From: Ardenticatenaceae bacterium
GTDB taxonomy: Bacteria; Chloroflexota; Anaerolineae; Promineifilales; Promineifilaceae
DNA length: 64,000 nt
Direction of reading: 5' to 3'
Assembly: GCA_020634455.1 (NCBI GenBank)
Contig: JACKBQ010000002.1
Location: forward strand, 856,606 to 920,605
Shown: positions 1-64,000 of the stretch, one piece after another
How positions within the stretch are numbered: position 1 is the first letter of the stretch
How the letters are laid out: the number at the start of each line of letters is the position of its first letter
Notes under the pieces: model-generated
What the model was told of the DNA's origin: nothing
Databases searched by the model: none
The model's input: only the letters and a program-made list of their open reading frames with translations
Program-made: the position numbers and the translations under genes

Positions 1-182
1 TCCACCCCCACGTTTTCCAAGATGTGCAGCGAGGCGTCGTGAATTTTTTGAATCTGCTCAGGCGCGAGAAAGTCGAACGGCCGTTGCGCATTCCTTACCG
101 TGCCAAAATCCATCTGCAACAGCGGCAGCGCCAATCGCTCGGCGCGTCGTTCGGCTCGTTTTGAGTTGCGTTGTCGGGTCAT
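1..182 (-). CDS. MttB-superfamily methyltransferase, N-terminal fragment (gene continues beyond window start)
   Basis: Reverse-strand ATG at 180-182. Translation MTRQRNSKRAERRAERLALPLLQMDFGTVRNAQRPFDFLAPEQIQKIHDASLHILENVGV runs off the window. An Arg-rich start followed by L..EQI..IH.ASL.ILE..G is typical of MttB-family N-termini. Too short to appear in the ORF track. Confidence 0.4.
   Translation of the reverse strand, partial: MTRQRNSKRAERRAERLALPLLQMDFGTVRNAQRPFDFLAPEQIQKIHDASLHILENVGV
77..84. repeat. ACGGCCGT highly iterated octamer palindrome (exemplar copy)
   Basis: Exact ACGGCCGT. Further hand-verified copies start at 280, 1063, 1135, 1543, 1609, 1795, 2231, 3423, 4021, 26845, 34137, 47511, 48844, 61542, 61868, 61979 and 62392. 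A manual scan gives roughly 110 copies in the window. Confidence 0.9.
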
Positions 183-189
183 AAGATTT

Positions 190-238
190 CACCCTCACCC
201 CAACCCTCTCCCTCAAGGGAGAGGGCTAGGGTGGGGGT
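190..238 (-). repeat. GGGAGAGGG-type hairpin element, short copy, abutting the stop codon of the S9 peptidase gene
   Basis: CACCCTCACCCCAACCCTCTCCCTCAAGGGAGAGGGCTAGGGTGGGGGT. CCCTCTCCC pairs with GGGAGAGGG, and the outer CACCCTCACCCC is partly complementary to CTAGGGTGGGGG. Same flanks as the longer copy at 35624-35706. Confidence 0.7.
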
Positions 239-2109
239 CAGTTCCTGGGCAGCAAATACCAATCTAAAAATGTTTCCATACGGCCGTAAAAATCCAAAAC
301 CGTCTTCTTCAACAAAAAGCCGTGCGCTTCCCCGGCGTACGTCTTGTACTCAAACGTCTTGCCCGCGTGGCGCAGCGCCTCCACCCACTCCTCCGACGCC
401 TGCGGCGGCACCACCGTGTCATCCAGCCCGTGGGCCACAAAAACCGGCTTCTGCACATTCTCCACCTGGGCGATGGGCGACGCCGCCACGTGTACCGGCC
501 GGTTCTCCGCCGGATGGCCCAGGAAAATCTCCGTGTACAGCCGCAAATCCCGGTTGCACTGTGCCCAGGAGCTGACGATGTTCGAGTCGCCGTACTTGTT
601 CACGCCGCAGGCAAACAAATACTCAGGATCGCGGCTGAGGCAGCAGGCTGTCATGTAGCCGCCGTAGCTGCTGCCAAAAATACCAATCCGCGCTGGATCG
701 ATGTCGCCAAACTGGTGCAGATAACGCGCTCCGTGCAGGCAATCTTGCGTGTCGCCCACGCCCCAATCGTTGTAGTTGGCGTGTTCAAACGTCACGCCGT
801 ATCCCGTGCTGCCGCGATAGTTGGGGGCCAGCCAGGTGTACCCCTTGGCCACAAAATATTGCGCCCAAATGTCCCAGCCAAAATTGTACAGCGACGACGG
901 CCCGCCGTGTGGATACAGCACCGCCGCTCCGTTGGATTTGGCCGGGCGGTACAAAAAAGCGGGAATCTCCAGCCCGTCAAAACTTTTGTAGCTCACCAGT
1001 TCGGGCATCACCAACGGATTGGCGGCGAGAGCGGGCAGGTTGGAGAAGGTGAGTTGCGTGGTACGGCCGTTCTCCACTTCCACCTTGTACAAATCCGCAG
1101 GCAAAATGGGGTCCTCGTACTCCACCGTCAAGAAACGGCCGTCGGGCGACCAGTTGGGCAAGGCATGAACCCCGTTGCCCGCCCGCAGCGTCCGCACGTC
1201 GCCCGATTGGGCATCCAGCAGCGCCAGCTCATACGCGCCCTGGCGATTGATGCTGCACGCAATCTGGCTCCCATCGGGCGACCAGGCAAGATCGGCAAAA
1301 TCGGCTCCCTCGTGCGACAGTTGGCGCAAGCCAGAACCATCCGGCCGCACCAGCCACACCTCGTTAAATTCCGGCCGCTGCGAGATGAAAGCAATCTGCT
1401 GCCCATCCGGCGACCAGATGCCGCCCCAGTTGCGCAGCTTGGGCGTGTGGGTCAGCTCGCGCACCTGCCCCGTTTCCAGTTCCACCAGCCAGATGTCTAG
1501 CCGGTTCATGTCGTCGAAGGGGCGGTGGGTGAAGAGGAGGAAACGGCCGTCTGGCGACGGTTTGGCATTCCAGGCATCCCCCGGCGTGTGTGCAATTTGG
1601 CGGGGCCAACGGCCGTCTCGGTCTGTGAGCAGCAGCTGCACCTGGTCATTGCGCTCCACGCTCACCACCAGCTGGTTGCTGTCTGGCAGCCACACCGGGG
1701 AAAAAGCAGAAGAGGCAAAACTGCTAATCTTTTGCGGCAAACCACCAGCGGCGGGAGCGATGTGGACGTGATCTTGCATGGTGAAGGCCAGGAAACGGCC
1801 GTCTGGCGACCACTGCGGCACTTCATCGGCCCAGTACGCCACCACCGCCCGCCGCGTGGAGATGCGGCGCGGCCAGCCGCCCGCGCTGGGCATCACGTAC
1901 ACGTCCGACTGGTCTTCGCGGTCCCAGATAAAGGCGATTTGCTCGCCGACGGGCGAAAGTTGGTGGTTGCGCACCCGGTTCACGGCGGGAATCAGGGCCG
2001 GGTCCCAGCCGTTTGGCGGCTTCAAGTCTGGTCGCTTCACCGCAGGCCAGCCCTGCCGCTCGTACTTCTCTTCAATCACCTGCCCATCGGGGTTTCGCAC
2101 CACACTCAT
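238..2109 (-). CDS. S9 family serine peptidase (prolyl oligopeptidase / acylaminoacyl-peptidase type) with N-terminal beta-propeller
   Basis: 623-aa ORF. Repeated propeller blades (WSPDGRFLAF, PSPDGRFLLF, WSPDGQQIAF, WSPDGSQIAC, WSPDGRFLTV). C-terminal alpha/beta hydrolase with the GSSYGGY nucleophile elbow, HGLDD and EAHGF. Confidence 0.9.
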   Translation of the reverse strand: MSVVRNPDGQVIEEKYERQGWPAVKRPDLKPPNGWDPALIPAVNRVRNHQLSPVGEQIAFIWDREDQSDVYVMPSAGGWPRRISTRRAVVAYWADEVPQWSPDGRFLAFTMQDHVHIAPAAGGLPQKISSFASSAFSPVWLPDSNQLVVSVERNDQVQLLLTDRDGRWPRQIAHTPGDAWNAKPSPDGRFLLFTHRPFDDMNRLDIWLVELETGQVRELTHTPKLRNWGGIWSPDGQQIAFISQRPEFNEVWLVRPDGSGLRQLSHEGADFADLAWSPDGSQIACSINRQGAYELALLDAQSGDVRTLRAGNGVHALPNWSPDGRFLTVEYEDPILPADLYKVEVENGRTTQLTFSNLPALAANPLVMPELVSYKSFDGLEIPAFLYRPAKSNGAAVLYPHGGPSSLYNFGWDIWAQYFVAKGYTWLAPNYRGSTGYGVTFEHANYNDWGVGDTQDCLHGARYLHQFGDIDPARIGIFGSSYGGYMTACCLSRDPEYLFACGVNKYGDSNIVSSWAQCNRDLRLYTEIFLGHPAENRPVHVAASPIAQVENVQKPVFVAHGLDDTVVPPQASEEWVEALRHAGKTFEYKTYAGEAHGFLLKKTVLDFYGRMETFLDWYLLPRN

Positions 2110-2310
2110 CTGTTTACTCCTTGCTGACTTTGTAACGTGTAAATTTCAAAAGTCTCGTATCTTTTGGAAAGGAACAGATTGTTGATAAGGCTTTTGAAAT
2201 CTTTTCATTCGGGAAAATTGTGGGAATTATACGGCCGTACCCCCACATCAGGTAGGAACTGACAAAAAACTACGGGGTAGGGCCAAAACTGGCTATACTT
2301 TGGACAAAAA

Positions 2311-2405
2311 GCGGAACACAGAGGGGCACGGAGAAACTGCAGAGCTACACAGAGAATTTATTTCTCTGAGTAACCCTGTGTCTCCTCTGCGAAACTCTGT
2401 GTTCC
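2311..2405. repeat. CACAGAG-word long imperfect hairpin in the spacer upstream of the S15 peptidase gene
   Basis: GCGGAACACAGAG (2311-2323) is complementary to CTCTGTGTTCC (2395-2405). Inner GCAGAG/CTCTGC and ACACAGAGAA/TTCTCTGAGT pairings. Same word family as 8905-8985 and 38941-39015. Confidence 0.7.
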
Positions 2406-2431
2406 AAAAAAACATCCAAAAAGAGACACCT

Positions 2432-4456
2432 ATGAAAATTCGCACCAACTTTCCCCACACCGTCACCATCCTGGAAAACGTCTGGATTCCCCTGGCCGAC
2501 GGCACCCGTCTGGCAGCCAAAATCTGGCTGCCAGACAGTGCCCACAACCAGCCCGTGCCCGCCCTGCTAGAATACATCCCCTACCGTAAAAGCGACTACA
2601 CCTCAGGCCGCGACGCCAAGCGACAGGCGTACTTTGCGGGCTACGGCTACGCCAACATCCGCGTGGACATGCGCGGCAGCGGCGACTCCGACGGCATCCT
2701 CTACGATGAGTACCTGCCGCAAGAGCAGGACGACGCACTGGAACTACTGGCCTGGATTGCCGCCCAGCCGTGGTGTGATGGCAACATCGGCATGCACGGC
2801 ATTTCTTGGGGCGGCTTCAACAGCCTGCAAGTGGCCGCCCGCCGCCCGCCTCAGCTCAAAGCAATCATCGCCATCGGCGCAACCGACGACCGCTACCACG
2901 ACGACGTGCATTACATGGGCGGCTGCCTGCTCACCTCGCAAATGCTGCCCTGGGCGTCGCTGATGTTTGCCTACAATCCGTCGCCGCCCGACCCGCGCTG
3001 GGTGGGCGACAAGTGGCGCGAGATGTGGCTGGAGCGATTGGAGCAATCGCCGCCGTTCATCGAAAAATGGTTGGAACACCAGACACGGGATGCATACTGG
3101 AAACATGGCTCCGTCCGCGAAAATTACGCCGACATCGAGATTCCGGTCTACATGGTCGGCGGCTGGGCCGACAGCTACAACAACTCGATTCTGCGTCTGA
3201 TGGCGGGGTTAAGTGGGCCGCGCAAGGCGCTCATCGGGCCGTGGTCGCACGCCTTCCCGGAGCAGTGCGGGTCGCCCGGCCCGGCGATTGGCTTTTTGCA
3301 GGAGAGTTTGCGCTGGTGGGATCATTGGCTGAAGGGGATTGACACGGGGATCATGGACGAGCCGATGATTCGCACCTGGCTGCAAGACGGGGTGCCGCCC
3401 GCGCCCAATTACAAGGAGAGAAACGGCCGTTGGCTCACCGAACCCTCCTGGCCATCCCCCAACATCCAGGAAAAACTCTACTTTTTGAACGAAAATCGGC
3501 TGGACAATGCCCCGCAGCCGACGCAAGAAATCAGCTTTGTCGGGCTGCAAAATCACGGGTTGGACGGCGGCGGCTGGGGCGGGCACGGCTCGCCTGGCGA
3601 ATCCCCCGGCGACCAGCGCCCCGCCGACGGCGAAAGCCTCACCTTTACCAGCCAGCCATTAGCCGAACCAATGAACCTGCTGGGCAACGCCGAAGTGCAG
3701 CTAAAGTTGAAAGTAGACCAGCCATTGGCTTTGGTGGCGGTGCGGTTGTGTGATGTGGACGAAGACGGCCGTTCCACCCTCGTCACCTGGGGCTTGCTCA
3801 ACCTCACTCATCGCCACAGCCACGAAAACCCGGAACCACTGGTGCTTGGAGAAGTCTACACCGTCACCGTGCCGCTCAACGTGATGGCCTACCAATTGCC
3901 TGCCGGGCACAGCTGGCGGGTTGGGATTTCGCCCACTTACCTGCGGCACGCCTGGCCGTCGCCAAAACCTGTGACGCTGACGCTGCTGTTGGGTGAGGGA
4001 TGCAAATTGGTGGTGCCGGAACGGCCGTTCCTCCCCAGCGACACCAATCTGCCCGACTTCCCGCCGGCCGAAATTGCCCCGCCAGAACCAATCGAAACGT
4101 TGCGGCACGAAATCCGTCGCCAGACCGTGACTCGCGAAGCCACGACGGGCACCACCACCTTCACCTTGCATCAAGATTCCGGCCGCATCCGCTACAAAAA
4201 TCACGGCCTGGAGCTGGACGATATCAGCACCCACACGCTCACTATCCGAGATGATGATCCGCTGTCGCTAGAGCAAACCGTGGCTTTTCGGTTGGAGTAT
4301 AAGCGTGGCGACTGGCAGGTGACGATGAAAACGGAGAGCAAGCTAACCGCCGACGCTGAATATTTTTATCTCTCGAACTTTTTGGAAGGGTATGAAGGCA
4401 GTACGCGGCTGTTTTGCAAAGCGTGGACAAAGCAAATTGCTCGTAATGGCCTTTAG
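2432..4456 (+). CDS. CocE/NonD family hydrolase (X-Pro dipeptidyl-peptidase S15 family)
   Basis: The ORF track starts at 2300, but its first 44 codons translate the spacer repeat. ATG 2432 (MKIRTNFPHTVTILENVWIPLADGTRL...) fits family N-termini. GISWGG nucleophile motif, LEYIPYRK, and a long C-terminal beta-sandwich region. Confidence 0.85.
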   Translation: MKIRTNFPHTVTILENVWIPLADGTRLAAKIWLPDSAHNQPVPALLEYIPYRKSDYTSGRDAKRQAYFAGYGYANIRVDMRGSGDSDGILYDEYLPQEQDDALELLAWIAAQPWCDGNIGMHGISWGGFNSLQVAARRPPQLKAIIAIGATDDRYHDDVHYMGGCLLTSQMLPWASLMFAYNPSPPDPRWVGDKWREMWLERLEQSPPFIEKWLEHQTRDAYWKHGSVRENYADIEIPVYMVGGWADSYNNSILRLMAGLSGPRKALIGPWSHAFPEQCGSPGPAIGFLQESLRWWDHWLKGIDTGIMDEPMIRTWLQDGVPPAPNYKERNGRWLTEPSWPSPNIQEKLYFLNENRLDNAPQPTQEISFVGLQNHGLDGGGWGGHGSPGESPGDQRPADGESLTFTSQPLAEPMNLLGNAEVQLKLKVDQPLALVAVRLCDVDEDGRSTLVTWGLLNLTHRHSHENPEPLVLGEVYTVTVPLNVMAYQLPAGHSWRVGISPTYLRHAWPSPKPVTLTLLLGEGCKLVVPERPFLPSDTNLPDFPPAEIAPPEPIETLRHEIRRQTVTREATTGTTTFTLHQDSGRIRYKNHGLELDDISTHTLTIRDDDPLSLEQTVAFRLEYKRGDWQVTMKTESKLTADAEYFYLSNFLEGYEGSTRLFCKAWTKQIARNGL

Positions 4457-4581
4457 CTGACCTGGCAGGCGTTACAAGGCTTTCTTGCTGCTTACGTTTG
4501 ATCGGTTTCAGATCGCGTACTGCCTAAACTGCTAAGTATGGCAGATTTTTCGTAGACTTTTGTGACTACGAGGAGGCAAAA

Positions 4582-5532
4582 ATGATCGTTGCGAACCGAA
4601 TTGATAGTTATGTGCCAAGATGGCGATGCCAATTTGTGATGTTTTCTATTTTGGCCTTGCTGGTTGTGGGTGGCTGTGCGCCCTCGGTTGAGCCAGCCCT
4701 GCCGGTGTCAACGGAGGTCGTGGCTACAGCAACAACGGAGATTGTGATTACAGCAACGGCCGTTCTCCCCACTCAGCCGCCTCCCACACCCACTTTATCG
4801 CCCACCATCACCGCAACAAATCTACCGCCAACCGTTACCCCGCCGCCCACTGCCACGCCCATACCCCCGGCTACCGCAATACCCTCTGCCATCTCCATGC
4901 CAGAGCCATCTCCGACGTCAATGGTGGTTGCTTTTGGCGGTGTACAACTGCTGTGGGACGGCCGTATTGCCGACCAAATTGTGCCTATGGAAGAAACCTG
5001 GGGGGAGATGCGCTACACTGTCTTCAAATTTGCGCCAGAAGGGTTATGCCGGGAAGTTGGTTGCATAGAAATTTATGATGTAGCAGCCTACGAAGCAGAG
5101 AAACCTGGGTTTCCACTGCCGCCGCTGGGTGCTGGCATCGTGCTCAGTATCCCAAGCCAAAACATCAGCTTTGCCAATGGCAGCGGTGCGCGACGTTTGC
5201 GTATTTATGGGCAGGACGGCTTTTTTGCTAACAACGAAGCGCTACTTTATGAGTTTGCCGGGTATACGGCAGACGGCCGTTTTTACATCCTGGCCACCAT
5301 TCCCCTAGACTCGTCTATTTTGCTCAGTACCTATGATCCCGCTCAGAATAGCAATCCTAACGCCATCCCCGTGCCCGCCGAACTGCCCAGCGACCCAATA
5401 GAGCTGGGGGCAATCATATTTGACTATAACCGGGAGGTGGAGCCGCATCTCGCCGAACAACCAGCGAATCAATTCAGCCCCAATTTGGATCTGCTGGATG
5501 CGCTCATTGCATCGCTAGTTGTAGAACTATAG
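4582..5532 (+). CDS. hypothetical lipoprotein with Thr/Pro-rich linker
   Basis: AGGAGG 8 nt upstream of ATG 4582. Hydrophobic N-terminus ending in the lipobox-like LVVGGC. About 45-aa T/P-rich linker. About 200-aa C-terminal domain without motifs I recognise. Confidence 0.65.
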   Translation: MIVANRIDSYVPRWRCQFVMFSILALLVVGGCAPSVEPALPVSTEVVATATTEIVITATAVLPTQPPPTPTLSPTITATNLPPTVTPPPTATPIPPATAIPSAISMPEPSPTSMVVAFGGVQLLWDGRIADQIVPMEETWGEMRYTVFKFAPEGLCREVGCIEIYDVAAYEAEKPGFPLPPLGAGIVLSIPSQNISFANGSGARRLRIYGQDGFFANNEALLYEFAGYTADGRFYILATIPLDSSILLSTYDPAQNSNPNAIPVPAELPSDPIELGAIIFDYNREVEPHLAEQPANQFSPNLDLLDALIASLVVEL

Positions 5533-5701
5533 GTGGCAATTTATGAACCGAATAATCACCCTTCCCCGAATTTATCTCTTTTTTGCCCTGGCAATTTTCC
5601 AGCCCGCTGGTTATGCGCGTGGAGGCGGATCAGCTAACTCAGGTGACCAATTTAATAACGGATGCAGTCGTTGTGGATGAGAACGGCCGTATCTGGTTGG
5701 T

Positions 5702-6286
5702 TTGGGTAAAATGGGGAGCATGGGTAAGAAGATTCGTTTGTTTATTGCGATTGATTTGCCGGAAGCGGTGAAGGATGTGCTGGCGGAAACGGCCGTTCGC
5801 CTCTCGCAAAACGTACCAAACCGGGCGATCCGCTGGGTCAGTCATGACCAGATGCACCTGACACTTCGTTTTTTGGGGGATACGGCCGTCTCCCAACTCC
5901 CTGATTTGCAACAAGAATTAGCCAAACTGGCCACGCAATACCAACCGTTTCAGCTGTGGCTGCGCGGGGCGGGGGCGTTTCCCAACCCCAAACGGCCGCG
6001 CGTGGTGTGGGTGGGTTTGGCGGGCGATCTGGCTCCGCTGCAAAAGATGCAGGCTACATTGGAAGATCGGGTGGTGGCGTTGGGCTGGGCGCGTGAGAAA
6101 CGGCCGTTTAGCCCTCATCTAACTTTGGGACGGGTAAAGGATGCAGGGCAGGCGCGAGGCCTAAATTGGGATGTGAAATTGGTGGAGGTGGGGTTTGGGG
6201 TAACGGCCGTTCAGCTGGTGCAGAGTGAATTACGGTCGTCTGGTGCAGTGTACACTGTTTTGCAGGAAGTTCCGCTCAATCCATAG
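5702..6286 (+). CDS. thpR: RNA 2',3'-cyclic phosphodiesterase (2H phosphoesterase, LigT/ThpR)
   Basis: Two H-x-T-x motifs (HLTLRFLG and HLTLGRV) at the spacing expected for 2H phosphoesterases. Start is ambiguous (TTG 5702, ATG 5711 or ATG 5720). Confidence 0.85.
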   Translation: MGKMGSMGKKIRLFIAIDLPEAVKDVLAETAVRLSQNVPNRAIRWVSHDQMHLTLRFLGDTAVSQLPDLQQELAKLATQYQPFQLWLRGAGAFPNPKRPRVVWVGLAGDLAPLQKMQATLEDRVVALGWAREKRPFSPHLTLGRVKDAGQARGLNWDVKLVEVGFGVTAVQLVQSELRSSGAVYTVLQEVPLNP

Positions 6287-6881
6287 GTAGTTGCGCCAGT
6301 TGATTTGAGGAATGGGGGATATACTCGTTGTTGCTGTGCTGAATGTGGCGCAACGTTGGGTAATCCAGCGGGGCACTTAAGAAATTATTCACGTCCCGCG
6401 TGGATTTCAGATGAATGATCTGCTTCTCATGAGCAATCGCGTCAAGCTGCTGCATGACAAATGGTTTAGCCCGGTCTGGGTAGCTAAGAACGTGCCGTAC
6501 AAACTGGAACAGTTGTGGGTCAAGCAACGGCTCCGTGCAGCCATCGGCAATGTCGGGGCGGGGGCGGTTGTGGTACTCAATTCGTCGTTTAATGGCACGA
6601 AAGGCACAAATCCAAGGAGGCAAATCGAGAAAAACCACAGAATCGGCCGTTTCCAGGCGAATATCTAACGTCTCCCGATAATTGCCATCCATAATCCAGG
6701 CATCGCGCTGAACCAGTTTGTAGACAGCGTTGCGCCATTCAAGGGCAGGTGTACCAACCCAACCAGGATGCCAAAAATGCCGATCCAGATGAATGACGGG
6801 AAGCTCTAATTTGGCACCGAGTTGACGGGCCAAGGTGGATTTGCCAGAGCCACTTGAACCAATAATGAGTACGCGCTTCAT
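6276..6881 (-). CDS. adenylate-kinase-like P-loop NTPase (topology-modulation-protein type)
   Basis: The track ORF is 6276-7019. Met47 (ATG at 6881) gives MKRVLIIGSSGSGKSTLARQLGAKLELPVIHLD, putting Walker A at the extreme N-terminus as in the ~200-aa family members. Confidence 0.7.
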   Translation of the reverse strand: MKRVLIIGSSGSGKSTLARQLGAKLELPVIHLDRHFWHPGWVGTPALEWRNAVYKLVQRDAWIMDGNYRETLDIRLETADSVVFLDLPPWICAFRAIKRRIEYHNRPRPDIADGCTEPLLDPQLFQFVRHVLSYPDRAKPFVMQQLDAIAHEKQIIHLKSTRDVNNFLSAPLDYPTLRHIQHSNNEYIPHSSNQLAQLPMD

Positions 6882-7136
6882 TTTATTGCTGCCCCCTAGC
6901 GGGCGAAACCTACCGGGATGCTTAAACGTTTGCTGTGTGCGATAATGGTTTTTAACCGATTTGGGAGCCACAGATTGCGCCCAATTAAATTCACTGTTTA
7001 AAGAATTTTGAATGCTCATAAAACTACCAGTAAATGAACAAATTTGGTGTTGTCGCTGCTGGGGTGTAAGGCTGTGCTTCTTGACAACGGGATAATTTGA
7101 TTAGATGGTGTCATCCTAAAACAAAGAGGAAAAATT

Positions 7137-8900
7137 GTGAGTGAATTTGACGTTAATAGATCACAGCAGACTGACAAAAGTACCACTGGTCGCTGGGTCT
7201 TATCCCACCTTTCACACCACAAGTTGCTCATTATTGGCATGTTTGTTGGCGCTTTTGGCAATGCGGCGCTGGCGGCTGTGGTTCCCGTGCTTATTGGCCG
7301 TGCGTTTGATGCGGCGCTGGCTTCGCCAGCCGATTTGCGCACCATTGGCTTGATGGCGTTGGGGGTGATTGGCAGCCAGTCGGTGCGGGCTGTGTTGCAG
7401 TTGGGGCGTAACTTTTCTAGCGCGGTGATGGGCGAGCGGCTGGAGCGGGACATGCGCGAGGAGCTTTATATCAGTTTGCTAGGCAAGAGCACCGCCTTCC
7501 ACGATTCGCAGCCGGTTGGCGATACCATGGCGCGGGCCACCAATGATGTCCATGAAGTCAATCTGCTCATGAATCCGGGGGTGAATTTAGTAGCTGGTTC
7601 GGCCAATTTTATGCTTATGCCGCTGCTGGTGGCTCCCAGTTATCACCCACAGTTGGCGGCTGCGCCGTTGTTTTTTATGGTCACTTACATTTTGGCAGTG
7701 GTGCGGTATTTGCGGGTGCTGCAAGGGGTGGCGGATCGGGTGCGGCGGGCGTTTGGAACGTTGAACGGCCGTCTCGCCGAAGCAATTGACGGGATTGAGC
7801 TGGTAAAAAGTACGGCGCAGGAAGTACAGGAAATTGGCTTGTTCAACGACAACGCAACCGGGTATCGGGATGCGGCCGTGGAGCAGGGCAAAATTGAAGC
7901 CCGCTTTTTGCCGCTGCTGCTGCTGGGCATTACCCAGGGGCTGGGTTTTATGCACGCGCTCTACCTGTTCAACCTGGGGCAGATTGATGTGGGGGATGTG
8001 GTTGCCTACATGGGGCTGCTGGCGCTGTTTGGCTTTCCTACGTTTATTTCGCTCATGGCTTATTCGCGGGTGTCGTTAGGTCTGGCTGGGGCACGGCGTA
8101 TTTTGGAGCTGATGAATGCGGAGACGCTGCTGGACGAAAATGCAACGGGTCACCAGGCGGAAATTGAAGGTGCGGTGACGTTTGAGAATGTTGCCTTTGG
8201 CTATGCAGATGGCTCGCCTATACTGCAAAATATTAGTTTTGCCATTGTGCCAGGGCAGACGGTGGCCATTGTGGGGCAGACGGGGGCGGGCAAAAGCACA
8301 TTGGCCAAGCTGATTAACCGGACATACGATGTGGGAAACGGCCGTCTTCTGGTAGACGGCATGGATGTGCGAGAGTGGAACCTGGCGGCGCTGCGGCGGC
8401 AAATTTCCATTATTGAACAAGACATCTTTTTGTTTTCGCGTACCGTCGGGGAAAATATTGCGTTTGGTTGCCCTGGCGCTACACAGGCGATGATCGAGGA
8501 TGCGGCCAAAGCGGCCCAGGCCCACGACTTTATCCTGAACTTTAAGGATGGTTATGAGACGGTGATTGGCGAGCGCGGTGTGACGCTTTCTGGTGGGCAG
8601 CGGCAGCGGCTGGCGCTGGCGCGGGCGTTCCTCACCCGGCCGCGCATCCTCATTTTGGATGATTCTACCAGCGCGGTGGACAGCGCCACGGAAGATCAGA
8701 TTCAGCAGGCCATTGTGCAGGCGGCGGCCCGCCAAACCACCATTTTAATCACCCATCGGCTATCGCAGATTCGCTGGGCAGACAAGGTGGTGGTGATGCG
8801 CAAGGGGCGGATGGAGGCGGTGGGCAGCCACGAGGAGCTGATGGCCAGTTCGGTGGCGTATCGCCGCATTTTTGAGCAGTACGAGGCGATTGAAGAGTAG
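7137..8900 (+). CDS. ABC exporter, fused permease/ATPase half-transporter (MsbA/MdlB type)
   Basis: N-terminal multi-TM exporter domain. NBD with Walker [10 protein letters not shown], signature LSGGQRQR, Walker [10 protein letters not shown] and H-loop ITHRL. Confidence 0.92.
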
Positions 8901-8904
8901 AAAA

Positions 8905-8985
8905 ATCCGCAGATTTCGCAGATTTGCGCAGATTGCGCTTGCAGATTTTTTAATCTCTCTGTGAAACTCTGTGTTCCGCTTTTTA
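8905..8985 (+). repeat. CGCAGAT/CTCTGTG word-repeat element directly after the ABC gene stop, ending in a T-run
   Basis: ATCCGCAGATTTCGCAGATTTGCGCAGATTGCGCTTGCAGATTTTTTAATCTCTCTGTGAAACTCTGTGTTCCGCTTTTT. Aligns almost base for base with the reverse complement of 38941-39015, differing in word copy number. Confidence 0.75.
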
Positions 8986-8996
8986 GGGGAAAATTT

Positions 8997-9224
8997 ATGA
9001 AAGCACTTGTGTATTATTGCCGCTGGCATGAGGCCAGTTTGAGATTGCGGGGGCGGGATAGTACGGCCGTTTGGGGCCATCTTGTCTACAACACAGAAAC
9101 GCCAGACGAAACGATGCAAGCATTTCGCTTTGAGCTGAAAACGTGGCGGCTTACGCTGCAAACCGAAGACGGCGAGGAAACGATTCAGCTAGATGAGATG
9201 GGGGTTGTGCAGTCTGAAAATTAG
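8997..9224 (+). CDS. hypothetical small protein (weak call)
   Basis: ATG 8997 within track ORF 8961-9224 (MKALVYYCRWHEASLRL...). No motif recognised. Its 3' end overlaps a P-loop gene remnant on the other strand. Confidence 0.3.
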   Translation: MKALVYYCRWHEASLRLRGRDSTAVWGHLVYNTETPDETMQAFRFELKTWRLTLQTEDGEETIQLDEMGVVQSEN

Positions 9225-9296
9225 GCGGGTGGCTAGCTGCTGTGCCAGCGTAGATTTGCCTGCACCACTCGTGCTTATGATGACAATTTGCTTCAT
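9189..9296 (-). pseudogene. truncated remnant of a P-loop NTPase gene (paralogue of 6276-6881)
   Basis: Reverse-strand ATG at 9294-9296 gives [25 protein letters not shown] followed by IFRLHNPHLI and a stop (35 aa). The first 25 residues parallel MKRVLIIGSSGSGKSTLARQLGAKL of the intact gene. No family-like sequence continues in any frame. Confidence 0.55.
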
Positions 9297-9313
9297 TATT
9301 AGGCAAAAACAGG

Positions 9314-9368
9314 ACACAGATGCACACAGATTACACGGATTTTCTGTTTTGTCTGTGTAAATCTGTGT
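9314..9368 (-). repeat. CACAGAT-word hairpin just downstream of the relA/spoT stop
   Basis: ACACAGAT (9314-9321) pairs with ATCTGTGT (9361-9368), with further CACAGATTACAC / GTCTGTGTAA pairing. Confidence 0.65.
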
Positions 9369-9395
9369 TTACCGGTGTCTAGTTCAAAATAAAGA

Positions 9396-11624
9396 TTACC
9401 AGCGCTGCCGGTGCGCTTCGATGACGTTGGGCAGTGATTCCAGCTTTTGCAGCAGCCAGTTAAGCTGCTCCAAGCTCTTTACTTCCACGATGAGCGAAAT
9501 GGTCATGATGTTGCCCACAGAGGTGCTTTTGGTTTTGGGGGTGTTGATGCGCTGCCCACGCAGGATGGCGACGATCTCTTCAATGATGTTGGGGCGGCGG
9601 TATGCTTTGAGCACGATGGGGATGGGGTAAACGGCCGTATCATCCCCCCAATCTACATCAATGAGCCGCTCAGGTTCTGTGGTGTTAATCACTTCCTTGC
9701 AGTCACTGCGGTGAATGGTGACACCTTGCCCGCGGGTGATGAAGCCTGTGATCGGTTCTGGGGGAATAGGCTGGCAGCATTTGGCCATGCGGGTGTGCAA
9801 TCCGGTCACCCCGGTGATGGTGAGCCCCTGTTTTTTGGTAGGTTGTTGGAGGAGCAACGGCCGTAATTCATCATCCGGGTGAAGATTTTTCTCCATCAGG
9901 GCAATCGCCCCGCTAATTTGGCGGCTTTGAATGTCGCCAAAGCCTACCTTGGCCAGGAACTGTTCCTCATCGGTAAATTTTAGCGACTGGGCAATGTCGG
10001 AGACGGTGTAGGTGTCGCCCAGGCCCAGACGGCGCAGCTCTCGTTCCACCACTTCGCGCCCTTGCAGGATGTTTTGCTCGCGTTCTTGGTTGCGGAACCA
10101 TTGGCGGATTTTGCTGCGGGTGCGGGTGCTGCCCGTGTAGCCCAGGCTGCCATTCATCCAGTCGCGGCTAGGTCCGCCCCGGTTGGTGGTTAAAATTGAG
10201 ACGCGCTCGCCAGATTTAAGCAGATAATCCAGGCTGACCATCTTGCCGTCTACCCGTGCGCCCCGGCAGCGGTGGCCGACTTCGGTGTGTATGGCGTAGG
10301 CAAAGTCAATGGGCGTGGAGCCAGCGGGCAAATCAATCACATCCCCCTTGGGGGTAAACACGTAAATGCGCTCGCCCAGGAGTTCGTTTTCCAGTAAGGT
10401 GTTGTCGTCATCTTCGTGGCTGTCTTCTTGCAGGCTGGCGAGCAGCTCGCGCAGGTTGTCTATGCGCTTTTTGACCGAACTGGCGACTTTGCCACCTTCT
10501 TCTTTGTAGGTCCAGTGGGCGGCGACCCCTTTTTCGGCTTCATCGTGCATGCGGCGGGTGCGGATTTGCACCTCCAGGTTTTCGCCGGTTTTGGTGTCAA
10601 TTACGGCCGTATGCAACGATTGATACCCGTTGGACTTGGGCGCGGCTATGTAATCGTCAAATTCGCGGGGGATGGGTTGCCACAGGCTATGCACCAAACC
10701 GAGTACCTGATAACACAAATAGCGGTCTTCTTCCTCCTTCTCTTTGGTACTTTTTTTAGCGTAGGCGTCTTTATCTTTTGGCTCCAAAATGACGCGCAGG
10801 GCCTGGATGTCAAAAATGTTGTCGAAATCGAGCTGCTTGCGCACCATTTTGCGGTAAATGGAGTAGATATGTTTAGAACGGCCGCTTACCGACCCGATGA
10901 GTCCATTTTCCCGAATGATTCTTTCTAGCCTGTCTACAGCCAGATCAATGTTTTCCATACGTTCGGCGCGGCGGGCAGCAAGCTGGCTGGCAATTTCTTT
11001 GTACTTTTCTGGCTGCAAATAGCGGAAGGCTAAATCTTCCAGCTCCCACTTAAGCTGCCAGATACCCAGCCGATTGGCCAACGGCGCATAGATGTTCATC
11101 GCTTCGTGGGCTACCAGGTAGCGCTGTTCTGGCGGCAGGTTGCTGGCTTTGCGCAAATCTTGCAGGCAGTCTGCCAGGCGAATGAGGATGACGCGAATAT
11201 CTCCTTCGATGATAGCGAGCACGGCGCGGCGGACGCCTTCCAGCGTTTTGCGATCTGCTTCCGGGTCGCGGTGGCGCTGGTACTGCTCTTCGCTGGCGTA
11301 GGCGTAGAGCTGTTCTAGCCCTTTGATCAGCGAGGCTGGCTCCTCGCCAAAATACTTTTTGATGGTTTCAAAGGTTTGGCCAGTGTGGGGCAGTAGACTG
11401 TCGTGCAGCATACTGGCAATGAGGGTGGGTGGGTCTACACCTAGCTGGCTCATGGTGTGGGTAACGGCCAGATCGTGCTCGATGTACAATTCGCCGGAAT
11501 CACGCTGACGGCCGTTATGAATCTGGTTGGCGAACTCATAAGCGCGTTTGACTTCTTGTGCGGAACGGCCGTTAGGTAAATGGTTTAGCAGCTCGTTGAT
11601 GGTAACGATTGAAAGTTGGGTCAT
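9396..11624 (-). CDS. relA: long RelA/SpoT-homologue (p)ppGpp synthetase (hydrolase motif degenerate)
   Basis: 742 aa. HD-domain region (LHDSLLPHT), synthetase motifs GRSKHIYSIYRKM and EVQIRTRRMHDEAEKGVAAHWTYK, TGS (VFTPKGDVIDLPAGSTPIDFAYAIH) and a C-terminal ACT-like domain. Confidence 0.92.
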   Translation of the reverse strand: MTQLSIVTINELLNHLPNGRSAQEVKRAYEFANQIHNGRQRDSGELYIEHDLAVTHTMSQLGVDPPTLIASMLHDSLLPHTGQTFETIKKYFGEEPASLIKGLEQLYAYASEEQYQRHRDPEADRKTLEGVRRAVLAIIEGDIRVILIRLADCLQDLRKASNLPPEQRYLVAHEAMNIYAPLANRLGIWQLKWELEDLAFRYLQPEKYKEIASQLAARRAERMENIDLAVDRLERIIRENGLIGSVSGRSKHIYSIYRKMVRKQLDFDNIFDIQALRVILEPKDKDAYAKKSTKEKEEEDRYLCYQVLGLVHSLWQPIPREFDDYIAAPKSNGYQSLHTAVIDTKTGENLEVQIRTRRMHDEAEKGVAAHWTYKEEGGKVASSVKKRIDNLRELLASLQEDSHEDDDNTLLENELLGERIYVFTPKGDVIDLPAGSTPIDFAYAIHTEVGHRCRGARVDGKMVSLDYLLKSGERVSILTTNRGGPSRDWMNGSLGYTGSTRTRSKIRQWFRNQEREQNILQGREVVERELRRLGLGDTYTVSDIAQSLKFTDEEQFLAKVGFGDIQSRQISGAIALMEKNLHPDDELRPLLLQQPTKKQGLTITGVTGLHTRMAKCCQPIPPEPITGFITRGQGVTIHRSDCKEVINTTEPERLIDVDWGDDTAVYPIPIVLKAYRRPNIIEEIVAILRGQRINTPKTKSTSVGNIMTISLIVEVKSLEQLNWLLQKLESLPNVIEAHRQRW

Positions 11625-11659
11625 AGTTGGTTGGGTAAAACCATTTTGTGTTTAAGTGC

Positions 11660-11690
11660 AAAAAGGCGTCTCCGGTGGGGGAAGACGCCT
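11660..11690 (-). terminator. rho-independent terminator after the ytxH-like gene
   Basis: The minus strand reads AGGCGTCTTCCCCCACCGGAGACGCC followed by TTTTT. GGCGTCT/AGACGCC stem at 11665-11671 and 11683-11689. Confidence 0.7.
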
Positions 11691-11813
11691 GCTTGCTTTT
11701 GGTTCGCAACAGTTGTTGCCAGAGCCAAAACGATATGCGATTACAGACTCGATTGTTTCGCGAGTGTAAAGGATTAGGGGTTGTGTCAGAGGAACCGTTG
11801 TCAGAACGGCCGT

Positions 11814-12188
11814 TTACACATCACTCCCATTAGCGTCGGTCTTGTCGCCACGGTTGGTTAGCTGCGATGCTTGTTCTTTACCCTTATCCAGCACAATCCG
11901 CGCCTGTTCTTGCACACGTCCCCCAACGTCCATCACTTGTTGGCGCGTGCTGCTAAGGGCGGAACCTGCCTTGTCCAGATAATCCTGGCTGTAGGTGCCG
12001 GCGGTGTCGCGTACTTGCTGCATCCGCGCACTGCCGGACTGAATAAACTCATTGCTTTTATTGGCAATTTGGCTGCGGGTTTCTTCACCCGACTGGGGTG
12101 CCAAAATAATGGCTGTGGCCGCGCCAACGAGGCCGCCAATGACAAATCCTGCTAAAAATGCACCAAGATCATTTGAATTATCGCTCAT
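11814..12188 (-). CDS. YtxH domain-containing protein
   Basis: N-terminal GAFLAGFVIGGLVGAATAIILAPQSGEETR, then a helical Gln/Ala/Ser-rich remainder typical of the YtxH family. Confidence 0.8.
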   Translation of the reverse strand: MSDNSNDLGAFLAGFVIGGLVGAATAIILAPQSGEETRSQIANKSNEFIQSGSARMQQVRDTAGTYSQDYLDKAGSALSSTRQQVMDVGGRVQEQARIVLDKGKEQASQLTNRGDKTDANGSDV

Positions 12189-12284
12189 AATTTTCTCCCA
12201 TAAATTTTTGCCACAGAGTACACAGAGATTATTGAGTTTGTTCTGCTTCGACTCGGAATTGGGCGGTTGTGGCTTTATTTGAGT

Positions 12285-12818
12285 CTAGCGTGGAATATTG
12301 TTTCGCGGGTTGCCAAACAGCGATTTTAACGCCTGACGAATACCAGCGACATGCACTCTGGCTTCGGTGACCGGTTTGACCACGTTTTTGCTAACAAAAG
12401 TAGTCGTACCGCGAATGGTTCCAACGGTTTCGTTTGTTTTTTCCAAAATTGGTTTAATTTCAAATTCCAGCATGTTGACGAGGCGGATAATCATGAGCAG
12501 CATGAAAAGCAGCACCACGCCAAACAGGCAAGATTCCAGGGCAAGGGCAATGAGCAATACATCGCGCACCGCTTCGATGGCGGCAGCCTGGGTTCTGGCC
12601 AGCCAAATGATGCCCCACACGGATCCGCCAAGTAGAGCCACCACCAAAATGACAGCCAGGGCGATGTAAATAGGTTTTACGGAGATCAGTTTCTTCTGGT
12701 CTGGCGTTGTGCCAGTTGTGTTTACCACATTACTGTCCACTGGTGGATGTTTTGCTCCTGTTTCAAAGTTTGATGGAATTACAAGCGGAAGTATAGCATT
12801 AAAGCGTAGTGGCTTCAA
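12285..12818 (-). CDS. hypothetical membrane protein (DUF948-like arrangement)
   Basis: TTG start. Two TM helices, then a helical tail (LEFEIKPILEKTNETVGTIRGTTTFVSKNVVKPV). Next to a YtxH gene, as DUF948 genes often are. Confidence 0.5.
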   Translation of the reverse strand: MKPLRFNAILPLVIPSNFETGAKHPPVDSNVVNTTGTTPDQKKLISVKPIYIALAVILVVALLGGSVWGIIWLARTQAAAIEAVRDVLLIALALESCLFGVVLLFMLLMIIRLVNMLEFEIKPILEKTNETVGTIRGTTTFVSKNVVKPVTEARVHVAGIRQALKSLFGNPRNNIPR

Positions 12819-12870
12819 AGTAGTGGTTTGTTTTTGCTACAGAGTACACAGAGGTTTTTGAGGGAGTGGT

Positions 12871-13146
12871 TTATTCGCGAACGGCCGTATCACCAGCCAG
12901 CCACCAGCTCAAAATCAGCGCCACCCAGGAACCCACGCTGGCGCTAAAAAGTTGCAATGCGCCCAGCCGCAGCCAGTTGAGGTTGATCAGGTCGCCCACA
13001 AAATGGCCAATGGCAAAACCAATCCAGGCGGCCACCAGATAAATGATGATGCGCCGCGCCGGGCCACCCACCAAAAAATGAAACCCCGCGCCGTACGCCG
13101 TCGCCAGCAAAAAACCGAGAATGAGTCCAGAAGCAGCTACGGTCAT
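12871..13146 (-). CDS. small hypothetical membrane protein
   Basis: 91 aa with three predicted hydrophobic helices. ATGA start/stop overlap with mnmA suggests translational coupling. Confidence 0.55.
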   Translation of the reverse strand: MTVAASGLILGFLLATAYGAGFHFLVGGPARRIIIYLVAAWIGFAIGHFVGDLINLNWLRLGALQLFSASVGSWVALILSWWLAGDTAVRE

Positions 13147-14300
13147 GAAAGCACCTGAATATTGGCCAGTTTGAGGGTGGTCATTTCGAGAGGTACCCCG
13201 TCAGCAATAATACCGCCGCCCAGGCACACATCGCCGTCGTAAAAGACGGCCCCTTGCCCTGCCGTGACGCCAAAAACGGGTTCATGGAAAGTGACCAGGG
13301 AACGGCCGTTACCCAAATCCACCACCTCGCCAGGAATGGCCTGCGCCTTGTAGCGAATTTTAATTTGGGCGGGGATGGGTCGTTGTGGCGGACGGCCGTT
13401 CAGCCAGTTTACGTCGCGGGCAATCAGCGTTTGCTGTCCCAATTCCGACTTTGGCCCGACGATGAGGGCGTTGCGGGCCACGTCCTTGCGCAGCACAAAC
13501 AGCGGTTCGCTGGCGGAGATACCCAGCCCTTTGCGCTGGCCAATCGTGTAAAACGGCAGCCCTTCGTGCTGGCCCAGCGTTTCGCCGCCGCTGGTGAGGA
13601 TGGGACCGGGCTGGCTGGCCTTTTGGCTATATTCGTTTAAAAAGCGGCGGTAGTCGCCGTCGCCCAAAAAGCACAAATCCTGGCTTTCGCTTTTGCTGGC
13701 GACGGGCAGGCCAAACTTTTTGGCCAGTTCGCGCACTTCCGGCTTGGTGTAGCCACCAATGGGGAAGAGCACTTTGCCTAATTTTTCCTGATCTAACACG
13801 TGCAGGACGTAGGATTGGTCCTTGTTGGGGTCTAGACCTTTGCGCAGCTGGTAGCCGTCTGGCGTGTGGACCACCTGGGCGTAATGGCCTGTTGCCAGGT
13901 AGTCGGCGTCCAGGGCGAGGGCGCGTTCCAACAGGTGGGTAAAGCGGATTTGGCGGTTGCATTCGATGCAGGGGTTGGGGGTACGGCCGTATGCATGCTC
14001 ATCAATAAAAAATTGCACAATCGTCTGCCGAAAATGGTCTTGCACGTCCACCACATAGAACGGGATGCCTAGCAAGCCCGCCACGCGCCGCGCATCGGCC
14101 ATTTGGTCTGGGGTGCAGCAGCGATTGGCGGGGGAACGGCCGTCGCAGGACGGTTCACTCCACAGGCGCATCATCATCCCGATGACCTCGTACCCTTGCT
14201 CCACCAGCAGCGCCGCCGCCACGGAGCTGTCCACCCCGCCGCTCATCGCCACCACCACACGTTTTTTGGTTACAGATTCATTATTCACAAAATCCATCAT
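13143..14300 (-). CDS. mnmA: tRNA 2-thiouridine(34) synthase
   Basis: PP-loop VVVAMSGGVDSSVAAALL, conserved Cys regions (RCCTPDQ, NPCIECNR), family-typical length. Confidence 0.93.
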   Translation of the reverse strand: MMDFVNNESVTKKRVVVAMSGGVDSSVAAALLVEQGYEVIGMMMRLWSEPSCDGRSPANRCCTPDQMADARRVAGLLGIPFYVVDVQDHFRQTIVQFFIDEHAYGRTPNPCIECNRQIRFTHLLERALALDADYLATGHYAQVVHTPDGYQLRKGLDPNKDQSYVLHVLDQEKLGKVLFPIGGYTKPEVRELAKKFGLPVASKSESQDLCFLGDGDYRRFLNEYSQKASQPGPILTSGGETLGQHEGLPFYTIGQRKGLGISASEPLFVLRKDVARNALIVGPKSELGQQTLIARDVNWLNGRPPQRPIPAQIKIRYKAQAIPGEVVDLGNGRSLVTFHEPVFGVTAGQGAVFYDGDVCLGGGIIADGVPLEMTTLKLANIQVLS

Positions 14301-14315
14301 ACCAGAAAGTGAAAT

Positions 14316-15038
14316 TTATGGGAGTCTTGCCTTAAACTCATTAATCAGAAAAACAGATTCAGGTTGCGTGTTTGCATCTGGGATGTGTGCCCCAATCCAA
14401 ACGACATAGATCAGCATTTCATTGCCAGGGTCAACTTCATCTTCCAGAAATGGAATGAGTGCTTCCTGGATTGGCAACCAATATTCTGCATCAGCTTCAA
14501 CAACCAAGATTTCATGTTGAAACGCTTCCTGGAAGTAAGATCGCAAATCTTCAGATAATGAGCCTGTCCAATTTTGGATCAGAAATTGCTTAACCGGGTC
14601 AATTTCTCTAATTTCGCCGCTGTAAATAACCTCGATAGTAGACGGGTGTTGATAATCGGGTGAGATTTCAATGTAAAGTGTTGGATAGTGATCGGTAACG
14701 AGAAGCTCATGATTCAGTACAATGATGTTTGCCAGTGTATTGGGCGTATATCGGTCCCAGGTGTTTGGTTCAGGTGTTGCTGTGGGTTTAGGCGTGCTGG
14801 TTGGCTTGGGCGACGGTGTTGCTGTTGGCGTAGCGGTGGCCGTCGGTGTAAAGGTTGGCGTGTTTGTGGGTGTGCTGGTTGGGGTGTTTGTTGCCGTTGC
14901 GGTTGCGGTTTCAGTGGGTAAGGGTGTGTAGGTAGCGGTTGCGGTGGGGGGAAGTACGGCCGTTTCCTCTAAAGCTCCAGCACAGGCAGGTACAACCAGC
15001 AAAACGACAGCCAATAACCCCCAAAAGGGCATTCTCAT
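14316..15038 (-). CDS. hypothetical secreted protein with long Thr/Pro/Ala linker
   Basis: Signal peptide MRMPFWGLLAVVLLVVPACAG, an approximately 65-aa TATATYTPLPTETATATATNTPTSTPTNTPTFTPT... linker, and an uncharacterised ~140-aa C-terminal domain. Confidence 0.65.
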   Translation of the reverse strand: MRMPFWGLLAVVLLVVPACAGALEETAVLPPTATATYTPLPTETATATATNTPTSTPTNTPTFTPTATATPTATPSPKPTSTPKPTATPEPNTWDRYTPNTLANIIVLNHELLVTDHYPTLYIEISPDYQHPSTIEVIYSGEIREIDPVKQFLIQNWTGSLSEDLRSYFQEAFQHEILVVEADAEYWLPIQEALIPFLEDEVDPGNEMLIYVVWIGAHIPDANTQPESVFLINEFKARLP

Positions 15039-15212
15039 AGCTTTGACTCCTCATTAAGACACGAAAAGATAAATCCGCAAAGGGAAAGTTAAAAATGCCT
15101 TTAATAGAGCTTTTCTATTTTTCATTTGTGGATACAGAATTATAGCTTCTGTTTGGGAAAAGTAGTCAAACTTCGCGGACTCTTTCTACGCTGGCGGACA
15201 AATGTTGCCCGC

Positions 15213-15884
15213 TTACTTCCAGGCAAAATAGGGCTGGTCGAAGTGGGCGACGCGGGTTGGTTTGCCCAGGAGGCACACCTCGCGGAATTGGTAGAGGATG
15301 GCAGCGGTGGGGGCGGCAATCCAGCTTTGGCCAATGGGCATCAGCAGGACGGGGTGTTTGCTTTCGGGGATGCTTTTGAGGATGGGCGCATCGCTGCGCA
15401 GCAGCTCCGCCAGGGGAATGCGGTGGATCGATTGCACTTCGGCAGGATTGGGTTGCAGCTTGTTTACGCGACCACCCCACACTACTACCGGTTTAATGGT
15501 GAAGCCGGAGCGTGTGGTGTAATCATCCAAACGGCCGATTACTCCCTCTATCCCCATTTCCAAACCCACTTCTTCCGCCATCTCGCGCAGAGCAGTTTCT
15601 TCTGGCGTTTCGCCCGCCTCGATGCGGCCACCGGGTAAAGCCCACTGTCCAGCATGTTTTTTGAGTTTCAGCGAGCGGCGGGTGATAAGAACGGCCGCAT
15701 CTTCCTCACGACCCGCTTCAAACGGAATCTCATACACAGTCGGTTTGTGGGCCATGTGGACGATGGTGATGGCCACCGCCGCCGCCCGTTTGTCTGCTTG
15801 TGTTTTGCCGGATTGAAATGGAAACTGCTGCAAATTTGCCGCAACCGTTTGGCGCAGCGCGTCGTTGCATTGGAAATGGCTCAT
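15213..15884 (-). CDS. Nudix hydrolase, CoA-pyrophosphatase-like
   Basis: Complete Nudix box GRIEAGETPEETALREMAEEVGL, preceded by the LITRRSLKLKKHAGQWALPGG signature seen in CoA pyrophosphatases. Confidence 0.85.
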   Translation of the reverse strand: MSHFQCNDALRQTVAANLQQFPFQSGKTQADKRAAAVAITIVHMAHKPTVYEIPFEAGREEDAAVLITRRSLKLKKHAGQWALPGGRIEAGETPEETALREMAEEVGLEMGIEGVIGRLDDYTTRSGFTIKPVVVWGGRVNKLQPNPAEVQSIHRIPLAELLRSDAPILKSIPESKHPVLLMPIGQSWIAAPTAAILYQFREVCLLGKPTRVAHFDQPYFAWK

Positions 15885-15887
15885 GGG

Positions 15888-17072
15888 CTAATTGGCAGGG
15901 AAGAAAAGCTGGCTAACTTTGCGCACTTTTTCAATGATGGTGGGCATCGCCTGGATGACGCGCTCGATGTGCGCTGGGGTGTTTTGGCTGCCGACGGTGA
16001 AGCGCAGCCCGCCTGTGGTCCAGGCTGGGCCAAGGCCAATTGTTTCCAAAATGGCCGATGGCTTGGGATTGCCCGTTTTGCAGGCGGAGCCGCTGCTGGC
16101 GCTGATGCCCACCATGTCCAGATGCATCAGCAAATCGTTGCCGCTGAGGTTTTTGAGAGCAAAGCTGGCGTGGTGGGGCAGCCGCTCGGTGGGGTGGCCG
16201 GTGAGGACGATCTCGTCAGTGGGGACGGCGGCCATGACGCCTGCGATGAGCTGATCCCGGAGGGTGGTGTAGTGGGCTACGTGTGCTTCAAGATTGTCTT
16301 GGGCTAGTTTGAAAGCCTCGGCCGCACCCACGGCAAAAGCGACGTTGACCGTGCCGGAGCGACGGCCGTCTTCCTGCCCACCGCCCGTTAACGCCGAAAC
16401 CAGCTCAACCCCGTCCCGCACGTACAACATCCCGACGCCCTTGGGGCCGTAAAATTTATGCGGCGCAAAGCTGATCAGGTCAATGGGCATGGTTTGCATG
16501 TCCCAACGGGTGGTGGCCGCCGCTTGCACCGCGTCTGTGTGGAACAAAATGTCGTGTTGGCGAGCCAATGCGCCAATTTCTTGGATGGGCTGCATGGTGC
16601 CGATTTCGTTGTTGGCGGCCATGATGGAGATGAGGGCGGTATCCGGGCGGATGGCGGCGGCGACGTTGTCTACGGAAACACGGCCGTATGCATCCACCCC
16701 CAAAATTGTGACGTCAAAATTGAACTGATCGCGCAGCTGAACGGCCGTTTCAATCACTGCCTCGTGCTCAGTGGCGCTGGTGATCAGGTGATTACCCGTG
16801 CCATTTTTGCGTGCCGCCCACATCACGCCGCGCACGGCTAGATTATCGCTTTCCGACCCACAGCCGGTGAACACAATCTCTTTGGCTTGGGCGTTCATCA
16901 ATTGGGCGATGGTGAGGCGGGCTTCATCCAGGGCAAATCCGGCGGAACGGCCGTGCGCGTGCGACGACGACGGATTGCCGTAATGATCCGTCCAAAATGG
17001 CACCATTTTTTCAATAATTTGGGGGTTTACCGGCGTGGAAGCGCCATGATCGAGGTAAATGTGTGTTGACAT
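15888..17072 (-). CDS. cysteine desulfurase (NifS/IscS class V aminotransferase)
   Basis: PLP-lysine motif SFAPHKFYGPKG and catalytic loop SSGSACKTG. 394 aa. Confidence 0.92.
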   Translation of the reverse strand: MSTHIYLDHGASTPVNPQIIEKMVPFWTDHYGNPSSSHAHGRSAGFALDEARLTIAQLMNAQAKEIVFTGCGSESDNLAVRGVMWAARKNGTGNHLITSATEHEAVIETAVQLRDQFNFDVTILGVDAYGRVSVDNVAAAIRPDTALISIMAANNEIGTMQPIQEIGALARQHDILFHTDAVQAAATTRWDMQTMPIDLISFAPHKFYGPKGVGMLYVRDGVELVSALTGGGQEDGRRSGTVNVAFAVGAAEAFKLAQDNLEAHVAHYTTLRDQLIAGVMAAVPTDEIVLTGHPTERLPHHASFALKNLSGNDLLMHLDMVGISASSGSACKTGNPKPSAILETIGLGPAWTTGGLRFTVGSQNTPAHIERVIQAMPTIIEKVRKVSQLFFPAN

Positions 17073-17125
17073 AATTCGTAATTGGTAATTGGGTAATTAC
17101 ACAGTTACGAATTACCGAATTACTT
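17073..17125. repeat. GTAATTN heptad-word hairpin between the histidine kinase stop and the desulfurase start
   Basis: TAATTCGTAATTGGTAATTGGGTAATTACACAGTTACGAATTACCGAATTAC. AATTCGTAA pairs with TTACGAATT. The arms show 7-nt periodicity. Confidence 0.65.
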
Positions 17126-19211
17126 AAATTTCAGCAGCAGGTAGCTTCACTGTGAATGTTGTACCTTTGCCCGCCGTGCTTTTGACATCAATGGAGCCAT
17201 TATAATTCTCGACGGCGACTTTGACCATGTAGAGGCCCAGCCCGGTACCGGCGATGCCGCGCTCAACGGCCGTTTGCGCCCGAAAGAAGCGACCAAACAA
17301 ATTGGGCAGCGCCTGCTTGGGAATACCAATCCCATCATCTTTAACTTGCACCACAACCTGTCCATTTTCAGCGTACGCCTCTACCCGCACCGTGCCGGAC
17401 AAGGTGAACTTCACAGCATTGTCAATCAGGTTTTTGAAGATGAGATGGTACGTTTCCTGGTTGCCCAGCACGGGTGGCATCTCTGAGGCGATGCGCTGGC
17501 GGAAGGTGAGACCTTTTTCTGTTGCCCGGTCGGCCAACGGGGGCAAAATTTCGTCAAAGAGATCGTTTAAGCTAACAAAGTCGTTGCTGCGCTGGAATTC
17601 GCTGGCTTCCATCTTGACCACTTCCAGCATCTGGCGCACCATTTTTTGCAGCCGGTCACTTTCCCGCTCGATGACACCCAAGAAGCGGTCGGCTTTCTCT
17701 TTTTGCTGCGCCTTCCCTTCGCGTAGCAAGCGAGCGTACATAAGTATTGTAGCCAACGGCGTGCGCAGTTCGTGAATGATGCCGTGGAAAAAGTCGTCGC
17801 GCAACCGCTCCACTTCTCGAATCTGGCTTAAATCGCTAAACACAAAAATCATTTCGGTGACGTTGCCATTTTCGTCGCGAATCGGTGCGCCGCTGAGCAG
17901 GATGGGTACGCTGCCACCGCCATTCTGGCTCATATCGGTGGCCAGCTGTGGATAATCATCCGTGGCGTGCAGGATGCGCTCCATAAATTCGTTCAGGCTG
18001 CCGTTGGTGAGGCGGATCATGTCGTTGGATTTTTGGCCTAGCAGCGAGGGTAGGTCGCGGTAAAGCAAGCTGAGCAGGGAGTCGTTGGCGTGGGTGATGA
18101 GGCCGTCGGCGTCTACGGTCATCATGCCTTCAGACATGTTGGCAAAGATGGTTTCGATGCGGCGCTTTTCGGCGAGAACGGCCGTATGCAAACTTGCATT
18201 CTCAATGGCCGCCGCCAACGGCCCGCCAATAGCTTGCAGCAGGCGCAAATCATTCTCGTTAAAATCCCCGTTTTGTTTGTTGATTGCCTGCAAAATGCCA
18301 ATCACCCGGTCTTCAATTTGCAGCGGGATGCAGATCATGTTGTGGGTTTGGAAGCCCGATTGACGATCCACACGAGAGTAAAACCGTTTGTCGGAATACA
18401 CATCGTTGATAATGGCAGCTTGCCGATTTTCAGAGACCCAACCGGCAATGCCTTGCCCTTTTTTCAGGCGAATGGTGGGCAAATCCTTGAACAGATCGCC
18501 CATCAGCATATCCACAAAAATGATGTCGCCGGAGGGTTGCTCGATGAGACCGACAGAGACCGAGCCGACGTTGAGGGTGCGGCGCACGGGTTCCATGAGC
18601 TGGCGATAAATGTTTTGCAGGCTCAGCGTAGAGGTGAGTGCGTAGCTAATCTCGGAAACGACGGCAAATTCAATGTCTTGCCGATCCACCGTTTGGCGCA
18701 AGTAGGCGCGATCCAGGGCGGTGGTGACGTGCGTGGCCAGCGCGGCCAAATGTTTTTGGTCGGTCAGGGGATGGCCGTCTTCTGGGTCAATGAGGCACAA
18801 AATGCCGGGTGGTGTGACGGGGGCATAGCGGCCTGGTGCTGGCAGCGGCACGGCCATGATGCGATCACGTGGCAGCTGCCACAGCTCGCTGCGAATGAGT
18901 TCGGCCGGAGGCTGGCGGAATTTTTCTTGCATGGCGGGTTTGCCCGCCGCCAAAAAGCTGGCAAAGGAGGCGTGTTCTTTATTCCATCGGGTTTGTTGGA
19001 TACGGCCGTCCTTGTCACATATCCATACATCAAAATATTTATTTTGTGGGTCGCTGACGCCGACAACGGTGGTGGTTTGCGCGAATACGGCCGTTTCGTT
19101 AGCAACCACCGCGCACACCCCGTGGGCGTCAAAAATATTTAGCAGTTCTTCAGCCAGCTTTTGCCACAGGCTGTGAATCTGATTGGAATCAATGGATAAC
19201 GTGTCGCTCAT
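17124..19211 (-). CDS. sensor histidine kinase with GAF and PAS-like input domains
   Basis: H-box HELRTPLATI, N-box LIDNAVKFT, G-boxes DDGIGI and GTGLGL. Long cytoplasmic N-terminal GAF/PAS-like region with no TM segment evident. Confidence 0.9.
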   Translation of the reverse strand: MSDTLSIDSNQIHSLWQKLAEELLNIFDAHGVCAVVANETAVFAQTTTVVGVSDPQNKYFDVWICDKDGRIQQTRWNKEHASFASFLAAGKPAMQEKFRQPPAELIRSELWQLPRDRIMAVPLPAPGRYAPVTPPGILCLIDPEDGHPLTDQKHLAALATHVTTALDRAYLRQTVDRQDIEFAVVSEISYALTSTLSLQNIYRQLMEPVRRTLNVGSVSVGLIEQPSGDIIFVDMLMGDLFKDLPTIRLKKGQGIAGWVSENRQAAIINDVYSDKRFYSRVDRQSGFQTHNMICIPLQIEDRVIGILQAINKQNGDFNENDLRLLQAIGGPLAAAIENASLHTAVLAEKRRIETIFANMSEGMMTVDADGLITHANDSLLSLLYRDLPSLLGQKSNDMIRLTNGSLNEFMERILHATDDYPQLATDMSQNGGGSVPILLSGAPIRDENGNVTEMIFVFSDLSQIREVERLRDDFFHGIIHELRTPLATILMYARLLREGKAQQKEKADRFLGVIERESDRLQKMVRQMLEVVKMEASEFQRSNDFVSLNDLFDEILPPLADRATEKGLTFRQRIASEMPPVLGNQETYHLIFKNLIDNAVKFTLSGTVRVEAYAENGQVVVQVKDDGIGIPKQALPNLFGRFFRAQTAVERGIAGTGLGLYMVKVAVENYNGSIDVKSTAGKGTTFTVKLPAAEI

Positions 19212-19489
19212 GCGTGCCTATTTGGGATGATTCATGAAAGAAAAAAGCTGTTGTATCATATTTTGAAATTTATAACCGGGGGAAACTTTCTTGGCAAGGG
19301 GACATTGGGCACAATCCTGGCGATTTTTAACTTTTCCTTGTGACATTTGGCTAAAATATCCCGGTAAATTGTGTTTGCCCGAACCTGATAGCTTCTGTAT
19401 AGTTTTCCTGATGTCGAATTACCTGAATTTGACAGTGCCAACAGATTTTAATTGGCTGTTGGCTACCTGAAAACCCACTGTACCTGTAA

Positions 19490-20830
<1,341 letters not shown>

Positions 20831-20833
20831 GTA

Positions 20834-20898
20834 GTAAACGGTAATCGGTGATCGGTATTCAGTAATCAACCGATTACTGAATACTGATTACCGTTTAC
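20834..20898 (+). repeat. GTAATCN heptad-word hairpin after eno (terminator-like)
   Basis: GTAAACGGTAATC (20834-20846) pairs with GATTACCGTTTAC (20886-20898), and GTATTCAGTAATC pairs with GATTACTGAATAC. The 5' arm is the tandem GGTAATC GGTGATC GGTATTC AGTAATC. Confidence 0.75.
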
Positions 20899-20965
20899 CT
20901 GAATCTAATCTTTACGCGGTACACTCTGCCCACTTTGCTAAAAAAACACAGTTAAGGATACAACC

Positions 20966-21559
20966 ATGATTCGATTTGAAGATGAATACGAAGAACCCGC
21001 CGAAGAGAAAACAAAACCAAAGAAAAGCATGATGGAACGCCTGCTGGAAACCCGCACCATCACTATTTTCGGCGAAATTAATATGAAGCTGGCGCAAGAA
21101 GTGACCGAAAAGCTAATGCTGCTGGCGGCCGATTCCGACGACGACATCAAAATCTTCATCAACTCCCCTGGTGGGCACGTAGAATCTGGCGACACCATTT
21201 TTGACATGATCCGCTTTGTCAAACCAAAAGTGAAAATTGTGGGGACAGGCTGGGTAGCCAGCGCCGGGGCGCTCATTTACGCCTCTGCTGACCGGGAAAA
21301 TCGTTACAGCTTGCCCAACACCCGCTTCTTGCTGCACCAGCCGATGGGCGGGGTGCGTGGTCAGGCGCAGGACATTAAGATTGAGGCGGAAGAGATCATC
21401 AAGATGCGCGAACGCCTAAACCGCATTTTCTCTGAGCAGACGGGTCAGCCGCTGGCAAAAGTAACCAAAGACACCGAGCGCAACTTCTGGATGACAGCTA
21501 AAGAAGCGATTGAGTACGGTCTGGTGGGGCAAATCATCAATTCCGCCGACGAAGTTTAG
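20966..21559 (+). CDS. clpP: ClpP-family protease subunit with Ser-His-Asn in place of the canonical triad
   Basis: [15 protein letters not shown] (Ser), LLHQPMGG (His) and [20 protein letters not shown], where E. coli has DTERDRF. Acidic 20-aa N-terminal extension. Confidence 0.88.
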
Positions 21560-21607
21560 TAATTCATTCGTAGGTCAATTTTACAAAATTGACCCACAGA
21601 CAAAATT

Positions 21608-21647
21608 GGACCTCAAAAGTTTGTCAAAACTTTTGAGGTCTTTTTTA
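21608..21647. terminator. bidirectional intrinsic terminator between clpP and the convergent micro-ORF
   Basis: GACCTCAAAAGTT (21609-21621) pairs with AACTTTTGAGGTC (21628-21640), followed by TTTTTT on the plus strand. A shorter T-tract follows on the minus strand. Confidence 0.8.
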
Positions 21648-21755
21648 TTTCTGTCGCCGGGCCAGGGCGTTCATCACCATGACGAAGGCGGTAATCATTC
21701 CCAGCATGAAAGTGATGGCGATGATGATGAGTAAGGTTGTGAGCGGGATGAACAT
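21645..21755 (-). CDS. 36-aa hydrophobic micro-protein (single TM helix)
   Basis: GGAG, then 6 nt, then ATG at 21753-21755. MFIPLTTLLIIIAITFMLGMITAFVMVMNALARRQK, then TAA, followed immediately by the terminator hairpin. Below the ORF-track size cutoff. Confidence 0.5.
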   Translation of the reverse strand: MFIPLTTLLIIIAITFMLGMITAFVMVMNALARRQK

Positions 21756-21845
21756 TTTTTACTCCTGTGTGCGTTGAGATTGGACCATTTTCATGTACAG
21801 AAAGTTGCAATTGAAACCCAAAATGGTCCAATCTTTTTGCTCAAC

Positions 21846-22628
21846 TTAGCTAAACATACCAGCGGGCATTGCCCCTTGCTGGCTCATGCTGATGGTGGAC
21901 TGGGACACCAGGTTGAAGATGCGGCGCAGTTCCTGGTGGCTAAGCCCGGCAGCGAGCACGTCGGGGAAGCCGATTTCGTCGGCGAGCTGACGCAGTTCGG
22001 CAGGGTTGATGCCGCCACTGCGGAAGCCAACGTAGGCCAGGGTGTAAATTTCGTGTTTGAGCAACTCGGTGGCCGCGCGGCGAATCTGTGTGGCGCGTTG
22101 TTTGGAGGCGTTATCGTCGCCGTCGGAGTAGACGATGACGATGCAGCGCACCATGACGCCGCTCTGCCGCAGCTGTTGAGCGTAAAGTACCATGTTGGTG
22201 AAGCCTCCTGCCACGGCATCGTACAGGGCAGTGGAGCCGCTGGGGTCGTAGCTGAGGCGGCTGAGTGGCGGCACGTCTTTGAGCGGCATGTAGCCGTGCA
22301 GCAGGGCGACATCCTGGTTGAAGACGATGGTGCTCATGAGGATGTCGTCGGCGGCGCTGGAGCCAATCATGGCGGCCAGATATTCCTGGTTGTAGGCGGT
22401 GACCAAGTCATTGGCATGTGGGGCCATCGAGCCGCTCATGTCGATGATGTTCATGGCCAGGGTGACTTCGTTGCTGGTGAGCTGGTTGAGGGGGGTGCCA
22501 ACGGCCGTTGCCATCGTTGGCCCGTTTAAATTGGAAACCACCAAATCCATCGTGTTGTTCGTTAGCCCATCCGCTTGCGCAGATTGAAAAAGATTGTCTA
22601 AATTTCCAAGTCCGTTGTTGTTGGTCAT
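21846..22628 (-). CDS. von Willebrand factor type A (vWA) domain protein, cytoplasmic, TerY-like size
   Basis: MIDAS motif DMSGSM, downstream GSTALYDA, and YSDGDDN. No signal peptide or TM segment. AAGGA RBS upstream. Confidence 0.8.
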   Translation of the reverse strand: MTNNNGLGNLDNLFQSAQADGLTNNTMDLVVSNLNGPTMATAVGTPLNQLTSNEVTLAMNIIDMSGSMAPHANDLVTAYNQEYLAAMIGSSAADDILMSTIVFNQDVALLHGYMPLKDVPPLSRLSYDPSGSTALYDAVAGGFTNMVLYAQQLRQSGVMVRCIVIVYSDGDDNASKQRATQIRRAATELLKHEIYTLAYVGFRSGGINPAELRQLADEIGFPDVLAAGLSHQELRRIFNLVSQSTISMSQQGAMPAGMFS

Positions 22629-22646
22629 GATTTTTTCCTTAATGGG

Positions 22647-22702
22647 ACGCAGGTTTGCCTGATCTTCCTGATCAAAATCAGGTTGATCAGGTAAACCTGC
22701 GT
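22647..22702 (-). repeat. CCTGATC-word hairpin between the nicotinamidase and vWA genes
   Basis: ACGCAGGTTTGCCTGATC (22647-22664) pairs with GATCAGGTAAACCTGCGT (22685-22702) with one mismatch. Inner CCTGAT/ATCAGG pairing. Confidence 0.75.
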
Positions 22703-22797
22703 TCTATTTCCTTTTTGCGAGCGCAATATCAATAAAACCTTCGGGAGGTTTCAGGCGTGATTGAGGCCGCTTGCAAAGCTTCCCGGAGGTTGGTTTT

Positions 22798-23727
22798 CTA
22801 AAAGGGCAGCTTGTCGGTGCTGTCGATGAAGTTGACGCCTTGCTGCTCAAAATCGGCGAAGCGGGCCTGGGCGATGGCGTGGAAATCCACGTCCGGGTGC
22901 AGCACGGGGGAGGTGCAGTCACGCAGAAAATAAATCTTCTGTAACGCCTCTGGCTGACTGCTGAAATCCTCGACCAGGTCTTCGACCGTCTCCAGCACAC
23001 AGTGGCTCTCTGCTTCCCCAGCGATCACCACCACGTCTGCCTGGGCAAGGGTGTCCAAGAATGGTTTGTTCTTGCCCCCCATCGGGTGGTTGGGCACGGA
23101 CACTTCCGGCTGGATGATTGAGTAATGTTCGGTGAGCGGGATGCTGCCTTTGGTGAGCCAGGTGGGTTGTGTTTTCCTTGCGATGCTGTGGTAGAGAACG
23201 GCCGTAAACAACTCAGGGTCCAACGCATTACCAATACTGCCAATCATGACGTGGTAGGGCCAGATGGTGAGCTGCTTTTTGGCCTCTTGCTCCAGCTGCT
23301 TCACATAGCTGGTAGACTGCACGGGAGCCACCAGCGGCCGCCATTTGCCCTGCTTGATGTCGTCGTAGGTGATGAGGGTGAACGGCGTGGGATGGTTGCC
23401 TGCCTCGTCTGCCCACCACGCCGGGTGGAAAATTTGGTGGGGCAGGTGGGAATCCAGCGAGCAGGTGATATTGGTGATGCGCTCGGCGTTGTTGTAGATA
23501 AATTCGATGGTGCGTTGAATGTCGCCCATCGCACCGGGTACGTAGAGGCTGCCATTTTGGTGGCAAAAATCAACCTGCATATCAATAATCACCAGGTGGA
23601 CATTTTCTTTGTCTTCAACGGCGGGTTTTAGGCCTGCGTTGGTGGCTTCGGCGGCGATGGTGGCCACGTCGGGGTAATGCAGCGTGCCGATGCGGCTGGG
23701 GTCGTAAAAGCCAGGGAATTTGCTCAT
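22798..23727 (-). CDS. pncA: nicotinamidase / isochorismatase-family cysteine hydrolase (long form)
   Basis: IIDMQVDFC (Asp), metal site SLDSHLPHQIFH, TKGS (Lys), GEAESHCVLETV (Cys). AAGGAG RBS. Confidence 0.75.
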   Translation of the reverse strand: MSKFPGFYDPSRIGTLHYPDVATIAAEATNAGLKPAVEDKENVHLVIIDMQVDFCHQNGSLYVPGAMGDIQRTIEFIYNNAERITNITCSLDSHLPHQIFHPAWWADEAGNHPTPFTLITYDDIKQGKWRPLVAPVQSTSYVKQLEQEAKKQLTIWPYHVMIGSIGNALDPELFTAVLYHSIARKTQPTWLTKGSIPLTEHYSIIQPEVSVPNHPMGGKNKPFLDTLAQADVVVIAGEAESHCVLETVEDLVEDFSSQPEALQKIYFLRDCTSPVLHPDVDFHAIAQARFADFEQQGVNFIDSTDKLPF

Positions 23728-23770
23728 GATTGAGGCTCCTTTTTCGGTTAATCACAATAAGTGTTTGTGT

Positions 23771-23802
23771 TACACTAAATAATATGTGAGCAGTATAGTG
23801 TA
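23771..23802. promoter_or_regulatory. inverted repeat TACACTA-N18-TAGTGTA upstream of the nicotinamidase gene (candidate operator)
   Basis: TACACTA at 23771-23777 and TAGTGTA at 23796-23802. A third ATACACT follows. About 45-75 nt upstream of the start at 23727. Confidence 0.3.
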
Positions 23803-23953
23803 CAAGATACACTTTGTCAAGCGTCGATTTTTGAATTGAACACAGCTAAACACAGATTGACGTTGATTTTTGCTGGTTTATCTGTGCAAATTCGTGTCCT
23901 GGTTTTTTGAGAAGAAATACGCGGAAAGAATCCGCGGCTACGGTGGGGGAAGG

Positions 23954-24511
23954 CTAGATGCGCCAGTAGATGTTATTTTCGCGGGTCATGAGTTTGTGTT
24001 CAATTAGAAAGCGGCGCAGCGAAGCGTAGTCGGAGTGGAGCGGTTTGAGGATGTCGTTAAGGTCGGCTTCGGGGTAGCGGACGCCGGGTTGAAAATGATT
24101 GGCGACCCATTTCATGATGACGAACTGTTTTTTGTAGCGGGCGGGGATTTGGGTGAGACGGCCGTTTTCCACAAAGTTGCTCAAAATTTTCTGCTCGTAC
24201 GCATTGGTGCTGTCATCTGGCACCAGTTCGGCCAGTTGCGCCTGGGACAAAATGTCTCGGCTCATGCTCTCCAAAAACTTCACGTTCAGCCAGTAGATGC
24301 GGTTGTTGCCCTCGGCCCGTACGTTAATCAGACCTAGCTCTTTCATGGTGGCCAGGTGGTGGGAGACGGTCGGTTCGCGCAGCTCTAGCAGGGCGGCCAG
24401 CTCGCCAACGCTGCGCTCCTGATTGGCCAGCAGCCCCAAAATCTTCAGGCGGCTCTCGTTGCCCAAAACCTTGAAGAAGTTCAGCAATCTTTGAAATTGA
24501 TCATTGCTCAT
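23954..24511 (-). CDS. ArsR-family HTH regulator fused to DUF2087
   Basis: LGNESRLKILGLLANQERSVGELAALLELREPTVSHHLATMKELGL (ArsR wHTH), plus a C-terminal ...RYPEADLNDILKPLHSDYASLRRFLIEHKLMTRENNIYW (DUF2087-like). Confidence 0.8.
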   Translation of the reverse strand: MSNDQFQRLLNFFKVLGNESRLKILGLLANQERSVGELAALLELREPTVSHHLATMKELGLINVRAEGNNRIYWLNVKFLESMSRDILSQAQLAELVPDDSTNAYEQKILSNFVENGRLTQIPARYKKQFVIMKWVANHFQPGVRYPEADLNDILKPLHSDYASLRRFLIEHKLMTRENNIYWRI

Positions 24512-24605
24512 GCGGTATTTTTCACTCCTTCATAAAAGGGACGCGGATGAACGCGGATTAGTCTGTGTAATCTGTGGATTTTCATTCGTGATGTTGAGCT
24601 CGCGC

Positions 24606-25139
24606 TCATGTCGTTTTTTGGTAAATGCCCCGGCTGCGGGTCATGAAGCCCCAATCCACCAGCAAGCGGCGCATTTCGGCATAGTCGGGATGTGCTTGGG
24701 ACAACCTCTCATTGACTGTTTTTTCGGGATAGCTGACGCCGCTTTCAAACAATTCGGCCAGCCAACTGGCGATTTCACGCAGTTCAGCTTCGTTTTCGGG
24801 CAGTTTTTTCAGGCGGGGGCCGTTGGTGTAGTGGCGCAACACGCGCTGACGCAGCGTTTCTTGCCCACCAGAATCGCCGCGATGGAACACGGCGTGGTTG
24901 ATTTGCTCCAGGCCGCTTTGGTTGAGCTGGTAGGTGTAGGGGGCGGTTTCGGTCACCAGGTTGGCTTGTTGGAGGCGATTGAGGTGTTTGAGAACGGCCG
25001 TTTCCTTCACCCCCATTCGCCGCGCCAACTCGGGTACAGGGGCTGTTTGCTCCGCCAAAATTCCCAGCAGCTGCAGCCGTTCGCGCTGCCCAACCGCTTG
25101 CAAAAAAGTCATCAGGACCTCAATTTTCTCTGGTTCCAT
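24606..25139 (-). CDS. ArsR-family HTH regulator fused to DUF2087 (tandem paralogue)
   Basis: Same architecture as 23954-24511: QRERLQLLGILAEQTAPVPELARRMGVKETAVLKHLNRLQQANL, then ...SYPEKTVNERLSQAHPDYAEMRRLLVDWGFMTRSRGIYQ. Confidence 0.8.
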   Translation of the reverse strand: MEPEKIEVLMTFLQAVGQRERLQLLGILAEQTAPVPELARRMGVKETAVLKHLNRLQQANLVTETAPYTYQLNQSGLEQINHAVFHRGDSGGQETLRQRVLRHYTNGPRLKKLPENEAELREIASWLAELFESGVSYPEKTVNERLSQAHPDYAEMRRLLVDWGFMTRSRGIYQKTT

Positions 25140-25266
25140 GAGAATAAAACCTTTGCGTATTTGGTATAGATTCCCGCCTGTGCAAGAATGACAGACTCCG
25201 TAGCCTATTTAGACAAAAATCTAAATAGAAGAATATCTAAATTGCTTAACTTCGTCAAGTGACAAT

Positions 25267-26517
25267 TTGCTTTTGCATGGTTCTCCTTCGTACAATCCAA
25301 TCATGAGCTTCAGCAGCGTGATCTGGCAAACGATTCTATTCTTTCTAACCTTTTGGCTGGGCTGTTACCTCATTGCCCGCGATGCCAGCCGCTTGCAGCT
25401 TTGGCTGGCCGGATTGGGCATGTTGGCTTTTTCCGCTGGCGTGGTTTCATTGCTGCTGGGTACCTTTGCCCCTTCGGCCCAGATGGCGCTGGCGCTGTAC
25501 CGGTTGCAGCGGCTGTTTGTACTGCTGCCTGCGTTATTCTGGTTGGGGGCGATGATCTGGCTGATTCCCAACCGGGTGGCGTGGGAGGAGCGATACGGCC
25601 GTCAGCAGCAGCTGCTGGGTTTAAGCATGGCCTGCATTCTGGCGTATGGCCTGGTCATCAGCGTCATCATCATCCCGGGCCGGCAAACTATTCCAGCCTG
25701 GGTAGGCACCTTCATTGCCCTGGATTTGTTCATTTTTGGCCTGGTTATCACCCAGCTAGACGCTTCCGACAAAGGCGAGGCGTGGCTGTACCACTTTTTG
25801 CGTGCGTTCGATTATTCATTTTTTGCAGCACTCATTTTTGGTGGGCAGATTGTTTTAGTGATGCGTTACTCGTTTGGTTTGAATTTTCCATTGGTGCTGC
25901 TGTTGCTGGCCAGCGTGGCTGCTTCCGTACTCATCCAAACATTTTCAGACCTCGTGCAGGGCTGGCTAGACCGGATTGCGTTTTTCAACGCGCCGCAGCT
26001 GCGCCAAGCGCGGGCCGCACAGCGGGCGGAAGATAGCGCCGCCCAGCGGCTGGATGCCACGCTCGATCTCCTCGACGTCCCTCCGGCCGAATTTGAGCGG
26101 CTCACCCGCCGTGCCCTCAGCCAGATGGGGAATTTGCCCAAATTGGCCAGCAGCCCCTTGACACGCCTGCCAGTGGTAAGCCAGCGCCTTGCCCAAAACG
26201 GCCAGCCAGATGGCACGTTGATCCGTGCCAGTGAGCTAAAAACGGTGCTGACGGAATCTATCACCAAATTGCAGCCCCGCGATGAGGGTGAGTTTGGCAC
26301 GACGGACGCGTGGCGGCATTACAATGCACTTTATTTTCCGTACGTGGTGGGATTACGGCCGTATAGTCGCCGCGCCTTCCACAATGAAGATTACCAGGAC
26401 GTGCTAGCCTGGTTCCGTAGTCAAGTCCCCGAACGAACCCTCTACAACTGGCAAACGGCCGCTGCCTGTCTTGTTGCCCGTGACCTGCGCGAACGTTCGC
26501 GACACCTTGCCCCGTAA
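25267..26517 (+). CDS. hypothetical polytopic membrane protein with cytoplasmic C-terminal domain (possible HTH)
   Basis: About 7 hydrophobic helices in the first 230 aa. The C-terminal 180 aa ends ...WRHYNALYFPYVVGLRPYS...VPERTLYNWQTAAACLVARDLRE, resembling sigma-region-4/LuxR-like tails. Start uncertain (TTG 25267 or ATG 25303). Confidence 0.5.
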   Translation: MLLHGSPSYNPIMSFSSVIWQTILFFLTFWLGCYLIARDASRLQLWLAGLGMLAFSAGVVSLLLGTFAPSAQMALALYRLQRLFVLLPALFWLGAMIWLIPNRVAWEERYGRQQQLLGLSMACILAYGLVISVIIIPGRQTIPAWVGTFIALDLFIFGLVITQLDASDKGEAWLYHFLRAFDYSFFAALIFGGQIVLVMRYSFGLNFPLVLLLLASVAASVLIQTFSDLVQGWLDRIAFFNAPQLRQARAAQRAEDSAAQRLDATLDLLDVPPAEFERLTRRALSQMGNLPKLASSPLTRLPVVSQRLAQNGQPDGTLIRASELKTVLTESITKLQPRDEGEFGTTDAWRHYNALYFPYVVGLRPYSRRAFHNEDYQDVLAWFRSQVPERTLYNWQTAAACLVARDLRERSRHLAP

Positions 26518-26875
26518 TTGTTGGAATGCTGAGGCTGTTTGGCTCTGTCCACAATCTGGGGCGAGGTTCAGCAGGAAATATTGCATATCCAAGCAAAAAA
26601 ACCGTTTGGTTATTTGCGCAACATCTGTTGAAGCGTAACATGCTCAAACAAGCTCTGATTGGGTAAATTGCCCATTAGAGCTTGTTGAACACACTGTCAA
26701 TCATCATGGGTTATTTGCGAATCTTCTTCACTAGAGTTCGGTTACTTTTGATATATGACAACGGGAACACCTTCGGATTAAGACGGGGTTTTACACCAAA
26801 TTAAATCGCTCCACCTATTTGGTTTGGGTGAAATCATATAGACAACGGCCGTAATTTCCCCTAATATTCTCCCTC

Positions 26876-27793
26876 ATGAGTACAGAACAGTTGCAATACG
26901 GCCGTGTCACCTGGATCAACATCACCAACCCCACCCAAGAAGATATGCAGGCGCTGGGGGAGCGCTATCCCAACTTCCATCCGCTGCATTTGGGCGATTG
27001 CCTGACTGAATTAGAGTTCCCCAAGCTGGATGTGGGTAAGGAGTACATTTTCATCGTGGCCCAACTGCCCCGTTGGAACGGCGAAGCCCGCATTTGCCAT
27101 CCAGCCGAAATTGACCTTTTTGTGGCCAGTGGCGTGCTGGTCACCGTCCACAACGGCGAAATCAAGCCGCTGAATGAAATGTTTGCCGCCGCCCAGGCAA
27201 ACGAAGCCGCCATGGGCGAAATGATGGGCCAGGGAGCCAGCCCGCTGCTCTATAAACTCATGGACACGCTGGTGCGCTACTGCGATCCTATTCTGGAGAA
27301 GGTGAACCACACCATCCGCCAAATTGAACTCAGCCTGTTTGAAGAAAATATGGAGCACATTTTGTACGAGGTCGCCGTGGCGCGTCGCGGCGTTATTGCC
27401 ATCCGCCATATTTTACGGCCGCAGCTAGAGGTGGTGCGGGAGTTGGAGCGGGGGAGCTGGCCCTTCATTCAGGGGCATCTGGATATGTACTGGGATGACA
27501 TCGGCGACCATCTGACGCGGCTGCTGTCCATGCTGGATGAGCATGTGGAGGTGATTGGTGGCTTGTCCGATACGGTGGACACGCTGGCTTCCCATCGCAT
27601 TGATGGCGTGGTGCGCCTGCTCACGCTCATCACCATCCTAACCGTGCCGCTGACGGTGCTCTCCACCATTTTTGGCATGAATGTAACCCTGCCGTACGAG
27701 GATCACCCACTGCCGTTTTACCTCATCAATATTATTGGCATCATCATGACGGTAGGGGTGATTTGGTATTTGCACCGACGTCATTGGTTGTGA
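26876..27793 (+). CDS. corA: magnesium/cobalt transporter CorA
   Basis: Cytoplasmic N-domain, two C-terminal TM helices, and the signature FGMNV. Confidence 0.9.
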   Translation: MSTEQLQYGRVTWINITNPTQEDMQALGERYPNFHPLHLGDCLTELEFPKLDVGKEYIFIVAQLPRWNGEARICHPAEIDLFVASGVLVTVHNGEIKPLNEMFAAAQANEAAMGEMMGQGASPLLYKLMDTLVRYCDPILEKVNHTIRQIELSLFEENMEHILYEVAVARRGVIAIRHILRPQLEVVRELERGSWPFIQGHLDMYWDDIGDHLTRLLSMLDEHVEVIGGLSDTVDTLASHRIDGVVRLLTLITILTVPLTVLSTIFGMNVTLPYEDHPLPFYLINIIGIIMTVGVIWYLHRRHWL

Positions 27794-27824
27794 TCGGCGG
27801 TCGGTAATCCGTAATCTGAATTCG

Positions 27825-27876
27825 GTAAGCGGTGAACAGTAATCCGTGTTTTTACCGATTACCGTTCACCGCTTAC
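27825..27876. repeat. GTAATCN heptad-word hairpin between convergent corA and the S41 peptidase gene
   Basis: GTAAGCGGTGAAC (27825-27837) pairs perfectly with GTTCACCGCTTAC (27864-27876). Preceded by CGGTAATC CGTAATC TGAATTC heptads from about 27800. Confidence 0.75.
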
Positions 27877-27887
27877 GGTTTTACTGG

Positions 27888-30377
27888 TTAGCTCTGATCC
27901 TCAATTGTCAACGTATACTCTCCACCATTGCCGTCATCCGTTGAAACTTCCAAAATTAACACGATGTCTGCGCCAAAATCTACACCTTCAAAGCCGGTGA
28001 AGGTTTTTGGCTCGGTGGTGGCGAGAAGTTCACCCATTTCATCGTAGACGGTGAGGACGAACAGCTGATCACTGCTGCTTTCCAGGATGAGACCTACCAC
28101 TTCGCCTGCGTTCAGAGTGACTGTGTAGCGGGTAGTGCTGTTGGGGTCGAGTACGGCCGTAACCGAATCCCCTAACACCAAACTTTCCCCTTCAGACACA
28201 GGCGTCGCTTCGCCATGAATGAAGGCAAACGCCGCCTCTAACACCGGGTCGCCCTCGCTGAACAGCGTCTCTTCTGTGAGCGGCACCACGATGTCGGGCA
28301 CTACGCCGATGCCTTCAATGTGGATGTTGCCATCTGGATCAACGGCCCGCCCCTGCGTAAAGCGGAACGTCTCGTCGGCGGGCATCGCCACGTCATCTAC
28401 GCTGCCGCCCAGCCCGGCAGTCGGGTACATGCCAATGATGGTGGCCCGGTCTTCCAACGTCAGGTCGTAGCTGAAAAACTCACACGCCGAGGCGCAATCT
28501 GGCCCCACCAGCACGACAATCTCGCCGTCGTAGCGAAACTCTTCTGAGGGCAGGAAGAACGCATCTTCATACTCTGGATTGGTGTAGAACTCACCCCGAT
28601 CTTCGTCGTAGAAACCGGTGTTGCCCGTCACCAGCGGCTCGTTAAAGAAGTAAGCGGCCATCTGGTCGGCCAAAAAGCCGCGCCCGCCTCCGTTTTTGCG
28701 CATGTCAATGATGATGGTGCCCACGCTGTTTTCGTTCATCTCCTGAATCATCCGCTCCCAAAGCTGGATGGTGAGTAGATCATTGTCGAAGAAGCTGAAA
28801 ATTTGCACGTAGCCCACCCCTTCGTCCGCTAGATAGTCGTATTCCAGCGGCAGCTCAAACCCATCGCGGGTTTCATCTTCCAGCCAGAAGTTGAAGCTGT
28901 CTACCTCGCCAACGGCCGTTAACGTCACCGTTTGTTCAGAGCCGCCCGGATTTTGGAAAGTGACCTCGACTTCGGTGCCTACCGGGAAGCGCGTGGCAAA
29001 CAGCAGTTGGTCCAGCCGCTGGCTGTGCGGCGTGCTGTACGGTGCAAAATAGCTCACTGTGCTGTCCAAATAGTCGCTAATCGGCTGGCCATTCATGGCC
29101 AAAATTTCGGTACGCAATTCCATGCCTGCCTCGGCCGCTGGACCGTCTTCGAGCAAAAAGTTGACCAAAACACGGCCGTCTGTCAGTTCCCGGATGGCAA
29201 TACCAATGCCGCCAATCGCGGCCGCCCGGAAATCTTCGCTAATGAACGGGCCAGAAATGTGCCCATCCGGGATTTGCCAGGCAAAATCGCGCAGCGCTCG
29301 CAGATATTCCATCTCGTCGCCGGCAGCATCAGCCACCTGAAAGCGGGGATGGAACTCGTCGCGCAGCGCTTCCCAATCAATGCCTTTGTATTCGGTGAAG
29401 GCGTACTCGTTTTTGAGCTGATCCACCAGCGCGTCAAACGCTTCGGTGTAGCTGAGGTCAGAGTAATCCACCAGCGCCGCCCCTTCTGGCTCGATGAGGT
29501 CAATCACAGGATTGCGCGAACGATCGAAAGTGAACGGCTCGGTGTCCATGTTCACAATCGTGTAGCCTTGTGGCAGCGTCACAATGGGGTCATCCTCGGT
29601 GAAGAGCAGACCATCCTCGCCGAAGCCGTTGGGGAAGCCTTGTTGCCCATCCTGGGCATACACCAGGAACGTACCGCCCACAATTTCCCGCTCCAATTCC
29701 GGATCATCGCTGATGATGGTAGAGGCGTAAGCCGTAGACCAGCCACCGCCACCCAGGTCGCGCTCTTCCAGGAACGGATCGCCAAAAACATTGTTCCAGT
29801 AAGCCACGGCAAACACCTGCACGCCAATGTCTTCTTCGCCGTCATTATCTACATCCCGCACACCCCCTTTGGGCGCAATGGGCAGGGCGATGGAGTAGTT
29901 GAAGGGAGAGGTGTAGAAATCTGAGGTGATTTGTCCCAGCGCTTGCGATTCTACCGGGAAGAGATAGTTTTCGTCTCGATCCACAAAACCGGCCTGGTCT
30001 TCCAAAATGACGACGGGTGCCGCCACGCCGACGTTGAAGAAGGGATTGGTGTACGTAACCTCACCTGTAATGCCCACGGGGCCGCCTTCATCGTTGACAA
30101 TTTCAGCAGGCGGGCCGGGCAAATTGGCGAGATCGGCCGTTGGCTCTTCGTCGGTAGCTGCGGGCGTGGGGGTTGGCGTACTTTCCACCGCTATTTCTGG
30201 CCCCGGCGTGGCGGTAATGACGACAGTTACCTGGACTTCGATGATTTCGGCCGTAGGTGCGGCATCGCCTTCGTCATCGTTTATGGGGCGGGGGGTGGGA
30301 GTGGGGTCTTCAGCGCAGGCTGCCAGCAGCAGACCCAGGCTGAGAAGCAAAATGAAAAGGGTGCGTAGTTGTTTCAT
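27888..30377 (-). CDS. S41 family peptidase lipoprotein with PDZ-like domain
   Basis: Signal peptide and lipobox LLLAAC. T/P-rich linker. S41 core motifs IIDMRKNGGGRGF and VVLVGPDCASACEFFS. AGGAG RBS. Confidence 0.85.
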   Translation of the reverse strand: MKQLRTLFILLLSLGLLLAACAEDPTPTPRPINDDEGDAAPTAEIIEVQVTVVITATPGPEIAVESTPTPTPAATDEEPTADLANLPGPPAEIVNDEGGPVGITGEVTYTNPFFNVGVAAPVVILEDQAGFVDRDENYLFPVESQALGQITSDFYTSPFNYSIALPIAPKGGVRDVDNDGEEDIGVQVFAVAYWNNVFGDPFLEERDLGGGGWSTAYASTIISDDPELEREIVGGTFLVYAQDGQQGFPNGFGEDGLLFTEDDPIVTLPQGYTIVNMDTEPFTFDRSRNPVIDLIEPEGAALVDYSDLSYTEAFDALVDQLKNEYAFTEYKGIDWEALRDEFHPRFQVADAAGDEMEYLRALRDFAWQIPDGHISGPFISEDFRAAAIGGIGIAIRELTDGRVLVNFLLEDGPAAEAGMELRTEILAMNGQPISDYLDSTVSYFAPYSTPHSQRLDQLLFATRFPVGTEVEVTFQNPGGSEQTVTLTAVGEVDSFNFWLEDETRDGFELPLEYDYLADEGVGYVQIFSFFDNDLLTIQLWERMIQEMNENSVGTIIIDMRKNGGGRGFLADQMAAYFFNEPLVTGNTGFYDEDRGEFYTNPEYEDAFFLPSEEFRYDGEIVVLVGPDCASACEFFSYDLTLEDRATIIGMYPTAGLGGSVDDVAMPADETFRFTQGRAVDPDGNIHIEGIGVVPDIVVPLTEETLFSEGDPVLEAAFAFIHGEATPVSEGESLVLGDSVTAVLDPNSTTRYTVTLNAGEVVGLILESSSDQLFVLTVYDEMGELLATTEPKTFTGFEGVDFGADIVLILEVSTDDGNGGEYTLTIEDQS

Positions 30378-30453
30378 GAGTTCTCCTAAAAGAAACCTCC
30401 TGGAGGTTTGATTATAAAGACCGTTTTAGTCGAATTCTCCGGGCGGTTGTTGG

Positions 30454-32538
30454 TTATTGGGTAAGTTCCAAATTGTAATGTGCCGGTTCCAGGGTCATGG
30501 GGCTGGTGGCGGTGATGATGATGAACGGCCGTCTGCCACTCCCGGAACTTGCCAATGAAAATTGTGCTGTCGCCGTGTTGTCTTCGGCCAGCGCCACTTC
30601 AGTGATGGAGGGGGTGTCGTTTTCGTAGGTCACCAGCAGCACATGCCACCGCTGGGGAATATAGCCGGTCGCCCGCACGAACCCTTCCGCCAGCCAGCCT
30701 TCGTCGCTTTCTGCGCCATCGTAAAACCCTATGTCGGAGATGGCGATGTTGTCGAAGGCAATGCCGCCAAAGGTCAAAATGGGGTCGGTGACGTACTCAA
30801 AGCGAATCTGTACCGTTTGCCCGGCGTAAGCAGACAGGTTAATGCTTTCGTTGACCCAACCGTCACTGCGGTCGGTGTAGAAGCGGTCGGTGTAAGCGGC
30901 GTCTGCTGGATCATCGGCGTCGTTTGCGCCCTGCATGTTGTCGGCAGTCAGCCCCTGCCAGGTTGTGCCGCCGTCGGTGGAGATGGAGACGTAGGCAAAG
31001 TCGTAGCCCACTTCAATGTCGTGGAAGACGGCGTATTCCAGCGTAGCGTTGCTCACGTCGCTCAGGTCAAATTCGCGGGTGAGGCGCATGTTGCTGTAGT
31101 TGGCCCGGTTGGCCAGCCACATCTGTTCACCAGAATTGGGCAGCACCTCGATGAGCGGCACGTGGTTGCTGCCGGTAAAGCTGAGCGTGGCGCTGCCACT
31201 GCCAGAAAGTTGGTAGTAGTCGGCGGCGTATTGGCTGACAGTGGTGTTGGTGCTGCTGGGGAAGTTGTTGATGCCGGTGTAAGCGGCCGTATTCAACCCA
31301 TCGCGCAGCGAATAAACGGCAGGGGCATTGGGATCGTCGTGAATGGCCAGCGCCACCAGCCAATCCAGGAAGATGGACATGCCGTCAAAATCGAGGCCGT
31401 TTTGGGCGGCAATGGCATCCAGGGCGGCAAAACCGGGTTCTGGGTGGGTGGCAAAGTCGCGGTACACCTTTTCACCAAGCCGGTTGTAGATGTACCGATT
31501 CATCACGTACCCCTGACCGTAAAAGGGAAGCGTGTTGCCATCGCCCCAGCGATTTAGCTGCTGGTCTGGGTTGCTCAGGAACATGTTGCCCCGGCTGATG
31601 GGATCGCCGCTGAAGCCGAGCAAATCTTCGGCCAGCATGGCGGAGCCTTCAACTTCCCAATCCCAGTCGTTGGCGTCGTAGTTCGCTTCGATCATGTGGC
31701 GGAATTCGTGGGCCAGGATATCCAGGTATGTACTGCTGCCAAAGAAGCTGCCGTTCATGACAAACATTTCGCGCTCGTTGGAGCTGGGGTCTACGCTTTG
31801 GGGCAGGATGTCGCTGGAGCCAAAATAGCCGCCCAGACCGCAAAAGCTGGCGGTGCTTTCGGTGACATCGCACACCGAAAGCGGCGAGGCATTGACGATG
31901 TGAATGCGCGGGTCGCCATCAATGCCTGGGCTGTCTTCTGGGCCAAAAAGGAGCGTGTCATGCTCGTAAATTTCATCGAAGGCGGCCCCGGTTTGGGTCA
32001 GCGCTTGCGCTGAAGGGGCGGTGAGGCCAGGCGTGGTGTCGAACCAGAAGTAAGCGTGGTCGCTTACATACAGCAAGTCGAAATCAGGGGAAGAGAGGGT
32101 GTTGACGTCGGTATTGAGGATGGTAATTGGTTCCCTATCGCCAATGGTGTAATTTTTGGGTGTAGGTGGGTTTGTTGGCAGTTCCGTCAGGCCTCGGTAG
32201 GCAATGGCCAATTGCACATCGTCTCGCTCTGGCGGGTAGTTGGCTTCCAAATCGGCAAAGGTGGTTTGTTCGGCGGGGGTGACGGGGGCGCGGCTCAAAT
32301 CGTTATACGCTTTGACTGGGGCGGGCCAGGTGTGGCCGGACGGATTTGGTGTGTTGGTGGGAGTGGGTGGTACGGCCGTTTCCTCCACAGCTATTTCGGT
32401 AGGTGCAATGGTTTCAGTTGGTGTTGGCTCCTCTGGCTCTTCCGGGCGGGGTGTGGCCGTTGGCTCACGGTTCTCGGTGCAGGCGACCAAAACAAGCAGC
32501 AATAATCCAACTCCTAACCAGCGTTTCCAATTGTGCAT
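30454..32538 (-). CDS. secreted zinc metallopeptidase lipoprotein, immune-inhibitor-A (M6)-like
   Basis: ATG 32536-32538 follows GAGGAG. Lipobox LVLVAC. HEFRHM (HExxH). C-terminal DIEVGYDFAYVSISTDGGTTW ... LSAYAGQTVQIRFEYVTD resembles M6 family members. The 95 extra N-terminal codons in the track model overlap the P450 gene and a hairpin. Confidence 0.75.
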   Translation of the reverse strand: MHNWKRWLGVGLLLLVLVACTENREPTATPRPEEPEEPTPTETIAPTEIAVEETAVPPTPTNTPNPSGHTWPAPVKAYNDLSRAPVTPAEQTTFADLEANYPPERDDVQLAIAYRGLTELPTNPPTPKNYTIGDREPITILNTDVNTLSSPDFDLLYVSDHAYFWFDTTPGLTAPSAQALTQTGAAFDEIYEHDTLLFGPEDSPGIDGDPRIHIVNASPLSVCDVTESTASFCGLGGYFGSSDILPQSVDPSSNEREMFVMNGSFFGSSTYLDILAHEFRHMIEANYDANDWDWEVEGSAMLAEDLLGFSGDPISRGNMFLSNPDQQLNRWGDGNTLPFYGQGYVMNRYIYNRLGEKVYRDFATHPEPGFAALDAIAAQNGLDFDGMSIFLDWLVALAIHDDPNAPAVYSLRDGLNTAAYTGINNFPSSTNTTVSQYAADYYQLSGSGSATLSFTGSNHVPLIEVLPNSGEQMWLANRANYSNMRLTREFDLSDVSNATLEYAVFHDIEVGYDFAYVSISTDGGTTWQGLTADNMQGANDADDPADAAYTDRFYTDRSDGWVNESINLSAYAGQTVQIRFEYVTDPILTFGGIAFDNIAISDIGFYDGAESDEGWLAEGFVRATGYIPQRWHVLLVTYENDTPSITEVALAEDNTATAQFSLASSGSGRRPFIIITATSPMTLEPAHYNLELTQ

Positions 32539-32628
32539 AAAAAGCTCCTCGGTGTTGTTTGTGTGGATTATAAAGGGGATTGGGTTAACAATGAAGTGGT
32601 TAGGACCAAGGGGTAATGATCTGTTTAG

Positions 32629-32657
32629 GTAGAGGCGTTGCCATGCAACGCCTCTAC
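32629..32657 (-). terminator. perfect 13-bp hairpin immediately after the P450 stop (no T-run)
   Basis: GTAGAGGCGTTGC (32629-32641), loop CAT, GCAACGCCTCTAC (32645-32657). Confidence 0.5.
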
Positions 32658-32660
32658 GAA

Positions 32661-34046
32661 TTATCGTGGGGTCAACGTCATCAACAGCTGCCCTTTGGGG
32701 CGCAGGGTGATGAGCGGTTCTAGTTCCACCTGCGTGCCGGGGAGCAGCGTTAGCCGGTAGCGCTGCACGATGGCGGCCAGCAGCAAAATCGCTTCTGTCA
32801 TGGCGAAGCTGTTGCCGATGCAAATGCGTGGCCCACCGCCAAAGGGCAGGTAGGCGTAACGCGGCCGTTCGGCTTTGCGCTCTGGCGTAAACCGTTGCGG
32901 ATCAAATCGCTCTGGTTCGTCCCAAAATTCCGGGTGGCGGTGGGTAACGTAGGAACTCATGGTGATGACTGAATTTTTAGGGACATAAAAGCCGCCAACT
33001 TCATCTTCGTCGTTGCCCCAGCGGGCCAGGGCGTAGGCGGGTGGGTAGAGCCGCATACTTTCTTCGATGACCATCGTGGTGTAGGTAAGGTTGGGTACGT
33101 CGTCAATGGTGGGCAAACGGCCGTTTAACACCGCATCTACCTCCGCTTCCAGTTCCGCCAACAGTTCCGGGTGTTCAGATAGCAGGTAAAAGGTCCAGGC
33201 CAGGGAAACGGCCGTTGTTTCGTGGCCGGCCAGCATGATGGTCATTACCTCGTCGTGGAGCTGCTGGTCGCTCATGCCTTCGCCAGTTTCTTCATCGCGG
33301 GCGGCCATGAGCATACCGAGCAAATCTTCACTTTCCAGCCCCGATTTGCGCCGCTCCTGGATGATGCTGTGGACGACCTGGGTGAGTACGGCCGTATGCT
33401 TGTTTATCCGTCGTGAGCTGGGCAAGAATGGAATTTTGAGACCAATATCGGCAAAAGGGATGCCGGTAAGCCGGGCAATTTCCTCGTTGACGGCCGAAAA
33501 AGAACCTCCCACTGTGTCGGCTTCCCGCGTTAAATCAATGCTGAACAACGTTTTGCCCACAATTTCCAGCGTCAGGTGCATCATGGCGGCGTTGATGTCG
33601 AGGGGACGGCCGTCTTTGGCCAGCGTGTGCCAGTTTTCCAGCATCGAATCGGCTGCGGCCGTCATGGTGGTGGCAAAGTCAGCAATGCGCTTGCGGTGAA
33701 AGGCAGGCGATGCCAGCCGCCGCTGCCGCCGCCAAAAATCGCCGTCACTCGTGAGCAGGCCATTGCCTATTACGGGGCGCAGCAGGCTTAGCGACGGGTG
33801 TGGCATTTTGGTGTAGTTGCGGTTGTTGTCCTGCAAAATCTGCTTGTAATGGTCGGGATGGAAGAACAGGTAGCCATAAAAATTAAACGCCGCACGAAAG
33901 CGAATCGCATCGCCAAATTCATGAAACATTGCCATCATCGTGCGCAGCGGATCATCTTGAAACTGTTTGAGAACGCCCTGGGGCCATTGACCCATCGGGC
34001 CAGGGGGGTGGGGCAGGTGCACCTGCCGGTTTTGTACGGTTGTCAT
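32661..34046 (-). CDS. cytochrome P450
   Basis: Heme-thiolate loop FGGGPRICIGNSFA, ExxR (EESMR), I-helix AGHETT. 461 aa. Confidence 0.93.
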   Translation of the reverse strand: MTTVQNRQVHLPHPPGPMGQWPQGVLKQFQDDPLRTMMAMFHEFGDAIRFRAAFNFYGYLFFHPDHYKQILQDNNRNYTKMPHPSLSLLRPVIGNGLLTSDGDFWRRQRRLASPAFHRKRIADFATTMTAAADSMLENWHTLAKDGRPLDINAAMMHLTLEIVGKTLFSIDLTREADTVGGSFSAVNEEIARLTGIPFADIGLKIPFLPSSRRINKHTAVLTQVVHSIIQERRKSGLESEDLLGMLMAARDEETGEGMSDQQLHDEVMTIMLAGHETTAVSLAWTFYLLSEHPELLAELEAEVDAVLNGRLPTIDDVPNLTYTTMVIEESMRLYPPAYALARWGNDEDEVGGFYVPKNSVITMSSYVTHRHPEFWDEPERFDPQRFTPERKAERPRYAYLPFGGGPRICIGNSFAMTEAILLLAAIVQRYRLTLLPGTQVELEPLITLRPKGQLLMTLTPR

Positions 34047-34098
34047 CGGTTTACTCCGTTAAATTAGTTAGCAAGTTGTGAACAATTTCACAAGGCCG

Positions 34099-34128
34099 AT
34101 TTTAACAAATGGCTGAGCGAGGTGTCAA
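34099..34128 (-). promoter_or_regulatory. candidate sigma-70-type promoter for the P450 gene
   Basis: The minus strand reads TTGACA (34128-34123), an 18-nt spacer, then TGtTAAAAT (extended -10, 34107-34099), about 50 nt upstream of the start codon. Confidence 0.35.
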
Positions 34129-34168
34129 GATGGGAAACGGCCGTACAGTAGTTCGAATTATGGGGTAG

Positions 34169-34231
34169 GGGCGGGACGACCGGGCGAGATAGTTGCCTGG
34201 CGCATGGCGATGTCCCCCGGTCGTCTCGCCC
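34169..34231 (+). other. 16-bp-stem hairpin in the divergent P450/RHH spacer
   Basis: GGGCGGGACGACCGGG (34169-34184) pairs with CCCGGTCGTCTCGCCC (34216-34231). The single non-Watson-Crick position is G-U on the plus strand and C-A on the minus strand. 31-nt loop. Confidence 0.55.
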
Positions 34232-34327
34232 AGAAAGGTTGTTGGGTGAGACGGCACGCGGAGAAGGCCACACGGTTCAGGTAAAACCATGCCACGCCGT
34301 CCCATTCCTGCCAGGCTTGATTGGGGC

Positions 34328-34355
34328 TTGACGATCGGGTAAAAATTTGTAAAAT
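34328..34355 (+). promoter_or_regulatory. candidate sigma-70-type promoter for the RHH gene
   Basis: TTGACG (34328-34333), 16-nt spacer, TAAAAT (34350-34355), about 50 nt upstream of ATG 34406. Confidence 0.35.
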
Positions 34356-34405
34356 ACGCCGTGCACCATCCATTTGGATGGTATATAGATGATAATGAGG
34401 CGAAA

Positions 34406-34792
34406 ATGGCAGATAGCGAAAAAATTACAATCAATATGAGCGTGGTGGATTTGGGCAAGATTGATTTGCTGGTGGAGGAAGGATTTTACTCGAATCGCAC
34501 CGATTTTATTCGCACGGGGATTCGCAATCAGCTAGACAAACATGCGGAGGAAGTCAAGCAGTCGGTGACGCGCAAGACGATGGCGGTGGGGGTGGTGGGT
34601 TACGGCCGTTCCTACCTGGAAGAGCGCCGTGCCGCTGGTGAAAAAGTGTCCGCCTGGGTGGTGGGCAGCCTGTTCATCGAAAATGATGTCTCGGCGGAAC
34701 TGGCGCTGGACACAATTGAGTCCATCAAAGTGTATGGGGTGTTTAAGGCCAGCGACAAAGTGAAAAATGCGCTTATGAGCCGCATTTTGTGA
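34406..34792 (+). CDS. ribbon-helix-helix (CopG/Arc/MetJ-like) domain protein
   Basis: KITINMSVVDLGKIDLLVEEGFYSNRTDFIRTGIRNQL matches the RHH beta-alpha-alpha pattern. GAGG upstream of ATG 34406 (the track ORF starts at 34361). About 80-aa uncharacterised C-terminus. Confidence 0.65.
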   Translation: MADSEKITINMSVVDLGKIDLLVEEGFYSNRTDFIRTGIRNQLDKHAEEVKQSVTRKTMAVGVVGYGRSYLEERRAAGEKVSAWVVGSLFIENDVSAELALDTIESIKVYGVFKASDKVKNALMSRIL

Positions 34793-34807
34793 TTGGGGCT
34801 TGGGTCT

Positions 34808-35608
34808 TTAGCAACTCTTGAGTATGGTGAGCATCTGGTCGTGAATACGGCCGTTACTCACCACCAACGACATCTTCCGCACCATCTCCACCGGGGAGCC
34901 ATCGGTAAAGGTAACTTTGCCCCCCGCTTCTTCCGCAATCAGGCGGGCTGCCGCCATGTCCCAGCAGTACAGCTTGAACTCCCAATACCCGTCCAGCCGA
35001 CCAGCGGCTACGTAGGCCATGTCCAGCGCCGCCGAACCGGGTCGCCGGATGCCCTGTGCCGCCCGCAGAAACGCCGCCACTTGCCGCACGTTGTTGTCGT
35101 CACTGGTTTGGCGGTCGTAGGGAAAGCCGGTGGCCAGCAGGCTGCTAACCAGTTCGGTTTCGGTGGAGACGTGGAGCTGCTGTTTGCTGCCATCGTTTTT
35201 TGTTAGAAATGCGCCTTGATGGGAAACGGCCGTAAACAACTCCCCCCGCGTCGGATCAAACAACACGCCCAGCAGCGGTTTTTCCCCCTCGTACAAGGCA
35301 ATCGAGACGCAAAAGATGGGGAAGCCGTGCGCAAAATTGTTGGTGCCGTCCAGCGGGTCCACGTACCAGGTGTAGCCCGCTGTGCCCGCGTCGTCGGTGC
35401 CTTCTTCGCCGATGAAGCCGTGGTTGGGATACTCCGCCCGCAAGCGCGAGAAGATCAGCTCCTCGGCAGCTTTGTCGTACTGCGTCACCCAATCCACCGC
35501 CGAACTTTTGCGCTCGATATTTTTTTGCTGGCTAAATCCGTCTAAAAGCAGCTGCCCGGCTTCCCTGGCAATAGCAACGGCCGTTGCCAGCCCATCTTCC
35601 AAATTCAT
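34808..35608 (-). CDS. inositol monophosphatase family phosphatase (SuhB/ImpA-like)
   Basis: Motifs WYVDPLDGTNNFAHG and WDMAAARLIAEEAGG. Confidence 0.88.
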   Translation of the reverse strand: MNLEDGLATAVAIAREAGQLLLDGFSQQKNIERKSSAVDWVTQYDKAAEELIFSRLRAEYPNHGFIGEEGTDDAGTAGYTWYVDPLDGTNNFAHGFPIFCVSIALYEGEKPLLGVLFDPTRGELFTAVSHQGAFLTKNDGSKQQLHVSTETELVSSLLATGFPYDRQTSDDNNVRQVAAFLRAAQGIRRPGSAALDMAYVAAGRLDGYWEFKLYCWDMAAARLIAEEAGGKVTFTDGSPVEMVRKMSLVVSNGRIHDQMLTILKSC

Positions 35609-35623
35609 AAAACCTTCCTAAAA

Positions 35624-35706
35624 CACCCTCACCCCAGCCCTCTCCCTCAAAGGGAGAGGGAGCAAAAGTCCCCTCCCCCTCGCAGGGGGAGGGCTAGGGT
35701 GGGGGT
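35624..35706 (-). repeat. GGGAGAGGG-type hairpin element, long copy, after the ptsI stop
   Basis: CACCCTCACCCCAGCCCTCTCCCTCAAAGGGAGAGGG AGCAAAAGTCCCCTCCCCCTCGCAGGGGGAGGG CTAGGGTGGGGGT. Same termini as 190-238, with a second internal hairpin (CCCTCCCCC/GGGGGAGGG). Confidence 0.7.
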
Positions 35707-35712
35707 AAATTT

Positions 35713-37446
35713 TCATTCCATTTCGCTGACTTTTTCTTCCAGATACGCCTTCACTTCTTTGGCGGTGGCCAGCTCCAGCACGTGGGCTGCCAGACCGTGA
35801 CACGCCACCCGGCTGCAGCGACGCAACATCGCCTTCACCGCCGGAATCGCTGCTGGAGCCATGCTGAATTCGTCCAATCCTAACCCCAACAGCAGCGGCG
35901 CAGCCAGCGGATCGCCTGCAAACTCGCCGCAAAGTCCCACCCATTTGCCATGCTTGTGGGCGTTAAAAATGGTGGTGGCGATGAGATTCAGCACGGCGGG
36001 ATGATAGGGCGTGGCCAACGGTGCGACTCGTTCGTTGGTACGGTCCACCGCCAGTGTATATTGGGTCAAATCGTTGGTGCCGATGCTAAAGAAATCCACA
36101 TAGTTTGAAAAATGGGGTACTTGTAAAGCGGCCGCTGGAATTTCTACCATAATGCCAAATTGCAATTTTTCTGGCACTGGTATGCCTTCATCGTGTAGGT
36201 CGGTACGCGCTTGATCCAGCATGGCGCGGGCCTGCTTCACTTCGTCAATGTTGGATACCATTGGCACCATGATGCGCAGGTCGGTGGGCTGGCTGGTGGC
36301 CCCAGCGGCACGCAGCAGGGCGCGGAACTGATGGTACAGTACGTCGGGGCGCTCATCCATCATGCGGATGGCGCGCCAGCCCAAAAATGGATTTGGCTCA
36401 GCGGTGAAGCCGAGGTAGCTGACGGCTTTGTCGCCACCGATGTCCAGAGTGCGCACGACCAACGGCCGTTCCCCCATAATCTCGAAAATTTCCTGGTAAG
36501 CGGCCGTTTGTTCATCCTCACCCGGCATACTGTCCCGATCTAAGTAAAGGAATTCGGTGCGGAACAGCCCCACGCCCTCCGCGCCGTAGGTGAGCGCGGT
36601 TTGGGCGTCGGCCGCACCACCAATGTTGGCCACTACTTCTACTTGATGGCCGTCGGTGGTAACGGCCGTTTCCAAGGCCGCCTGTAACGCCACATCCTGT
36701 TGTCGCTGCCAGGCTGCCTGGGCAGATTTTGCCTGCTGTAAAGTCGCTTCATCAGGATTGAGCGTCACCTGACCCGTGCTGCCATCCAAAATGAGCGTGG
36801 ATTTGCCATCAATGAGTGCCAGCGGCAGCGGCAGACTGACAATGGCCGGAATGCCCAGGCTGCGGGCCAAAATGGCGGTGTGGCTGGTGGGGCCGCCGCG
36901 CACGGTGGCCAGCGCCAGCAGCCGATCTTTGGGAAACTGCACTGTGTCGGACGGTGTGAGATCATCGGCCAAAACAATGACAGGTCGGTTGGGAAAATCA
37001 GCATGATCATCAGCGATGCCCATCAGGCAGCGGATAATGCGCTGTCCCACATCGCGCACGTCTACGGCACGGGCCTGAAAATATTCATCTTCTACAGCTA
37101 AAAGCGCCTCGGCGTACTGCTCAATCGCCTGGGAAACGGCCGCTTCTGCATTCAACTGTTCCCCTTCAACCATCATTTCGATGCTTTCAATCAGGTCAGG
37201 GTCTTGCAAAAAAAGCTGGTGAGCTTCAAAAATGGCCGCTTCTTCGTAGCCGATCGTTTCCAGCGTGTGCTTTTCCAACGCTTGCAGCTGGGATTCGGCC
37301 GTTTTGAGGGCATCGTGAAAACGTTTAATCTCTTCCAAAGGATTGGCAATGGTGTGGCTGGCGACGGCAACGGCCGTTGGCGCATACACCCACACAGACC
37401 CAATGGCAATCCCCGGCGAGGCGGGCAAACCAGTAAACTGTTTCAT
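35713..37446 (-). CDS. ptsI: phosphoenolpyruvate-protein phosphotransferase (PTS Enzyme I)
   Basis: Phospho-His motif GGPTSHTAILARSLGIPA, FFSIGTNDLTQY, and a PEP-utilising C-terminal barrel. ATG 37446 lies after GAGGAAG (the track start is GTG 37452). Confidence 0.95.
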   Translation of the reverse strand: MKQFTGLPASPGIAIGSVWVYAPTAVAVASHTIANPLEEIKRFHDALKTAESQLQALEKHTLETIGYEEAAIFEAHQLFLQDPDLIESIEMMVEGEQLNAEAAVSQAIEQYAEALLAVEDEYFQARAVDVRDVGQRIIRCLMGIADDHADFPNRPVIVLADDLTPSDTVQFPKDRLLALATVRGGPTSHTAILARSLGIPAIVSLPLPLALIDGKSTLILDGSTGQVTLNPDEATLQQAKSAQAAWQRQQDVALQAALETAVTTDGHQVEVVANIGGAADAQTALTYGAEGVGLFRTEFLYLDRDSMPGEDEQTAAYQEIFEIMGERPLVVRTLDIGGDKAVSYLGFTAEPNPFLGWRAIRMMDERPDVLYHQFRALLRAAGATSQPTDLRIMVPMVSNIDEVKQARAMLDQARTDLHDEGIPVPEKLQFGIMVEIPAAALQVPHFSNYVDFFSIGTNDLTQYTLAVDRTNERVAPLATPYHPAVLNLIATTIFNAHKHGKWVGLCGEFAGDPLAAPLLLGLGLDEFSMAPAAIPAVKAMLRRCSRVACHGLAAHVLELATAKEVKAYLEEKVSEME

Positions 37447-37471
37447 ACACACTTCCTCTAATTCTTAAACT

Positions 37472-37533
37472 ATCCGCAGATTACGCAGATTCTCGCAGAT
37501 TTTTTTAGTTTTAATCTGCGTTACTCTGCGGAT
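37472..37533 (-). repeat. CGCAGAT-word hairpin between E2 and ptsI
   Basis: ATCCGCAGATTACGCAGATTCTCGCAGAT, T-rich loop, AATCTGCGTTACTCTGCGGAT. The arms are 2-3 tandem 9-10-nt words. Confidence 0.75.
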
Positions 37534-37537
37534 AAAT

Positions 37538-38836
37538 TCATAAACTTAACAGGGCAGGCTGCTCGACGACGCGGCGCAGGTCGGCCAGGAATTGGGCGGC
37601 GACGGCACCGTCCACCAACCGATGATCCACTGACAGGGTGAAGGTGCAGATGGGGCGCAGCACGGGCTGGTCGTTGGCGTTGGGCACAAAGCGGCGGCTG
37701 GTCTGGCCCACGGCCAAAATGCCCACCTGCGGCGGATTGATGATAGCGGCAAAGCGATCCACGCCAAACATGCCCAGGTTGGAAATGGTGAACGTGCCGT
37801 TTTGCAAATCGGCCGGACGCAGCTTGTTTTCCCGCGCCCGCTTCGCCACGTCACGAATTTCCGCCGACAGCATCTCAATTCCCTTGCGGTTAGCCTGCTG
37901 CACCACGGGCACGATGAGGCCATCCGGCAGGGCCACAGCAATGCCCAGGTTCACCTCGTTAAATTGCAGCCATTCGCCGTCGCCGATGTGGCTGTTGACC
38001 AGCGGATGGCGCAGCAGCGTCCAGGCAACCATTTTGGCGAGTACGGCCGTTACCGTCACCACTTTCTCCCCCTTGTGCATCAACTCGTTGGCCTGATCGG
38101 TTAGCTGCAAAACGGCCGTCATTTCCACATCAATCTGGAACGGCACATGCGGTGCGTTGAGCTTGCTCTGCTGCATGTTGTGGGCGATGGTGCGGCGCAT
38201 GTTGCTGAAGGTGTGGCGGGTGAAAGCGGCCGTTTCCGGTTCTGGTAATTTGGCGGCGGGAACGATGTCCGCTTTGTTGGCAATTGCTTCAGCGACATCT
38301 TTTTGCTGGATACGGCCGTCTGGCCCACTGCCCAGCACCGTTTTGAGCGACAGTTCGTGCTCAGCCGCCAGCCGTCGTGCCGCGGGCGTTGCCTGAATTT
38401 TGGAACGGCCGTTGCTTAGCACAGGCGCCGCGGGTGTTGGGGCAGGCAAAGCTTCCGGCTTCGCCTCCACATCCTTGCGAGTGATGCGCCCGCCGGGGCC
38501 GCTGCCCTGAATCTGGCGCACGTCAATCCCCTCCGCCTCGGCAATGCGGGCGGCAACGGGGGTGATGGCGGGAGCGGTTTTCTGGGGTAATGTTTCTCCT
38601 GGGGCGAGGATGGTGGCGAGAACGGCCGTAACCGGCACCATATCCCCTTCCTGGTAGCGCAGGCCCGCCAAAATGCCATCGGCCGTGGCTTCAACTTCCA
38701 TGTTCACCTTGTCGGTGGTCACTTCGGCAATCGGGTCACCGGTTTCCACGGTGTCGCCCTCCTGCACCAGCCAGGCCACCAACTGCGATTCTTCCAGCGT
38801 GAACCCAAACTTGGGCAAAATTATTTCTGTAGCCAT
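37538..38836 (-). CDS. 2-oxoacid dehydrogenase E2 (dihydrolipoamide acyltransferase)
   Basis: Lipoyl domain EVTTDKVNMEVEA, peripheral subunit-binding domain TPAARRLAAEHELSL, catalytic DHRLVDG. Confidence 0.93.
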   Translation of the reverse strand: MATEIILPKFGFTLEESQLVAWLVQEGDTVETGDPIAEVTTDKVNMEVEATADGILAGLRYQEGDMVPVTAVLATILAPGETLPQKTAPAITPVAARIAEAEGIDVRQIQGSGPGGRITRKDVEAKPEALPAPTPAAPVLSNGRSKIQATPAARRLAAEHELSLKTVLGSGPDGRIQQKDVAEAIANKADIVPAAKLPEPETAAFTRHTFSNMRRTIAHNMQQSKLNAPHVPFQIDVEMTAVLQLTDQANELMHKGEKVVTVTAVLAKMVAWTLLRHPLVNSHIGDGEWLQFNEVNLGIAVALPDGLIVPVVQQANRKGIEMLSAEIRDVAKRARENKLRPADLQNGTFTISNLGMFGVDRFAAIINPPQVGILAVGQTSRRFVPNANDQPVLRPICTFTLSVDHRLVDGAVAAQFLADLRRVVEQPALLSL

Positions 38837-38853
38837 TCAAACATCCTACACCT

Positions 38854-38932
38854 GTCATTCTGAGCGCAGCGAAGAATCCCAAACAAGCTACAAGAGAGAT
38901 TCTTCATTGCGCTGCGCTTCATTCAGAATGAC
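38854..38932 (-). repeat. GTCATTCTGAGCGCAGCGAAGAATC-type imperfect hairpin in the E1beta-E2 spacer
   Basis: GTCATTCTGA..GCGCAGCG..AAGAATC (38854-38878) pairs with GATTCTTC..CGCTGCGC..TCAGAATGAC (38898-32), with bulges. Confidence 0.65.
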
Positions 38933-38940
38933 GATTTAAA

Positions 38941-39015
38941 AAAGCGGAACACAGAGCGACACAGAGGTTCACAGAGAGTCAAAAAATCTGCGTCAATCTG
39001 CGAAATCTGCGGATT
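38941..39015 (-). repeat. CGCAGAT/CACAGAG word-repeat element beginning at the E1beta stop codon
   Basis: Its reverse complement AATCCGCAGATTTCGCAGATTGACGCAGATTTTTTGACTCTCTGTGAACCTCTGTGTCGCTCTGTGTTCCGCTTTTTT aligns with 8905-8985. Confidence 0.75.
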
Positions 39016-40000
39016 AATATTTCCAGCTAACGAGCTTGCGCGCTTCCTCGACGATTTTGTCCACCTGCGGCACCGTGTGGTGCTCCAAATTGCGGTTGTA
39101 CGGGATGGGAATGTCCAGACCGGCCAGACGGCGCACCGGGGCGTCCAGGTAGCCAAACGCCTCACTTTCCACAATGCGGCTCACCAATTCGCCGCCAAAG
39201 CCGCCTGTTTTGACCGCCTCATGCACTACCAACGCCTTGCCCGTCTTCTTCACCGATTCCACAATTGGCCCTTCGTCCAGCGGATTGAGCGTGCGTGGGT
39301 CTACCACTTCCAGCTCGATCCCCTCCTGCGCCAGAATTTCGGCCGCTTCCAGGGTCCGATTCACCATGATGGAGGTGGCCACGACGGTTAAATCTTTGCC
39401 TTCGCGCACGACGTTGCTTTGGCTTAGCGGCACTTTGTACATCTCTTCCGGCACGTGCCCTTTGGTGCGGTAAAGCAGCTTGTGCTCCACAAAAATAACC
39501 GGATTGTCGTCGTCAATGGCGGCCAGCAGCAGCCCTTTGGCATCGTACGGCGAGCTGGGCATGACCACCTTGAGGCCGGGCACATGGACAAACCAGTTTT
39601 CTAGCGTTTCTGAATGCTGGGCGGCGGCACCGGTACCAGAGCCACCGGGCATACGCAGCACCATCGGCACGGTGGCCTTGCCGCCAAACATGAAGCGAAT
39701 TTTGGCCGCTTGCAGCACCAGCTGCTCCATGCTCAGCGTCACAAAATCCATGAACTGAATCTCGCCCACGGGTCGCATTCCGGTGATGGCCGCGCCGACG
39801 CAAGCTCCGGCAATGGCTGCCTCGGAGATGGGGGTGTCAATAATTCGCTCTGCGCCAAACTGATCGATGAGGCCAGCCGAGACGCCAAACGCACCGCCAT
39901 AAACACCAATATCTTCGCCAAGCATAAAAACGCGCTCATCGGCGGCCATTTTTTGCTGCAATGCTTCGCGCAACGCTTCCATATAAGTTAACTCACGCAT
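39014..40000 (-). CDS. 2-oxoacid dehydrogenase E1 component, beta subunit
   Basis: [14 protein letters not shown]..., transketolase-like Pyr and C-terminal domains ([26 protein letters not shown]). ATG at 40000 overlaps the E1alpha stop by 8 nt (the track ORF extends to 40051). Confidence 0.92.
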
Positions 40001-40985
40001 AAACGCCCTCCATGATGCTGCTGAGTTCTGGTTCCGGGCTGGCTTTGGCAAACTCTACCGACGCTTCGATGATTTCCTGGGCTTCAGCCAGTAAGGTTTC
40101 CCGTAGCTCGTCGTTGAGGCCAAGCTGGCTGGCAAAGCGGCGGATGGGATCGCGATCTTGCCACTCTTTTACCTCGTCGCGGGTGCGGTATGCCTGGCGG
40201 TCGCTTTTGGAGTGGCCCCGGTAGCGGTAGGTTAGGGCTTCGATGAGGGTGGGGCCATCCCCGGCGCGGGCCCGTTCAACAGCTTCTGCAACGGCGGCCT
40301 GTACCGCCAGCACATCATTGCCATCCACCGTAACGCCGGGAATGCCGTAGGCACAACCGCGCTGGCTGATGCGCTCGATGTTGACGGCGCGTTCCACGGC
40401 CATGGACATGGCGTACTGGTTGTTTTCGCAGAGGTAGATGATGGGCAACTGCCAGATGCTGGCCATGTTGAGCGATTCGTGGAATGCGCCTTCGTTGGAA
40501 GCGCCATCGCCAAAAACCACCGCGCCGACCTGGTTGGTTTTGCGCAGCTTGATGCTCAGGCCGACGCCCACGGCGATGGGCAGCCCACCCGCCACGATGC
40601 CGTTGGCTCCCAAATTGTTGGCTTCGACGTCGGCAATGTGCATGGAGCCGCCGCGCCCGCGGCAGTAGCCTGCTTCGCGCCCCAAAAATTCGGCCATCAT
40701 GCGGTCTGGGGTGCTGCCCCAGGCGAGGCAATGGCCGTGGCCGCGATGGGTGTTGAGCAGGTAATCGCTGGGGGCAAGGGCGGAGGAGAGGCCAACGGCC
40801 GTTGCTTCCTGCCCAATGGAAAGATGCATGGTGCCATGCACTTGCCCTAGCGCGTACAGGGCTTCGGCTTTCTCTTCAAAAGCGCGAATGACCATCATGG
40901 TTTTGAGCATTTGTAGATGTTCTTCTCTGCTTTGGCCGTTTTGTTGGGAAACGGCCGTTTGCTTTTCTGTTTGTTTTTCTGTCAT
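39993..40985 (-). CDS. 2-oxoacid dehydrogenase E1 component, alpha subunit (TPP-dependent)
   Basis: [12 protein letters not shown] and the TPP motif [20 protein letters not shown] 40985 follows GAGGGAG (the track start is 41021). Confidence 0.92.
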
Positions 40986-41093
40986 AAACACTCCCTCTTT
41001 TGCGCTTCGGCATTTTGCCAACCGAAACTACGGGCACAGCCTGCCACGCTGAACCAGGATTGAGTTATCCAATTGAAAACAGTCAGGATGTTG

Positions 41094-41732
41094 TCAGTGG
41101 GTTGACGCCAGGATGATTTCACACATCCGATTAACAGTCTCGGTAAACGCGATAGCTTCTTCTAGACTGTTTGCCCAGGTGAGCAGGCCAACATTTGGCA
41201 CCAGCAGCACCTGGTTATGCGCGGCTACCTGCGCGATTTGATCCGCTTCTGCCAGACAACTAGCAAAATGGCCAACGCTGCCTGCTACGGCAGACAGGAC
41301 GTTCATGTTTAAAAGTTCTGGCTGGTTGGCGACGGCCGTTCCTGCCACCGGTTGGCTCAATAAAATTGCTTTGGCTGGTGTATTTTTGTAAATGATACGA
41401 TGCCATTCCGCCTGGGCGGGCAGTTGGTCAGAGGTGAGCTGCCAATTTTCATTGAGCGCGGCTACAGCCAGGTTTGTTTCTTCGATATTGGCGAACCAGG
41501 TGTGAACGGCCGTAATGGCAAACTTATTCCCCGGTACGCGCTGGCTGGCTTCGGCCAAAATGCCCACCGCCAGCTGCCGCTCGGCCGCCAACTTGGCTAA
41601 CTGTACAAACGACTTGCGCACACCACGTGGCAAAACTGCATCCCGCAGCCGATTGTTCATGCCCCGTTGGGCATTGACCCTGTTTACCAGGCTGTTGGTG
41701 AGATGTTTGTACGTTTCTAGCATGACTGCCAT
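41094..41732 (-). CDS. class II aldolase/adducin-fold protein lacking the canonical zinc-binding histidines
   Basis: By eye, the fold-level pattern aligns with FucA/AraD (...AEWHRIIYKNTPAKAILLSQPVAGTAVAN... and ...NQVLLVPNVGLLTWANSLEEAIAFTETVNRMCEI). The H-x-H and later His positions read S-Q-P and N/V. Confidence 0.6.
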   Translation of the reverse strand: MAVMLETYKHLTNSLVNRVNAQRGMNNRLRDAVLPRGVRKSFVQLAKLAAERQLAVGILAEASQRVPGNKFAITAVHTWFANIEETNLAVAALNENWQLTSDQLPAQAEWHRIIYKNTPAKAILLSQPVAGTAVANQPELLNMNVLSAVAGSVGHFASCLAEADQIAQVAAHNQVLLVPNVGLLTWANSLEEAIAFTETVNRMCEIILASTH

Positions 41733-41738
41733 TGTCTA

Positions 41739-41792
41739 GACCCCAAGGGTTTTTACTGAAAAATGTTTCCACTGGTGGAAACCCTTGGGGTC
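41739..41792 (-). other. intercistronic 14-bp-stem hairpin between the oxidoreductase and aldolase-fold genes
   Basis: GACCCCAAGGGTTT (41739-41752) pairs perfectly with AAACCCTTGGGGTC (41779-41792). On the minus strand the loop holds a small GTTTCC/GGAAAC hairpin followed by ATTTTT. Confidence 0.6.
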
Positions 41793-41795
41793 TTC

Positions 41796-43094
41796 TTATG
41801 CAACCATCTTATCTTGCTCGGCGCGAAGGCGGGTAATGACTTGGCCTTCCTTAAGCTCTACGTCACTGTAGCGAACCGGCTCACCCATCGAGACATCTTT
41901 TATCAAGGTGGCGCCCACGGCTAAACCGAGTGGCAAAATGTTCTCATCCTTGGCGGTGTCGGCTCGATCGATCATGCCATAGACGGTGTATCCACCCAGG
42001 GCATCAATTTGCTCGCCCGCTTTTAAGTTACGCTTGGCAACGGTGATTGTTTCTGCCACGGGCGCACGATCCTGGAGCAGTGTGGCTCGTTGATCCAGCA
42101 CCACATTGGCCACCGTGATGGGTGTTTCCAAATTGGCCAGGTGATACGGCCGATATAATGCCCAGAACTTGCCATTGCCGTTGAGCCGCAAATAGTTCAA
42201 ATCTTGAATAATCTTTGGCTGATCCGTGGTGATGATGACAAATACACCAGGAGCCACGTTGCCGACAGCGTAATCTACTTTGCGCAAGCCGCTAAAAATG
42301 CCGCCATGCTCTTTGGGTATGAAGGTGTCGGCCAATTGGGCCACCGTAACGTCTGGCCCGTGTGCACCCCGCACATCTGGTGCATAGCCCACAGCGTTGC
42401 CAATGGAGGTCATTTCCACCATTGTTTTGGTGCCATCCTCGAATGAGGCGAGCATTTTGGGGCTCATTTTTTGCCGTTTGGCTTTTTCGGCGGTGGTGTC
42501 TGGATTTGATGTCCGCTTGAGCGGATTATTTTTTCCTTTGCCGATGGCTACAATTTCAAAGCCCAGCGCGTCGGCAAAGTCGTAAATTTCTTTGATGGAA
42601 CCTGGTTCATCCCCTGCCGCCAGGGAATAAACGACCCCGTGCTTTGCGGCCAGGTGGGTTAAATAGTAGCCAACCGTTGCGTCTGCTTCGACATTCATAT
42701 TGACGATATGTTTACCGCCCAAAATGGCAGCTTCGCAAACATAGGCACCGATTTCGGGGATGCCGGTGGCTTCGACGATAACATCCAGGTTTTTGAGGTT
42801 GACGAGGGTTTCGGCTGAGCGTGTGCCCACGCGACCCCCATCCAAAATGGCTTGATCCCCTTTGTCAATTTGATCGTCAATGACGGTAACGGCCGTTTCT
42901 GCCACACTGGATTCTACATAAGCAGCTTTGGCCCGATCAGGCACCACATCTGCGACGGCGGCCACATAAATGCCGTCCATTTTTTCCATTTGGCTAATCA
43001 TTCCGGTGCCCATTTGGCCTGCGCCAACGAGCCCAACACGAATGGGATTACCGTTCGCTGCGCGTACCCGCAGCCGATCTCGTAAGGTATGCAT
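41796..43094 (-). CDS. NAD(P)-binding oxidoreductase with C-terminal SAF domain (homoserine-dehydrogenase-like, COG4091-type)
   Basis: Rossmann motif RVGLVGAGQMGTGM and a C-terminal SAF-like segment VAKRNLKAGEQIDALGGYTVYG...GEPVRYSDVEL. 432 aa. Confidence 0.7.
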   Translation of the reverse strand: MHTLRDRLRVRAANGNPIRVGLVGAGQMGTGMISQMEKMDGIYVAAVADVVPDRAKAAYVESSVAETAVTVIDDQIDKGDQAILDGGRVGTRSAETLVNLKNLDVIVEATGIPEIGAYVCEAAILGGKHIVNMNVEADATVGYYLTHLAAKHGVVYSLAAGDEPGSIKEIYDFADALGFEIVAIGKGKNNPLKRTSNPDTTAEKAKRQKMSPKMLASFEDGTKTMVEMTSIGNAVGYAPDVRGAHGPDVTVAQLADTFIPKEHGGIFSGLRKVDYAVGNVAPGVFVIITTDQPKIIQDLNYLRLNGNGKFWALYRPYHLANLETPITVANVVLDQRATLLQDRAPVAETITVAKRNLKAGEQIDALGGYTVYGMIDRADTAKDENILPLGLAVGATLIKDVSMGEPVRYSDVELKEGQVITRLRAEQDKMVA

Positions 43095-43133
43095 GATATT
43101 TATTTAAAATTTTCCTTCTTGCTTACTTCAAAA

Positions 43134-43502
43134 TTATGATTCTTTGGAAAACAGCTTGATGGCTGAACCAATGGCGACGGGGGGTAACGGCCGTTCCTCT
43201 ACGCATACATCCCCCGGCATTTCCACTTCGGTTTCTCCATTAAACTTAAGCACAAGATGCCCTAAATTTTTGAAATTGTCGTTAGCGACCTCGCCAACTG
43301 CCAAAATGGAAAACTGTTCATCGTTAATTTGGATGACATCGCCAACTTCAACAGGCGCATGCACCGTTTTACCATCATGAATGACGGAAAACTCAATTAA
43401 CTCATCTGGTGCATTCTCACCAAACAGCACAATAATATTGTGGTCCAAGAACTCTTGTGTAAAAGGACCAATCGTTGTGACTTTCGCCTCAAATTTTACC
43501 AT
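43134..43502 (-). CDS. srlB: PTS glucitol/sorbitol-family EIIA component
   Basis: MVKFEAKVTTIGPF...VGEVANDNFKNLGHLVLKFNGETEVEMPGDV... parallels E. coli SrlB (VGSVAEDNLRELGHVTLRFDG). ATG 43502 lies 1 nt after the EIIB stop (the track ORF extends to 43613). Confidence 0.88.
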   Translation of the reverse strand: MVKFEAKVTTIGPFTQEFLDHNIIVLFGENAPDELIEFSVIHDGKTVHAPVEVGDVIQINDEQFSILAVGEVANDNFKNLGHLVLKFNGETEVEMPGDVCVEERPLPPVAIGSAIKLFSKES

Positions 43503-43503
43503 T

Positions 43504-44061
43504 TTAGCCACCAAACAGGCGGGAAAAGAACCCTTTCTTTTGCTTTGGTTCTTCTTTATCAGCTGGTTTTTGTTCTGGCTGATCCTTTTTTGCCGTTCCA
43601 GTAAGTTCTTCACGATAAACTGACTTCATCGTTTCAGCCATTTTAGTGGCAGGATCAGATGCCGTAGCCGGAGGTGTGTCTCCCTCAACCAGCTTGATAT
43701 CATCTACCGTTACACCAGATACAAAAATGTCTTCTTTAATAAAGCGGAACAGCGGGCCAGACGGTTTTGTTGCGTGAATATCTACAGTCATCACCCCCTT
43801 CATGGGGTAGACGCCCACACGGGCTGTGCCACCGCAATCAATAACGGCAACGGCCAATTGCTCAAATTCACGCTTTGATGAAAAACCATCAAATGCCTCG
43901 CCACCGGTCAGGTCAGCAATACGCTGGGCGACGGGATGGATACCACCACCTGTGACGCAGTAGATGTACGGCTTCTTTTCAGTCGGTTCGATGATTAGGG
44001 GGCCTCCCCAACCACGCTTTCCGGCGGATATTTTCACGGCACGGTATTGATTTTCTGACAT
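43504..44061 (-). CDS. PTS glucitol-family EIIB domain protein (N-terminal half of SrlE as a separate polypeptide)
   Basis: GKRGWGGPLIIEP, CVTGGGIHPVAQRIADLTGGEAFDGF, AVIDCGGTARVGVYP and SGPLFRFIKEDIFVSGV match SrlE residues ~1-125. Lys/Glu/Pro-rich tail. AAGGAAGG RBS before ATG 44061. Confidence 0.88.
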   Translation of the reverse strand: MSENQYRAVKISAGKRGWGGPLIIEPTEKKPYIYCVTGGGIHPVAQRIADLTGGEAFDGFSSKREFEQLAVAVIDCGGTARVGVYPMKGVMTVDIHATKPSGPLFRFIKEDIFVSGVTVDDIKLVEGDTPPATASDPATKMAETMKSVYREELTGTAKKDQPEQKPADKEEPKQKKGFFSRLFGG

Positions 44062-44224
44062 TATTACCTTCCTTGTAAGTTTCTTAGCGTCACGTAAGGA
44101 TTGCCGCAGGTGGCTAGCCATCTGCAAGCAATTGTTCTAGTATTCACAATTGAATTACTGGGGATAAGGATAGAGGGTCACGCCAATAACGCTCTATCCC
44201 TACCCCTTCTTCATTTATGACAGT

Positions 44225-44767
44225 CTATGCGTACAGACCAATGCTGGCGATGAACGCCAAAATTACAGCAACAGGGCCAGTGATCAGACGGGAGAAAAGG
44301 ATGGCGGGAACGCCAATTTCTACCGTTTCTGGTTCTGCTTCACCAAGCGCCAAGCCTACCGGGATGAAGTCGCAACCAACTTGTGGGTTGATAGCAAACA
44401 GGGCGGGCAAAGCGTAGCTGGGCGGGATGGAGCCATTGGCGATGAGGGTGGAGCCTAACAGCGTACCCACGACCTGAGCGATGACTGCACCGGGGCCGAG
44501 CAGCGGGGACAAAACCGGGATGGCGCAGATCAGGGAGATAATGATCAAACCAACCAGGCTGCCAGCCATTGGGGCCAAGAGATTGGCAATCCAGTCACCG
44601 ATACCGGTCTTGAGGATGATACCAATGACCAGGGCGATGAACGCCATGAACGGCAGAATGTTAACAATGACCTGGTCAATTGCTTCACGACCAGCTTGAT
44701 AGAGAGCACCTACGACGCCGCCGACGCTCCGACCAATTCTTTCCAGAAATTTGTTAATACCTTGCAT
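44225..44767 (-). CDS. PTS glucitol-family EIIC2 membrane domain (C-terminal half of SrlE as a separate polypeptide)
   Basis: ILPFMAFIALVIGII..GIGDWIANLLAP...LSPLLGPGAVIAQVVG...LPALFAINPQVGCDFIPVGL closely parallels E. coli SrlE residues ~150-319. AAGGAGG RBS. Confidence 0.9.
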   Translation of the reverse strand: MQGINKFLERIGRSVGGVVGALYQAGREAIDQVIVNILPFMAFIALVIGIILKTGIGDWIANLLAPMAGSLVGLIIISLICAIPVLSPLLGPGAVIAQVVGTLLGSTLIANGSIPPSYALPALFAINPQVGCDFIPVGLALGEAEPETVEIGVPAILFSRLITGPVAVILAFIASIGLYA

Positions 44768-44785
44768 TTTTCTTCCTCCTTAAAA

Positions 44786-45337
44786 TTAGGCGGTGGCGGC
44801 AGCCGTGTCGGATGCGCGTGCCCACATAACGGCCGTAATCCGTTCCGTGACAATACCGCGAATGAAGATGACAACCAGACCAACCAGCAAGTAACGAACA
44901 GCCAGCGGTACCACAGAGAGACCTTGGGCTTCGATACCAGCAGCGATACCTAACCAGACGAACAATTCACCGGGGTTGATGTGGGGGAAGATGCCTGTCG
45001 GTGGATGTACGTAGGAAACGGCCGCATCGTAAAACGCTGGTTTGTACTTTTCTGGTAGGAACCGACCCATGGTGTAAGCCATTGGGTTGGTGAGGAAGAA
45101 ACATGACAAGAAAGGCAGCAAAATGTAGCGTACCGGATAATAAACGAGACCATCGCGGGCTGCCCACTCGCCAACTTTGTCAATGCGGTCGGCACCAATG
45201 AGGGCGATAAGTGCATTTACAAAAGTGAGCAAGATGATGAGCAGGGGAATAATGCCCGTTGTCAGGCCAACAAAAACCTCTGCGCCTTGTTGAAATAGGC
45301 CGATGAACCATTCAGCGGCAGCAACTAAAGCATCCAT
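44786..45337 (-). CDS. srlA: PTS glucitol-family EIIC component
   Basis: 183-aa membrane protein with the SrlA pattern (AEWFIGLFQQGAEVFVGLTTGIIP...NPMAYTMGRFLPEKYKPAFYDA...HINPGELF). AAGGAGG RBS. Confidence 0.88.
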   Translation of the reverse strand: MDALVAAAEWFIGLFQQGAEVFVGLTTGIIPLLIILLTFVNALIALIGADRIDKVGEWAARDGLVYYPVRYILLPFLSCFFLTNPMAYTMGRFLPEKYKPAFYDAAVSYVHPPTGIFPHINPGELFVWLGIAAGIEAQGLSVVPLAVRYLLVGLVVIFIRGIVTERITAVMWARASDTAAATA

Positions 45338-45520
45338 AATGGAAATACCTCCTTAACACTCCTTGAAAACAAAAATAATTAAAAACGTTTCTCTTCCAAA
45401 ATAAGACTTGTGTTGAGTTAACCACCTCCTTGTTTAGAATTCACCAAACGTCAAGATACTGAAACTGAGGGTCGAATGTGCTTCGGGCGTCTCTTCCTTA
45501 AAGATTGGTGTTGGGAAATC

Positions 45521-45967
45521 TTAAGCAGGTTCCAACCTGGGGGATGTTGGTACCGCTTCTGATTGACTTTCTTTTCCTTGTCGCGCGGCCAAAAGGTCGC
45601 GGCCTGCATTGCCAAAGGCAATGCGTAGCTTGGGGGTTGTGGGAAGACTGTCTTCATTGTCTAATAGCTCTTGCAGCGGCATGCCTATAAGTTCCGGCAC
45701 AGGACGTAGTCTGGCAAAGACAGTCCAACCTTTAAACTGTTCGGCATGAACGATGATGTTGTTATCATCAATGGTGATGACGGCGTAGGCGCGTCCTTTG
45801 TACTGACCGCCACCCTGACCAACGGCCGTTAACCCACCTTTGCGCACCACTTTGAGACGGCCGTAAAATCGCTTCATCTGCAAATAAGCCATGCCAAACT
45901 GGGCAATCCACATTACCGCCAGGGCAATAAAGATAAACAGTGCATTCTCGGCAATTACATCAAACAT
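45521..45967 (-). CDS. gutM: glucitol operon activator GutM-like protein
   Basis: N-terminal TM helix, and ...FKGWTVFARLRP... paralleling E. coli GutM FMKGLTVFARPQ. GAGGAG RBS. Confidence 0.75.
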   Translation of the reverse strand: MFDVIAENALFIFIALAVMWIAQFGMAYLQMKRFYGRLKVVRKGGLTAVGQGGGQYKGRAYAVITIDDNNIIVHAEQFKGWTVFARLRPVPELIGMPLQELLDNEDSLPTTPKLRIAFGNAGRDLLAARQGKESQSEAVPTSPRLEPA

Positions 45968-46008
45968 AAGACGTTCTCCTCTATCCAGGCTATCAGCAAA
46001 CAGATGGA

Positions 46009-46299
46009 TTAGGCTTCAGGTTCTGAGCCTTCTTCAAAATTGCGCTCAACCAATGCCTGAAGCGCGGCCACGGCTTCATTTGCCTGTGGTCCAGTGGCGC
46101 TAATGGTTATTTCATGCCCTTGCAAGACTGCCAGCAGCATCAGTTTGAGTGGGCTGGTGCCATTGGCTGGCCCTTTTTCGCGGGTTAGATTTGTCACCTC
46201 AACGGTGGCATCATATTGACGGGCAAGTTTAACAAACTGCGCGAGTGGGCGTGCATGTAAACCAGCCTCGTGCTGAACAGTCAGAGTCGTTTCAGCCAT
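46009..46299 (-). CDS. ptsH: phosphocarrier protein HPr
   Basis: Active-site GLHARPLAQFV (His15 equivalent), a Ser46-region equivalent (GTSPLKLMLL), and ITISATGPQANEAV. Confidence 0.9.
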   Translation of the reverse strand: MAETTLTVQHEAGLHARPLAQFVKLARQYDATVEVTNLTREKGPANGTSPLKLMLLAVLQGHEITISATGPQANEAVAALQALVERNFEEGSEPEA

Positions 46300-46386
46300 G
46301 GTCGTATCCTATTTACTTGATGAATTTACTTATGAACGGCCGTTTCTCTTCCCGTACTGTTCCCAATGTTGGAAACAATCTGCCGG

Positions 46387-47382
46387 TTACTGCTTACTGA
46401 GTAACAGGACTTCTTCGGCCGCAGTGCTATCGGTGATTAGGACGTCTATAAAGCCGCCGCGCAGCGCCCCTAAAATTGCAGGCGCTTTCATTTTTCCGGC
46501 GGCAACGCCAATTATTTTGCAAGGTGACTTTTTTAATTTTGCCAATTCAACGCCAATAATGCGGTTATGAATGCTCAGGTCTAGAATCTTCCCATTGATA
46601 TTGTAATGGGTAACACAAATGTCCCCTACCGCGCCTTGCGCTTTTAAGATTTCCAGGTCTTTCGTATCCAAATAACCTGCCCGGAGCATACTGGAGCGTT
46701 CTGGAACCACACTGCCAATGCCAACTAGCGCATAATCCGCATTGAGTGCCATTTCCAGCGTAGCGCTAATGCGCTTTTCTCCCAACAGGGCTCGTCGGCC
46801 AATCTGATCACTTACCAGCAGCGGGGCATCCAAAGCATGGTGTTGCCCGCCTAAATTATTGGCGATGGTGCGTACAACTTCAGAACCGTCAATTTCGGGG
46901 TCGCCATAGCCCAAAGAGCCAATCATTTGCACCACATGCAACCCGGACCGGCTGCGTGGTTGCAGCGCTTGGGCAACTTCGTGGGCAGCTGTGCCCCAAG
47001 AAACCCCAAGGACTGCGCCATCTGGTAGTTCCTCGGTTAAAAAGTTGGCACCGAGTTTGCCAACCAGCCGCAAGGTCTTTTGGTAGTTGAGCATACCCCG
47101 GTGTGCCACACGAACGTCCAGCAAATTAAAGCAGGAACGCAATTTTTGCTCCAGGGTGTATAAACGCTCTAGGGGGTGTTTAATTGAGATTTCAACAATG
47201 CCTTGGTCGCGGGCTTCGGTAAGAAGGCGGGAGATGGCCGAACGAGAGTAGCCAAACCGGCCGGCGATTTGGGCCTGACTCATTCCTTCCATATAGTAAA
47301 GATCGGCTACAGTTGCTAAGAACTGCATTCTTTCTTGACCAGGCATTGCGCTAACTTCTTCTCCAAAAAGGTTTGCAGACAA
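46387..47382 (-). CDS. SorC/DeoR(CggR)-family sugar-binding transcriptional regulator
   Basis: N-terminal HTH VADLYYMEGMSQAQIAGRFGYSRSAISRLLTEARDQGIVEI plus a C-terminal sugar-phosphate-binding domain. Start ambiguous (TTG 47382, ATG 47346 or 47328). Confidence 0.85.
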   Translation of the reverse strand: MSANLFGEEVSAMPGQERMQFLATVADLYYMEGMSQAQIAGRFGYSRSAISRLLTEARDQGIVEISIKHPLERLYTLEQKLRSCFNLLDVRVAHRGMLNYQKTLRLVGKLGANFLTEELPDGAVLGVSWGTAAHEVAQALQPRSRSGLHVVQMIGSLGYGDPEIDGSEVVRTIANNLGGQHHALDAPLLVSDQIGRRALLGEKRISATLEMALNADYALVGIGSVVPERSSMLRAGYLDTKDLEILKAQGAVGDICVTHYNINGKILDLSIHNRIIGVELAKLKKSPCKIIGVAAGKMKAPAILGALRGGFIDVLITDSTAAEEVLLLSKQ

Positions 47383-47481
47383 CCTGTTTTAGGTGGATTG
47401 TCTGCATGCGGCTTGCTTTTGCTGACTCGTACGACTGTTATAACCCATGATTTTCAAAAGGTGTCACAAATTTGCAAAATA

Positions 47482-47495
47482 TTCACATATGTGAA
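47482..47495. promoter_or_regulatory. perfect 14-bp palindrome TTCACATATGTGAA in the divergent sorC / rpsF spacer
   Basis: Exact palindrome about 100 nt upstream of the regulator gene and about 200 nt upstream of rpsF. AT-rich context. Confidence 0.35.
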
Positions 47496-47693
47496 AATGG
47501 CGGGTGCGAAACGGCCGTACCCACACCCAGTAAGTTGCTGAAAATGTGTGATAAAGTTGCAAAAAAACATAGTTTTGTTATTATTCTCCACCGTTGCACA
47601 GCAAAAATTTTATACATCTGCTGCTTTCCGCTCTTAAACAAGATTTAAGGGCAAAGCTCGCCAGAGTCATTCCAAGGAAAGGAGGTTAGCAAC

Positions 47694-47987
47694 GTGCGAG
47701 AGTACGAAGTTACCGTTATTTTTCAGACAAAATTAGATGATGAGGCTCGCGCTGCTTTAGTAGGGCGTGTCTCTGATTGGTTAACCCAAGGTGAAACCGA
47801 TGCAGACAAACCTGTACAGAACGTCTGGGGTCAGCGTCGTCTTGCCTATCCCATCAAGAAAAATTCTGAGGGATATTACATCCTGTTTGATGCAAAATTG
47901 AACCCAGAAAGCTTGTCTGATATTGAACGCAATATGCAATATACAGACGATATATTGCGCTACATGTTTGTACGCAAAGAACAATAA
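47694..47987 (+). CDS. rpsF: 30S ribosomal protein S6
   Basis: MREYEVTVIF...WGQRRLAYPIKKNSEGYYILF. AAAGGAGG RBS before GTG 47694. Confidence 0.95.
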   Translation: MREYEVTVIFQTKLDDEARAALVGRVSDWLTQGETDADKPVQNVWGQRRLAYPIKKNSEGYYILFDAKLNPESLSDIERNMQYTDDILRYMFVRKEQ

Positions 47988-48109
47988 TTAGGTCATAACA
48001 AAAGATTTAGCGTTGGTTCTTTAATTTTCGTGCAACCGTTAAGAACCCGTTTTAGAACTAAAATTTACAAGTGAACAAAGGGTAATCCCCCCATTGTTGG
48101 GAGTGTGTC

Positions 48110-48451
48110 ATGAACAAGGGGCTGAATAAAGTAATGATTATTGGTTGGGTTGATGGCGAACCTGAAGTGCGCGAGACGCCCAATGGCCGACCGGTTGCTT
48201 CATTCAGCGTAGCCACTTCTCGCTCTTGGACTTCTTCAGATGGTTCCAGGCACGAAGAAACCGAATGGTTTAACGTGGTCGCCTGGGGCAATTTGGCTGA
48301 GATTAGCAGCAAACGTCTGGGGCATGGGCAGCAAGTGTATGTTGAGGGCAGGCTACAAACCCGCAGTTGGGACGACAGCAATGGCCAGAAGCATTTTCGC
48401 ACTGAGGTCATTGCTCATGAATTAATTGCTATGAATGACAATGGCAATTAA
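48110..48451 (+). CDS. ssb: single-stranded DNA-binding protein, OB-fold only (no linker or acidic tail)
   Basis: LNKVMIIGWVDGEPEVRETPNGRPVASFSVAT...TEWFNVVAWGNLAE...VYVEGRLQTRSWDD. Ends ...HELIAMNDNGN followed by a TAATAA double stop. Confidence 0.92.
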   Translation: MNKGLNKVMIIGWVDGEPEVRETPNGRPVASFSVATSRSWTSSDGSRHEETEWFNVVAWGNLAEISSKRLGHGQQVYVEGRLQTRSWDDSNGQKHFRTEVIAHELIAMNDNGN

Positions 48452-48506
48452 TAAAAGATGCTATTTCAAACGATGGGCTTCCCTACTTTTTTAAGAGGAT
48501 ATAAAC

Positions 48507-48740
48507 ATGCGTTCCAGAAATCGAACAACAACAACTAGAAAAAGAAGCTGTAGCTTTTGTGTAGATGGTGTTAAGGTAATTGATTACAAGCAGCATGAGA
48601 TGTTGAGTCGGTACGTGAATGAGTACGGCCGTATCCGTCCGCGTCGCCAAACTGGTACCTGTGCCAAGCACCAGCGTGCCCTGGCTGTGGCTATCAAGCG
48701 TGCTCGCCACATTGCCTTGCTGCCCTTTGCAGACGAGTAA
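48507..48740 (+). CDS. rpsR: 30S ribosomal protein S18
   Basis: [70 protein letters not shown]. Confidence 0.95.
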
Positions 48741-48808
48741 TCACCCCCGAAAGTTTGACGATGATAAGGTAAGGAGTCGTACAAATCGAAGAAACGATTC
48801 CGCAAGCA

Positions 48809-48851
48809 ATGGCCGTTTTTGCGCTAAAAATAAAAAGTTAAAAACGGCCGT
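48809..48851 (+). other. hairpin whose stem is built from an ACGGCCGT copy and a near-copy
   Basis: ATGGCCGTTTTT (48809-48820) pairs with AAAAACGGCCGT (48840-48851), giving 12 bp with one G-U. 19-nt A-rich loop. Confidence 0.6.
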
Positions 48852-48863
48852 TGCCTGAGCCTG

Positions 48864-48900
48864 TCCTCCCGAGAACACCACTGTTTTCGGGAGGATTTTT
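48864..48900 (+). terminator. rho-independent terminator of the rpsF-ssb-rpsR operon
   Basis: TCCTCCCGA (48864-48872) pairs with TCGGGAGGA (48887-48895), followed by TTTTT. Confidence 0.8.
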
Positions 48901-48936
48901 GCGATGAATCTTACTCATTGGAGCAATAAATAAATC

Positions 48937-50262
48937 ATGGCAAAGAATAAAGAGACAACAACGACTGATGAGCAGCGCCAATCTCGTAAAGAGGTGCTTT
49001 TGGCCCGGAAGCAGGCAGAGCAAACACGCCAAATTCGCTTGGGCATAGCTGTTGTGGGTGGCTTGCTGCTTATCGTTTTTTTGGCGGCAATTATTAGTGA
49101 ATTGGTAATTGCCCCCAATCGTGCGGTTGCCATTGTGAACGACGAAGAGATTTCGTTGAGCGACTGGCAAGACCGGGTGCGTTTTGAACGTGCCCAGCGC
49201 ATTATTTTGCTGAATAACCAACTGGAAGCCTTCCAGGGGAATGTGGGCATTGTGCAGCAATTTGCCGGGCAAACAATCAATGAATTGTTTCAAACAGAGC
49301 AGTTAGGCCAGGCGGCGCTCAACCAGATGATTGATGAGGTCATTATTCGGCAGGCTGCTGAGGCGCGGGGCATTACGATTACCGACGAGGATGTGCAAAC
49401 CGAAATCGCGGCGACGTTCAACTTTTTTGATGGAGGGTTGCCGACACCGTTCCCCACTGGCACGGCCACTGTTCAGCCAACCCCGTCTATTACGCCGCTG
49501 CCAACGGCCGTAATTACCGACATTGTGCCCACCAACACGCCATCCCCCACGGCAACTTTAGCCCCAACCAGCACGCCCGCCCCTACAGCAACGCCAGTTT
49601 CTGCCGAAGCTTTTCAACAAGAGTTTAGCGATTTTATGACTCAGTTTAAAGATTTAGGCGTTTCTGAAGCGCAGTACCGGGAGATTGTGCGCTCGCAGCT
49701 TTACCGCGAGCGGCTGCTGGAGGTGCTGGTAGATGAGGATGAGCTTTCTGACGAAGCCATCCAGGCCAGCTTCTTTATCCTTCAATTTGACACCGAGGCG
49801 GAGGCAAATGAAGCAGCGGCTTTGGTTGATGCAGGCGATTACCTGACCGTGTGGAATGAAATTCGCAGCTTGCCCCCCGATCCGGCCTCTGCTTCTACGG
49901 CCGTTGCCAGCGAAGTGTTGTGGCGGACACAAGATGCAACCACCACAAATCTGGGCGCTGAGGTAGCCGACGCTGCTTTTAGCCTGCCTGTTGGCCAGCC
50001 AAGCGAAGTGATCTCCCGCACTGTTGATGCTACGACCACGACCTATTATCTTATTCAGGTTTCTGGACGTGAAGAACGGCCGTTGTCCGCTTCTGAGTAC
50101 CAAACCTTGCAATTAGAAAACCTGGCAGCTTTCATTGATGAGCAGATTGTGGCAGGTGGTCTTGAGTTAACCGAATATGATCGAGGTCGCACCCCAACAA
50201 ACCCGGTGCTTGACCCGCTGTTTACCACGCCACCGACCGCTACGCCGCCTGTTGGTGGTTAA
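48937..50262 (+). CDS. membrane-anchored SurA-N-terminal-domain / PpiD-like chaperone-type protein
   Basis: N-terminal TM anchor, VNDEEISLSDWQDRVRFERAQ... (SurA N-domain-like), an internal T/P-rich linker, and no clear rotamase motif seen. Confidence 0.5.
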   Translation: MAKNKETTTTDEQRQSRKEVLLARKQAEQTRQIRLGIAVVGGLLLIVFLAAIISELVIAPNRAVAIVNDEEISLSDWQDRVRFERAQRIILLNNQLEAFQGNVGIVQQFAGQTINELFQTEQLGQAALNQMIDEVIIRQAAEARGITITDEDVQTEIAATFNFFDGGLPTPFPTGTATVQPTPSITPLPTAVITDIVPTNTPSPTATLAPTSTPAPTATPVSAEAFQQEFSDFMTQFKDLGVSEAQYREIVRSQLYRERLLEVLVDEDELSDEAIQASFFILQFDTEAEANEAAALVDAGDYLTVWNEIRSLPPDPASASTAVASEVLWRTQDATTTNLGAEVADAAFSLPVGQPSEVISRTVDATTTTYYLIQVSGREERPLSASEYQTLQLENLAAFIDEQIVAGGLELTEYDRGRTPTNPVLDPLFTTPPTATPPVGG

Positions 50263-50270
50263 ACGATTGG

Positions 50271-50369
50271 CTGACAAAATTTCTTTAACCGCTGAGAACG
50301 CGGAGAGCGCAGAGAAAAATAAAGGAGAGAACTCCGCGTCCTCTACGGTAGAAATCTGAGTTTTGTCAG
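50271..50369 (+). repeat. long hairpin of GCGGAG/GCGCAGAG words after the chaperone-like gene
   Basis: CTGACAAAA (50271-50279) pairs with TTTTGTCAG (50361-50369). Inner GAACGCGGAG pairs with CTCCGCGTC. Confidence 0.65.
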
Positions 50370-50469
50370 TCAACCAGGTCTAATTCAGAAAGTGCTAAGT
50401 AGCTAGAAGATTACTACAATTTCCTTAAGGGCAGGTGCAAACCTGCCCTTATTTGCGTTAATTGGCAGT

Positions 50470-51240
50470 TTGGGCAAAATCATGCACATGGATGAAGAAA
50501 CGATCTGGCTGGAAGGCTCTATTTCTGTGGAGGCAGCACTGCGAGGCGGCTGTCGGGCTGTGTTGGCTGTGTATGTACAAGAGGGTAACGGCCGTCGCTG
50601 GGAGCGGCGGTTGGGCAAATTGCAGCAGCTAACCCGGCAGGCGCAAGTGCCGCTGGAACTGGTGAATGAGCAATTTATCGCCGAACGAGTTACCGGGCAG
50701 TCCCACGGCGGCGTGGTGGCTAAGGTCGGCCCCCGGCAGTTTGTGTCGCTGGAGTCGTTGGTAGTGGGGGTGGAACGGCCGTTCATCGTCATGTTAGATG
50801 GCATCGAAGACCCATTCAACTTTGGCCAGGCGCTGCGTTCACTGTATGCGGCAGGCGCGGCAGGCGTGGTGGTGCGGCCACGCAACTGGTTTAGTGCCGC
50901 TGGTATTGTCGCCCGCGCTTCGGCTGGCGTGTCTGAGCAGATGCCCATCGCCATTGCCGAAACGGCCGAATACGCTGCCGACACCTATCGCCAGTTGGGC
51001 TTGCGTATTGCTGCCACCAGCAACCAGAATGCCGTCTCCCTGTACGAAGCTGATCTAATCGAGCCACTTTTTTTGCTGCTGGGCGGTGAAAAACGAGGCA
51101 TTACCCGCTCCTTCTTGGCCCAGGCCGATTTGGTTTTGCAAATTCCGTACCAGCAGCCTAATTTTCAGCAGTCGTTGGGCGTTGTGGCTTCGGCAGCCAT
51201 TGTTGCTTTTGAAGTGATGCGCCAACGGAATAATTTATGA
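50470..51240 (+). CDS. TrmH/SpoU-family RNA 2'-O-methyltransferase (RlmB-like)
   Basis: Motifs LDGIEDPFNFGQALRS, LLLGGEKRGI and LQIPY...SLGVVASAAIVAFE. Start uncertain (TTG 50470, ATG 50482 or 50488). Confidence 0.85.
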   Translation: MGKIMHMDEETIWLEGSISVEAALRGGCRAVLAVYVQEGNGRRWERRLGKLQQLTRQAQVPLELVNEQFIAERVTGQSHGGVVAKVGPRQFVSLESLVVGVERPFIVMLDGIEDPFNFGQALRSLYAAGAAGVVVRPRNWFSAAGIVARASAGVSEQMPIAIAETAEYAADTYRQLGLRIAATSNQNAVSLYEADLIEPLFLLLGGEKRGITRSFLAQADLVLQIPYQQPNFQQSLGVVASAAIVAFEVMRQRNNL

Positions 51241-52559
51241 CTGAGTTAGAAAATATTGAGAGAGACAAATCGAAAAAATCCGGGTGGAAAACGGCCGTAA
51301 ATAGCCTCGGCCCTGTGCTTGTCACCTTGCTTACCCTCGGGCTGGTTATCGAAGTTAGCTTCCGGCTGTTTTACCAGCTCATTCCCATCGAGGTGTGTGC
51401 CTCAGACCCGATTATCGGCACCTACACCTGCCAGCCTTACTTTGAATATGACAAGCCCGTGCGCATTGGCTACCGCTACATTCCCAATTTTAAGCTGGAA
51501 GGGTTGTGGAACCCTGCCAACCCCTACCTGGCCAATTCCGAAAATAGCACCGCGCCCAGCGACCGGGACGACTCGTTTGAATATCGCTTTGTCACCGATG
51601 ATCATGGTTTTCCCAACGAACCGGCCGTTTGGCAAGACCAGTACGATATTGTGATTGCGGGGGACTCGTTCACCATTCGCACCGCACCCACCACCTGGAT
51701 TGAGCGGCTGGAACAGCACGCCGGGCAGGAGATTTTGACGCTGGGCGCACCAAGCTGGAGCACGCTGAACGAAGCTGAAGCGATCCGGCAATTTGGCCTG
51801 GATAAAAGTCCAACATACGTGTTGCTAATGTTTTTTGAGGGCAACGACATCATTAACACGCAGCAATATTTGGAGCGACGGGATAGCGGGCTGGATTGGC
51901 GTGCGTTCGATATGCAGGGTGTTTCCTGGTATCGGCGGCTGCTAACGCCTCATTTTGCGGCTTATTTTTGGCAAAAACTGTTCCCGACGGAGCCAGAAGC
52001 CGCGCCTGACTACCGCTATCCGGTGGCAGCCAGCACGGAGGCGGGGCTGATTGAGACGGTGTTTAAGGATATTCATTTGCTGCCGCTGAGTGCCGATTAT
52101 GAGACATTGGCCGCTTCGGATGAATTTACGGCCGTAAAATCTACCCTCATCGCCCTTAATGAAGAAGTCGCCGCGCAAGGGGCTCAGCTCGTTGTCGTCT
52201 ACATTCCCAGCAAAGAGCACGTGCTTTGGTCTCGCATTTGGGATCCGGAAGATGTGAACAACGTGCTGGAGCGCACCGTCACCGTTACGCTTAGCAACGG
52301 CGATTCTGGCCATTTGCAATGGGAGCCACGTTATTTGAGCTTCGATAAATTTGGCGAAACGAGCCAGGCGCAAGAACGTTTAATGGCCGATTTCACGGCC
52401 GAATCTGGCATTCAGTTTCTGAATTTGTCACCCATTTTTTGGGAGCAAAGCATTCAGCAGGGGGAGCTTTACCATTACGGGGACCCACACTGGAACCAGG
52501 CGGGGAACGATTTGGCGGCGGATGCTATTTGGGCCTTTTTACAATCGGTGGCTGAGTAA
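51237..52559 (+). CDS. membrane-anchored SGNH/AlgX-AlgJ-like hydrolase or acyltransferase domain protein
   Basis: N-terminal TM helix, VIAGDSFT (GDS block), FEGNDI, and the C-terminal HYGDPHWNQAGNDLAA (D-x-H-W-type block). Confidence 0.55.
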   Translation: MTELENIERDKSKKSGWKTAVNSLGPVLVTLLTLGLVIEVSFRLFYQLIPIEVCASDPIIGTYTCQPYFEYDKPVRIGYRYIPNFKLEGLWNPANPYLANSENSTAPSDRDDSFEYRFVTDDHGFPNEPAVWQDQYDIVIAGDSFTIRTAPTTWIERLEQHAGQEILTLGAPSWSTLNEAEAIRQFGLDKSPTYVLLMFFEGNDIINTQQYLERRDSGLDWRAFDMQGVSWYRRLLTPHFAAYFWQKLFPTEPEAAPDYRYPVAASTEAGLIETVFKDIHLLPLSADYETLAASDEFTAVKSTLIALNEEVAAQGAQLVVVYIPSKEHVLWSRIWDPEDVNNVLERTVTVTLSNGDSGHLQWEPRYLSFDKFGETSQAQERLMADFTAESGIQFLNLSPIFWEQSIQQGELYHYGDPHWNQAGNDLAADAIWAFLQSVAE

Positions 52560-53085
52560 AACACTGTGGGTTTTTACGATTGGTGAGTTTGCGCCAAAAG
52601 TAGACGGTAGTTCCCAGGCCGATGACGGTGCCGGAAAGCACAAAGGCAACGGCCGTTGCCGTAAATCCCACATATGATTCAGCTGGAACATTCAGGATGG
52701 TGATCACCAGTCCCACCAGCGCCATCACGAGCACACCCCCTACCACACCGCTTAGCGACCCCCAGATGAGTGCTTCGATGAGCGGAGAGGGATGGATGGA
52801 AACGGCCGTTAACGCTGACTTCAAAGGCTCTGGCAGCTCCTGTGGCGGAATTTTTGCCCCCATTTGTAACCGCAGAATTGTCCAATTAACCGCCTGGCGC
52901 TGAGCAGGGTCGTCAATGCCTCGCAGGGAAAGATACATTTTCTCGTCACGAATGATGACCGAACGCGCACTAAACTCATCTACCAGGCGTGCTTGTAGCA
53001 ACTGTTCCCTTAGGCCAGGGTGAGAGATGAGCAAAATCTCATGCGCCTCATTCGTAAATGAAAATGGTTGTGTAAGCGTCGTCAT
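52525..53085 (-). CDS. hypothetical membrane protein
   Basis: Soluble ~95-aa N-domain followed by two or three hydrophobic helices. The 3' end overlaps the convergent gene by 35 nt. Confidence 0.5.
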   Translation of the reverse strand: MTTLTQPFSFTNEAHEILLISHPGLREQLLQARLVDEFSARSVIIRDEKMYLSLRGIDDPAQRQAVNWTILRLQMGAKIPPQELPEPLKSALTAVSIHPSPLIEALIWGSLSGVVGGVLVMALVGLVITILNVPAESYVGFTATAVAFVLSGTVIGLGTTVYFWRKLTNRKNPQCFTQPPIVKRPK

Positions 53086-53311
53086 ACTGTTGAATTATGG
53101 TTGCGAGATTAAAGCAGGGTCAACCTGACTTATGGTCTAGCCCTCTCGCCGTTCAGGGGGCAGCGTGTTATAATTTTTTGGCTCTTTTCAAAGCAAACCA
53201 CAGAAATATTTTGTAATACAGTAGACGAGTTCTCCGTGGTTTGCCCAATCCAAACCAACTCATCCATCTAAAAATTAATTGTATGGAAATCCCCACTAAA
53301 GGAGTGAATAC

Positions 53312-54469
53312 GTGAATCTGCACGAATACCAAGCAAAACGGTTGTTTGCCGAACACGGCGTGCCGATTCCCAATGGTGACGTCGCCTCAACCCCGGCTGA
53401 GGCGCGCGAAGTTGCCAGGGAATTAGGTGGCAAAGTCGTCGTGAAATCCCAAGTGCTCATCGGTGGGCGCGGTAAGGCTGGCGGCATTAAGCTGGCCAAC
53501 AGCGCCGACGAAGCCGAAGCAGTCGCTGGCCAAATTTTAGGCATGGATATTAAAGGCTTCCAAGTAAATAAGGTGCTTATTGATGAGCAATCCCCTGGCG
53601 GCATTGACCAGGAAATTTATCTGGCAGTTCTTATTGACCGCGCCAAGCGTCGCCCAATGGTAATGGCCTCTGCCGAAGGTGGCATGGATATTGAAGAAGT
53701 GAACGAACGCAGCCCGGAAAAAATCTTCCGCGTGCATGTGGAACCAGCACTGGGTGTGCGTGGTTACCAATCCACCTATCTAGCCTCTTCTATGGATTTG
53801 CCCCGCGAGCTTTGGCGGGATTTCCACAAAGTGGTGTCTGGCTTGTACGCTTGCTTTGTGGCCAACGACGCATCGCTGACGGAAATAAATCCGCTGGTGA
53901 TTACGGGCACGCGGAAGTTAATGGCGCTGGATGGCAAAATGTCTATAGATGACAACGGGCTATCTCGGCGGCCAAAATTGGCTGAAATGCGGGATGTTGA
54001 TGAAGAAACGGCCGCAGAAAAAGAAGCGCGTCTCAATGGCATCAATTTTATTCAGCTGGAGGGCAACATTGGCTGTATGGTGAATGGGGCTGGTCTGGCG
54101 ATGGCGACGATGGACGTGGTAAAGAAGTTCGGCGAAGAATATAACTGTGCCCCGGCCAACTTTTTGGACATTGGTGGTGGAGCGAAGGCAGAGCAGGTAG
54201 CCACAGCGCTGCGCCTCATTTTGTCTGACAAGAGCGTGAAGGCTGTGCTGATCAACATCTTTGGCGGCATTACGCGTGGCGATGAGGTGGCCAAGGGCAT
54301 TATTGAAGCGTTAGAGCAGGTGAAAACAGACGTGCCGATGGTGGTACGGCTGGCAGGTACAAACGCTGCGGAAGGGATGGCGATTTTGGCGGATTCAGAA
54401 ATGGAAACGGCCGTTACCCTCTCCGACGCAGCCCAAAAAGCGGTTGCCGCTGCAAAGGGGGCCAAGTAA
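53312..54469 (+). CDS. sucC: succinate-CoA ligase (ADP-forming) beta subunit
   Basis: [23 protein letters not shown]-grasp, [17 protein letters not shown] and [19 protein letters not shown] before GTG 53312. Confidence 0.96.
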
Positions 54470-55347
54470 TGAGCATTCTCGTGAATAAACACACACGCCT
54501 TGTGGTTCAAGGGATCACCGGACGGGAAGGCACCTTCCACACCACCCAGATGATCGAATACGGCACCAATGTGGTCGCCGGTGTCACTCCCGGCAAAGGT
54601 GGCCAATGGTTCAGCACCGATGACAAAAAAGTACCCGTGTTTGATACCGTGAAGGAAGCTGTTGTTGCTACCGATGCCAACGTCTCTCTGATCTTTGTGC
54701 CCGCCCGGTTTGCTGTGGATGCCATCTACGAAGCCGCCGATGCTGGCGTAGATTTGATCGTTTGCCTGACTGAGCACATCCCAGTGCTGGATATGATTGC
54801 CTGCCGCGCCTACCTGGATACGCTGGATGTGCGCCTGATTGGGCCAAACTGTCCTGGCTTGCTCACCCCAGGCGAGGCCAAAGTGGGCATCATTCCTGGT
54901 TCCATTGCCATGCCTGGCAATGTAGGCGTAGTTTCCAAAAGCGGTACGCTCACCTACGAGGTAATTGATGCCTTGACCAAATTAGGCATTGGCCAAACCA
55001 CCTGTGTGGGCATTGGTGGCGATCCCATTGCTGGAACCAATTTTATTGATGTGCTGGCTTTGTTTGAAGAGGATCCGGCCACCGAGCAAATTGTGATGAT
55101 TGGTGAGATTGGCGGTAACGCGGAAGAGCAGGCGGCGGCGTACATCGCTCAGCATGTGACTAAACCGGTAACTTCGTTTATCGCGGGTCGCACGGCACCT
55201 CCCGGCAAGCGGATGGGCCACGCGGGGGCCATTGTGGAAGGCAAAAGTGGCACGGCCGAAAGCAAAGTAGCAGCATTGCGGGCGGCTGGCGTTCGTGTAG
55301 CAGATAATCCCGACGATATTGCCAAAATTGTGGCTGAACGACGGTAA
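54469..55347 (+). CDS. sucD: succinate-CoA ligase alpha subunit
   Basis: [21 protein letters not shown], and the phospho-His loop RMGHAGAIV. The start overlaps the sucC stop. Confidence 0.96.
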
Positions 55348-55356
55348 TTGGTAATC

Positions 55357-55428
55357 AGTGAAACAGTAATCAGTATTCAGTAATACACAACTGAATGCTG
55401 ATTACTAAATACTGACCTACTGTTCACT
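55357..55428 (+). repeat. GTAATCN heptad-word hairpin after sucD
   Basis: AGTGAAACAG AGTAATCAG TATTCAG ... CTGAATGCTGATTACT ... CTGTTCACT. AGTAATCAG pairs with CTGATTACT, and AGTGAA(A)CAG pairs with CTGTTCACT. Confidence 0.7.
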
Positions 55429-55432
55429 AGCA

Positions 55433-56005
55433 ATGCGTGTCATTAGCGGAAGCGCCAGGGGAAGCCGTTTAAAGCGGGTGCCAGGGGACTCCACCCGTCC
55501 TGTCATGGATCGCGTTAAAGAAAGCTTGTTCAATATTTTGGGCAAGGTGGATGGCGAGGTGTGGCTGGACTTATTTGCCGGAACGGGGCAGGTGGGCATT
55601 GAGGCGCTCAGCAGGGGGGCGGCTGAGGTGGTTTTTATTGATAAGGTGCGTCCAGCGATCAAAACTATCGAGGCCAATCTAAAAACAACGCGCTTGCAAG
55701 ACCGTGCCAGGGTTGTTCAGGCGGATGCGTTTGATTATTTGAATCGGAGTGCGGTTGGGCAGGGGAGCAACGGCCGTTTTCACCTGATCTATGTTGCCCC
55801 GCCGCAATATTTGGGTTTGTGGCAAAAAGTGATGTCGGTGTTGGATGAACGGCCGTCTGCCTGGTTAACCCCTGCTGGTATTGTGGCCGTGCAAATTGAC
55901 CCCAAAGAATATGAACTCCTCACCCTGCAAAATCTAGCTTTGTACGACAGCCGAACCTATGGCAATACCCAACTGTGTTTTTACGAGCAGCGTGCAGACG
56001 AATAA
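55433..56005 (+). CDS. rsmD: 16S rRNA (guanine966-N2)-methyltransferase RsmD-like
   Basis: MRVISGSARGSRLKRVPGDSTRPVMDRVKESLFNIL and LDLFAGTGQVGIEALSRGA. Motif IV reads VAPPQY instead of DPPF/Y. Confidence 0.85.
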   Translation: MRVISGSARGSRLKRVPGDSTRPVMDRVKESLFNILGKVDGEVWLDLFAGTGQVGIEALSRGAAEVVFIDKVRPAIKTIEANLKTTRLQDRARVVQADAFDYLNRSAVGQGSNGRFHLIYVAPPQYLGLWQKVMSVLDERPSAWLTPAGIVAVQIDPKEYELLTLQNLALYDSRTYGNTQLCFYEQRADE

Positions 56006-56006
56006 C

Positions 56007-56792
56007 TTACTGTTGTAACGTTACCTGAATGACGCATTGAGCAATGATGTTCTGTGCCTGGTTTGCAGCGGACAGGCGAATGAGGTAGGGGCCAGACTGC
56101 CACTCGCTCAGGTTTACACTGCCCAAAAATCCTTCCTGCACGGTTTGATCAATCGTGCGACCCAGTAATGAGGCCCATTGCCCACTTGTTTGTGGCCCGT
56201 TGGCTTCCAGTGTGTAGTAGCCGAAATCCTCAAAGTTGGCCGTGCCGTTGAATGTGATTGTGCCTGCCACCACAGAACCATTGCGTGGTTCCAAAATGTT
56301 TAGCTGCAAAGTACAGCCGACAGAGGGTGTGGGTGGGGGGAGCGGTGTGCCAACGGCCGTTGCTGTCTCGCCAGGCACCGTTTTGTCTGCTGGATTGTCG
56401 GCTGGTTCGCCAGGGTTGCCCGCCAGGGTGATGGTTGGCACCAGTGGGGGTGTGGTTGTGGGCTGGCGCGTAAGCAGCGGCGTGGGAGAAGAGAGTGGCG
56501 TTCGGAAAATGTCTGGCGTAGGGGTTGGGTCTCGGAATAGCGTTTCTGGCAGGGTGGGGGCAATCTGGTTGTTTACGTAGTAAACGCCACCGATGATTGC
56601 GGCCAAAATGATAATGACGATCAATGCGGTATTGCGAATTTGGGTGTTGGTTTCGCGCTCTAAATTAAAAATTGCGACCCGCAGTTGCCGCTGTGCCCGA
56701 ATGAGTTGGCTAAAGTACCAAAACAGCCCCAGCGTAGCAATGATGTAAATCGGAATATCGTTGTGCAGAATGAAGACGTAAAATTGATCCAT
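56007..56792 (-). CDS. hypothetical membrane-anchored protein with Pro/Thr-rich linker
   Basis: Two N-terminal TM helices, a PTPTPDIFRTPLSSPTPLLTRQPTTTPPLVPT linker, and a ~110-aa beta-rich C-terminal domain. Confidence 0.55.
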   Translation of the reverse strand: MDQFYVFILHNDIPIYIIATLGLFWYFSQLIRAQRQLRVAIFNLERETNTQIRNTALIVIIILAAIIGGVYYVNNQIAPTLPETLFRDPTPTPDIFRTPLSSPTPLLTRQPTTTPPLVPTITLAGNPGEPADNPADKTVPGETATAVGTPLPPPTPSVGCTLQLNILEPRNGSVVAGTITFNGTANFEDFGYYTLEANGPQTSGQWASLLGRTIDQTVQEGFLGSVNLSEWQSGPYLIRLSAANQAQNIIAQCVIQVTLQQ

Positions 56793-56920
56793 AAAAAGAA
56801 ATTAGACACTAATGACTCTACTGAAAAAACCACAGATTACGCAGATTTTTTACTCTGGACACCTTTGGAGCGGCAATCCAAGATTGCATGCGCCTCTGCT
56901 AGACCTTTTTTCAGTGGACT

Positions 56921-56975
56921 CACTGATAAACATTGAATTACACAGATAATATCCCAAAATCAGTGTTTATCAGTG
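56921..56975 (-). repeat. hairpin downstream of the PNP gene
   Basis: CACTGATAAACA (56921-56932) pairs with TGTTTATCAGTG (56964-56975). Confidence 0.6.
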
Positions 56976-57021
56976 CCAATCAGTGTCCAATTCAGAAAAT
57001 GATATGTGGCTCATCGGGGAG

Positions 57022-57864
57022 TTAGAGCTGTTGCAGAATACCACGCAGCAGGACGGTAAGCTTGGGTACAATTTGCTTGCCCATTTCCATCACCTCTTCA
57101 TGGTCCAGCACGGTGCCCGGTTTAGGGTCGGGCACGGCCATGTTAGTGATGGAAGAGATACCCATGATGCGCAAACCGGCATGGCGAGCGACGACAACGG
57201 TGGGCACGGTGGACATGCCCACTGCGTCTGCACCGACGGTACGCAGGAAGCGCAGTTCGGCGGGGGTCTCAAAGCTGGGACCGGCGACGTAGGCGTAGGT
57301 GCCTTCTTGCAGGGTGAAGTTGTTGGATACGGCCGTTTCCTTCGCCAACTTCCGTAATGCCACATCATATGTGCCAATCATGTCCATAAAACGGGGGCCA
57401 ATGCGGTCATCGTTGGGGCCGCGCAGCGGATTTAGCCCCGCCATACCCAAAAAGTTGATGTGGTCGGTTATGAGCATCAAGTCACCGGGGCTGAAGCTGG
57501 CGTTGATGCCGCCCGCCGCGTTGGTGACAATAAGCATTTTGATGCCTAGCGCGTTCATCACCCGGACAGGCAGGGTGATTTGCTCCATGTTGTACCCTTC
57601 GTAGTAGTGTGCCCGCCCTTGCTGCACCAGCACCGTTTTGCCCTCTAGGGTGCCGATGACCAACCTGCCGCTGTGTCCCACCACAGTAGATTGGGGCCAG
57701 CCAGGAATTTCTTCGTAAGGAATGATGTCTGGATTTTGAATGCTGTTGGCTAACTCGCTGAGGCCAGACCCAAGCACCAGCCCGATGGTAGGTTGGTAAT
57801 TGGTGCGTTGGCGAATGGCTTGAACGGCCGTTTCTACTTGCTGGGCAGTTTCGGTGGTAGTCAT
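57022..57864 (-). CDS. punA: purine nucleoside phosphorylase (trimeric PunA/MTAP-type)
   Basis: GLVLGSGL, VVGHSGRLVIG, GRAHYYEGY, GPSFETPAE and GADAVGMSTVP motifs. Confidence 0.92.
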   Translation of the reverse strand: MTTTETAQQVETAVQAIRQRTNYQPTIGLVLGSGLSELANSIQNPDIIPYEEIPGWPQSTVVGHSGRLVIGTLEGKTVLVQQGRAHYYEGYNMEQITLPVRVMNALGIKMLIVTNAAGGINASFSPGDLMLITDHINFLGMAGLNPLRGPNDDRIGPRFMDMIGTYDVALRKLAKETAVSNNFTLQEGTYAYVAGPSFETPAELRFLRTVGADAVGMSTVPTVVVARHAGLRIMGISSITNMAVPDPKPGTVLDHEEVMEMGKQIVPKLTVLLRGILQQL

Positions 57865-57938
57865 AGTTTCCCCTAAAAATAACAGGCCACGACAGGGCTG
57901 CCGTGGCGCACAAACTATAAAATTAGATAGATGGATCT

Positions 57939-58871
57939 TTAATTGGCAGGTTCGGCTTCTTCCAACTGCGTATAAATTTGGGTTGTCGAAATATTGGCGT
58001 GACCCAGCAATTTTTGAACTTCTTGCAAATCGGAGCCGCTGTTGAGCTTATGGGCGGCAAAGCTGTGGCGTAGGGTGTGCGGGGTGACCGCCACACTGAG
58101 ATCTGCTTCTTTGGCATACGCTTTGATAATGAGCCACAAGCCCTGTCGTGTGAGTTGCTGGCCTCGGTGGTTCAGGAACATAGCCGTTTCATCTTTGTCT
58201 TTTACCAGAAACGGCCGTCCTTCCTCCATGTAATTCCCCAAAATATCTTTCGTGTATTGATCAAATGGGAGTTCGCGAACTTGGTCGTCTTTACCCGGGC
58301 AATATAGCACCTTATTTTCTAAATCAACATCTGCTAGCTGCAAGGAAACAACCTCTGTTACCCGCATGCCAGTAGAATAAAGCATATTTAGCAATGCCAT
58401 ATCTCTCAGATTTTTAGGAGATTTTTTATTTGCTGGGGCTTGTAGTAATCGATCGACTTCTTCTGACGAAAGCGTTTTCGGTAAGCGTTTCTTCACTTTA
58501 GGTGAATCAATAGCGGTTGTTGGATTTTCTTCAATGATTTCATTGGCGCACAGATAATTGAAAAAAGATTTTACGGCCGCTACTTTTCTAGCCACGGAAG
58601 ATGAGGCGTAAGGCTGTTCCTTCATGTACTCGACATACCCATTGATTTTATCAGCATCGATGGATTGCCAACCAGAAGCATTCTTAATGCTGTTGTTATC
58701 CTGCAAGTAGGATACAAATTGCCCTAGATCATTTTTGTAGGCAGCAATTGTATTATTAGAATAATTGTATTCTTGTTGAAGGAACTTTAGGAAGGCGAGC
58801 AGCTGTTCTTCCATCGCCACACACTCCTTGCTATGCTCAGATATTTTGGAGGGCTTTTGTTCGTATAGCAA
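57939..58871 (-). CDS. xerD: tyrosine site-specific recombinase, XerD/XerC-like
   Basis: N-terminal SAM-like domain (LLAFLKFLQQEYNYSNNTIAAYKNDL). Catalytic region with ...TGMRVTE..., HTLRHSFAAHKLNSG and LLGHANISTTQIYTQ. The true start is probably Met20 (ATG at 58814). Confidence 0.85.
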   Translation of the reverse strand: MLYEQKPSKISEHSKECVAMEEQLLAFLKFLQQEYNYSNNTIAAYKNDLGQFVSYLQDNNSIKNASGWQSIDADKINGYVEYMKEQPYASSSVARKVAAVKSFFNYLCANEIIEENPTTAIDSPKVKKRLPKTLSSEEVDRLLQAPANKKSPKNLRDMALLNMLYSTGMRVTEVVSLQLADVDLENKVLYCPGKDDQVRELPFDQYTKDILGNYMEEGRPFLVKDKDETAMFLNHRGQQLTRQGLWLIIKAYAKEADLSVAVTPHTLRHSFAAHKLNSGSDLQEVQKLLGHANISTTQIYTQLEEAEPAN

Positions 58872-59291
58872 CGAGCGTATTTTTGAATGCAGTAAATACG
58901 TTCGTCTTACAAAAGGGGTGCCACTCTAAAAATTTTGTTAGTACTGAGCCAGAAAGTGTCAGATGAAATGATATCGGACAACTTAAATTAAGATTATGTA
59001 AGTTAAACTAGGCGCATTATAACAATTACTTTTCATAAGATCAAATATAAATCAACATAATGATCAAAACAAGGGTAGGTGATTTGTGCTATACGAATTT
59101 TGATCGTCTATCGTAACCCGGTATTGATTTTGGCTGGGGCGTAAAAGATGTTTTGGGCAAAATATTTGAATTGCAGAGGGTTTAGCGGTAAGGCAATAAC
59201 TGGTATGATTGTGTTGTAACTTTTTGTAGACATTACATTTGTCCCAAAAATCGCACGGTAAGAATATCCTTTAGAAAGGTTGTGTAAAGAA

Positions 59292-59810
59292 ATGAAGAGA
59301 GATTCCAAAGATCAAAAAGACGATCTGAAGTTTGAAGCTTTATTTAAGCAGGGGAGTGGGCTGCTGCATCAGGGCAAAGTAAATGATGCCGTTGCTGCGC
59401 TTCAGGAAGCGCACGCTCTTGACCCCACCCATTTTGATGCAGCGCTTAACTTAAGCGGTGCGTACATTTTAACAAAGAAATTTAAGCAGTCTGTGAAATT
59501 ATTGGAGCAACTGTGCGAGCAGTCGCCCAACAATGTAATGGTTTGGACTAACTTGGGCGCAGCTTATCTGGGGAATCCTATTTTGGCGCGTGACGAGGAA
59601 CAGTTACAAGCAATCGCTGCATTTAAGCAGGCATTGGCGATAGATCCTGCTGCGCCAAATGTAGCTTATAACATTGGCCTGATTTATCGTGATCGTCGCG
59701 AGTTTGATTTGGCGATTAGTTGGTTTGAGCGGGCGGTGCGGGCTAACCCAAACGATAAAGATGCAAGAAATTTAATTAAAAAATTGCGCGAAATGAACGG
59801 CCGTACCTGA
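59292..59810 (+). CDS. tetratricopeptide repeat protein
   Basis: Four or five TPR-like units (e.g. AVAALQEAHALDP, AIAAFKQALAIDP, AISWFERAVRANP). ATG 59292 within the track ORF from TTG 59280. Confidence 0.75.
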   Translation: MKRDSKDQKDDLKFEALFKQGSGLLHQGKVNDAVAALQEAHALDPTHFDAALNLSGAYILTKKFKQSVKLLEQLCEQSPNNVMVWTNLGAAYLGNPILARDEEQLQAIAAFKQALAIDPAAPNVAYNIGLIYRDRREFDLAISWFERAVRANPNDKDARNLIKKLREMNGRT

Positions 59811-59930
59811 CCCATCGTTTATTTATTACGAAACAAACCATTCGTTAGGTGCAGCAGTTTTCCGTAGTACCGTCACTTCGCTCAGCCCTTATTAACTTTG
59901 ACCTATCATTTTGACAAGGAAAGCGAACAG

Positions 59931-61328
59931 ATGAACATTATGTCTCCCACTTTTTCCCCTTTTGTTTCCCGTATGAAGGCAGAAGCTTTGCCACAAATCT
60001 TTATAGATACCTTTGCTTATTATTATGAGCAGCTAAAAACTGGCCAAACCGGGCACATCCCTGAGTCGGAAATTAAGCCTGCGACCAATATTCCCGATGC
60101 CGAACAGTTCCCAGAATATTTACAGGAAATTGGTAAGCATTCTTTGGCGAAAACGGCCGTAATCAAACTCAACGGTGGCCTGGGTACCAGCATGGGGCTG
60201 GAAAAAGCCAAATCTTTGTTGCCTGTTAAAGAAGGCTTGACCTTTTTAGACATCATCGCCCGGCAGGCGCAACTTGCCAACGTACCCTTACTGTTGATGA
60301 ATAGCTTTTCTACTGAAGACGATTCGCTCGATTTGCTAGAACAATATCCCGACCTGAACCACGATTTGCCCCACAGCTTTTTGCAGCATAAAGAGCCAAA
60401 AATCAGACAAGACAACCTTGCCCCGGTAGAATGGTCCGAAAATCCCGAACTTGAGTGGTGCCCACCAGGGCACGGCGACATCTACGCTGCACTCATGACC
60501 AGCGGCACTCTGGAAGCGCTGCTAGAAAAAGGGTATGAATACGCTTTTGTTTCTAATGCAGATAACTTAGGCGCAGTGGTGGATTTGGCCATTTTGGGCT
60601 ACTTTGTAGATAACGAGGTGCCGTTTATGATGGAAGTGGCTGATCGCACCGAAATGGACAAGAAGGGGGGGCATTTGGCCCAACGGCACGACGGTCAGCT
60701 CATTTTGCGTGAATCTGCGCAGTGTCCAACGGAAGATACGGCCGCTTTTCAAGACATTCAGCGCTACAAATATTTCAACACTAACAACCTTTGGTTCCAC
60801 TTGCCCACGCTACATCGGCAGATGCGTGCCCACGACAACCGGCTTGGCTTGCCCATGATACGCAACAGCAAAACGGTGGACCCGCGCGACCCAGATTCCA
60901 CGCCAGTGTATCAATTGGAGACGGCGATGGGCTCGGCCATTGCCGTGTTTAGCGGGGCGCAGGCCATTCGCGTGCCACGCAGCCGCTTTGCTCCCGTTAA
61001 GACCACCGATGACCTGTTGGCAGTGCGTTCCGATGCCTACACGCTCACCGATGATTTTCGCATTGTGGCTGCGAGCGCACGCAAGACCCAAAAGCTCAAC
61101 GTTGAGCTGGACGGCCGTTTCTACAAATACGTCAGCGATCTGGATGAACATTTTCCACACGGTGCGCCCTCAATGACAGAAGGCCAGAGCCTGATAATCA
61201 AAGGCGAATTCTGCTTTGGCAAGGATGTAAAATGCGTAGGCGACGTGCATTTGCGTAACGAAACTGACGTTCTAGTTATCATCCCCGATGGTACTGTGTT
61301 GACTGGCCTGCGTCATTATACTGCCTAG
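59931..61328 (+). CDS. UTP-glucose-1-phosphate uridylyltransferase, UDPGP (eukaryote-type) family
   Basis: Signature KLNGGLGTSMGLEKAKSLLPV, then LLMNSFSTEDD, PPGHGD and the NADNLGA block. ATG 59931 follows AAGGAAAG (the track ORF starts at TTG 59898). Confidence 0.85.
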   Translation: MNIMSPTFSPFVSRMKAEALPQIFIDTFAYYYEQLKTGQTGHIPESEIKPATNIPDAEQFPEYLQEIGKHSLAKTAVIKLNGGLGTSMGLEKAKSLLPVKEGLTFLDIIARQAQLANVPLLLMNSFSTEDDSLDLLEQYPDLNHDLPHSFLQHKEPKIRQDNLAPVEWSENPELEWCPPGHGDIYAALMTSGTLEALLEKGYEYAFVSNADNLGAVVDLAILGYFVDNEVPFMMEVADRTEMDKKGGHLAQRHDGQLILRESAQCPTEDTAAFQDIQRYKYFNTNNLWFHLPTLHRQMRAHDNRLGLPMIRNSKTVDPRDPDSTPVYQLETAMGSAIAVFSGAQAIRVPRSRFAPVKTTDDLLAVRSDAYTLTDDFRIVAASARKTQKLNVELDGRFYKYVSDLDEHFPHGAPSMTEGQSLIIKGEFCFGKDVKCVGDVHLRNETDVLVIIPDGTVLTGLRHYTA

Positions 61329-61381
61329 CAATTTCACACCATTTGTTGAAGAGACGACACCAACTGTCGTTGACCACCTAA

Positions 61382-61448
61382 AATCCACAGATTGCACAGA
61401 TTTCGCAGGTTAAAGCCAAATCTGTGTAATCTGGGAAATCTGTGGATT
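61382..61448. repeat. CACAGAT-word hairpin after the UGPase gene
   Basis: AATCCACAGATTGCACAGATTTCGCAG ... AAATCTGTGTAATCTGGGAAATCTGTGGATT. The arms are tandem 9-nt words and their complements. Confidence 0.7.
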
Positions 61449-61612
61449 ATTTTCACAGGAGCCTTTTTTCATTGTAGAGCAAGCGGAATGCATGGAGGTT
61501 ATAAAAATCTCTGCATTCTCCGCGATCTCGGCCGTAAAAAAACGGCCGTCCTCACCAATTCTTTGGCAAAAATTCGCGGTGCTCTCTGGCTGGATGTGAT
61601 ACAATTGTTTGC

Positions 61613-63001
61613 ATGAGCCAATCTCTTGTGGTTATTGGTGGTGGGTTAGCTGGAACAGAAGCAGCGTGGCAACTAGCCGAACAGGGCATACAGGTAAAAC
61701 TGTATGAAATGCGCCCAAAGCGGCCAACGCCGGCTCACGTTACCAATCATCTTGCCGAACTGGTGTGCAGTAATTCCCTCGGCTCCATGCTACCGCATAA
61801 AGCGCCTGGCTTACTAAAGGCGGAACTGCGTGGCTTGGGTTCGATGATTTTGGCTTGCGCGGTAGAAACGGCCGTTCCCGCTGGGACCTCGCTCGCCGTA
61901 GACCGTGATAAATTTGCCGAACGGGTCACCGCAAAAATAGAAGCCCATCCCAATATTGAACTGATTCGTGAAGAACTGACGGCCGTACCCATCGGCCCCA
62001 CCATCATCGCTAGCGGCCCACTCACCTCGTCCGCACTCACCGCCAGTATTAGCCAGCTCTCCGGGGAAGATCACCTCTACTTTTACGATGCTGTCTCTCC
62101 CATTGTGGATCATGACACCATTGATTTAAGCATCGCTTTCCGCCAATCCCGCTACGACGACGGCCAGGATGAAGGGGATTACATCAACTGCCCTATGACC
62201 AAGGATGAGTACGATCGTTTCTGCGATGCGCTGTTGGCAGCTGAAACAATCACCCTCAAGCATTTCGAACAGGAAGATCCCCATTTTTTTGAAGGCTGTA
62301 TGCCGGTAGAAGTAATGGCTCAGCGAGGGCGCAAAGCGTTGGCCTTTGGCCCGATGCGGCCTGTTGGGTTGATTGATCCAAGGAGTGGGAAACGGCCGTA
62401 TGCCGTCGTGCAATTGCGCCAAGATAATCTCATCGGCTCCCTCTACAACATTGTCGGCTTCCAGACCAACTTGAAGTGGGGTGAACAAAAGCGCGTGCTG
62501 CGTCTCATCCCCGGCCTGGAAAAAGCCGAATTTCTGCGCTATGGCATGATGCACCGTAACACCTACATCAACGCCCCTCATCTGCTTCAACCCACCTTGC
62601 AATACCGTGGCCGCGCCGACCTTTTCTTTGCCGGGCAAATTATTGGCGTAGAAGGGTACATGGGCAATGCCGCCACTGGCCTGGTGGCCGGACTCAACGC
62701 CGCACGGCTACTCAAGGGCAAAATGCCCGTCATCTTCCCCACCAACACCATGCTGGGAGCGTTGTGCCACTACGTTACCCACGCCAGCATGAAAGATTTT
62801 CAGCCGATGAAGGCGAATTTTGGTTTGTTTGAGCAGCCTCAACACCAAATGCCCAAAGCAGAGCGATACCGCTGGTACAGCGACCGTGCGCTCACCGCCA
62901 TGCGAAGATTTGCCCGAAACAATGATATTTTGTACGATCGCACCATTGCCGAAGCCAATTTGGCCGAGGAAGTCGTTGTGTTGCCAGGAGAAACCAGTTG
63001 A
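61613..63001 (+). CDS. trmFO: methylenetetrahydrofolate-tRNA-(uracil54-C5)-methyltransferase TrmFO
   Basis: [22 protein letters not shown] motif, [23 protein letters not shown]. Family-typical length of 462 aa. Confidence 0.93.
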
Positions 63002-63039
63002 CCGAGAATTTGAAGCTGTGGCTGCGCCAACAATCGGCT

Positions 63040-64000
63040 ATGCTGTGTGCCGTCACCCTGAACCGGGCACCCAACTTGCTGGTTGATGAAGACGATCTGA
63101 TAGAGTTTCTGTCAGTATTGGTGAGCAGCGTTGGCTCTTTGCCAGAATTACAGCTTGCTTCCGTGCAATCCTGGGCGCTCATAGCTATTGGGCATGATGC
63201 CCCGGCGGCGTATGACTGGATGGTTTTGCTGCGTGTGTTGAAGGAGCAAATCGGCCGTAGCCTGGTAGAACAACTCCCCGCAGAAGATGCACTCACGGCC
63301 TGGCGACTGATTGATGATGTACTCATCTACGCTATCATCGAAGCCACTCAGCTAGCATCCGACATGCAGCGGTCTGAGCTGCTAAACCACATGTCTCAGC
63401 TCCGCAGCCAACAAGAAAAATTCAAGGAAAGTAAAACCAAGTTCATCGCCGTGGCCGCCCATGAGCTAAAAACCCCACTCACCATTTTGGAAGGCTACAC
63501 CAATATTCTCAAGGCGGAGACGCAAAACGAACCACAACTGAATATTTACCTGGAAGGGTTAGGCAATGGTTTCCGTCGTATGCACGAAATTATTGGCGAT
63601 ATGCTGGATGTTTCATTGCTAGATTTGCGCACGGTGGAGCTAAAATACCAGGAAATCAACCTGGAAAAAACGGTGCTTTTGGTGGCGGATAGTGTAGACC
63701 GTTATTACATGACGCGCCGGGTTGATCTGAAAATTGTGCCATTTGAATTTGATAGCAGCACCTTTGGCGACCCGGAAAAGCTGAAAAAAGCGCTCACCAA
63801 AATCCTCATGAACGGGCTGAAGTACACGCCGGACGGGGGCGAGGTGGTGGTTACTGGCAGCCTGGTGCGGCAGGATGAAGTGACTGATGAGTTAGCAGGT
63901 TTTGTGGATATTCAGATCATGGATACGGGTATTGGCATTGATACGGAAAACCTGGAATCTATTTTTGAGAAGTTTGGCAGTATTGCAGATGCCAGTCTGC
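63040..64000 (+). CDS. sensor histidine kinase (3' end outside window)
   Basis: Open frame to the window end. H-box KFIAVAAHELKTPLT, N-box KILMNGLKYTP, G1 MDTGIGI. Start uncertain (TTG 62998 overlapping the trmFO stop, or ATG 63040). Confidence 0.8.
   Translation, partial: MLCAVTLNRAPNLLVDEDDLIEFLSVLVSSVGSLPELQLASVQSWALIAIGHDAPAAYDWMVLLRVLKEQIGRSLVEQLPAEDALTAWRLIDDVLIYAIIEATQLASDMQRSELLNHMSQLRSQQEKFKESKTKFIAVAAHELKTPLTILEGYTNILKAETQNEPQLNIYLEGLGNGFRRMHEIIGDMLDVSLLDLRTVELKYQEINLEKTVLLVADSVDRYYMTRRVDLKIVPFEFDSSTFGDPEKLKKALTKILMNGLKYTPDGGEVVVTGSLVRQDEVTDELAGFVDIQIMDTGIGIDTENLESIFEKFGSIADASL

Follow-up and report, generated by a model that had tools for sequence, protein, structure and literature searches.

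The ACGGCCGT array in the window

The window analysed here, a stretch of 64,000 nt, belongs to the MAG of an uncultured filamentous bacterium of Ca. Promineifilaceae (Chloroflexota, class Ardenticatenia). Its genes and spacers carry an 8-letter palindrome, ACGGCCGT, which in this organism and its relatives occurs about once per 600 bases or ~100 times as often as chance would have it. Its exact count in the whole window is 110, which matches the roughly 110 copies of the original prediction, and the starts listed there by hand are correct without exception (18/18). Below, each line after the first is one exact copy with the gene that holds it (bracketed signs denote gene strand) and the peptide encoded.

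1..64000 dispersed array of ACGGCCGT, 110 exact copies
77..84 MTTB-like gene (-), phase 2, QRPF
280..287 S9 peptidase (-), phase 1, YGRM
1063..1070 S9 peptidase (-), phase 1, NGRT
1135..1142 S9 peptidase (-), phase 1, DGRF
1543..1550 S9 peptidase (-), phase 1, DGRF
1609..1616 S9 peptidase (-), phase 1, DGRW
1795..1802 S9 peptidase (-), phase 1, DGRF
2231..2238 intergenic
3423..3430 S15 peptidase (+), phase 1, NGRW
3765..3772 S15 peptidase (+), phase 1, DGRS
4021..4028 S15 peptidase (+), phase 2, ERPF
4756..4763 hypothetical 316 aa (+), TAV
4958..4965 hypothetical 316 aa (+), DGRI
5273..5280 hypothetical 316 aa (+), DGRF
5683..5690 intergenic, LigT/ThpR gene 37 nt downstream
5789..5796 LigT/ThpR (+), TAV
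5882..5889 LigT/ThpR (+), TAV; kept in L013 and L017
6100..6107 LigT/ThpR (+), phase 2, KRPF; kept in L013 and L017
6203..6210 LigT/ThpR (+), TAV
7765..7772 ABC transporter (+), NGRL
8338..8345 ABC transporter (+), NGRL
9063..9070 hypothetical 75 aa (+), TAV; kept in L013 and L017
9631..9638 RelA/SpoT (-), TAV
9857..9864 RelA/SpoT (-), phase 2, LRPL
10603..10610 RelA/SpoT (-), TAV
11508..11515 RelA/SpoT (-), NGRQ
11565..11572 RelA/SpoT (-), NGRS
11806..11813 intergenic, adjoins YtxH stop codon
12881..12888 hypothetical 91 aa (-), TAV
13302..13309 MnmA (-), NGRS
13392..13399 MnmA (-), NGRP
13983..13990 MnmA (-), YGRT
14136..14143 MnmA (-), DGRS
14956..14963 hypothetical 240 aa (-), TAV
16362..16369 class V aminotransferase (-), DGRR
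16680..16687 class V aminotransferase (-), YGRV
16741..16748 class V aminotransferase (-), TAV
16947..16954 class V aminotransferase (-), HGRS
17266..17273 GAF-PAS histidine kinase (-), TAV
18178..18185 GAF-PAS histidine kinase (-), TAV
19002..19009 GAF-PAS histidine kinase (-), DGRI
19087..19094 GAF-PAS histidine kinase (-), TAV
19748..19755 enolase (+), TAV (AVTAVNE); kept in L013
20621..20628 enolase (+), TAV (GWTAVTSH); kept in L013
22501..22508 ORF 260 aa (-), TAV
23198..23205 ORF 309 aa (-), TAV
24158..24165 ORF 185 aa (-), NGRL
24994..25001 ORF 177 aa (-), TAV
25595..25602 ORF 416 aa (+), YGRQ
26355..26362 ORF 416 aa (+), phase 2, LRPY
26845..26852 intergenic, CorA 31 nt downstream
26898..26905 CorA (+), YGRV
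28153..28160 S41/tricorn peptidase (-), TAV
28912..28919 S41/tricorn peptidase (-), TAV
29172..29179 S41/tricorn peptidase (-), DGRV
30525..30532 InhA-like protease (-), phase 2, RRPF
32372..32379 InhA-like protease (-), TAV
33117..33124 P450 (-), NGRL
33208..33215 P450 (-), TAV
33388..33395 P450 (-), TAV
33606..33613 P450 (-), DGRP
34137..34144 intergenic
34602..34609 RHH_8 protein (+), YGRS
34847..34854 inositol monophosphatase (-), NGRI
35226..35233 inositol monophosphatase (-), TAV
35577..35584 inositol monophosphatase (-), TAV
36462..36469 PtsI (-), phase 2, ERPL
36662..36669 PtsI (-), TAV
37370..37377 PtsI (-), TAV
38043..38050 E2 acyltransferase (-), TAV
38112..38119 E2 acyltransferase (-), TAV
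38312..38319 E2 acyltransferase (-), DGRI
38405..38412 E2 acyltransferase (-), NGRS
38622..38629 E2 acyltransferase (-), TAV
40795..40802 E1 alpha (-), TAV
40951..40958 E1 alpha (-), TAV
41332..41339 class II aldolase (-), TAV
41506..41513 class II aldolase (-), TAV
42889..42896 DRL/SAF-domain protein (-), TAV
43187..43194 PTS IIA gutA (-), phase 2, ERPL
44829..44836 PTS EII-GUT (-), TAV
45822..45829 GutM (-), TAV
45857..45864 GutM (-), YGRL
46336..46343 intergenic, HPr/SorC spacer
47511..47518 intergenic
48625..48632 ribosomal protein S18 (+), YGRI
48844..48851 intergenic
49504..49511 SurA_N protein (+), TAV
49897..49904 SurA_N protein (+), TAV
50076..50083 SurA_N protein (+), phase 2, ERPL
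50588..50595 SpoU methylase (+), NGRR
50775..50782 SpoU methylase (+), phase 2, ERPF
51291..51298 hypothetical 440 aa (+), TAV
52128..52135 hypothetical 440 aa (+), TAV
52649..52656 hypothetical 186 aa (-), TAV
52802..52809 hypothetical 186 aa (-), TAV
54407..54414 SucC (+), TAV
55770..55777 RsmD-like (+), NGRF
55849..55856 RsmD-like (+), phase 2, ERPS
56353..56360 hypothetical 261 aa (-), TAV
57329..57336 PNP/UDP phosphorylase (-), TAV
57824..57831 PNP/UDP phosphorylase (-), TAV
58211..58218 XerC-like recombinase (-), phase 2, GRPF
59797..59804 TPR protein (+), NGRT
60153..60160 UDPGP (+), TAV
61111..61118 UDPGP (+), DGRF
61542..61549 doubtful 42-codon ORF call; spacer in effect
61868..61875 TrmFO/GidA (+), TAV
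61979..61986 TrmFO/GidA (+), TAV
62392..62399 TrmFO/GidA (+), phase 2, KRPY

Genes on both strands hold 102 of the 110 copies, the other 8 being intergenic as counted under our own gene list. Spacer positions had been proposed for 2231, 26845, 34137, 47511 and 48844, all of which are intergenic, and for 61542, which lies within the doubtful ORF call. Copies are 572 bp apart on average (CV 0.82), denser in coding (1.81 per kb) than in non-coding DNA (1.06 per kb) and, per 2 kb, spread slightly more evenly than Poisson (variance 2.18 vs mean 3.44). The repeat unit is no longer than the word itself: no 12-mer exceeds 6 copies, and AACGGCCGTT accounts for 38/110. That extended form had been predicted as the commonest, together with a near-absence of C at -1 and G at +1, and both are indeed rare (2/110 each).

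Against the 110 copies observed, dinucleotide shuffles yield 1.16 (largest 4), Markov models of orders 0, 1, 2 and 3 yield 1.3, 1.2, 2.0 and 4.1, and codon-order shuffles 1.7; the chance expectation put forward originally was 1-2. Orders 4, 5 and 6 do reach 15, 59 and 98 copies, but only because their training included sub-words of ACGGCCGT itself. Synonymous shuffles within genes give 10.5±2.9 (largest 17) vs 101 observed in the shuffled genes. The ten 8-mers that rank after ACGGCCGT are all shifted versions of it, and the second-ranked palindromic 8-mer has 6 copies. With the exact count upheld, nulls at 1 to 10 and unrelated 8-mers far behind, the array withstands each of the tests that had been set for it in advance. 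Twelve same-species contigs from independent assemblies are identical at every ACGGCCGT site, so that an assembly artefact is excluded, and pooled chromosomal DNA from the positive clade (223 kb) contains 385 copies vs 3.9 expected.

Codon use, orthologous sites and near-misses

Genic copies fall into all three codon phases, as T-A-V (51), [NDYH]-G-R (38) and x-R-P (13), and the recurrent peptides that the original prediction had cited (enolase AVTAVNE and GWTAVTSH, SPDGRF three times in the S9 peptidase, ThpR EKRPF) are present. Every TAV tripeptide of the window is encoded by ACGGCCGT (51/51), though ACG makes up just 29 % of Thr codons, and so are 38/39 [NDYH]GR tripeptides. TAV itself is in excess (51 observed vs 8.0 expected): in the same alignment columns we find 42 TAV in the window vs 12 in orthologues without ACGGCCGT, 2/12 of the latter being encoded by the word, and TAV plus [NDYH]GR are ~3.5x commoner in the window than in such orthologues.

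In relatives, window sites are exact in 21/28, 9/19, 3/9, 2/6, 6/12 and 5/17 cases (29–75 %), vs 0.06–0.22 (6–22 %) for frame-matched control 8-mers at orthologous positions. Wherever the amino acids are conserved so is ACGGCCGT (33/33), and mismatches per orthologous site are bimodal (0 or at least 3). The force at work keeps orthologous copies intact in species with saturation at synonymous sites. Alignments with orthologues in which the site is missing contain no gaps, indicating that sites arise by substitution rather than insertion. ACGGCCGT ranks first among 8-mers in one clade, the NCBI class Ardenticatenia, at GC 45–62 %, and a basal member is positive; two lineages within the clade and all outgroups lack the word.

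One-off variants, among them those at 15691 and 15531, which are as originally described, are rarer than the exact word (39 in total vs 110). In the positive clade their observed/expected ratios are 3.5 at the outer positions, 1.2 (1.18) at 2/7, 0.37 at 3/6 and 0.50 at 4/5, compared with 0.9, 0.66, 1.15 and 1.45 in negative Anaerolineae. The force removes near-misses of ACGGCCGT in the central GGCC. Among inner variants of the window, C2-to-T and G7-to-A transitions are commonest (7/9), a pattern that faintly hints at a methylated CpG cytosine. Together, codon use, variant spectrum, site conservation and peptide excess identify a force at the level of DNA, and neither codon nor protein bias: it is sequence-specific, creates and preserves exact ACGGCCGT, and overrides synonymous choice and often amino acids, too. 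Active maintenance over codon bias, as originally proposed, is thus strongly supported by the synonymous shuffles, TAV codon use and the orthologue comparison.

The flank footprint and candidate explanations

Each exact ACGGCCGT has a G-rich 5' and a C-rich 3' flank, symmetric between strands, with a GC skew of +0.44 at 1–10 nt that decays smoothly over about 30 nt and is down to baseline by about 40 nt. The skew is mainly synonymous and peaks at third codon positions (G 0.49 vs 0.29, C 0.13 vs 0.35). It belongs to the exact word (0.29 vs 0.09 at outer variants), is ~0 at other CGGCCG sites and other palindromes, and is largely lost (0.09) at orthologous positions without a site. Window sites shared with relatives are not more skewed (0.27) than unshared ones (0.29–0.32), which speaks for a skew without clear dependence on site age. 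Since C and G are swapped while A and T are unchanged, simple deamination is excluded as its cause. On mobile-element contigs from IMG/VR (phage-like or plasmid-like) ACGGCCGT is even denser and the skew is absent, showing that the word need not be accompanied by the skew. The G/C flank skew, the clade distribution and the dense mobile-element copies were no part of the original prediction.

To our minds, the array is best explained as a HIP-type word under a DNA-level force whose engine is a dimer-symmetric enzyme system, a reading we regard as finely poised between right and wrong. Such a system, the most likely engine, would recognise the CGGCCG core plus outer A/T; in its likeliest form it would pair an orphan DNA methyltransferase with site-directed nicking or mismatch correction. 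Mismatches in or near ACGGCCGT would be resolved towards the word, much as in very-short-patch repair or Elhai's HIP model, each event re-processing a short stretch outward from the site on each strand. Repeated re-processing would leave the G-rich 5'/C-rich 3' footprint, decaying over about 30 nt mainly at synonymous positions, and mobile elements resident in these cells would acquire ACGGCCGT as well. A search of ~0.4 Mb of loci found no cognate methyltransferase, Vsr or nicking enzyme and no m5C or Vsr motifs, and thus not the CGGCCG m5C methyltransferase plus Vsr-type nuclease proposed originally, so the mechanism is one that we infer. The single methyltransferase seen on a ACGGCCGT-dense mobile element is part of an MvaI/BcnI-type system that has nothing to do with the word. 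We count against the enzyme system the lower non-coding density, the lack of excess (1.18) among position 2/7 variants in pooled data, the missing skew on IMG/VR contigs and the lack of a clear link between skew and site age; moreover, we know of no bacterial short-patch polymerase bias that yields a C/G swap with A/T constant.

Two rival scenarios deserve weighing here. ACGGCCGT may be a self-DNA tag for natural transformation, comparable to USS/DUS and to the role now suggested for HIP1, with an uptake receptor preferring DNA that carries it, and with uptake and recombination among relatives multiplying exact copies by molecular drive. Such drive would equally predict near-miss loss, position conservation, protein distortion and clade-wide sharing. 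USS, too, combine a core with a compositional flank. The G-tract and C-tract would adjust DNA shape for uptake, a part that has been suggested for the AT-rich flanks of Haemophilus USS. Yet the uptake sequences known to us are non-palindromic, competence genes are absent from the window, and phage-like or plasmid-like contigs carry the word at a higher density still, which uptake bias does not predict for phages, and lack the skew, all of which makes a tag unlikely, if worth keeping in mind. We are more doubtful still that the copies serve as binding sites, arrayed for a dimeric chromosomal protein (nucleoid organiser, topoisomerase, segregation or repair-loading factor), with purifying selection holding the word plus a ~50–60 bp G/C-asymmetric footprint. 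The flanks are strictly dyad-symmetric, their pattern goes with the exact word and is conserved among relatives, the copies are spread slightly more evenly than Poisson, and Xu et al. report that selection acts on HIP1 and suggest a role in chromosome architecture (PMC5861425). However, per-site selection among thousands of redundant sites would be too weak for 51/51 TAV or the depletion of near-misses, the skew fades smoothly with no footprint edge, and mobile elements have ACGGCCGT without the flanks.

That composition, codon use, dipeptide preference or assembly error yields the pattern as a by-product might be argued from Markov orders 5–6, which reproduce 59–98 copies, and from ACG, GCC, GGC and CGT all being commonly used codons. 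But these models only memorise ACGGCCGT, 8 copies sit in spacers, and the idea is refuted by the synonymous shuffles (10.5±2.9 vs 101), by the twelve concurring assemblies, and by relatives at GC 45 % and 62 % that carry the word when equal-GC outgroups do not; we find it scarcely credible. The same goes for remnants or cores of a dispersed REP/MITE-like mini-element, or transposon-excision footprints, to which we attach next to no probability. A repeat finder does place copies in weak 'families' (27–46 nt), but these are only 65–80 % alike, their likeness stems from the word and G-rich flank composition, and 102/110 copies lie within genes. Dyad symmetry does not extend past column composition and no hairpin was detected at ACGGCCGT, native flanks folding with the same energy as chimeric flanks and random windows; together with ungapped orthologue alignments, in which sites come from substitution, this refutes the mini-element.

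Comparison with HIP1

We found no earlier description of iterated ACGGCCGT in the literature. It is a highly iterated palindrome of HIP type that is native to one clade of Chloroflexota (NCBI class Ardenticatenia, including Ca. Promineifilaceae), and the parallel to HIP1 drawn in the original prediction holds for each property tested. Like HIP1 (PMC4390886, PMC5861425), ACGGCCGT stands out by density and observed/expected ratio, turns up in every reading frame as well as in spacers, is clade-wide with internal losses, deviates mostly at positions 1 and 8 with its centre protected, and has orthologous sites conserved beyond controls. Unlike HIP1, it carries a G/C flank skew, which is absent at cyanobacterial HIP1 sites. 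Next to the long-unexplained HIP1 of cyanobacteria, ACGGCCGT is another word from another phylum, and one that adds a strand-symmetric flank footprint at each copy.

Abundance, coding context and anatomy of the octamer

The window (53.5 % GC) holds exactly 110 copies of the palindrome ACGGCCGT, hereafter the word, which agrees with the figure of about 110 in the original prediction, all 18 of whose listed start positions are correct. Of the kinds of null model proposed there, Markov and codon-shuffled, chains of order 0 to 3 and synonymous-codon shuffles stay far below this number. Expected copies range from 1.3 to 4.1 with Markov orders 0 to 3 and amount to 1.16 (maximum 4) in dinucleotide-preserving shuffles of the window, an observed/expected ratio of 95 at a density of 1,719 per Mb; orders 4, 5 and 6 yield 15, 59 and 98 copies because their training included the word's own sub-words. 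The runner-up palindromic 8-mer reaches 6 copies, each of the ten 8-mers next in rank is the word in a shifted register, and in the window as well as in every relative that carries it in iterated form (positive relatives) it is the single most over-represented 8-mer. Every site of the window is matched in twelve same-species contigs, drawn from independent metagenome assemblies and one NCBI MAG, which speaks against an assembly artefact as its source.

Based on a list of 61 genes, compiled from publicly available gene calls for identical contigs and the output of a codon-model ORF caller, 102 copies are genic, with genes of either strand involved, and the other 8 lie between genes. The genic ones occupy all three codon phases, spelling T-A-V (51), [NDYH]-G-R (38) and x-R-P-x (13). 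Within-gene shuffles of synonymous codons, which preserve each protein and the codon usage of each gene, give 10.5±2.9 copies (maximum 17) compared with 101 observed, and shuffling codon order leads one to expect 1.7; codon or amino-acid motifs thus do not explain a word that occupies every frame and non-coding DNA too. Although Thr is encoded by ACG in only 29 % of cases and Ala by GCC in 47 %, the word spells every one of the 51 TAV tripeptides of the window proteins, and their number compares with 8.0 expected from amino-acid frequencies, just as 39 [NDYH]GR tripeptides, 38 of them spelled by the word, compare with 10.9. In the same alignment columns, orthologues from word-lacking genomes have 12 TAV (2 spelled by the word) against 42 in the window and 11 xGR (none so spelled) against 38, and of 35 TAV in positive relatives the word spells 34. 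Together, these excesses and their spelling show a force that works at the level of DNA, with sufficient strength to alter proteins. This distortion of protein composition (excess TAV, xGR and RP) is relevant to models of sequence evolution.

The unit consists of 8 bp with a soft extension by one base on either side, AACGGCCGTT accounting for 38 of the 110 copies. C at -1 and G at +1, predicted to be nearly absent, occur in 2 of 110 copies each, and their combination CACGGCCGTG is almost excluded in the window species. Since related species and metagenome contigs of the clade have C at -1 or G at +1 in 11-15 %, avoidance of this 10-mer is species-specific and may possibly reflect a restriction system with a longer site. 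A longer repeat unit was considered and discarded: no 12-mer exceeds 6 copies, and the families proposed by a repeat finder, merely 65-80 % alike, owe their cohesion to the word and to flank composition. Likewise, a hairpin or cruciform finds no support, as complementarity between the flanks equals the expectation from column composition, dyad symmetry included, and folding brings no energy gain (68 nt centred on the site: native -16.6, left/right-flank chimeras -16.9, random windows -16.4 kcal/mol). While REP and MITE elements have units of at least 20 bp with an imperfect hairpin and are mostly intergenic, the unit here measures 8-10 bp and 93 % of copies are genic; an Rfam search of the window returned no match.

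Other repetitive features of the window are of a different kind. CCAAAAT/ATTTTGG, with 59 copies on both strands (e.g. 878, 16046, 36867, 41555), was rejected as a second iterated element: its observed/expected ratio lies below 2 in an order-3 model, relatives have 3-5 per 10 kb, and 34 of the 59 read ATT-TTG-G (Ile-Leu-Ala/Glu/Gly) in a single reading frame, a codon-pair effect of ATT-TTG. The remaining ones are the following.

2302-2329, 23836-23863, 38935-38962, 43735-43762: four copies, 68-79 % alike, of the 28-nt A-rich repeat TTTAAAAAAGCGGAACACAGAGCGACAC, three intergenic and one within a PTS EIIBC gene
14772-14886: short tandem-like G/T-rich repeats (GTTGGC/GGTGT units) in a hypothetical gene of 240 aa (14316-15038, minus strand)

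Distribution, conservation and variants of the word

Proteins of the window are found in identical form on the NCBI MAG GCA_020432515.1 and many ENA metagenome contigs, and in a RelA/SpoT scan of GTDB species representatives the MAGs that come nearest bear the labels Ca. Promineifilaceae, Ardenticatenaceae and Chloroflexota; NCBI assigns Promineifilaceae to the class Ardenticatenia. Apart from the word, the window has one gene run that is noteworthy for a Chloroflexota MAG on account of its sugar-PTS module.

35713-47346, minus strand: one long co-strand run with PtsI, 2-oxoacid dehydrogenase E1/E2, class II aldolase, a complete glucitol-type PTS (EIIA, EIIBC, EIIC, GutM), HPr and a SorC-type regulator

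The word in loci of relatives (copies per 10 kb unless stated otherwise)
L013: RelA identity 86 %; 15.8; ACGGCCGT is the top 8-mer
L014: RelA identity 65 %, GC 44.7 %; 10.2; ACGGCCGT is the top 8-mer
L015: 16.4; ACGGCCGT is the top 8-mer
L016: 8.1; ACGGCCGT is the top 8-mer
L017: RelA identity 64 %; 16.6; ACGGCCGT is the top 8-mer
L020: RelA identity 57 %; 10.8; ACGGCCGT is the top 8-mer
L018: 0 copies in 5.3 kb; absent or at background
L019: 1 copy in 4.4 kb; absent or at background
L021: 2 copies in 15 kb; absent or at background

Eleven more chromosome-like metagenome contigs (GC 0.50-0.62) show the same density, and the word is absent or at background in all 71 loci with RelA identity of 46 % or less. 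In a neighbour-joining tree of RelA, the window and L013-L021 form one clade in which the positive L020 is basal and the negative L018 and the negative pair L019 and L021 are nested. On this single-gene tree with samples of 4-22 kb, a clade-wide word with exceptional lineages lacking it, as known for HIPs (highly iterated palindromes), fits ancestral presence followed by at least two putative losses.

Conservation of individual sites was read from orthologous genes aligned codon by codon via tblastn, taking the bases opposite each window site. The exact word is kept at 21 of 28 such sites in L013 (nucleotide identity 0.81, third positions 0.59) and, among relatives whose third positions are saturated (0.40-0.46), at 9/19 in L014, 3/9 in L015, 2/6 in L016, 6/12 in L017 and 5/17 in L020, while frame-matched control 8-mers from the same genes reach 0.22 and 0.06-0.08, respectively; overall, this is 29-75 % for the word against 6-22 % for controls. 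Where the amino acids are conserved, the word is kept at 33 of 33 sites, the controls at 0.13-0.31. Mismatches are bimodal, orthologous sites having either none or at least three, and negative lineages show 3-7 in ungapped alignments; hence, sites arise by substitution rather than by insertion. Conservation of orthologous sites of this sort led Xu, Lawrence & Durand to infer selection on HIP1 (PMC5861425). Among 118 SNPs that distinguish the window from four same-species strain variants (L002, L006, L010, L011), none falls inside the word, where 1.5 would be expected, and at distances of up to 20 nt there are 3, against 8.9±2.8 expected from a uniform null which is crude for SNPs as clustered as these. 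This dearth hints at local protection and, given the clustering and the crude null, we do not rely on it.

Of the 39 one-off variants in the window, 29 deviate at positions 1 or 8, and seven of nine inner ones are the transitions ATGGCCGT and ACGGCCAT. For 223 kb of chromosomal sequence pooled across the positive clade, an order-3 model whose training set had every CGGCCG masked predicts 3.9 copies of the exact word, and 385 are seen (observed/expected 98). One-off variants have ratios of 3.5 at the outer positions, 1.18 at positions 2/7, 0.37 at 3/6 and 0.50 at 4/5, while 232 kb of word-lacking Anaerolineae show no such pattern (0.90, 0.66, 1.15 and 1.45, in the same order). Deviations thus concentrate at positions 1 and 8, whereas the central GGCC is cleared of near-misses, and the CGGCCG core shows an enrichment of its own. 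HIP1 shows a like variant pattern according to Elhai (PMC4390886 section 2.6).

The word also occurs beyond chromosomes. Scanning IMG/VR for a three-copy pattern gave 28 loci, most with the word as top 8-mer, at 12-41 copies per 10 kb, which is above the chromosomal density; the following are among them.

L096, L097, L100, L102, L105, L115, L117, L121, L122 (IMG/VR contigs, examples of the series being IMGVR_UViG_3300033417_000002 and _3300033072_001034): 25-41 word copies per 10 kb, flank skew almost nil

Judging by their genes, namely ParA, RadC, an Ant anti-repressor, a lytic transglycosylase, an FtsK/SpoIIIE-like ATPase, a head-morphogenesis-like protein and a large protein containing an M23 peptidase, which amount to partial hallmark evidence, these contigs look like putative phage or plasmid-like elements. 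They have 34-54 CGGCCG per 10 kb, of which the full word makes up 0.42-0.57 compared with 0.62-0.69 in chromosomes; A is less strongly preferred at -1, and the skew of the flanks described below is about 0. That the word is enriched on mobile elements, rather than avoided, argues against a restriction target, and the missing skew shows word and skew to be separable. A three-copy scan of metagenomes, meant as a sample of positive genomes, was overrun by short contigs of 12-nt tandem arrays, which make up about half of its matches. These degenerate arrays of the unit TGTACACGGCCG, satellite-like and unrelated to the dispersed word, are seen in L172, L171, L156, L142, L143, L159, L197 and some 50 other short metagenome contigs (series Ga0056108, Ga0056133-135, Ga0209259, Ga0209459); L159 has about 120 copies of the unit, and the arrays yield 60-180 word copies per 10 kb.

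The G/C footprint of the flanks and the search for an enzyme

Read along either strand, the word is preceded by a 5' flank rich in G and poor in C and followed, by symmetry, by a C-rich 3' flank. GC skew of the 5' flank is +0.44 at 1-10 nt, +0.25 at 11-20 nt and about +0.13 at 21-40 nt, with baseline reached by about 40 nt; over 770 half-sites, G-minus-C excess decays smoothly, albeit with a 3-nt ripple, from 0.26-0.29 at -3/-4 to about 0.1 at -20 and about 0.05 at -30. The flanks show a 3- to 4-fold enrichment of G runs and no discrete motif. The skew peaks at codon position 3, where sense-strand G is 0.49 (background 0.29) and C 0.13 (background 0.35), the antisense side being the mirror image; position 2 is weak, and A and T are unchanged. 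This makes it a DNA-level swap of G and C that is independent of gene orientation rather than an amino-acid preference. Cytosine deamination is discounted as its cause, since the change at position 3 is between C and G and leaves A and T as they were.

The footprint recurs in every positive relative (0.23-0.43 at 3-10 nt) and in chromosome-like metagenome contigs (0.2-0.4), and it goes with the exact word: skew is 0.29 at the word, 0.09 at outer one-off variants, 0.01 at CGGCCG with both outer bases wrong and 0.00 at the other palindromes TGGCCA, GCGC and CCGG. Could it be a pre-existing context in which the word merely arises? Opposite window sites (own flanks 0.27-0.32), skew is 0.20 in relatives that keep the site, 0.16 in positive-clade relatives without it and 0.09 in negative lineages, so with 0.09 left where the site is lacking and about 0 at other palindromes, this notion is mostly rejected. 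Nor do HIPs in general have the skew: on the cyanobacterial plasmids pANL, pCC7120alpha and pSYSM, which together offer 169 HIP1 sites, it is about 0 at 3-40 nt, with a bias at ±1 alone.

By Pfam, the 64-kb window contains neither a DNA methyltransferase nor a Vsr gene, and motif scans of all positive loci examined (about 0.4 Mb) gave no signature of an m5C methyltransferase or Vsr. The methyltransferase genes concerned are listed here.

Window 55433-56005: PF03602 protein of the RsmD (rRNA methyltransferase) type
L122:8317-9839, minus strand: SPPY-type N4/N6 DNA methyltransferase (PF01555) followed by an ORF of about 235 aa
L244:10001-11517 and L246:10001-11537: close homologues of the L122 methyltransferase

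The L122 enzyme, on a word-dense IMG/VR contig, is the sole DNA methyltransferase found and belongs, with its SPPY motif, to the very large PF01555 family. It was dismissed as the cognate enzyme: its homologues adjoin MvaI/BcnI-family endonucleases (PF15515), the counterparts of the ORF of about 235 aa, on contigs with zero word copies. Such a CCWGG/CCSGG-type restriction-modification module is very widespread, with 75-84 % identity across phyla.

Candidate mechanisms and known systems

Our data show that a sequence-specific force at the level of DNA makes and keeps exact copies of the word, class-wide and regardless of GC, overriding protein sequence, and that in chromosomes it is accompanied by a short dyad-symmetric G/C footprint. 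As for its engine, we infer that a drive is more likely than classical selection, because selection per site on thousands of redundant copies seems too weak for the use of the word in all TAV and for the emptied near-miss classes. There are two known drives: methylation-linked correction of mismatches with a bias (very-short-patch repair, and Elhai's model of HIP1) and biased uptake with recombination (USS/DUS). We favour the former, by which methylation-linked mismatch correction would maintain the word, and short tracts, which begin at the site on either strand and vary in length, would leave the flank footprint. Speaking for it are the palindrome with its 6-bp core of a Type II-like kind, a recognition that appears two-layered (core enriched, outer bases soft) and the smooth, mainly synonymous decay over some 30 nt which resembles such tracts. 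Against it stand the failure to find a cognate enzyme in the window or the positive loci scanned (about 0.4 Mb), mobile elements that carry the word without skew, and a pure G/C swap that matches no polymerase bias known to us.

A tag for DNA uptake, spread by a drive like that of USS/DUS, strikes us as unlikely. The USS of Pasteurellaceae and DUS of Neisseriaceae are asymmetric 9-12-mers in bacteria of demonstrated competence, with a known receptor (ComP for DUS). They resemble the word in occurring about once per kb, family-wide and inside genes whose peptides they distort, and they spread by molecular drive; USS, a core with compositional flanks, may be likened to the word. The latter, however, is a palindrome, and the window showed no competence genes. 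Two preprints argue that HIP1 favours natural transformation and that this depends on methylation. That the word is a site for an architectural protein we hold to be rather improbable. The local spacing of copies in the window fits an exponential distribution (KS p = 0.35), and counts per 2 kb are slightly under-dispersed relative to Poisson (variance 2.18, mean 3.44).

We further put forward, tentatively and with more doubt than conviction, that HIP-type palindromes arose independently outside cyanobacteria and that each copy here may be a recurrent site of dimer-symmetric, strand-specific DNA processing, with the ~30-nt G/C footprint as its trace. If true, the footprint would record the maintenance mechanism, something HIP1 has never revealed. 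Positive and negative sister lineages, open to phylogenetic profiling, along with mobile elements that are dense in the word and free of the skew, would then be a natural experiment for finding the enzymes. That the skew goes with the exact word suggests a process of short range and strand specificity at every copy. A second system of iterated palindromes, with another word in an unrelated phylum, would show the phenomenon to be general, and a comparison could then ask which genes follow the word in the two phyla alike. Activated sludge is rich in these filamentous Chloroflexota, and ACGGCCGT is a very specific marker for binning contigs and assigning phages or plasmids to hosts.

Two systems outside the HIP class invite comparison. 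The oligonucleotide skews of E. coli, said to have been attributed by Bhagwat and McClelland in 1992 to very-short-patch repair (Dcm/Vsr at CCWGG), are alike in that a methyltransferase target gains over its near-misses by biased mismatch correction in a short tract. They are, however, few-fold rather than about 100-fold and deplete the T-containing variant alone, and we are not aware of a flank skew described with them. Chi, which is asymmetric, co-oriented with replication and about 5-fold over-represented, is like the word an over-represented 'self' octamer in genes, and the G-rich 5' flanks of the word point to the site in the orientation that Chi needs for an end made at the word; these flanks, unlike Chi, offer G runs and no discrete motif.

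The closest match is HIP1 (GCGATCGC), known since the mid-1990s and so far regarded as a peculiarity of cyanobacteria, whose function and origin are debated (repair signal, chromosome architecture, uptake tag); its description, and the sense in which HIP is used, reportedly go back to Robinson in 1995. The HIP-like interpretation that had been predicted is supported, for the word behaves like HIP1 in every property tested, differing in its letters, the phylum and the additional flank footprint. They share the form of a GC-rich palindrome of 8 bp, in which CG occupies positions 2-3 and 6-7 around a palindromic centre of 4 bp, and each includes a 6-bp core such as Type II enzymes recognise. Both lie in all reading frames and in spacers, are clade-wide with internal losses, deviate at positions 1 and 8 around a protected centre, often carry a palindromic ±1 extension and are conserved at orthologous sites above codon and amino-acid controls. 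With about 1,700 copies per Mb and observed/expected of about 95-100, the word falls inside the HIP1 ranges of 300-2,700 per Mb and 55-228 (PMC4390886 Table 2). The core differs, CGATCG/GATC in HIP1 being CGGCCG/GGCC here, and since the word, unlike HIP1, has no internal adenine, a Dam-type partner is impossible. HIP1 also lacks the strand-symmetric skew, G-rich 5' and C-rich 3' over some 30 nt. As HIPs have historically been cyanobacterial and the host is a member of the Chloroflexota (class Ardenticatenia, Ca. Promineifilaceae), we file the word as HIP-like in behaviour rather than as HIP1. Our literature search, outside REBASE and subscription journals, found no prior description of ACGGCCGT as an iterated palindrome; in the literature searched, it was published merely in primers and unrelated binding sites, and no paper linked it or CGGCCG to iterated palindromes or Chloroflexi. 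Precedent for a change of word comes from cyanobacteria poor in HIP1, which have alternate HIPs such as GCsGC, rCCGGy and TCGATCGA (Elhai 2015, PMC4390886), each tied by Elhai to a matching methyltransferase (PMC4390886). There, as here, a different, lineage-specific GC-rich palindrome fills the HIP role, albeit always in cyanobacteria and mostly in shorter or degenerate form.

Follow-up and report, generated by a model that had tools for sequence, protein, structure and literature searches.

A glucitol-family phosphotransferase locus joined to a DXR-II reductoisomerase and an E1/E2 dehydrogenase: a candidate route for the catabolism of 2-C-methyl-D-erythritol

The glucitol operon of E. coli and Salmonella, srlAEBD-gutM-srlR-gutQ (Gut family, TC 4.A.4), is one of the known systems closest to the phosphotransferase system (PTS) examined here, and uptake of 2-C-methyl-D-erythritol (ME) by the Salmonella glucitol PTS has been reported (Testa et al. 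2004). DXP synthase (DXS) acts on the C2-C3 bond of DXP with TPP and through a hydroxyethyl-TPP intermediate; it is a carboligase made of one chain, works without oxidation and is supplied by the decarboxylation of pyruvate. Acetoin dehydrogenase (AcoA/AcoB/AcoC, with or without AcoL), known from Bacillus subtilis, Pelobacter carbinolicus and Clostridium magnum, combines a heterotetrameric TPP-dependent E1alpha/beta with a lipoyl E2, converts an alpha-hydroxyketone to acetyl-CoA and an aldehyde, and works in anaerobes; DXP is an alpha-hydroxyketone, as acetoin is. The DRL of Brucella abortus (BAB2_0264; PDB 3UPL and 3UPY) replaces DXR-I in isoprenoid biosynthesis (Sangari 2010; Carretero-Paulet 2013).

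In the window, by which is meant the whole 64,000-nucleotide stretch of DNA that was analysed, a sorbitol-family importer, the isoprenoid enzyme DXR-II and an acetoin-dehydrogenase-like complex are joined in one operon (Table 1). Open reading frames, Pfam and NCBIfam place all 14 genes named in an earlier, sequence-only reading on the minus strand, within a few codons of the positions given there, and the order described, from SorC to EI and then IMPase, is right gene for gene. The catalytic motifs of HPr, EI, IIB, E1alpha, E2 and IMPase are intact. SrlA, the SrlE domains, SrlB and GutM are strong matches to the families of the E. coli and Salmonella glucitol operon, and the IIB cysteine motif is kept. 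The block differs from that operon in that its regulator is of SorC type rather than the DeoR type of SrlR, SrlE is encoded by separate genes for its halves, the IIC half leading, the operon itself contains HPr and EI, GutQ is missing, and DXR-II and E1/E2 take the downstream positions. The canonical sorbitol-6-phosphate dehydrogenase of the SDR type, SrlD, is absent from the block, as had been claimed, and is not a recurrent gene among 80 related loci.

Table 1. Features of the gene block, in positions of the window
Feature	Position	Strand	Evidence
SorC/DeoR-type regulator, HTH + sugar-phosphate-binding domain	47382-46387	-	Sugar-bind PF04198 5.8e-65
HPr	46299-46009	-	PF00381 8e-26; GLHARP His15 motif intact
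GutM-type activator	45967-45521	-	PF06923 3e-20
SrlA, gut-family EIIC1	45337-44786	-	EII-GUT PF03608 1e-74; NCBIfam NF049923 (score 243.9 > cut-off 150)
SrlE C-half (EIIC2), own gene, ahead of IIB gene	44767-44225	-	EIIBC-GUT_C PF07663 6e-45
Hairpin between SrlE halves	44161-44206	-	150-nt gap fold -51.8 kcal/mol, z -5.2
SrlE N-half (EIIB)	44061-43504	-	EIIBC-GUT_N PF03612 9e-54; DCGG cysteine motif; ATG start at 44061
SrlB, gut-family EIIA	43502-43134	-	PF03829 2e-36; ATG start at 43502
DXR-II / DRL-family reductoisomerase	43094-41796	-	DRL_cat PF21135 1.5e-60 + SAF
Hairpin, perfect 15-bp stem, DXR-II/aldolase-fold gap	41738-41793	-	z -5.1
Class-II-aldolase-fold protein, Aldolase_II, without metal ligands	41732-41094	-	PF00596 1.8e-18
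E1alpha, TPP-dependent dehydrogenase	40985-39993	-	PF00676 1.5e-88; TPP motif intact
E1beta	40000-39014	-	PF02779 + PF02780
E2 dihydrolipoyl acyltransferase, lipoyl + E3-binding + catalytic domains	38836-37538	-	PF00198, PF02817, PF00364; DHRLVDG
Hairpin, E2/EI gap	37462-37543	-	z -5.1
Enzyme I (PtsI)	37452-35713	-	TIGR01417 591.3 > cut-off 341.7; GGPTSH
Terminator-like hairpin 3' of EI, very stable	35625-35706	-	-68.9 kcal/mol, z -6.1
IMPase-family sugar-phosphate phosphatase, accessory	35608-34808	-	PF00459 2e-73; DPLDGT motif

The intergenic gaps across the block, which had been described as short or filled by hairpins, measure 1 to 183 bp, and five of them form strong hairpins, with folds that score z = -4.1 to -6.1 relative to shuffled sequences; the GutM-SrlA gap lacks structure. 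A terminator-like site lies between EI and IMPase at 35693-35671, the E1alpha and E1beta reading frames share 8 nt, from the E1beta ATG at 40000 to the E1alpha stop, and a promoter scan returned 13 sites, compared with 10.3 expected. At the boundary of the aldolase-fold gene with E1alpha, GC3 changes stepwise (0.44-0.61 vs 0.63-0.73), which shows two modules with different histories.

The gene previously read as an NAD/SAF oxidoreductase is, on the evidence of its sequence, almost certainly a true DXR-II. It shares the fold family of Brucella DRL and aligns with it over its full length (3UPY, residues 8-431, E=1e-101), and all ten of the residues named as diagnostic of DXR-II (G121, E174, F178, K191, K193, T229, H250, R320, Y322 and V351; PMC3847144) are kept, the ten-site signature GEFKKTHRYV being identical to that of Brucella, whereas these residues are missing from more distant DLO-like representatives. 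The protein shares 58% identity with its Chloroflexus orthologue, which belongs to one 90% cluster with ABY34555.1 and is one of 11 members of the DXR-II clade that complement an E. coli dxr mutant (PMC3847144). Since the enzyme is a DXR-II, the likely substrate of the block moves from a hexitol or pentitol to ME, and the acyloin becomes DXP. It might be argued instead that sorbitol, a pentitol, mannitol or some other ordinary polyol enters through the PTS, that the DXR-II homologue replaces SrlD as a polyol-phosphate dehydrogenase, and that its DXP/MEP activity is a side reaction: all of the PTS components are annotated as glucitol/sorbitol-specific above NCBIfam cut-offs, a hexitol substrate would need some dehydrogenase because SrlD is lacking, and in the Acidimicrobiia loci DXR-II adjoins a mannitol-type PTS and MtlD. 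This is nevertheless improbable, because the protein has kept all of the residues by which DXR-II is told apart from relatives that are not DXRs, because the clade complements dxr, and because hexitol and pentitol products go straight into glycolysis or the pentose phosphate pathway, which would leave E1/E2 unneeded, yet E1/E2 is kept in most loci.

The Brucella enzyme serves isoprenoid biosynthesis, whereas the DXR-II of the window stands in a PTS/dehydrogenase operon, and a comparable operon is found in Chloroflexus aurantiacus J-10-fl, where the exact protein ABY34555.1 lies in the order SorC, E1alpha, E1beta, E2, GutM, SrlA, SrlE-C, SrlE-N, SrlB, DXR-II, HPr, EI. C. aurantiacus has only the mevalonate pathway and no MEP pathway (PMC3847144), and therefore no biosynthetic use for its DXR-II. 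It is this absence, together with the setting of DXR-II in a PTS/dehydrogenase operon, that leads us to propose the catabolic direction, from MEP to DXP; the DXR reaction is given as reversible (PMC13001223).

The block may thus be a catabolic operon for ME or a very close analogue, leading via MEP and DXP to acetyl-CoA and glyceraldehyde 3-phosphate (GAP), a reading to which we give about an even chance; that ME is the substrate is somewhat probable. Phosphate from PEP would pass via EI and HPr to the gut-family EII (here SrlB, the IIB half of SrlE, and SrlA with the IIC half of SrlE), and ME would be imported as MEP. DXR-II, whose family assignment is the firm part of the second step, would then convert MEP to DXP, the reverse of biosynthesis. 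The TPP-dependent E1alpha/beta would break the C2-C3 bond of DXP, releasing GAP, and E2 would take up the two-carbon unit on its lipoyl arm and transfer it to CoA, giving acetyl-CoA, with the lipoamide reoxidised by an E3 encoded elsewhere (the E3 genes of C. aurantiacus lie at other sites; PMC3150298). This would be the chemistry of DXS in reverse, with the difference that a two-subunit E1 and a lipoyl E2 would cleave oxidatively and irreversibly, an exit that would pull the second step. Acetoin dehydrogenase has the same TPP-dependent E1alpha/beta and lipoyl E2, but here the proposed substrate is a phosphorylated acyloin, DXP, the aldehyde would be GAP, the cluster has no E3 (AcoL), and the linkage is to a PTS and SorC rather than to AcoR/sigma-54. 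Regulation would fall to SorC and GutM, with IMPase as an accessory sugar-phosphate phosphatase. The logic of the sequence-only reading, in which the SAF protein oxidises a polyol phosphate delivered by the PTS and an E1/E2 of acetoin-dehydrogenase type turns the product into an acyl-CoA, survives as the best-supported model, although the oxidoreductase had not been recognised as DXR-II. No description of ME catabolism by this route was found in the literature, and the layout, which recurs in dozens of genomes, suggests an undescribed ME-burning route in which the opening reactions of the MEP pathway are reversed.

The recurrence was measured in a sample of 80 loci around DXR-II homologues, 37 of which are fully flanked; the loci belong to Chloroflexota, Spirochaetes, Acidimicrobiia and a single Firmicute. 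Among the fully flanked loci, the gut PTS is present at 31, a SorC regulator adjoins the PTS genes at 31, and E1alpha/beta lies within 10 kb of DXR-II at 25. The order SrlA, SrlE-C, SrlE-N, SrlB, DXR-II is constant wherever these genes occur in the 80 loci, and the split of SrlE, with the C-half before the N-half, is common to all related loci; the gut PTS and DXR-II very probably form one functional unit. The placement of E1alpha/beta takes five forms in the 80 loci (upstream, downstream, on the opposite strand, after EI, or as a fused alpha-beta gene). A coincidental adjacency of unrelated operons, to which the terminator-like hairpin 3' of EI might point, is extremely unlikely and for practical purposes refuted by conservation, since no fewer than 39 loci, spread over several phyla, share the same gene sets, which are arranged in five ways, and since start and stop codons overlap. 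The genes stay linked, in varying arrangements, from phylum to phylum, and so the objection that the adjacency might be unique to this genome, foreseen in the sequence-only reading, fails.

That E1/E2 cleaves DXP is an evenly balanced proposition. The principal competing view is that the gut PTS and DXR-II are a real unit, while E1/E2 is an ordinary pyruvate dehydrogenase (PDH) or acetoin dehydrogenase under a CggR-like SorC that does not act on the DXR-II product, the DXP from ME going to thiamin or pyridoxal salvage or being metabolised elsewhere. When the contexts of close E1alpha homologues (74-75% identical) were scanned in a reverse check, no DXR-II was found within 10 kb in Thermanaerothrix (L091), L093 or L092, the order being SorC, E1alpha, E1beta, E2, Gat-type PTS in the first two and SorC, E1, E2, IMPase in the third; the E1/E2 module is therefore independent of DXR-II, and may represent the PDH or acetoin dehydrogenase typical of the lineage, under the control of a CggR-like regulator. 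Conversely, 12 of the 37 fully flanked DXR-II loci have no nearby E1/E2. The GC3 step divides the two modules, the nearest solved structure to E1alpha is human PDH E1alpha (230 bits), E1beta scores above the cut-off of the NCBIfam PDH subfamily model, and Caur_1333-1335 are listed as PDH in the Chloroflexus genome paper (PMC3150298). In Peptoniphilaceae, where DXR-II is paired with a flavoprotein and there is no PTS, thiamin genes lie near DXR-II. We nevertheless regard this view as unlikely. E1alpha (TIGR03182 score 376.6, below the cut-off of 393.85) and E2 (below every NCBIfam equivalog cut-off) both fall short of the PDH equivalog models, Chloroflexus has further E1/E2 sets (PMC3150298), and no E3 gene stands alongside the block in any locus examined. 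In addition, DXR-II and E1alpha appear translationally coupled in an ABC-transporter operon without a PTS (L059, where ORF coordinates overlap the DXR-II stop with the E1alpha start), and DXR-II is found directly with E1/E2 in L057, in L084 (SrlB, DXR-II, E1alpha) and in the PTS-less L056 (DXR-II, ADH, DeoC, E1alpha/beta, E2). The E1/E2 block also accompanies the gut-DXR-II block, which it adjoins, into Spirochaetes and Ktedonobacterales, and the identity of E1 and E2 to those of the window correlates with DXR-II identity (r about 0.7). The 330-aa form of E1alpha has an exact database match, PGAP gives E1alpha a generic name, several close homologues are called acetoin:DCPIP oxidoreductase in JGI annotation, and E1beta is weakly similar to DXS models.

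The Gat-type PTS raises a further alternative, namely that E1/E2 cleaves some other phosphorylated ketose or acyloin, such as 3,4-dihydroxy-2-butanone 4-phosphate or a ketopentose phosphate, chiefly supplied by that PTS, while the DXR-II branch feeds a related, non-identical compound. Gat-type IIA/IIB/IIC genes lie directly 3' of E2 in L091 and L093, between E2 and GutM in L025, L029 and L040, and elsewhere in the locus in L010 and L050. A hint of alternative chemistry comes also from a Firmicute variant (L090, an Eubacteriales MAG), which has SorC, GutM, SrlA, SrlE-C, SrlE-N, SrlB, DXR-II and Aldolase_II in the same order and with the same SrlE split as the window, but which has an intact class II aldolase and three alcohol dehydrogenases where the window has E1/E2. 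This aldolase retains its zinc ligands, and genes for a Zn-ADH, a 2-hydroxyacid dehydrogenase and an Fe-ADH lie around it, which suggests an aldolase-based downstream route. Against this alternative, which we think as improbable as import of an ordinary polyol, DXP is the simplest shared intermediate, a Gat PTS could phosphorylate 1-deoxy-D-xylulose directly, and no extra isomerase or dehydrogenase recurs among the 80 loci.

The aldolase-fold gene occurs in 33 loci, each time directly 3' of DXR-II. The window protein, which had been read as an aldolase-fold protein, has lost the metal ligands: relative to both PDB 6VOP and the homologue from the Firmicute, the His-x-His and the third His are replaced (LLSQP, NVG); it is probably non-catalytic and not an aldolase, and may be either a degenerate relic or a non-catalytic partner. 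The inclusion of IMPase in the block holds in part: the gene is co-directional and 3' of EI, but a terminator-like hairpin intervenes, and IMPase is present in about a third of the loci (11 of the 37 fully flanked; 3' of EI in L002, L005, L016, L023, L024 and L030). Lastly, a complete PTS, which had been supposed uncommon in Chloroflexota, is present in dozens of Chloroflexota MAGs and in C. aurantiacus.

All of the genes that the sequence-only reading had placed in a single minus-strand run, from a SorC-type regulator to Enzyme I (EI) and on to an IMPase-family phosphatase, were recovered in the claimed order and orientation by ORF listing and by Pfam and NCBIfam scans (see the table below), and a motif check found the catalytic motifs of the block proteins intact. 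The description of the gaps as short or hairpin-filled also holds: they measure 1-183 bp, and five of them fold as stable hairpins (35625-35706, 37462-37543, 38850-38999, 41738-41793 and 44161-44206) with z-scores of -4.1 to -6.1 against shuffled controls. These hairpins show no sequence kinship among themselves and may be processing, stability or attenuation elements. The one that follows EI (-68.9 kcal/mol) fits the pattern of a terminator, so the IMPase gene may belong to a transcript of its own. An Rfam scan of 33-49 kb gave nothing at the gathering score and no riboswitch, the only matches being chance hairpin matches at the EI/IMPase hairpin, and a promoter scan gave 13 sites against 10.3 expected, which is not above chance.

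Genes of the PTS-linked block, with window coordinates and principal matches
Gene	Coordinates	Strand	Match or remark
SorC-type regulator	47382-46387	minus	
HPr	46299-46009	minus	
GutM	45967-45521	minus	PF06923, 3e-20
SrlA	45337-44786	minus	PF03608 (EII-GUT), 1e-74
SrlE, IIC half	44767-44225	minus	PF07663, 6e-45
SrlE, IIB half	44061-43504	minus	PF03612, 9e-54
SrlB	43502-43134	minus	PF03829 (PTSIIA_gutA), 2e-36
NAD/SAF oxidoreductase (DXR-II)	43094-41796	minus	PF21135, 1.5e-60
Aldolase_II-fold protein	41732-41094	minus	PF00596, 67.5 bits (cut-off 22.2)
E1alpha	40985-39993	minus	330-aa form is an exact database match
E1beta	40000-39014	minus	8-nt overlap with E1alpha
E2	38836-37538	minus	
Enzyme I	37452-35713	minus	
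IMPase-family phosphatase	35608-34808	minus	PF00459, 2e-73

The central domain of the oxidoreductase matches the Pfam family “Oxidoreductase DRL, catalytic domain” (PF21135) with 204 bits, DRL being the DXR-like or type II enzyme, alongside matches to PF08666 and PF03447 for the SAF and NAD-binding domains, and the Brucella structure 3UPY aligns with the window protein over residues 8-431 (E=1e-101). True DXR-II has been set apart from DLO1 and DLO2, two sister families that lack DXR activity, and residues that are discriminating, fosmidomycin-binding or dimer-forming have been listed (K191, K193, T229, H250, R320, Y322, G121, E174, F178 and V351; Carretero-Paulet et al., PMC3847144). At the ten diagnostic positions that could be mapped, the window protein is identical to the Brucella enzyme throughout (GEFKKTHRYV). 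Among representatives from a 1.84-billion library this signature is kept down to about 38% identity and is eroded in remoter DLO-like sequences; the representative DXR-II proteins of the 50% library lie mostly on contigs of 2-5 kb and offer scant gene context. Because of the domain match, the structural alignment and the full diagnostic signature, the window protein is treated here as a genuine DXR-II and is assigned to that family. Its predicted activity, the conversion of DXP to the phosphate of 2-C-methyl-D-erythritol (MEP), is taken from dxr complementation by its orthologue from Chloroflexus aurantiacus.

The transporter belongs to the Gut PTS family. It has the full set of gut-family Enzyme II components (TC 4.A.4), namely SrlA, which scores above the cut-off of NCBIfam NF049923, both SrlE domains and SrlB, and the IIB protein bears at residue 75 a DCGG motif with the phosphorylatable cysteine, which in E. 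coli GutE is Cys71 (PMC13106763). SrlE is not a single IIB-IIC polypeptide here: it is encoded by two genes with the IIC half ahead of the IIB half, opposite to the way the domains follow one another in E. coli GutE. All gut-PTS loci examined, whether from Chloroflexota, Spirochaetes, Acidimicrobiia or the one Firmicute, show the same split and reordering (the related loci L081 and L090 included). The free-standing IIB protein bears on the in-trans phosphotransfer proposed from a 2026 cryo-EM structure. Compared with the canonical glucitol operon (srlAEBD-gutM-srlR-gutQ), the block has GutM but lacks the SDR sorbitol-6-phosphate dehydrogenase SrlD; this absence had been remarked from the sequence alone and is borne out by the lack of any adh_short protein in the block, and no SDR cluster recurs among the 80 related loci described below. 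Since it has neither SrlD nor GutQ, the block is not a canonical glucitol operon.

The dehydrogenase genes encode an E1alpha with a TPP motif, an E1beta, and an E2 with lipoyl, E3-binding and catalytic (DHRxxDG) domains. Neither the window block nor the annotated Chloroflexus locus contains an E3 (Pyr_redox_2 dihydrolipoamide dehydrogenase); the E3 genes of C. aurantiacus are located elsewhere, and that organism possesses further E1/E2 sets, Caur_1972-1974 among them (PMC3150298). In NCBIfam, E1alpha and E2 both score below the PDH equivalog cut-offs (376.6 against 393.85 and 357.3 against 445), and E1beta passes just a subfamily model. PGAP gives E1alpha a generic name, and the source names of its close homologues are divided between AcoA and PDH, the libraries used having no curated model that separates AcoA from PDH E1alpha. 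By these scores the complex is classed as a member of the 2-oxoacid/acetoin dehydrogenase complexes and not as PDH at the equivalog level.

A scan of the genome collection with a homologue alignment yielded 80 loci around DXR-II homologues, which were compared by tblastn with the window proteins and by unsupervised ORF clustering. They come from Anaerolineae, Ardenticatenales, Caldilineales, Chloroflexus, Ktedonobacterales, Spirochaetes (Alkalispirochaeta and Salinispira) and Acidimicrobiia, and the string SrlA, SrlE-C, SrlE-N, SrlB, DXR-II is identical wherever these genes occur among them. Of 37 loci with complete 10-kb flanks, 31 have a gut PTS, 31 SorC, 29 GutM, 25 E1alpha together with E1beta, 23 HPr, 22 EI, 15 the aldolase-fold gene and 11 the IMPase gene. 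The placement of E1/E2 relative to DXR-II varies across the 80 loci: on the same strand it lies downstream in 15 and upstream in 16, and on the opposite strand upstream in 6 and downstream in 2; in two loci (L053 and L055) it comes after EI. That the E1/E2 block is kept through such rearrangement and across phyla points to a functional association. The adjacency noted in the window is not unique to this genome, and its recurrence among the 80 loci marks it as a real linkage.

One of these loci, L049, has a DXR-II that shares a 90% cluster with ABY34555.1 of C. aurantiacus J-10-fl and is 58% identical to the window protein; the operon around it is the same. On contigs with the exact ABY34555.1 sequence the genes run SorC, E1alpha, E1beta, E2, GutM, SrlA, SrlE-C, SrlE-N, SrlB, DXR-II, HPr, EI, all co-directional and close-set. 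Both Chloroflexus strains have the mevalonate pathway only, without MEP-pathway enzymes, and the J-10-fl DXR-II is functional in E. coli dxr complementation, a combination for which no explanation was given (PMC3847144); according to a 2026 review, a defining pattern of DXR-II distribution has still not emerged (PMC13001223). That Chloroflexus lacks a MEP pathway yet has an active DXR-II, encoded within an operon for sugar-alcohol import, speaks for a catabolic role. The 64-kb window, which exact protein matches trace to an Ardenticatenaceae/Anaerolineales MAG, in line with the earlier guess of a Chloroflexota host, contains no MEP or mevalonate genes. In Listeria, lmo0542-0544 are sorbitol PTS genes, and the Listeria DXR-II in the list of PMC3847144 would, by accession arithmetic, be their putative neighbour.

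Seen entirely through comparative genomics, the block is a probable polyol operon tied to a PTS, and its enzymatic back end would be new. From the gene families, motifs and conserved linkage observed, we infer the substrates and the direction of every step in the following pathway. The gut-family PTS would take up 2-C-methyl-D-erythritol (ME) and release MEP; Testa, Cornish and Poulter are said to have provided in 2004, with the sorbitol PTS of Salmonella, a precedent for ME import. DXR-II would then work in reverse (MEP + NADP+ -> DXP + NADPH). The equilibrium of the DXR reaction lies on the MEP side, so an irreversible following step would be required. In the proposed step E1alpha/beta would split DXP on TPP between C2 and C3, yielding glyceraldehyde 3-phosphate (GAP), and E2 would hand the acetyl group to CoA, which would amount to the DXS reaction reversed with an oxidative exit. 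The analogy behind this cleavage is the acetoin dehydrogenase system, which acts on an alpha-hydroxyketone; DXP (CH3-CO-CHOH-CHOH-CH2OP) is an alpha-hydroxyketone, as is acetoin. The net reaction would be ME + PEP + NADP+ + NAD+ + CoA -> pyruvate + NADPH + NADH + acetyl-CoA + GAP. The DXR reaction is given as reversible (PMC13001223). Under this pathway no SrlD would be needed, and the retention of E1/E2, superfluous for the catabolism of a hexitol or pentitol, would be explained. Searches of the literature turned up no account of methylerythritol catabolism, of methyltetrol degradation or of a linkage between DXR-II, PTS and E1/E2.

The sequence-only reading had offered, as one possibility, that the PTS, the SAF oxidoreductase and E1/E2 constitute a new catabolic route. 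The ME pathway considerably sharpens that proposal, which gains partial support from the conserved linkage; in the reverse check, made from the E1alpha side, the apparent link to DXR-II is ambiguous. Homologues of E1alpha that are 74-75% identical to that of the window occur without DXR-II within 10 kb. In locus L091 (Thermanaerothrix, 9031-15754) and the related contig L093 (9031-15736) the order is SorC, E1alpha, E1beta, E2, EIIA_2, PTS_IIB, EIIC-GAT, and in locus L092 (8928-14091) it is SorC, E1, E2 and then IMPase. Such modules are what would be seen if E1/E2 were simply the PDH or acetoin dehydrogenase usual in the lineage, placed beside PTS genes. We regard this explanation as the less likely one, though it carries real weight; operons that unite DXR-II with E1/E2 and have no PTS favour instead a complex that takes one intermediate arriving by two routes. 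A Gat-type PTS, which is also present in five DXR-II loci (L010, L025, L029, L040 and L050), could phosphorylate 1-deoxy-D-xylulose directly to DXP. These loci and the contexts without DXR-II together mark SorC-E1-E2 as a separate module, and its combination with a Gat/ascorbate-type PTS hints that another PTS feeds the same dehydrogenase complex, perhaps with 1-deoxy-D-xylulose.

The favoured two-route arrangement draws its support from PTS-free operons such as that of the Ardenticatenaceae locus L059 (3978-14797). This operon opens with a PHP-domain protein (phosphoesterase), a xylose-isomerase-like TIM barrel and an SBP_bac_6 binding protein, and continues with a fused double permease, an ABC ATPase with a TOBE domain, DXR-II, E1alpha, E1beta and E2, the stop of DXR-II overlapping the start of E1alpha. 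Locus L052 (4154-11284) has the same order up to DXR-II. No kinase is present in this ABC-transporter variant, so its cargo may already be phosphorylated, as MEP or the cyclodiphosphate would be. Further orders are DXR-II, Zn-ADH, DeoC-type aldolase, E1alpha, E1beta, E2 (L056); SrlB, DXR-II, HPr, a fused E1alpha-beta, E2 (L057); and SrlB, DXR-II, E1alpha (L084).

DXR-II is also found in other company. In the Acidimicrobiia locus L080 (5458-13266), the one annotated in detail for this class, a mannitol-type PTS_EIIC and an MtlD-family gene are followed by IMPase, DXR-II and EI, with no gut PTS in the locus; the IMPase and DXR-II genes overlap there and in L075, L076 and L078. In four loci from Peptoniphilaceae/Tissierellia (L087, L088, L089 and L094; about 7800-10300) DXR-II overlaps the end of a gene for an HI0933-like flavoprotein; three of these loci have ileS behind DXR-II, two have genes for thiamin biosynthesis or transport no more than 6-8 kb away, and none has a PTS or E1/E2. 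Here DXR-II looks like an enzyme with a different role. This set includes genera reported to be without the MEP pathway.

A wider interpretation, possible in our view and held tentatively, is that DXR-II is primarily catabolic and that, joined with a hitherto unrecognised “DXP dehydrogenase complex” (E1alpha/beta-E2), it makes up a pathway living on overflow metabolites of the MEP pathway of neighbours. Methylerythritol would enter by the gut-type PTS and 1-deoxyxylulose by the Gat-type PTS, and the biosynthetic DXR-II of Brucella, Bartonella and others would be a secondary recruitment, which would explain both the patchy distribution of DXR-II and its presence in MEP-less organisms. If the pathway is true, an intermediate of the MEP isoprenoid pathway would for the first time have a described route of catabolism, phosphorylated acyloins would become a new substrate class for 2-oxoacid/acetoin dehydrogenase complexes, and there would be an answer to the question, raised in 2010-2013 and repeated in the 2026 review, of why DXR-II is scattered and occurs in MEP-less bacteria. 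It would also imply cross-feeding on methylerythritol-type compounds in microbial mats, activated sludge and soda lakes, where cluster-bearing Chloroflexota and Spirochaetes are found beside MEP-using phototrophs. The pathway is testable in cultured C. aurantiacus J-10-fl (genes about Caur_1325-1336), and it would correct the routine annotations “FlgA”, “homoserine dehydrogenase-like”, “SAF domain protein” and “pyruvate dehydrogenase”.

Among the accessory genes, the aldolase-fold protein has an Aldolase_II match but none of the three zinc-ligand histidines: when it is compared with PDB 6VOP and with the homologue in the Firmicute locus L090, LLSQP stands in place of VHTH and NVG in place of YHG. 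Behind its gut-DXR-II string, L090 carries a class II aldolase that is intact, together with alcohol dehydrogenases, and no E1/E2. Relatives of the window protein are 22-43% identical, lie invariably right behind DXR-II and are missing from most loci, and conservation across 33 homologues is limited to E61, S63, R65, H111, Y115 and G182. The protein may be what is left of an aldolase-based variant, either in decay or put to a new use; its AlphaFold model, built on a 6-sequence alignment, has a mean pLDDT of 57, with the N-terminal half below 50, and is too poor to bear on this reading. The phosphatase has the IMPase family match and a DPLDGT metal motif at residue 84, and it scores under the HisN and SuhB equivalog cut-offs. 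Together with the NagD-like HAD phosphatases found in other loci, it suggests a sugar-phosphate safety valve.

A seam in GC3 is seen at the gene boundary within 39993-41732: the genes on the SorC side, down to the aldolase-fold gene, have values of 0.44-0.61, and those from E1alpha onwards, through IMPase and a cytochrome P450 gene, 0.63-0.73. This fits two modules joined secondarily. The idea that the block as a whole is a horizontally acquired island was rejected because it is flanked by housekeeping genes (rpsF, relA/spoT, sucCD and mnmA) and because the lineage-specific octamer ACGGCCGT is equally dense within and outside it. The P450 gene lies at 32661-34046 of the window, and P450 genes recur in L008, L012 (at the locus start), L091 (3024-4349) and L093 (2750-4075); in several Anaerolineae they thus stand only a few kb from the cluster or from a SorC-E1-E2 module, which may be a matter of synteny alone or may point to a link in function.

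The palindromic octamer ACGGCCGT is present in 110 copies in 64 kb against 1.16 expected. Roughly every 580 bp holds one copy, whether the DNA is coding or not (for example at positions 36662, 37370, 38405 and 42889), and the second commonest palindromic octamer in the window has 6 copies. It is shared by the closest relatives only, at 0.8-1.2 per kb in L001, L007 and L054 and near zero in the other 77 loci. In this it behaves like cyanobacterial HIP1, from which it differs in sequence and in its Chloroflexota lineage. Elsewhere in the window, a gene for an XerC/D-like tyrosine recombinase (57939-58871) adjoins the stretch of lowest GC content (58001-60000, 0.42 against a mean of 0.535).
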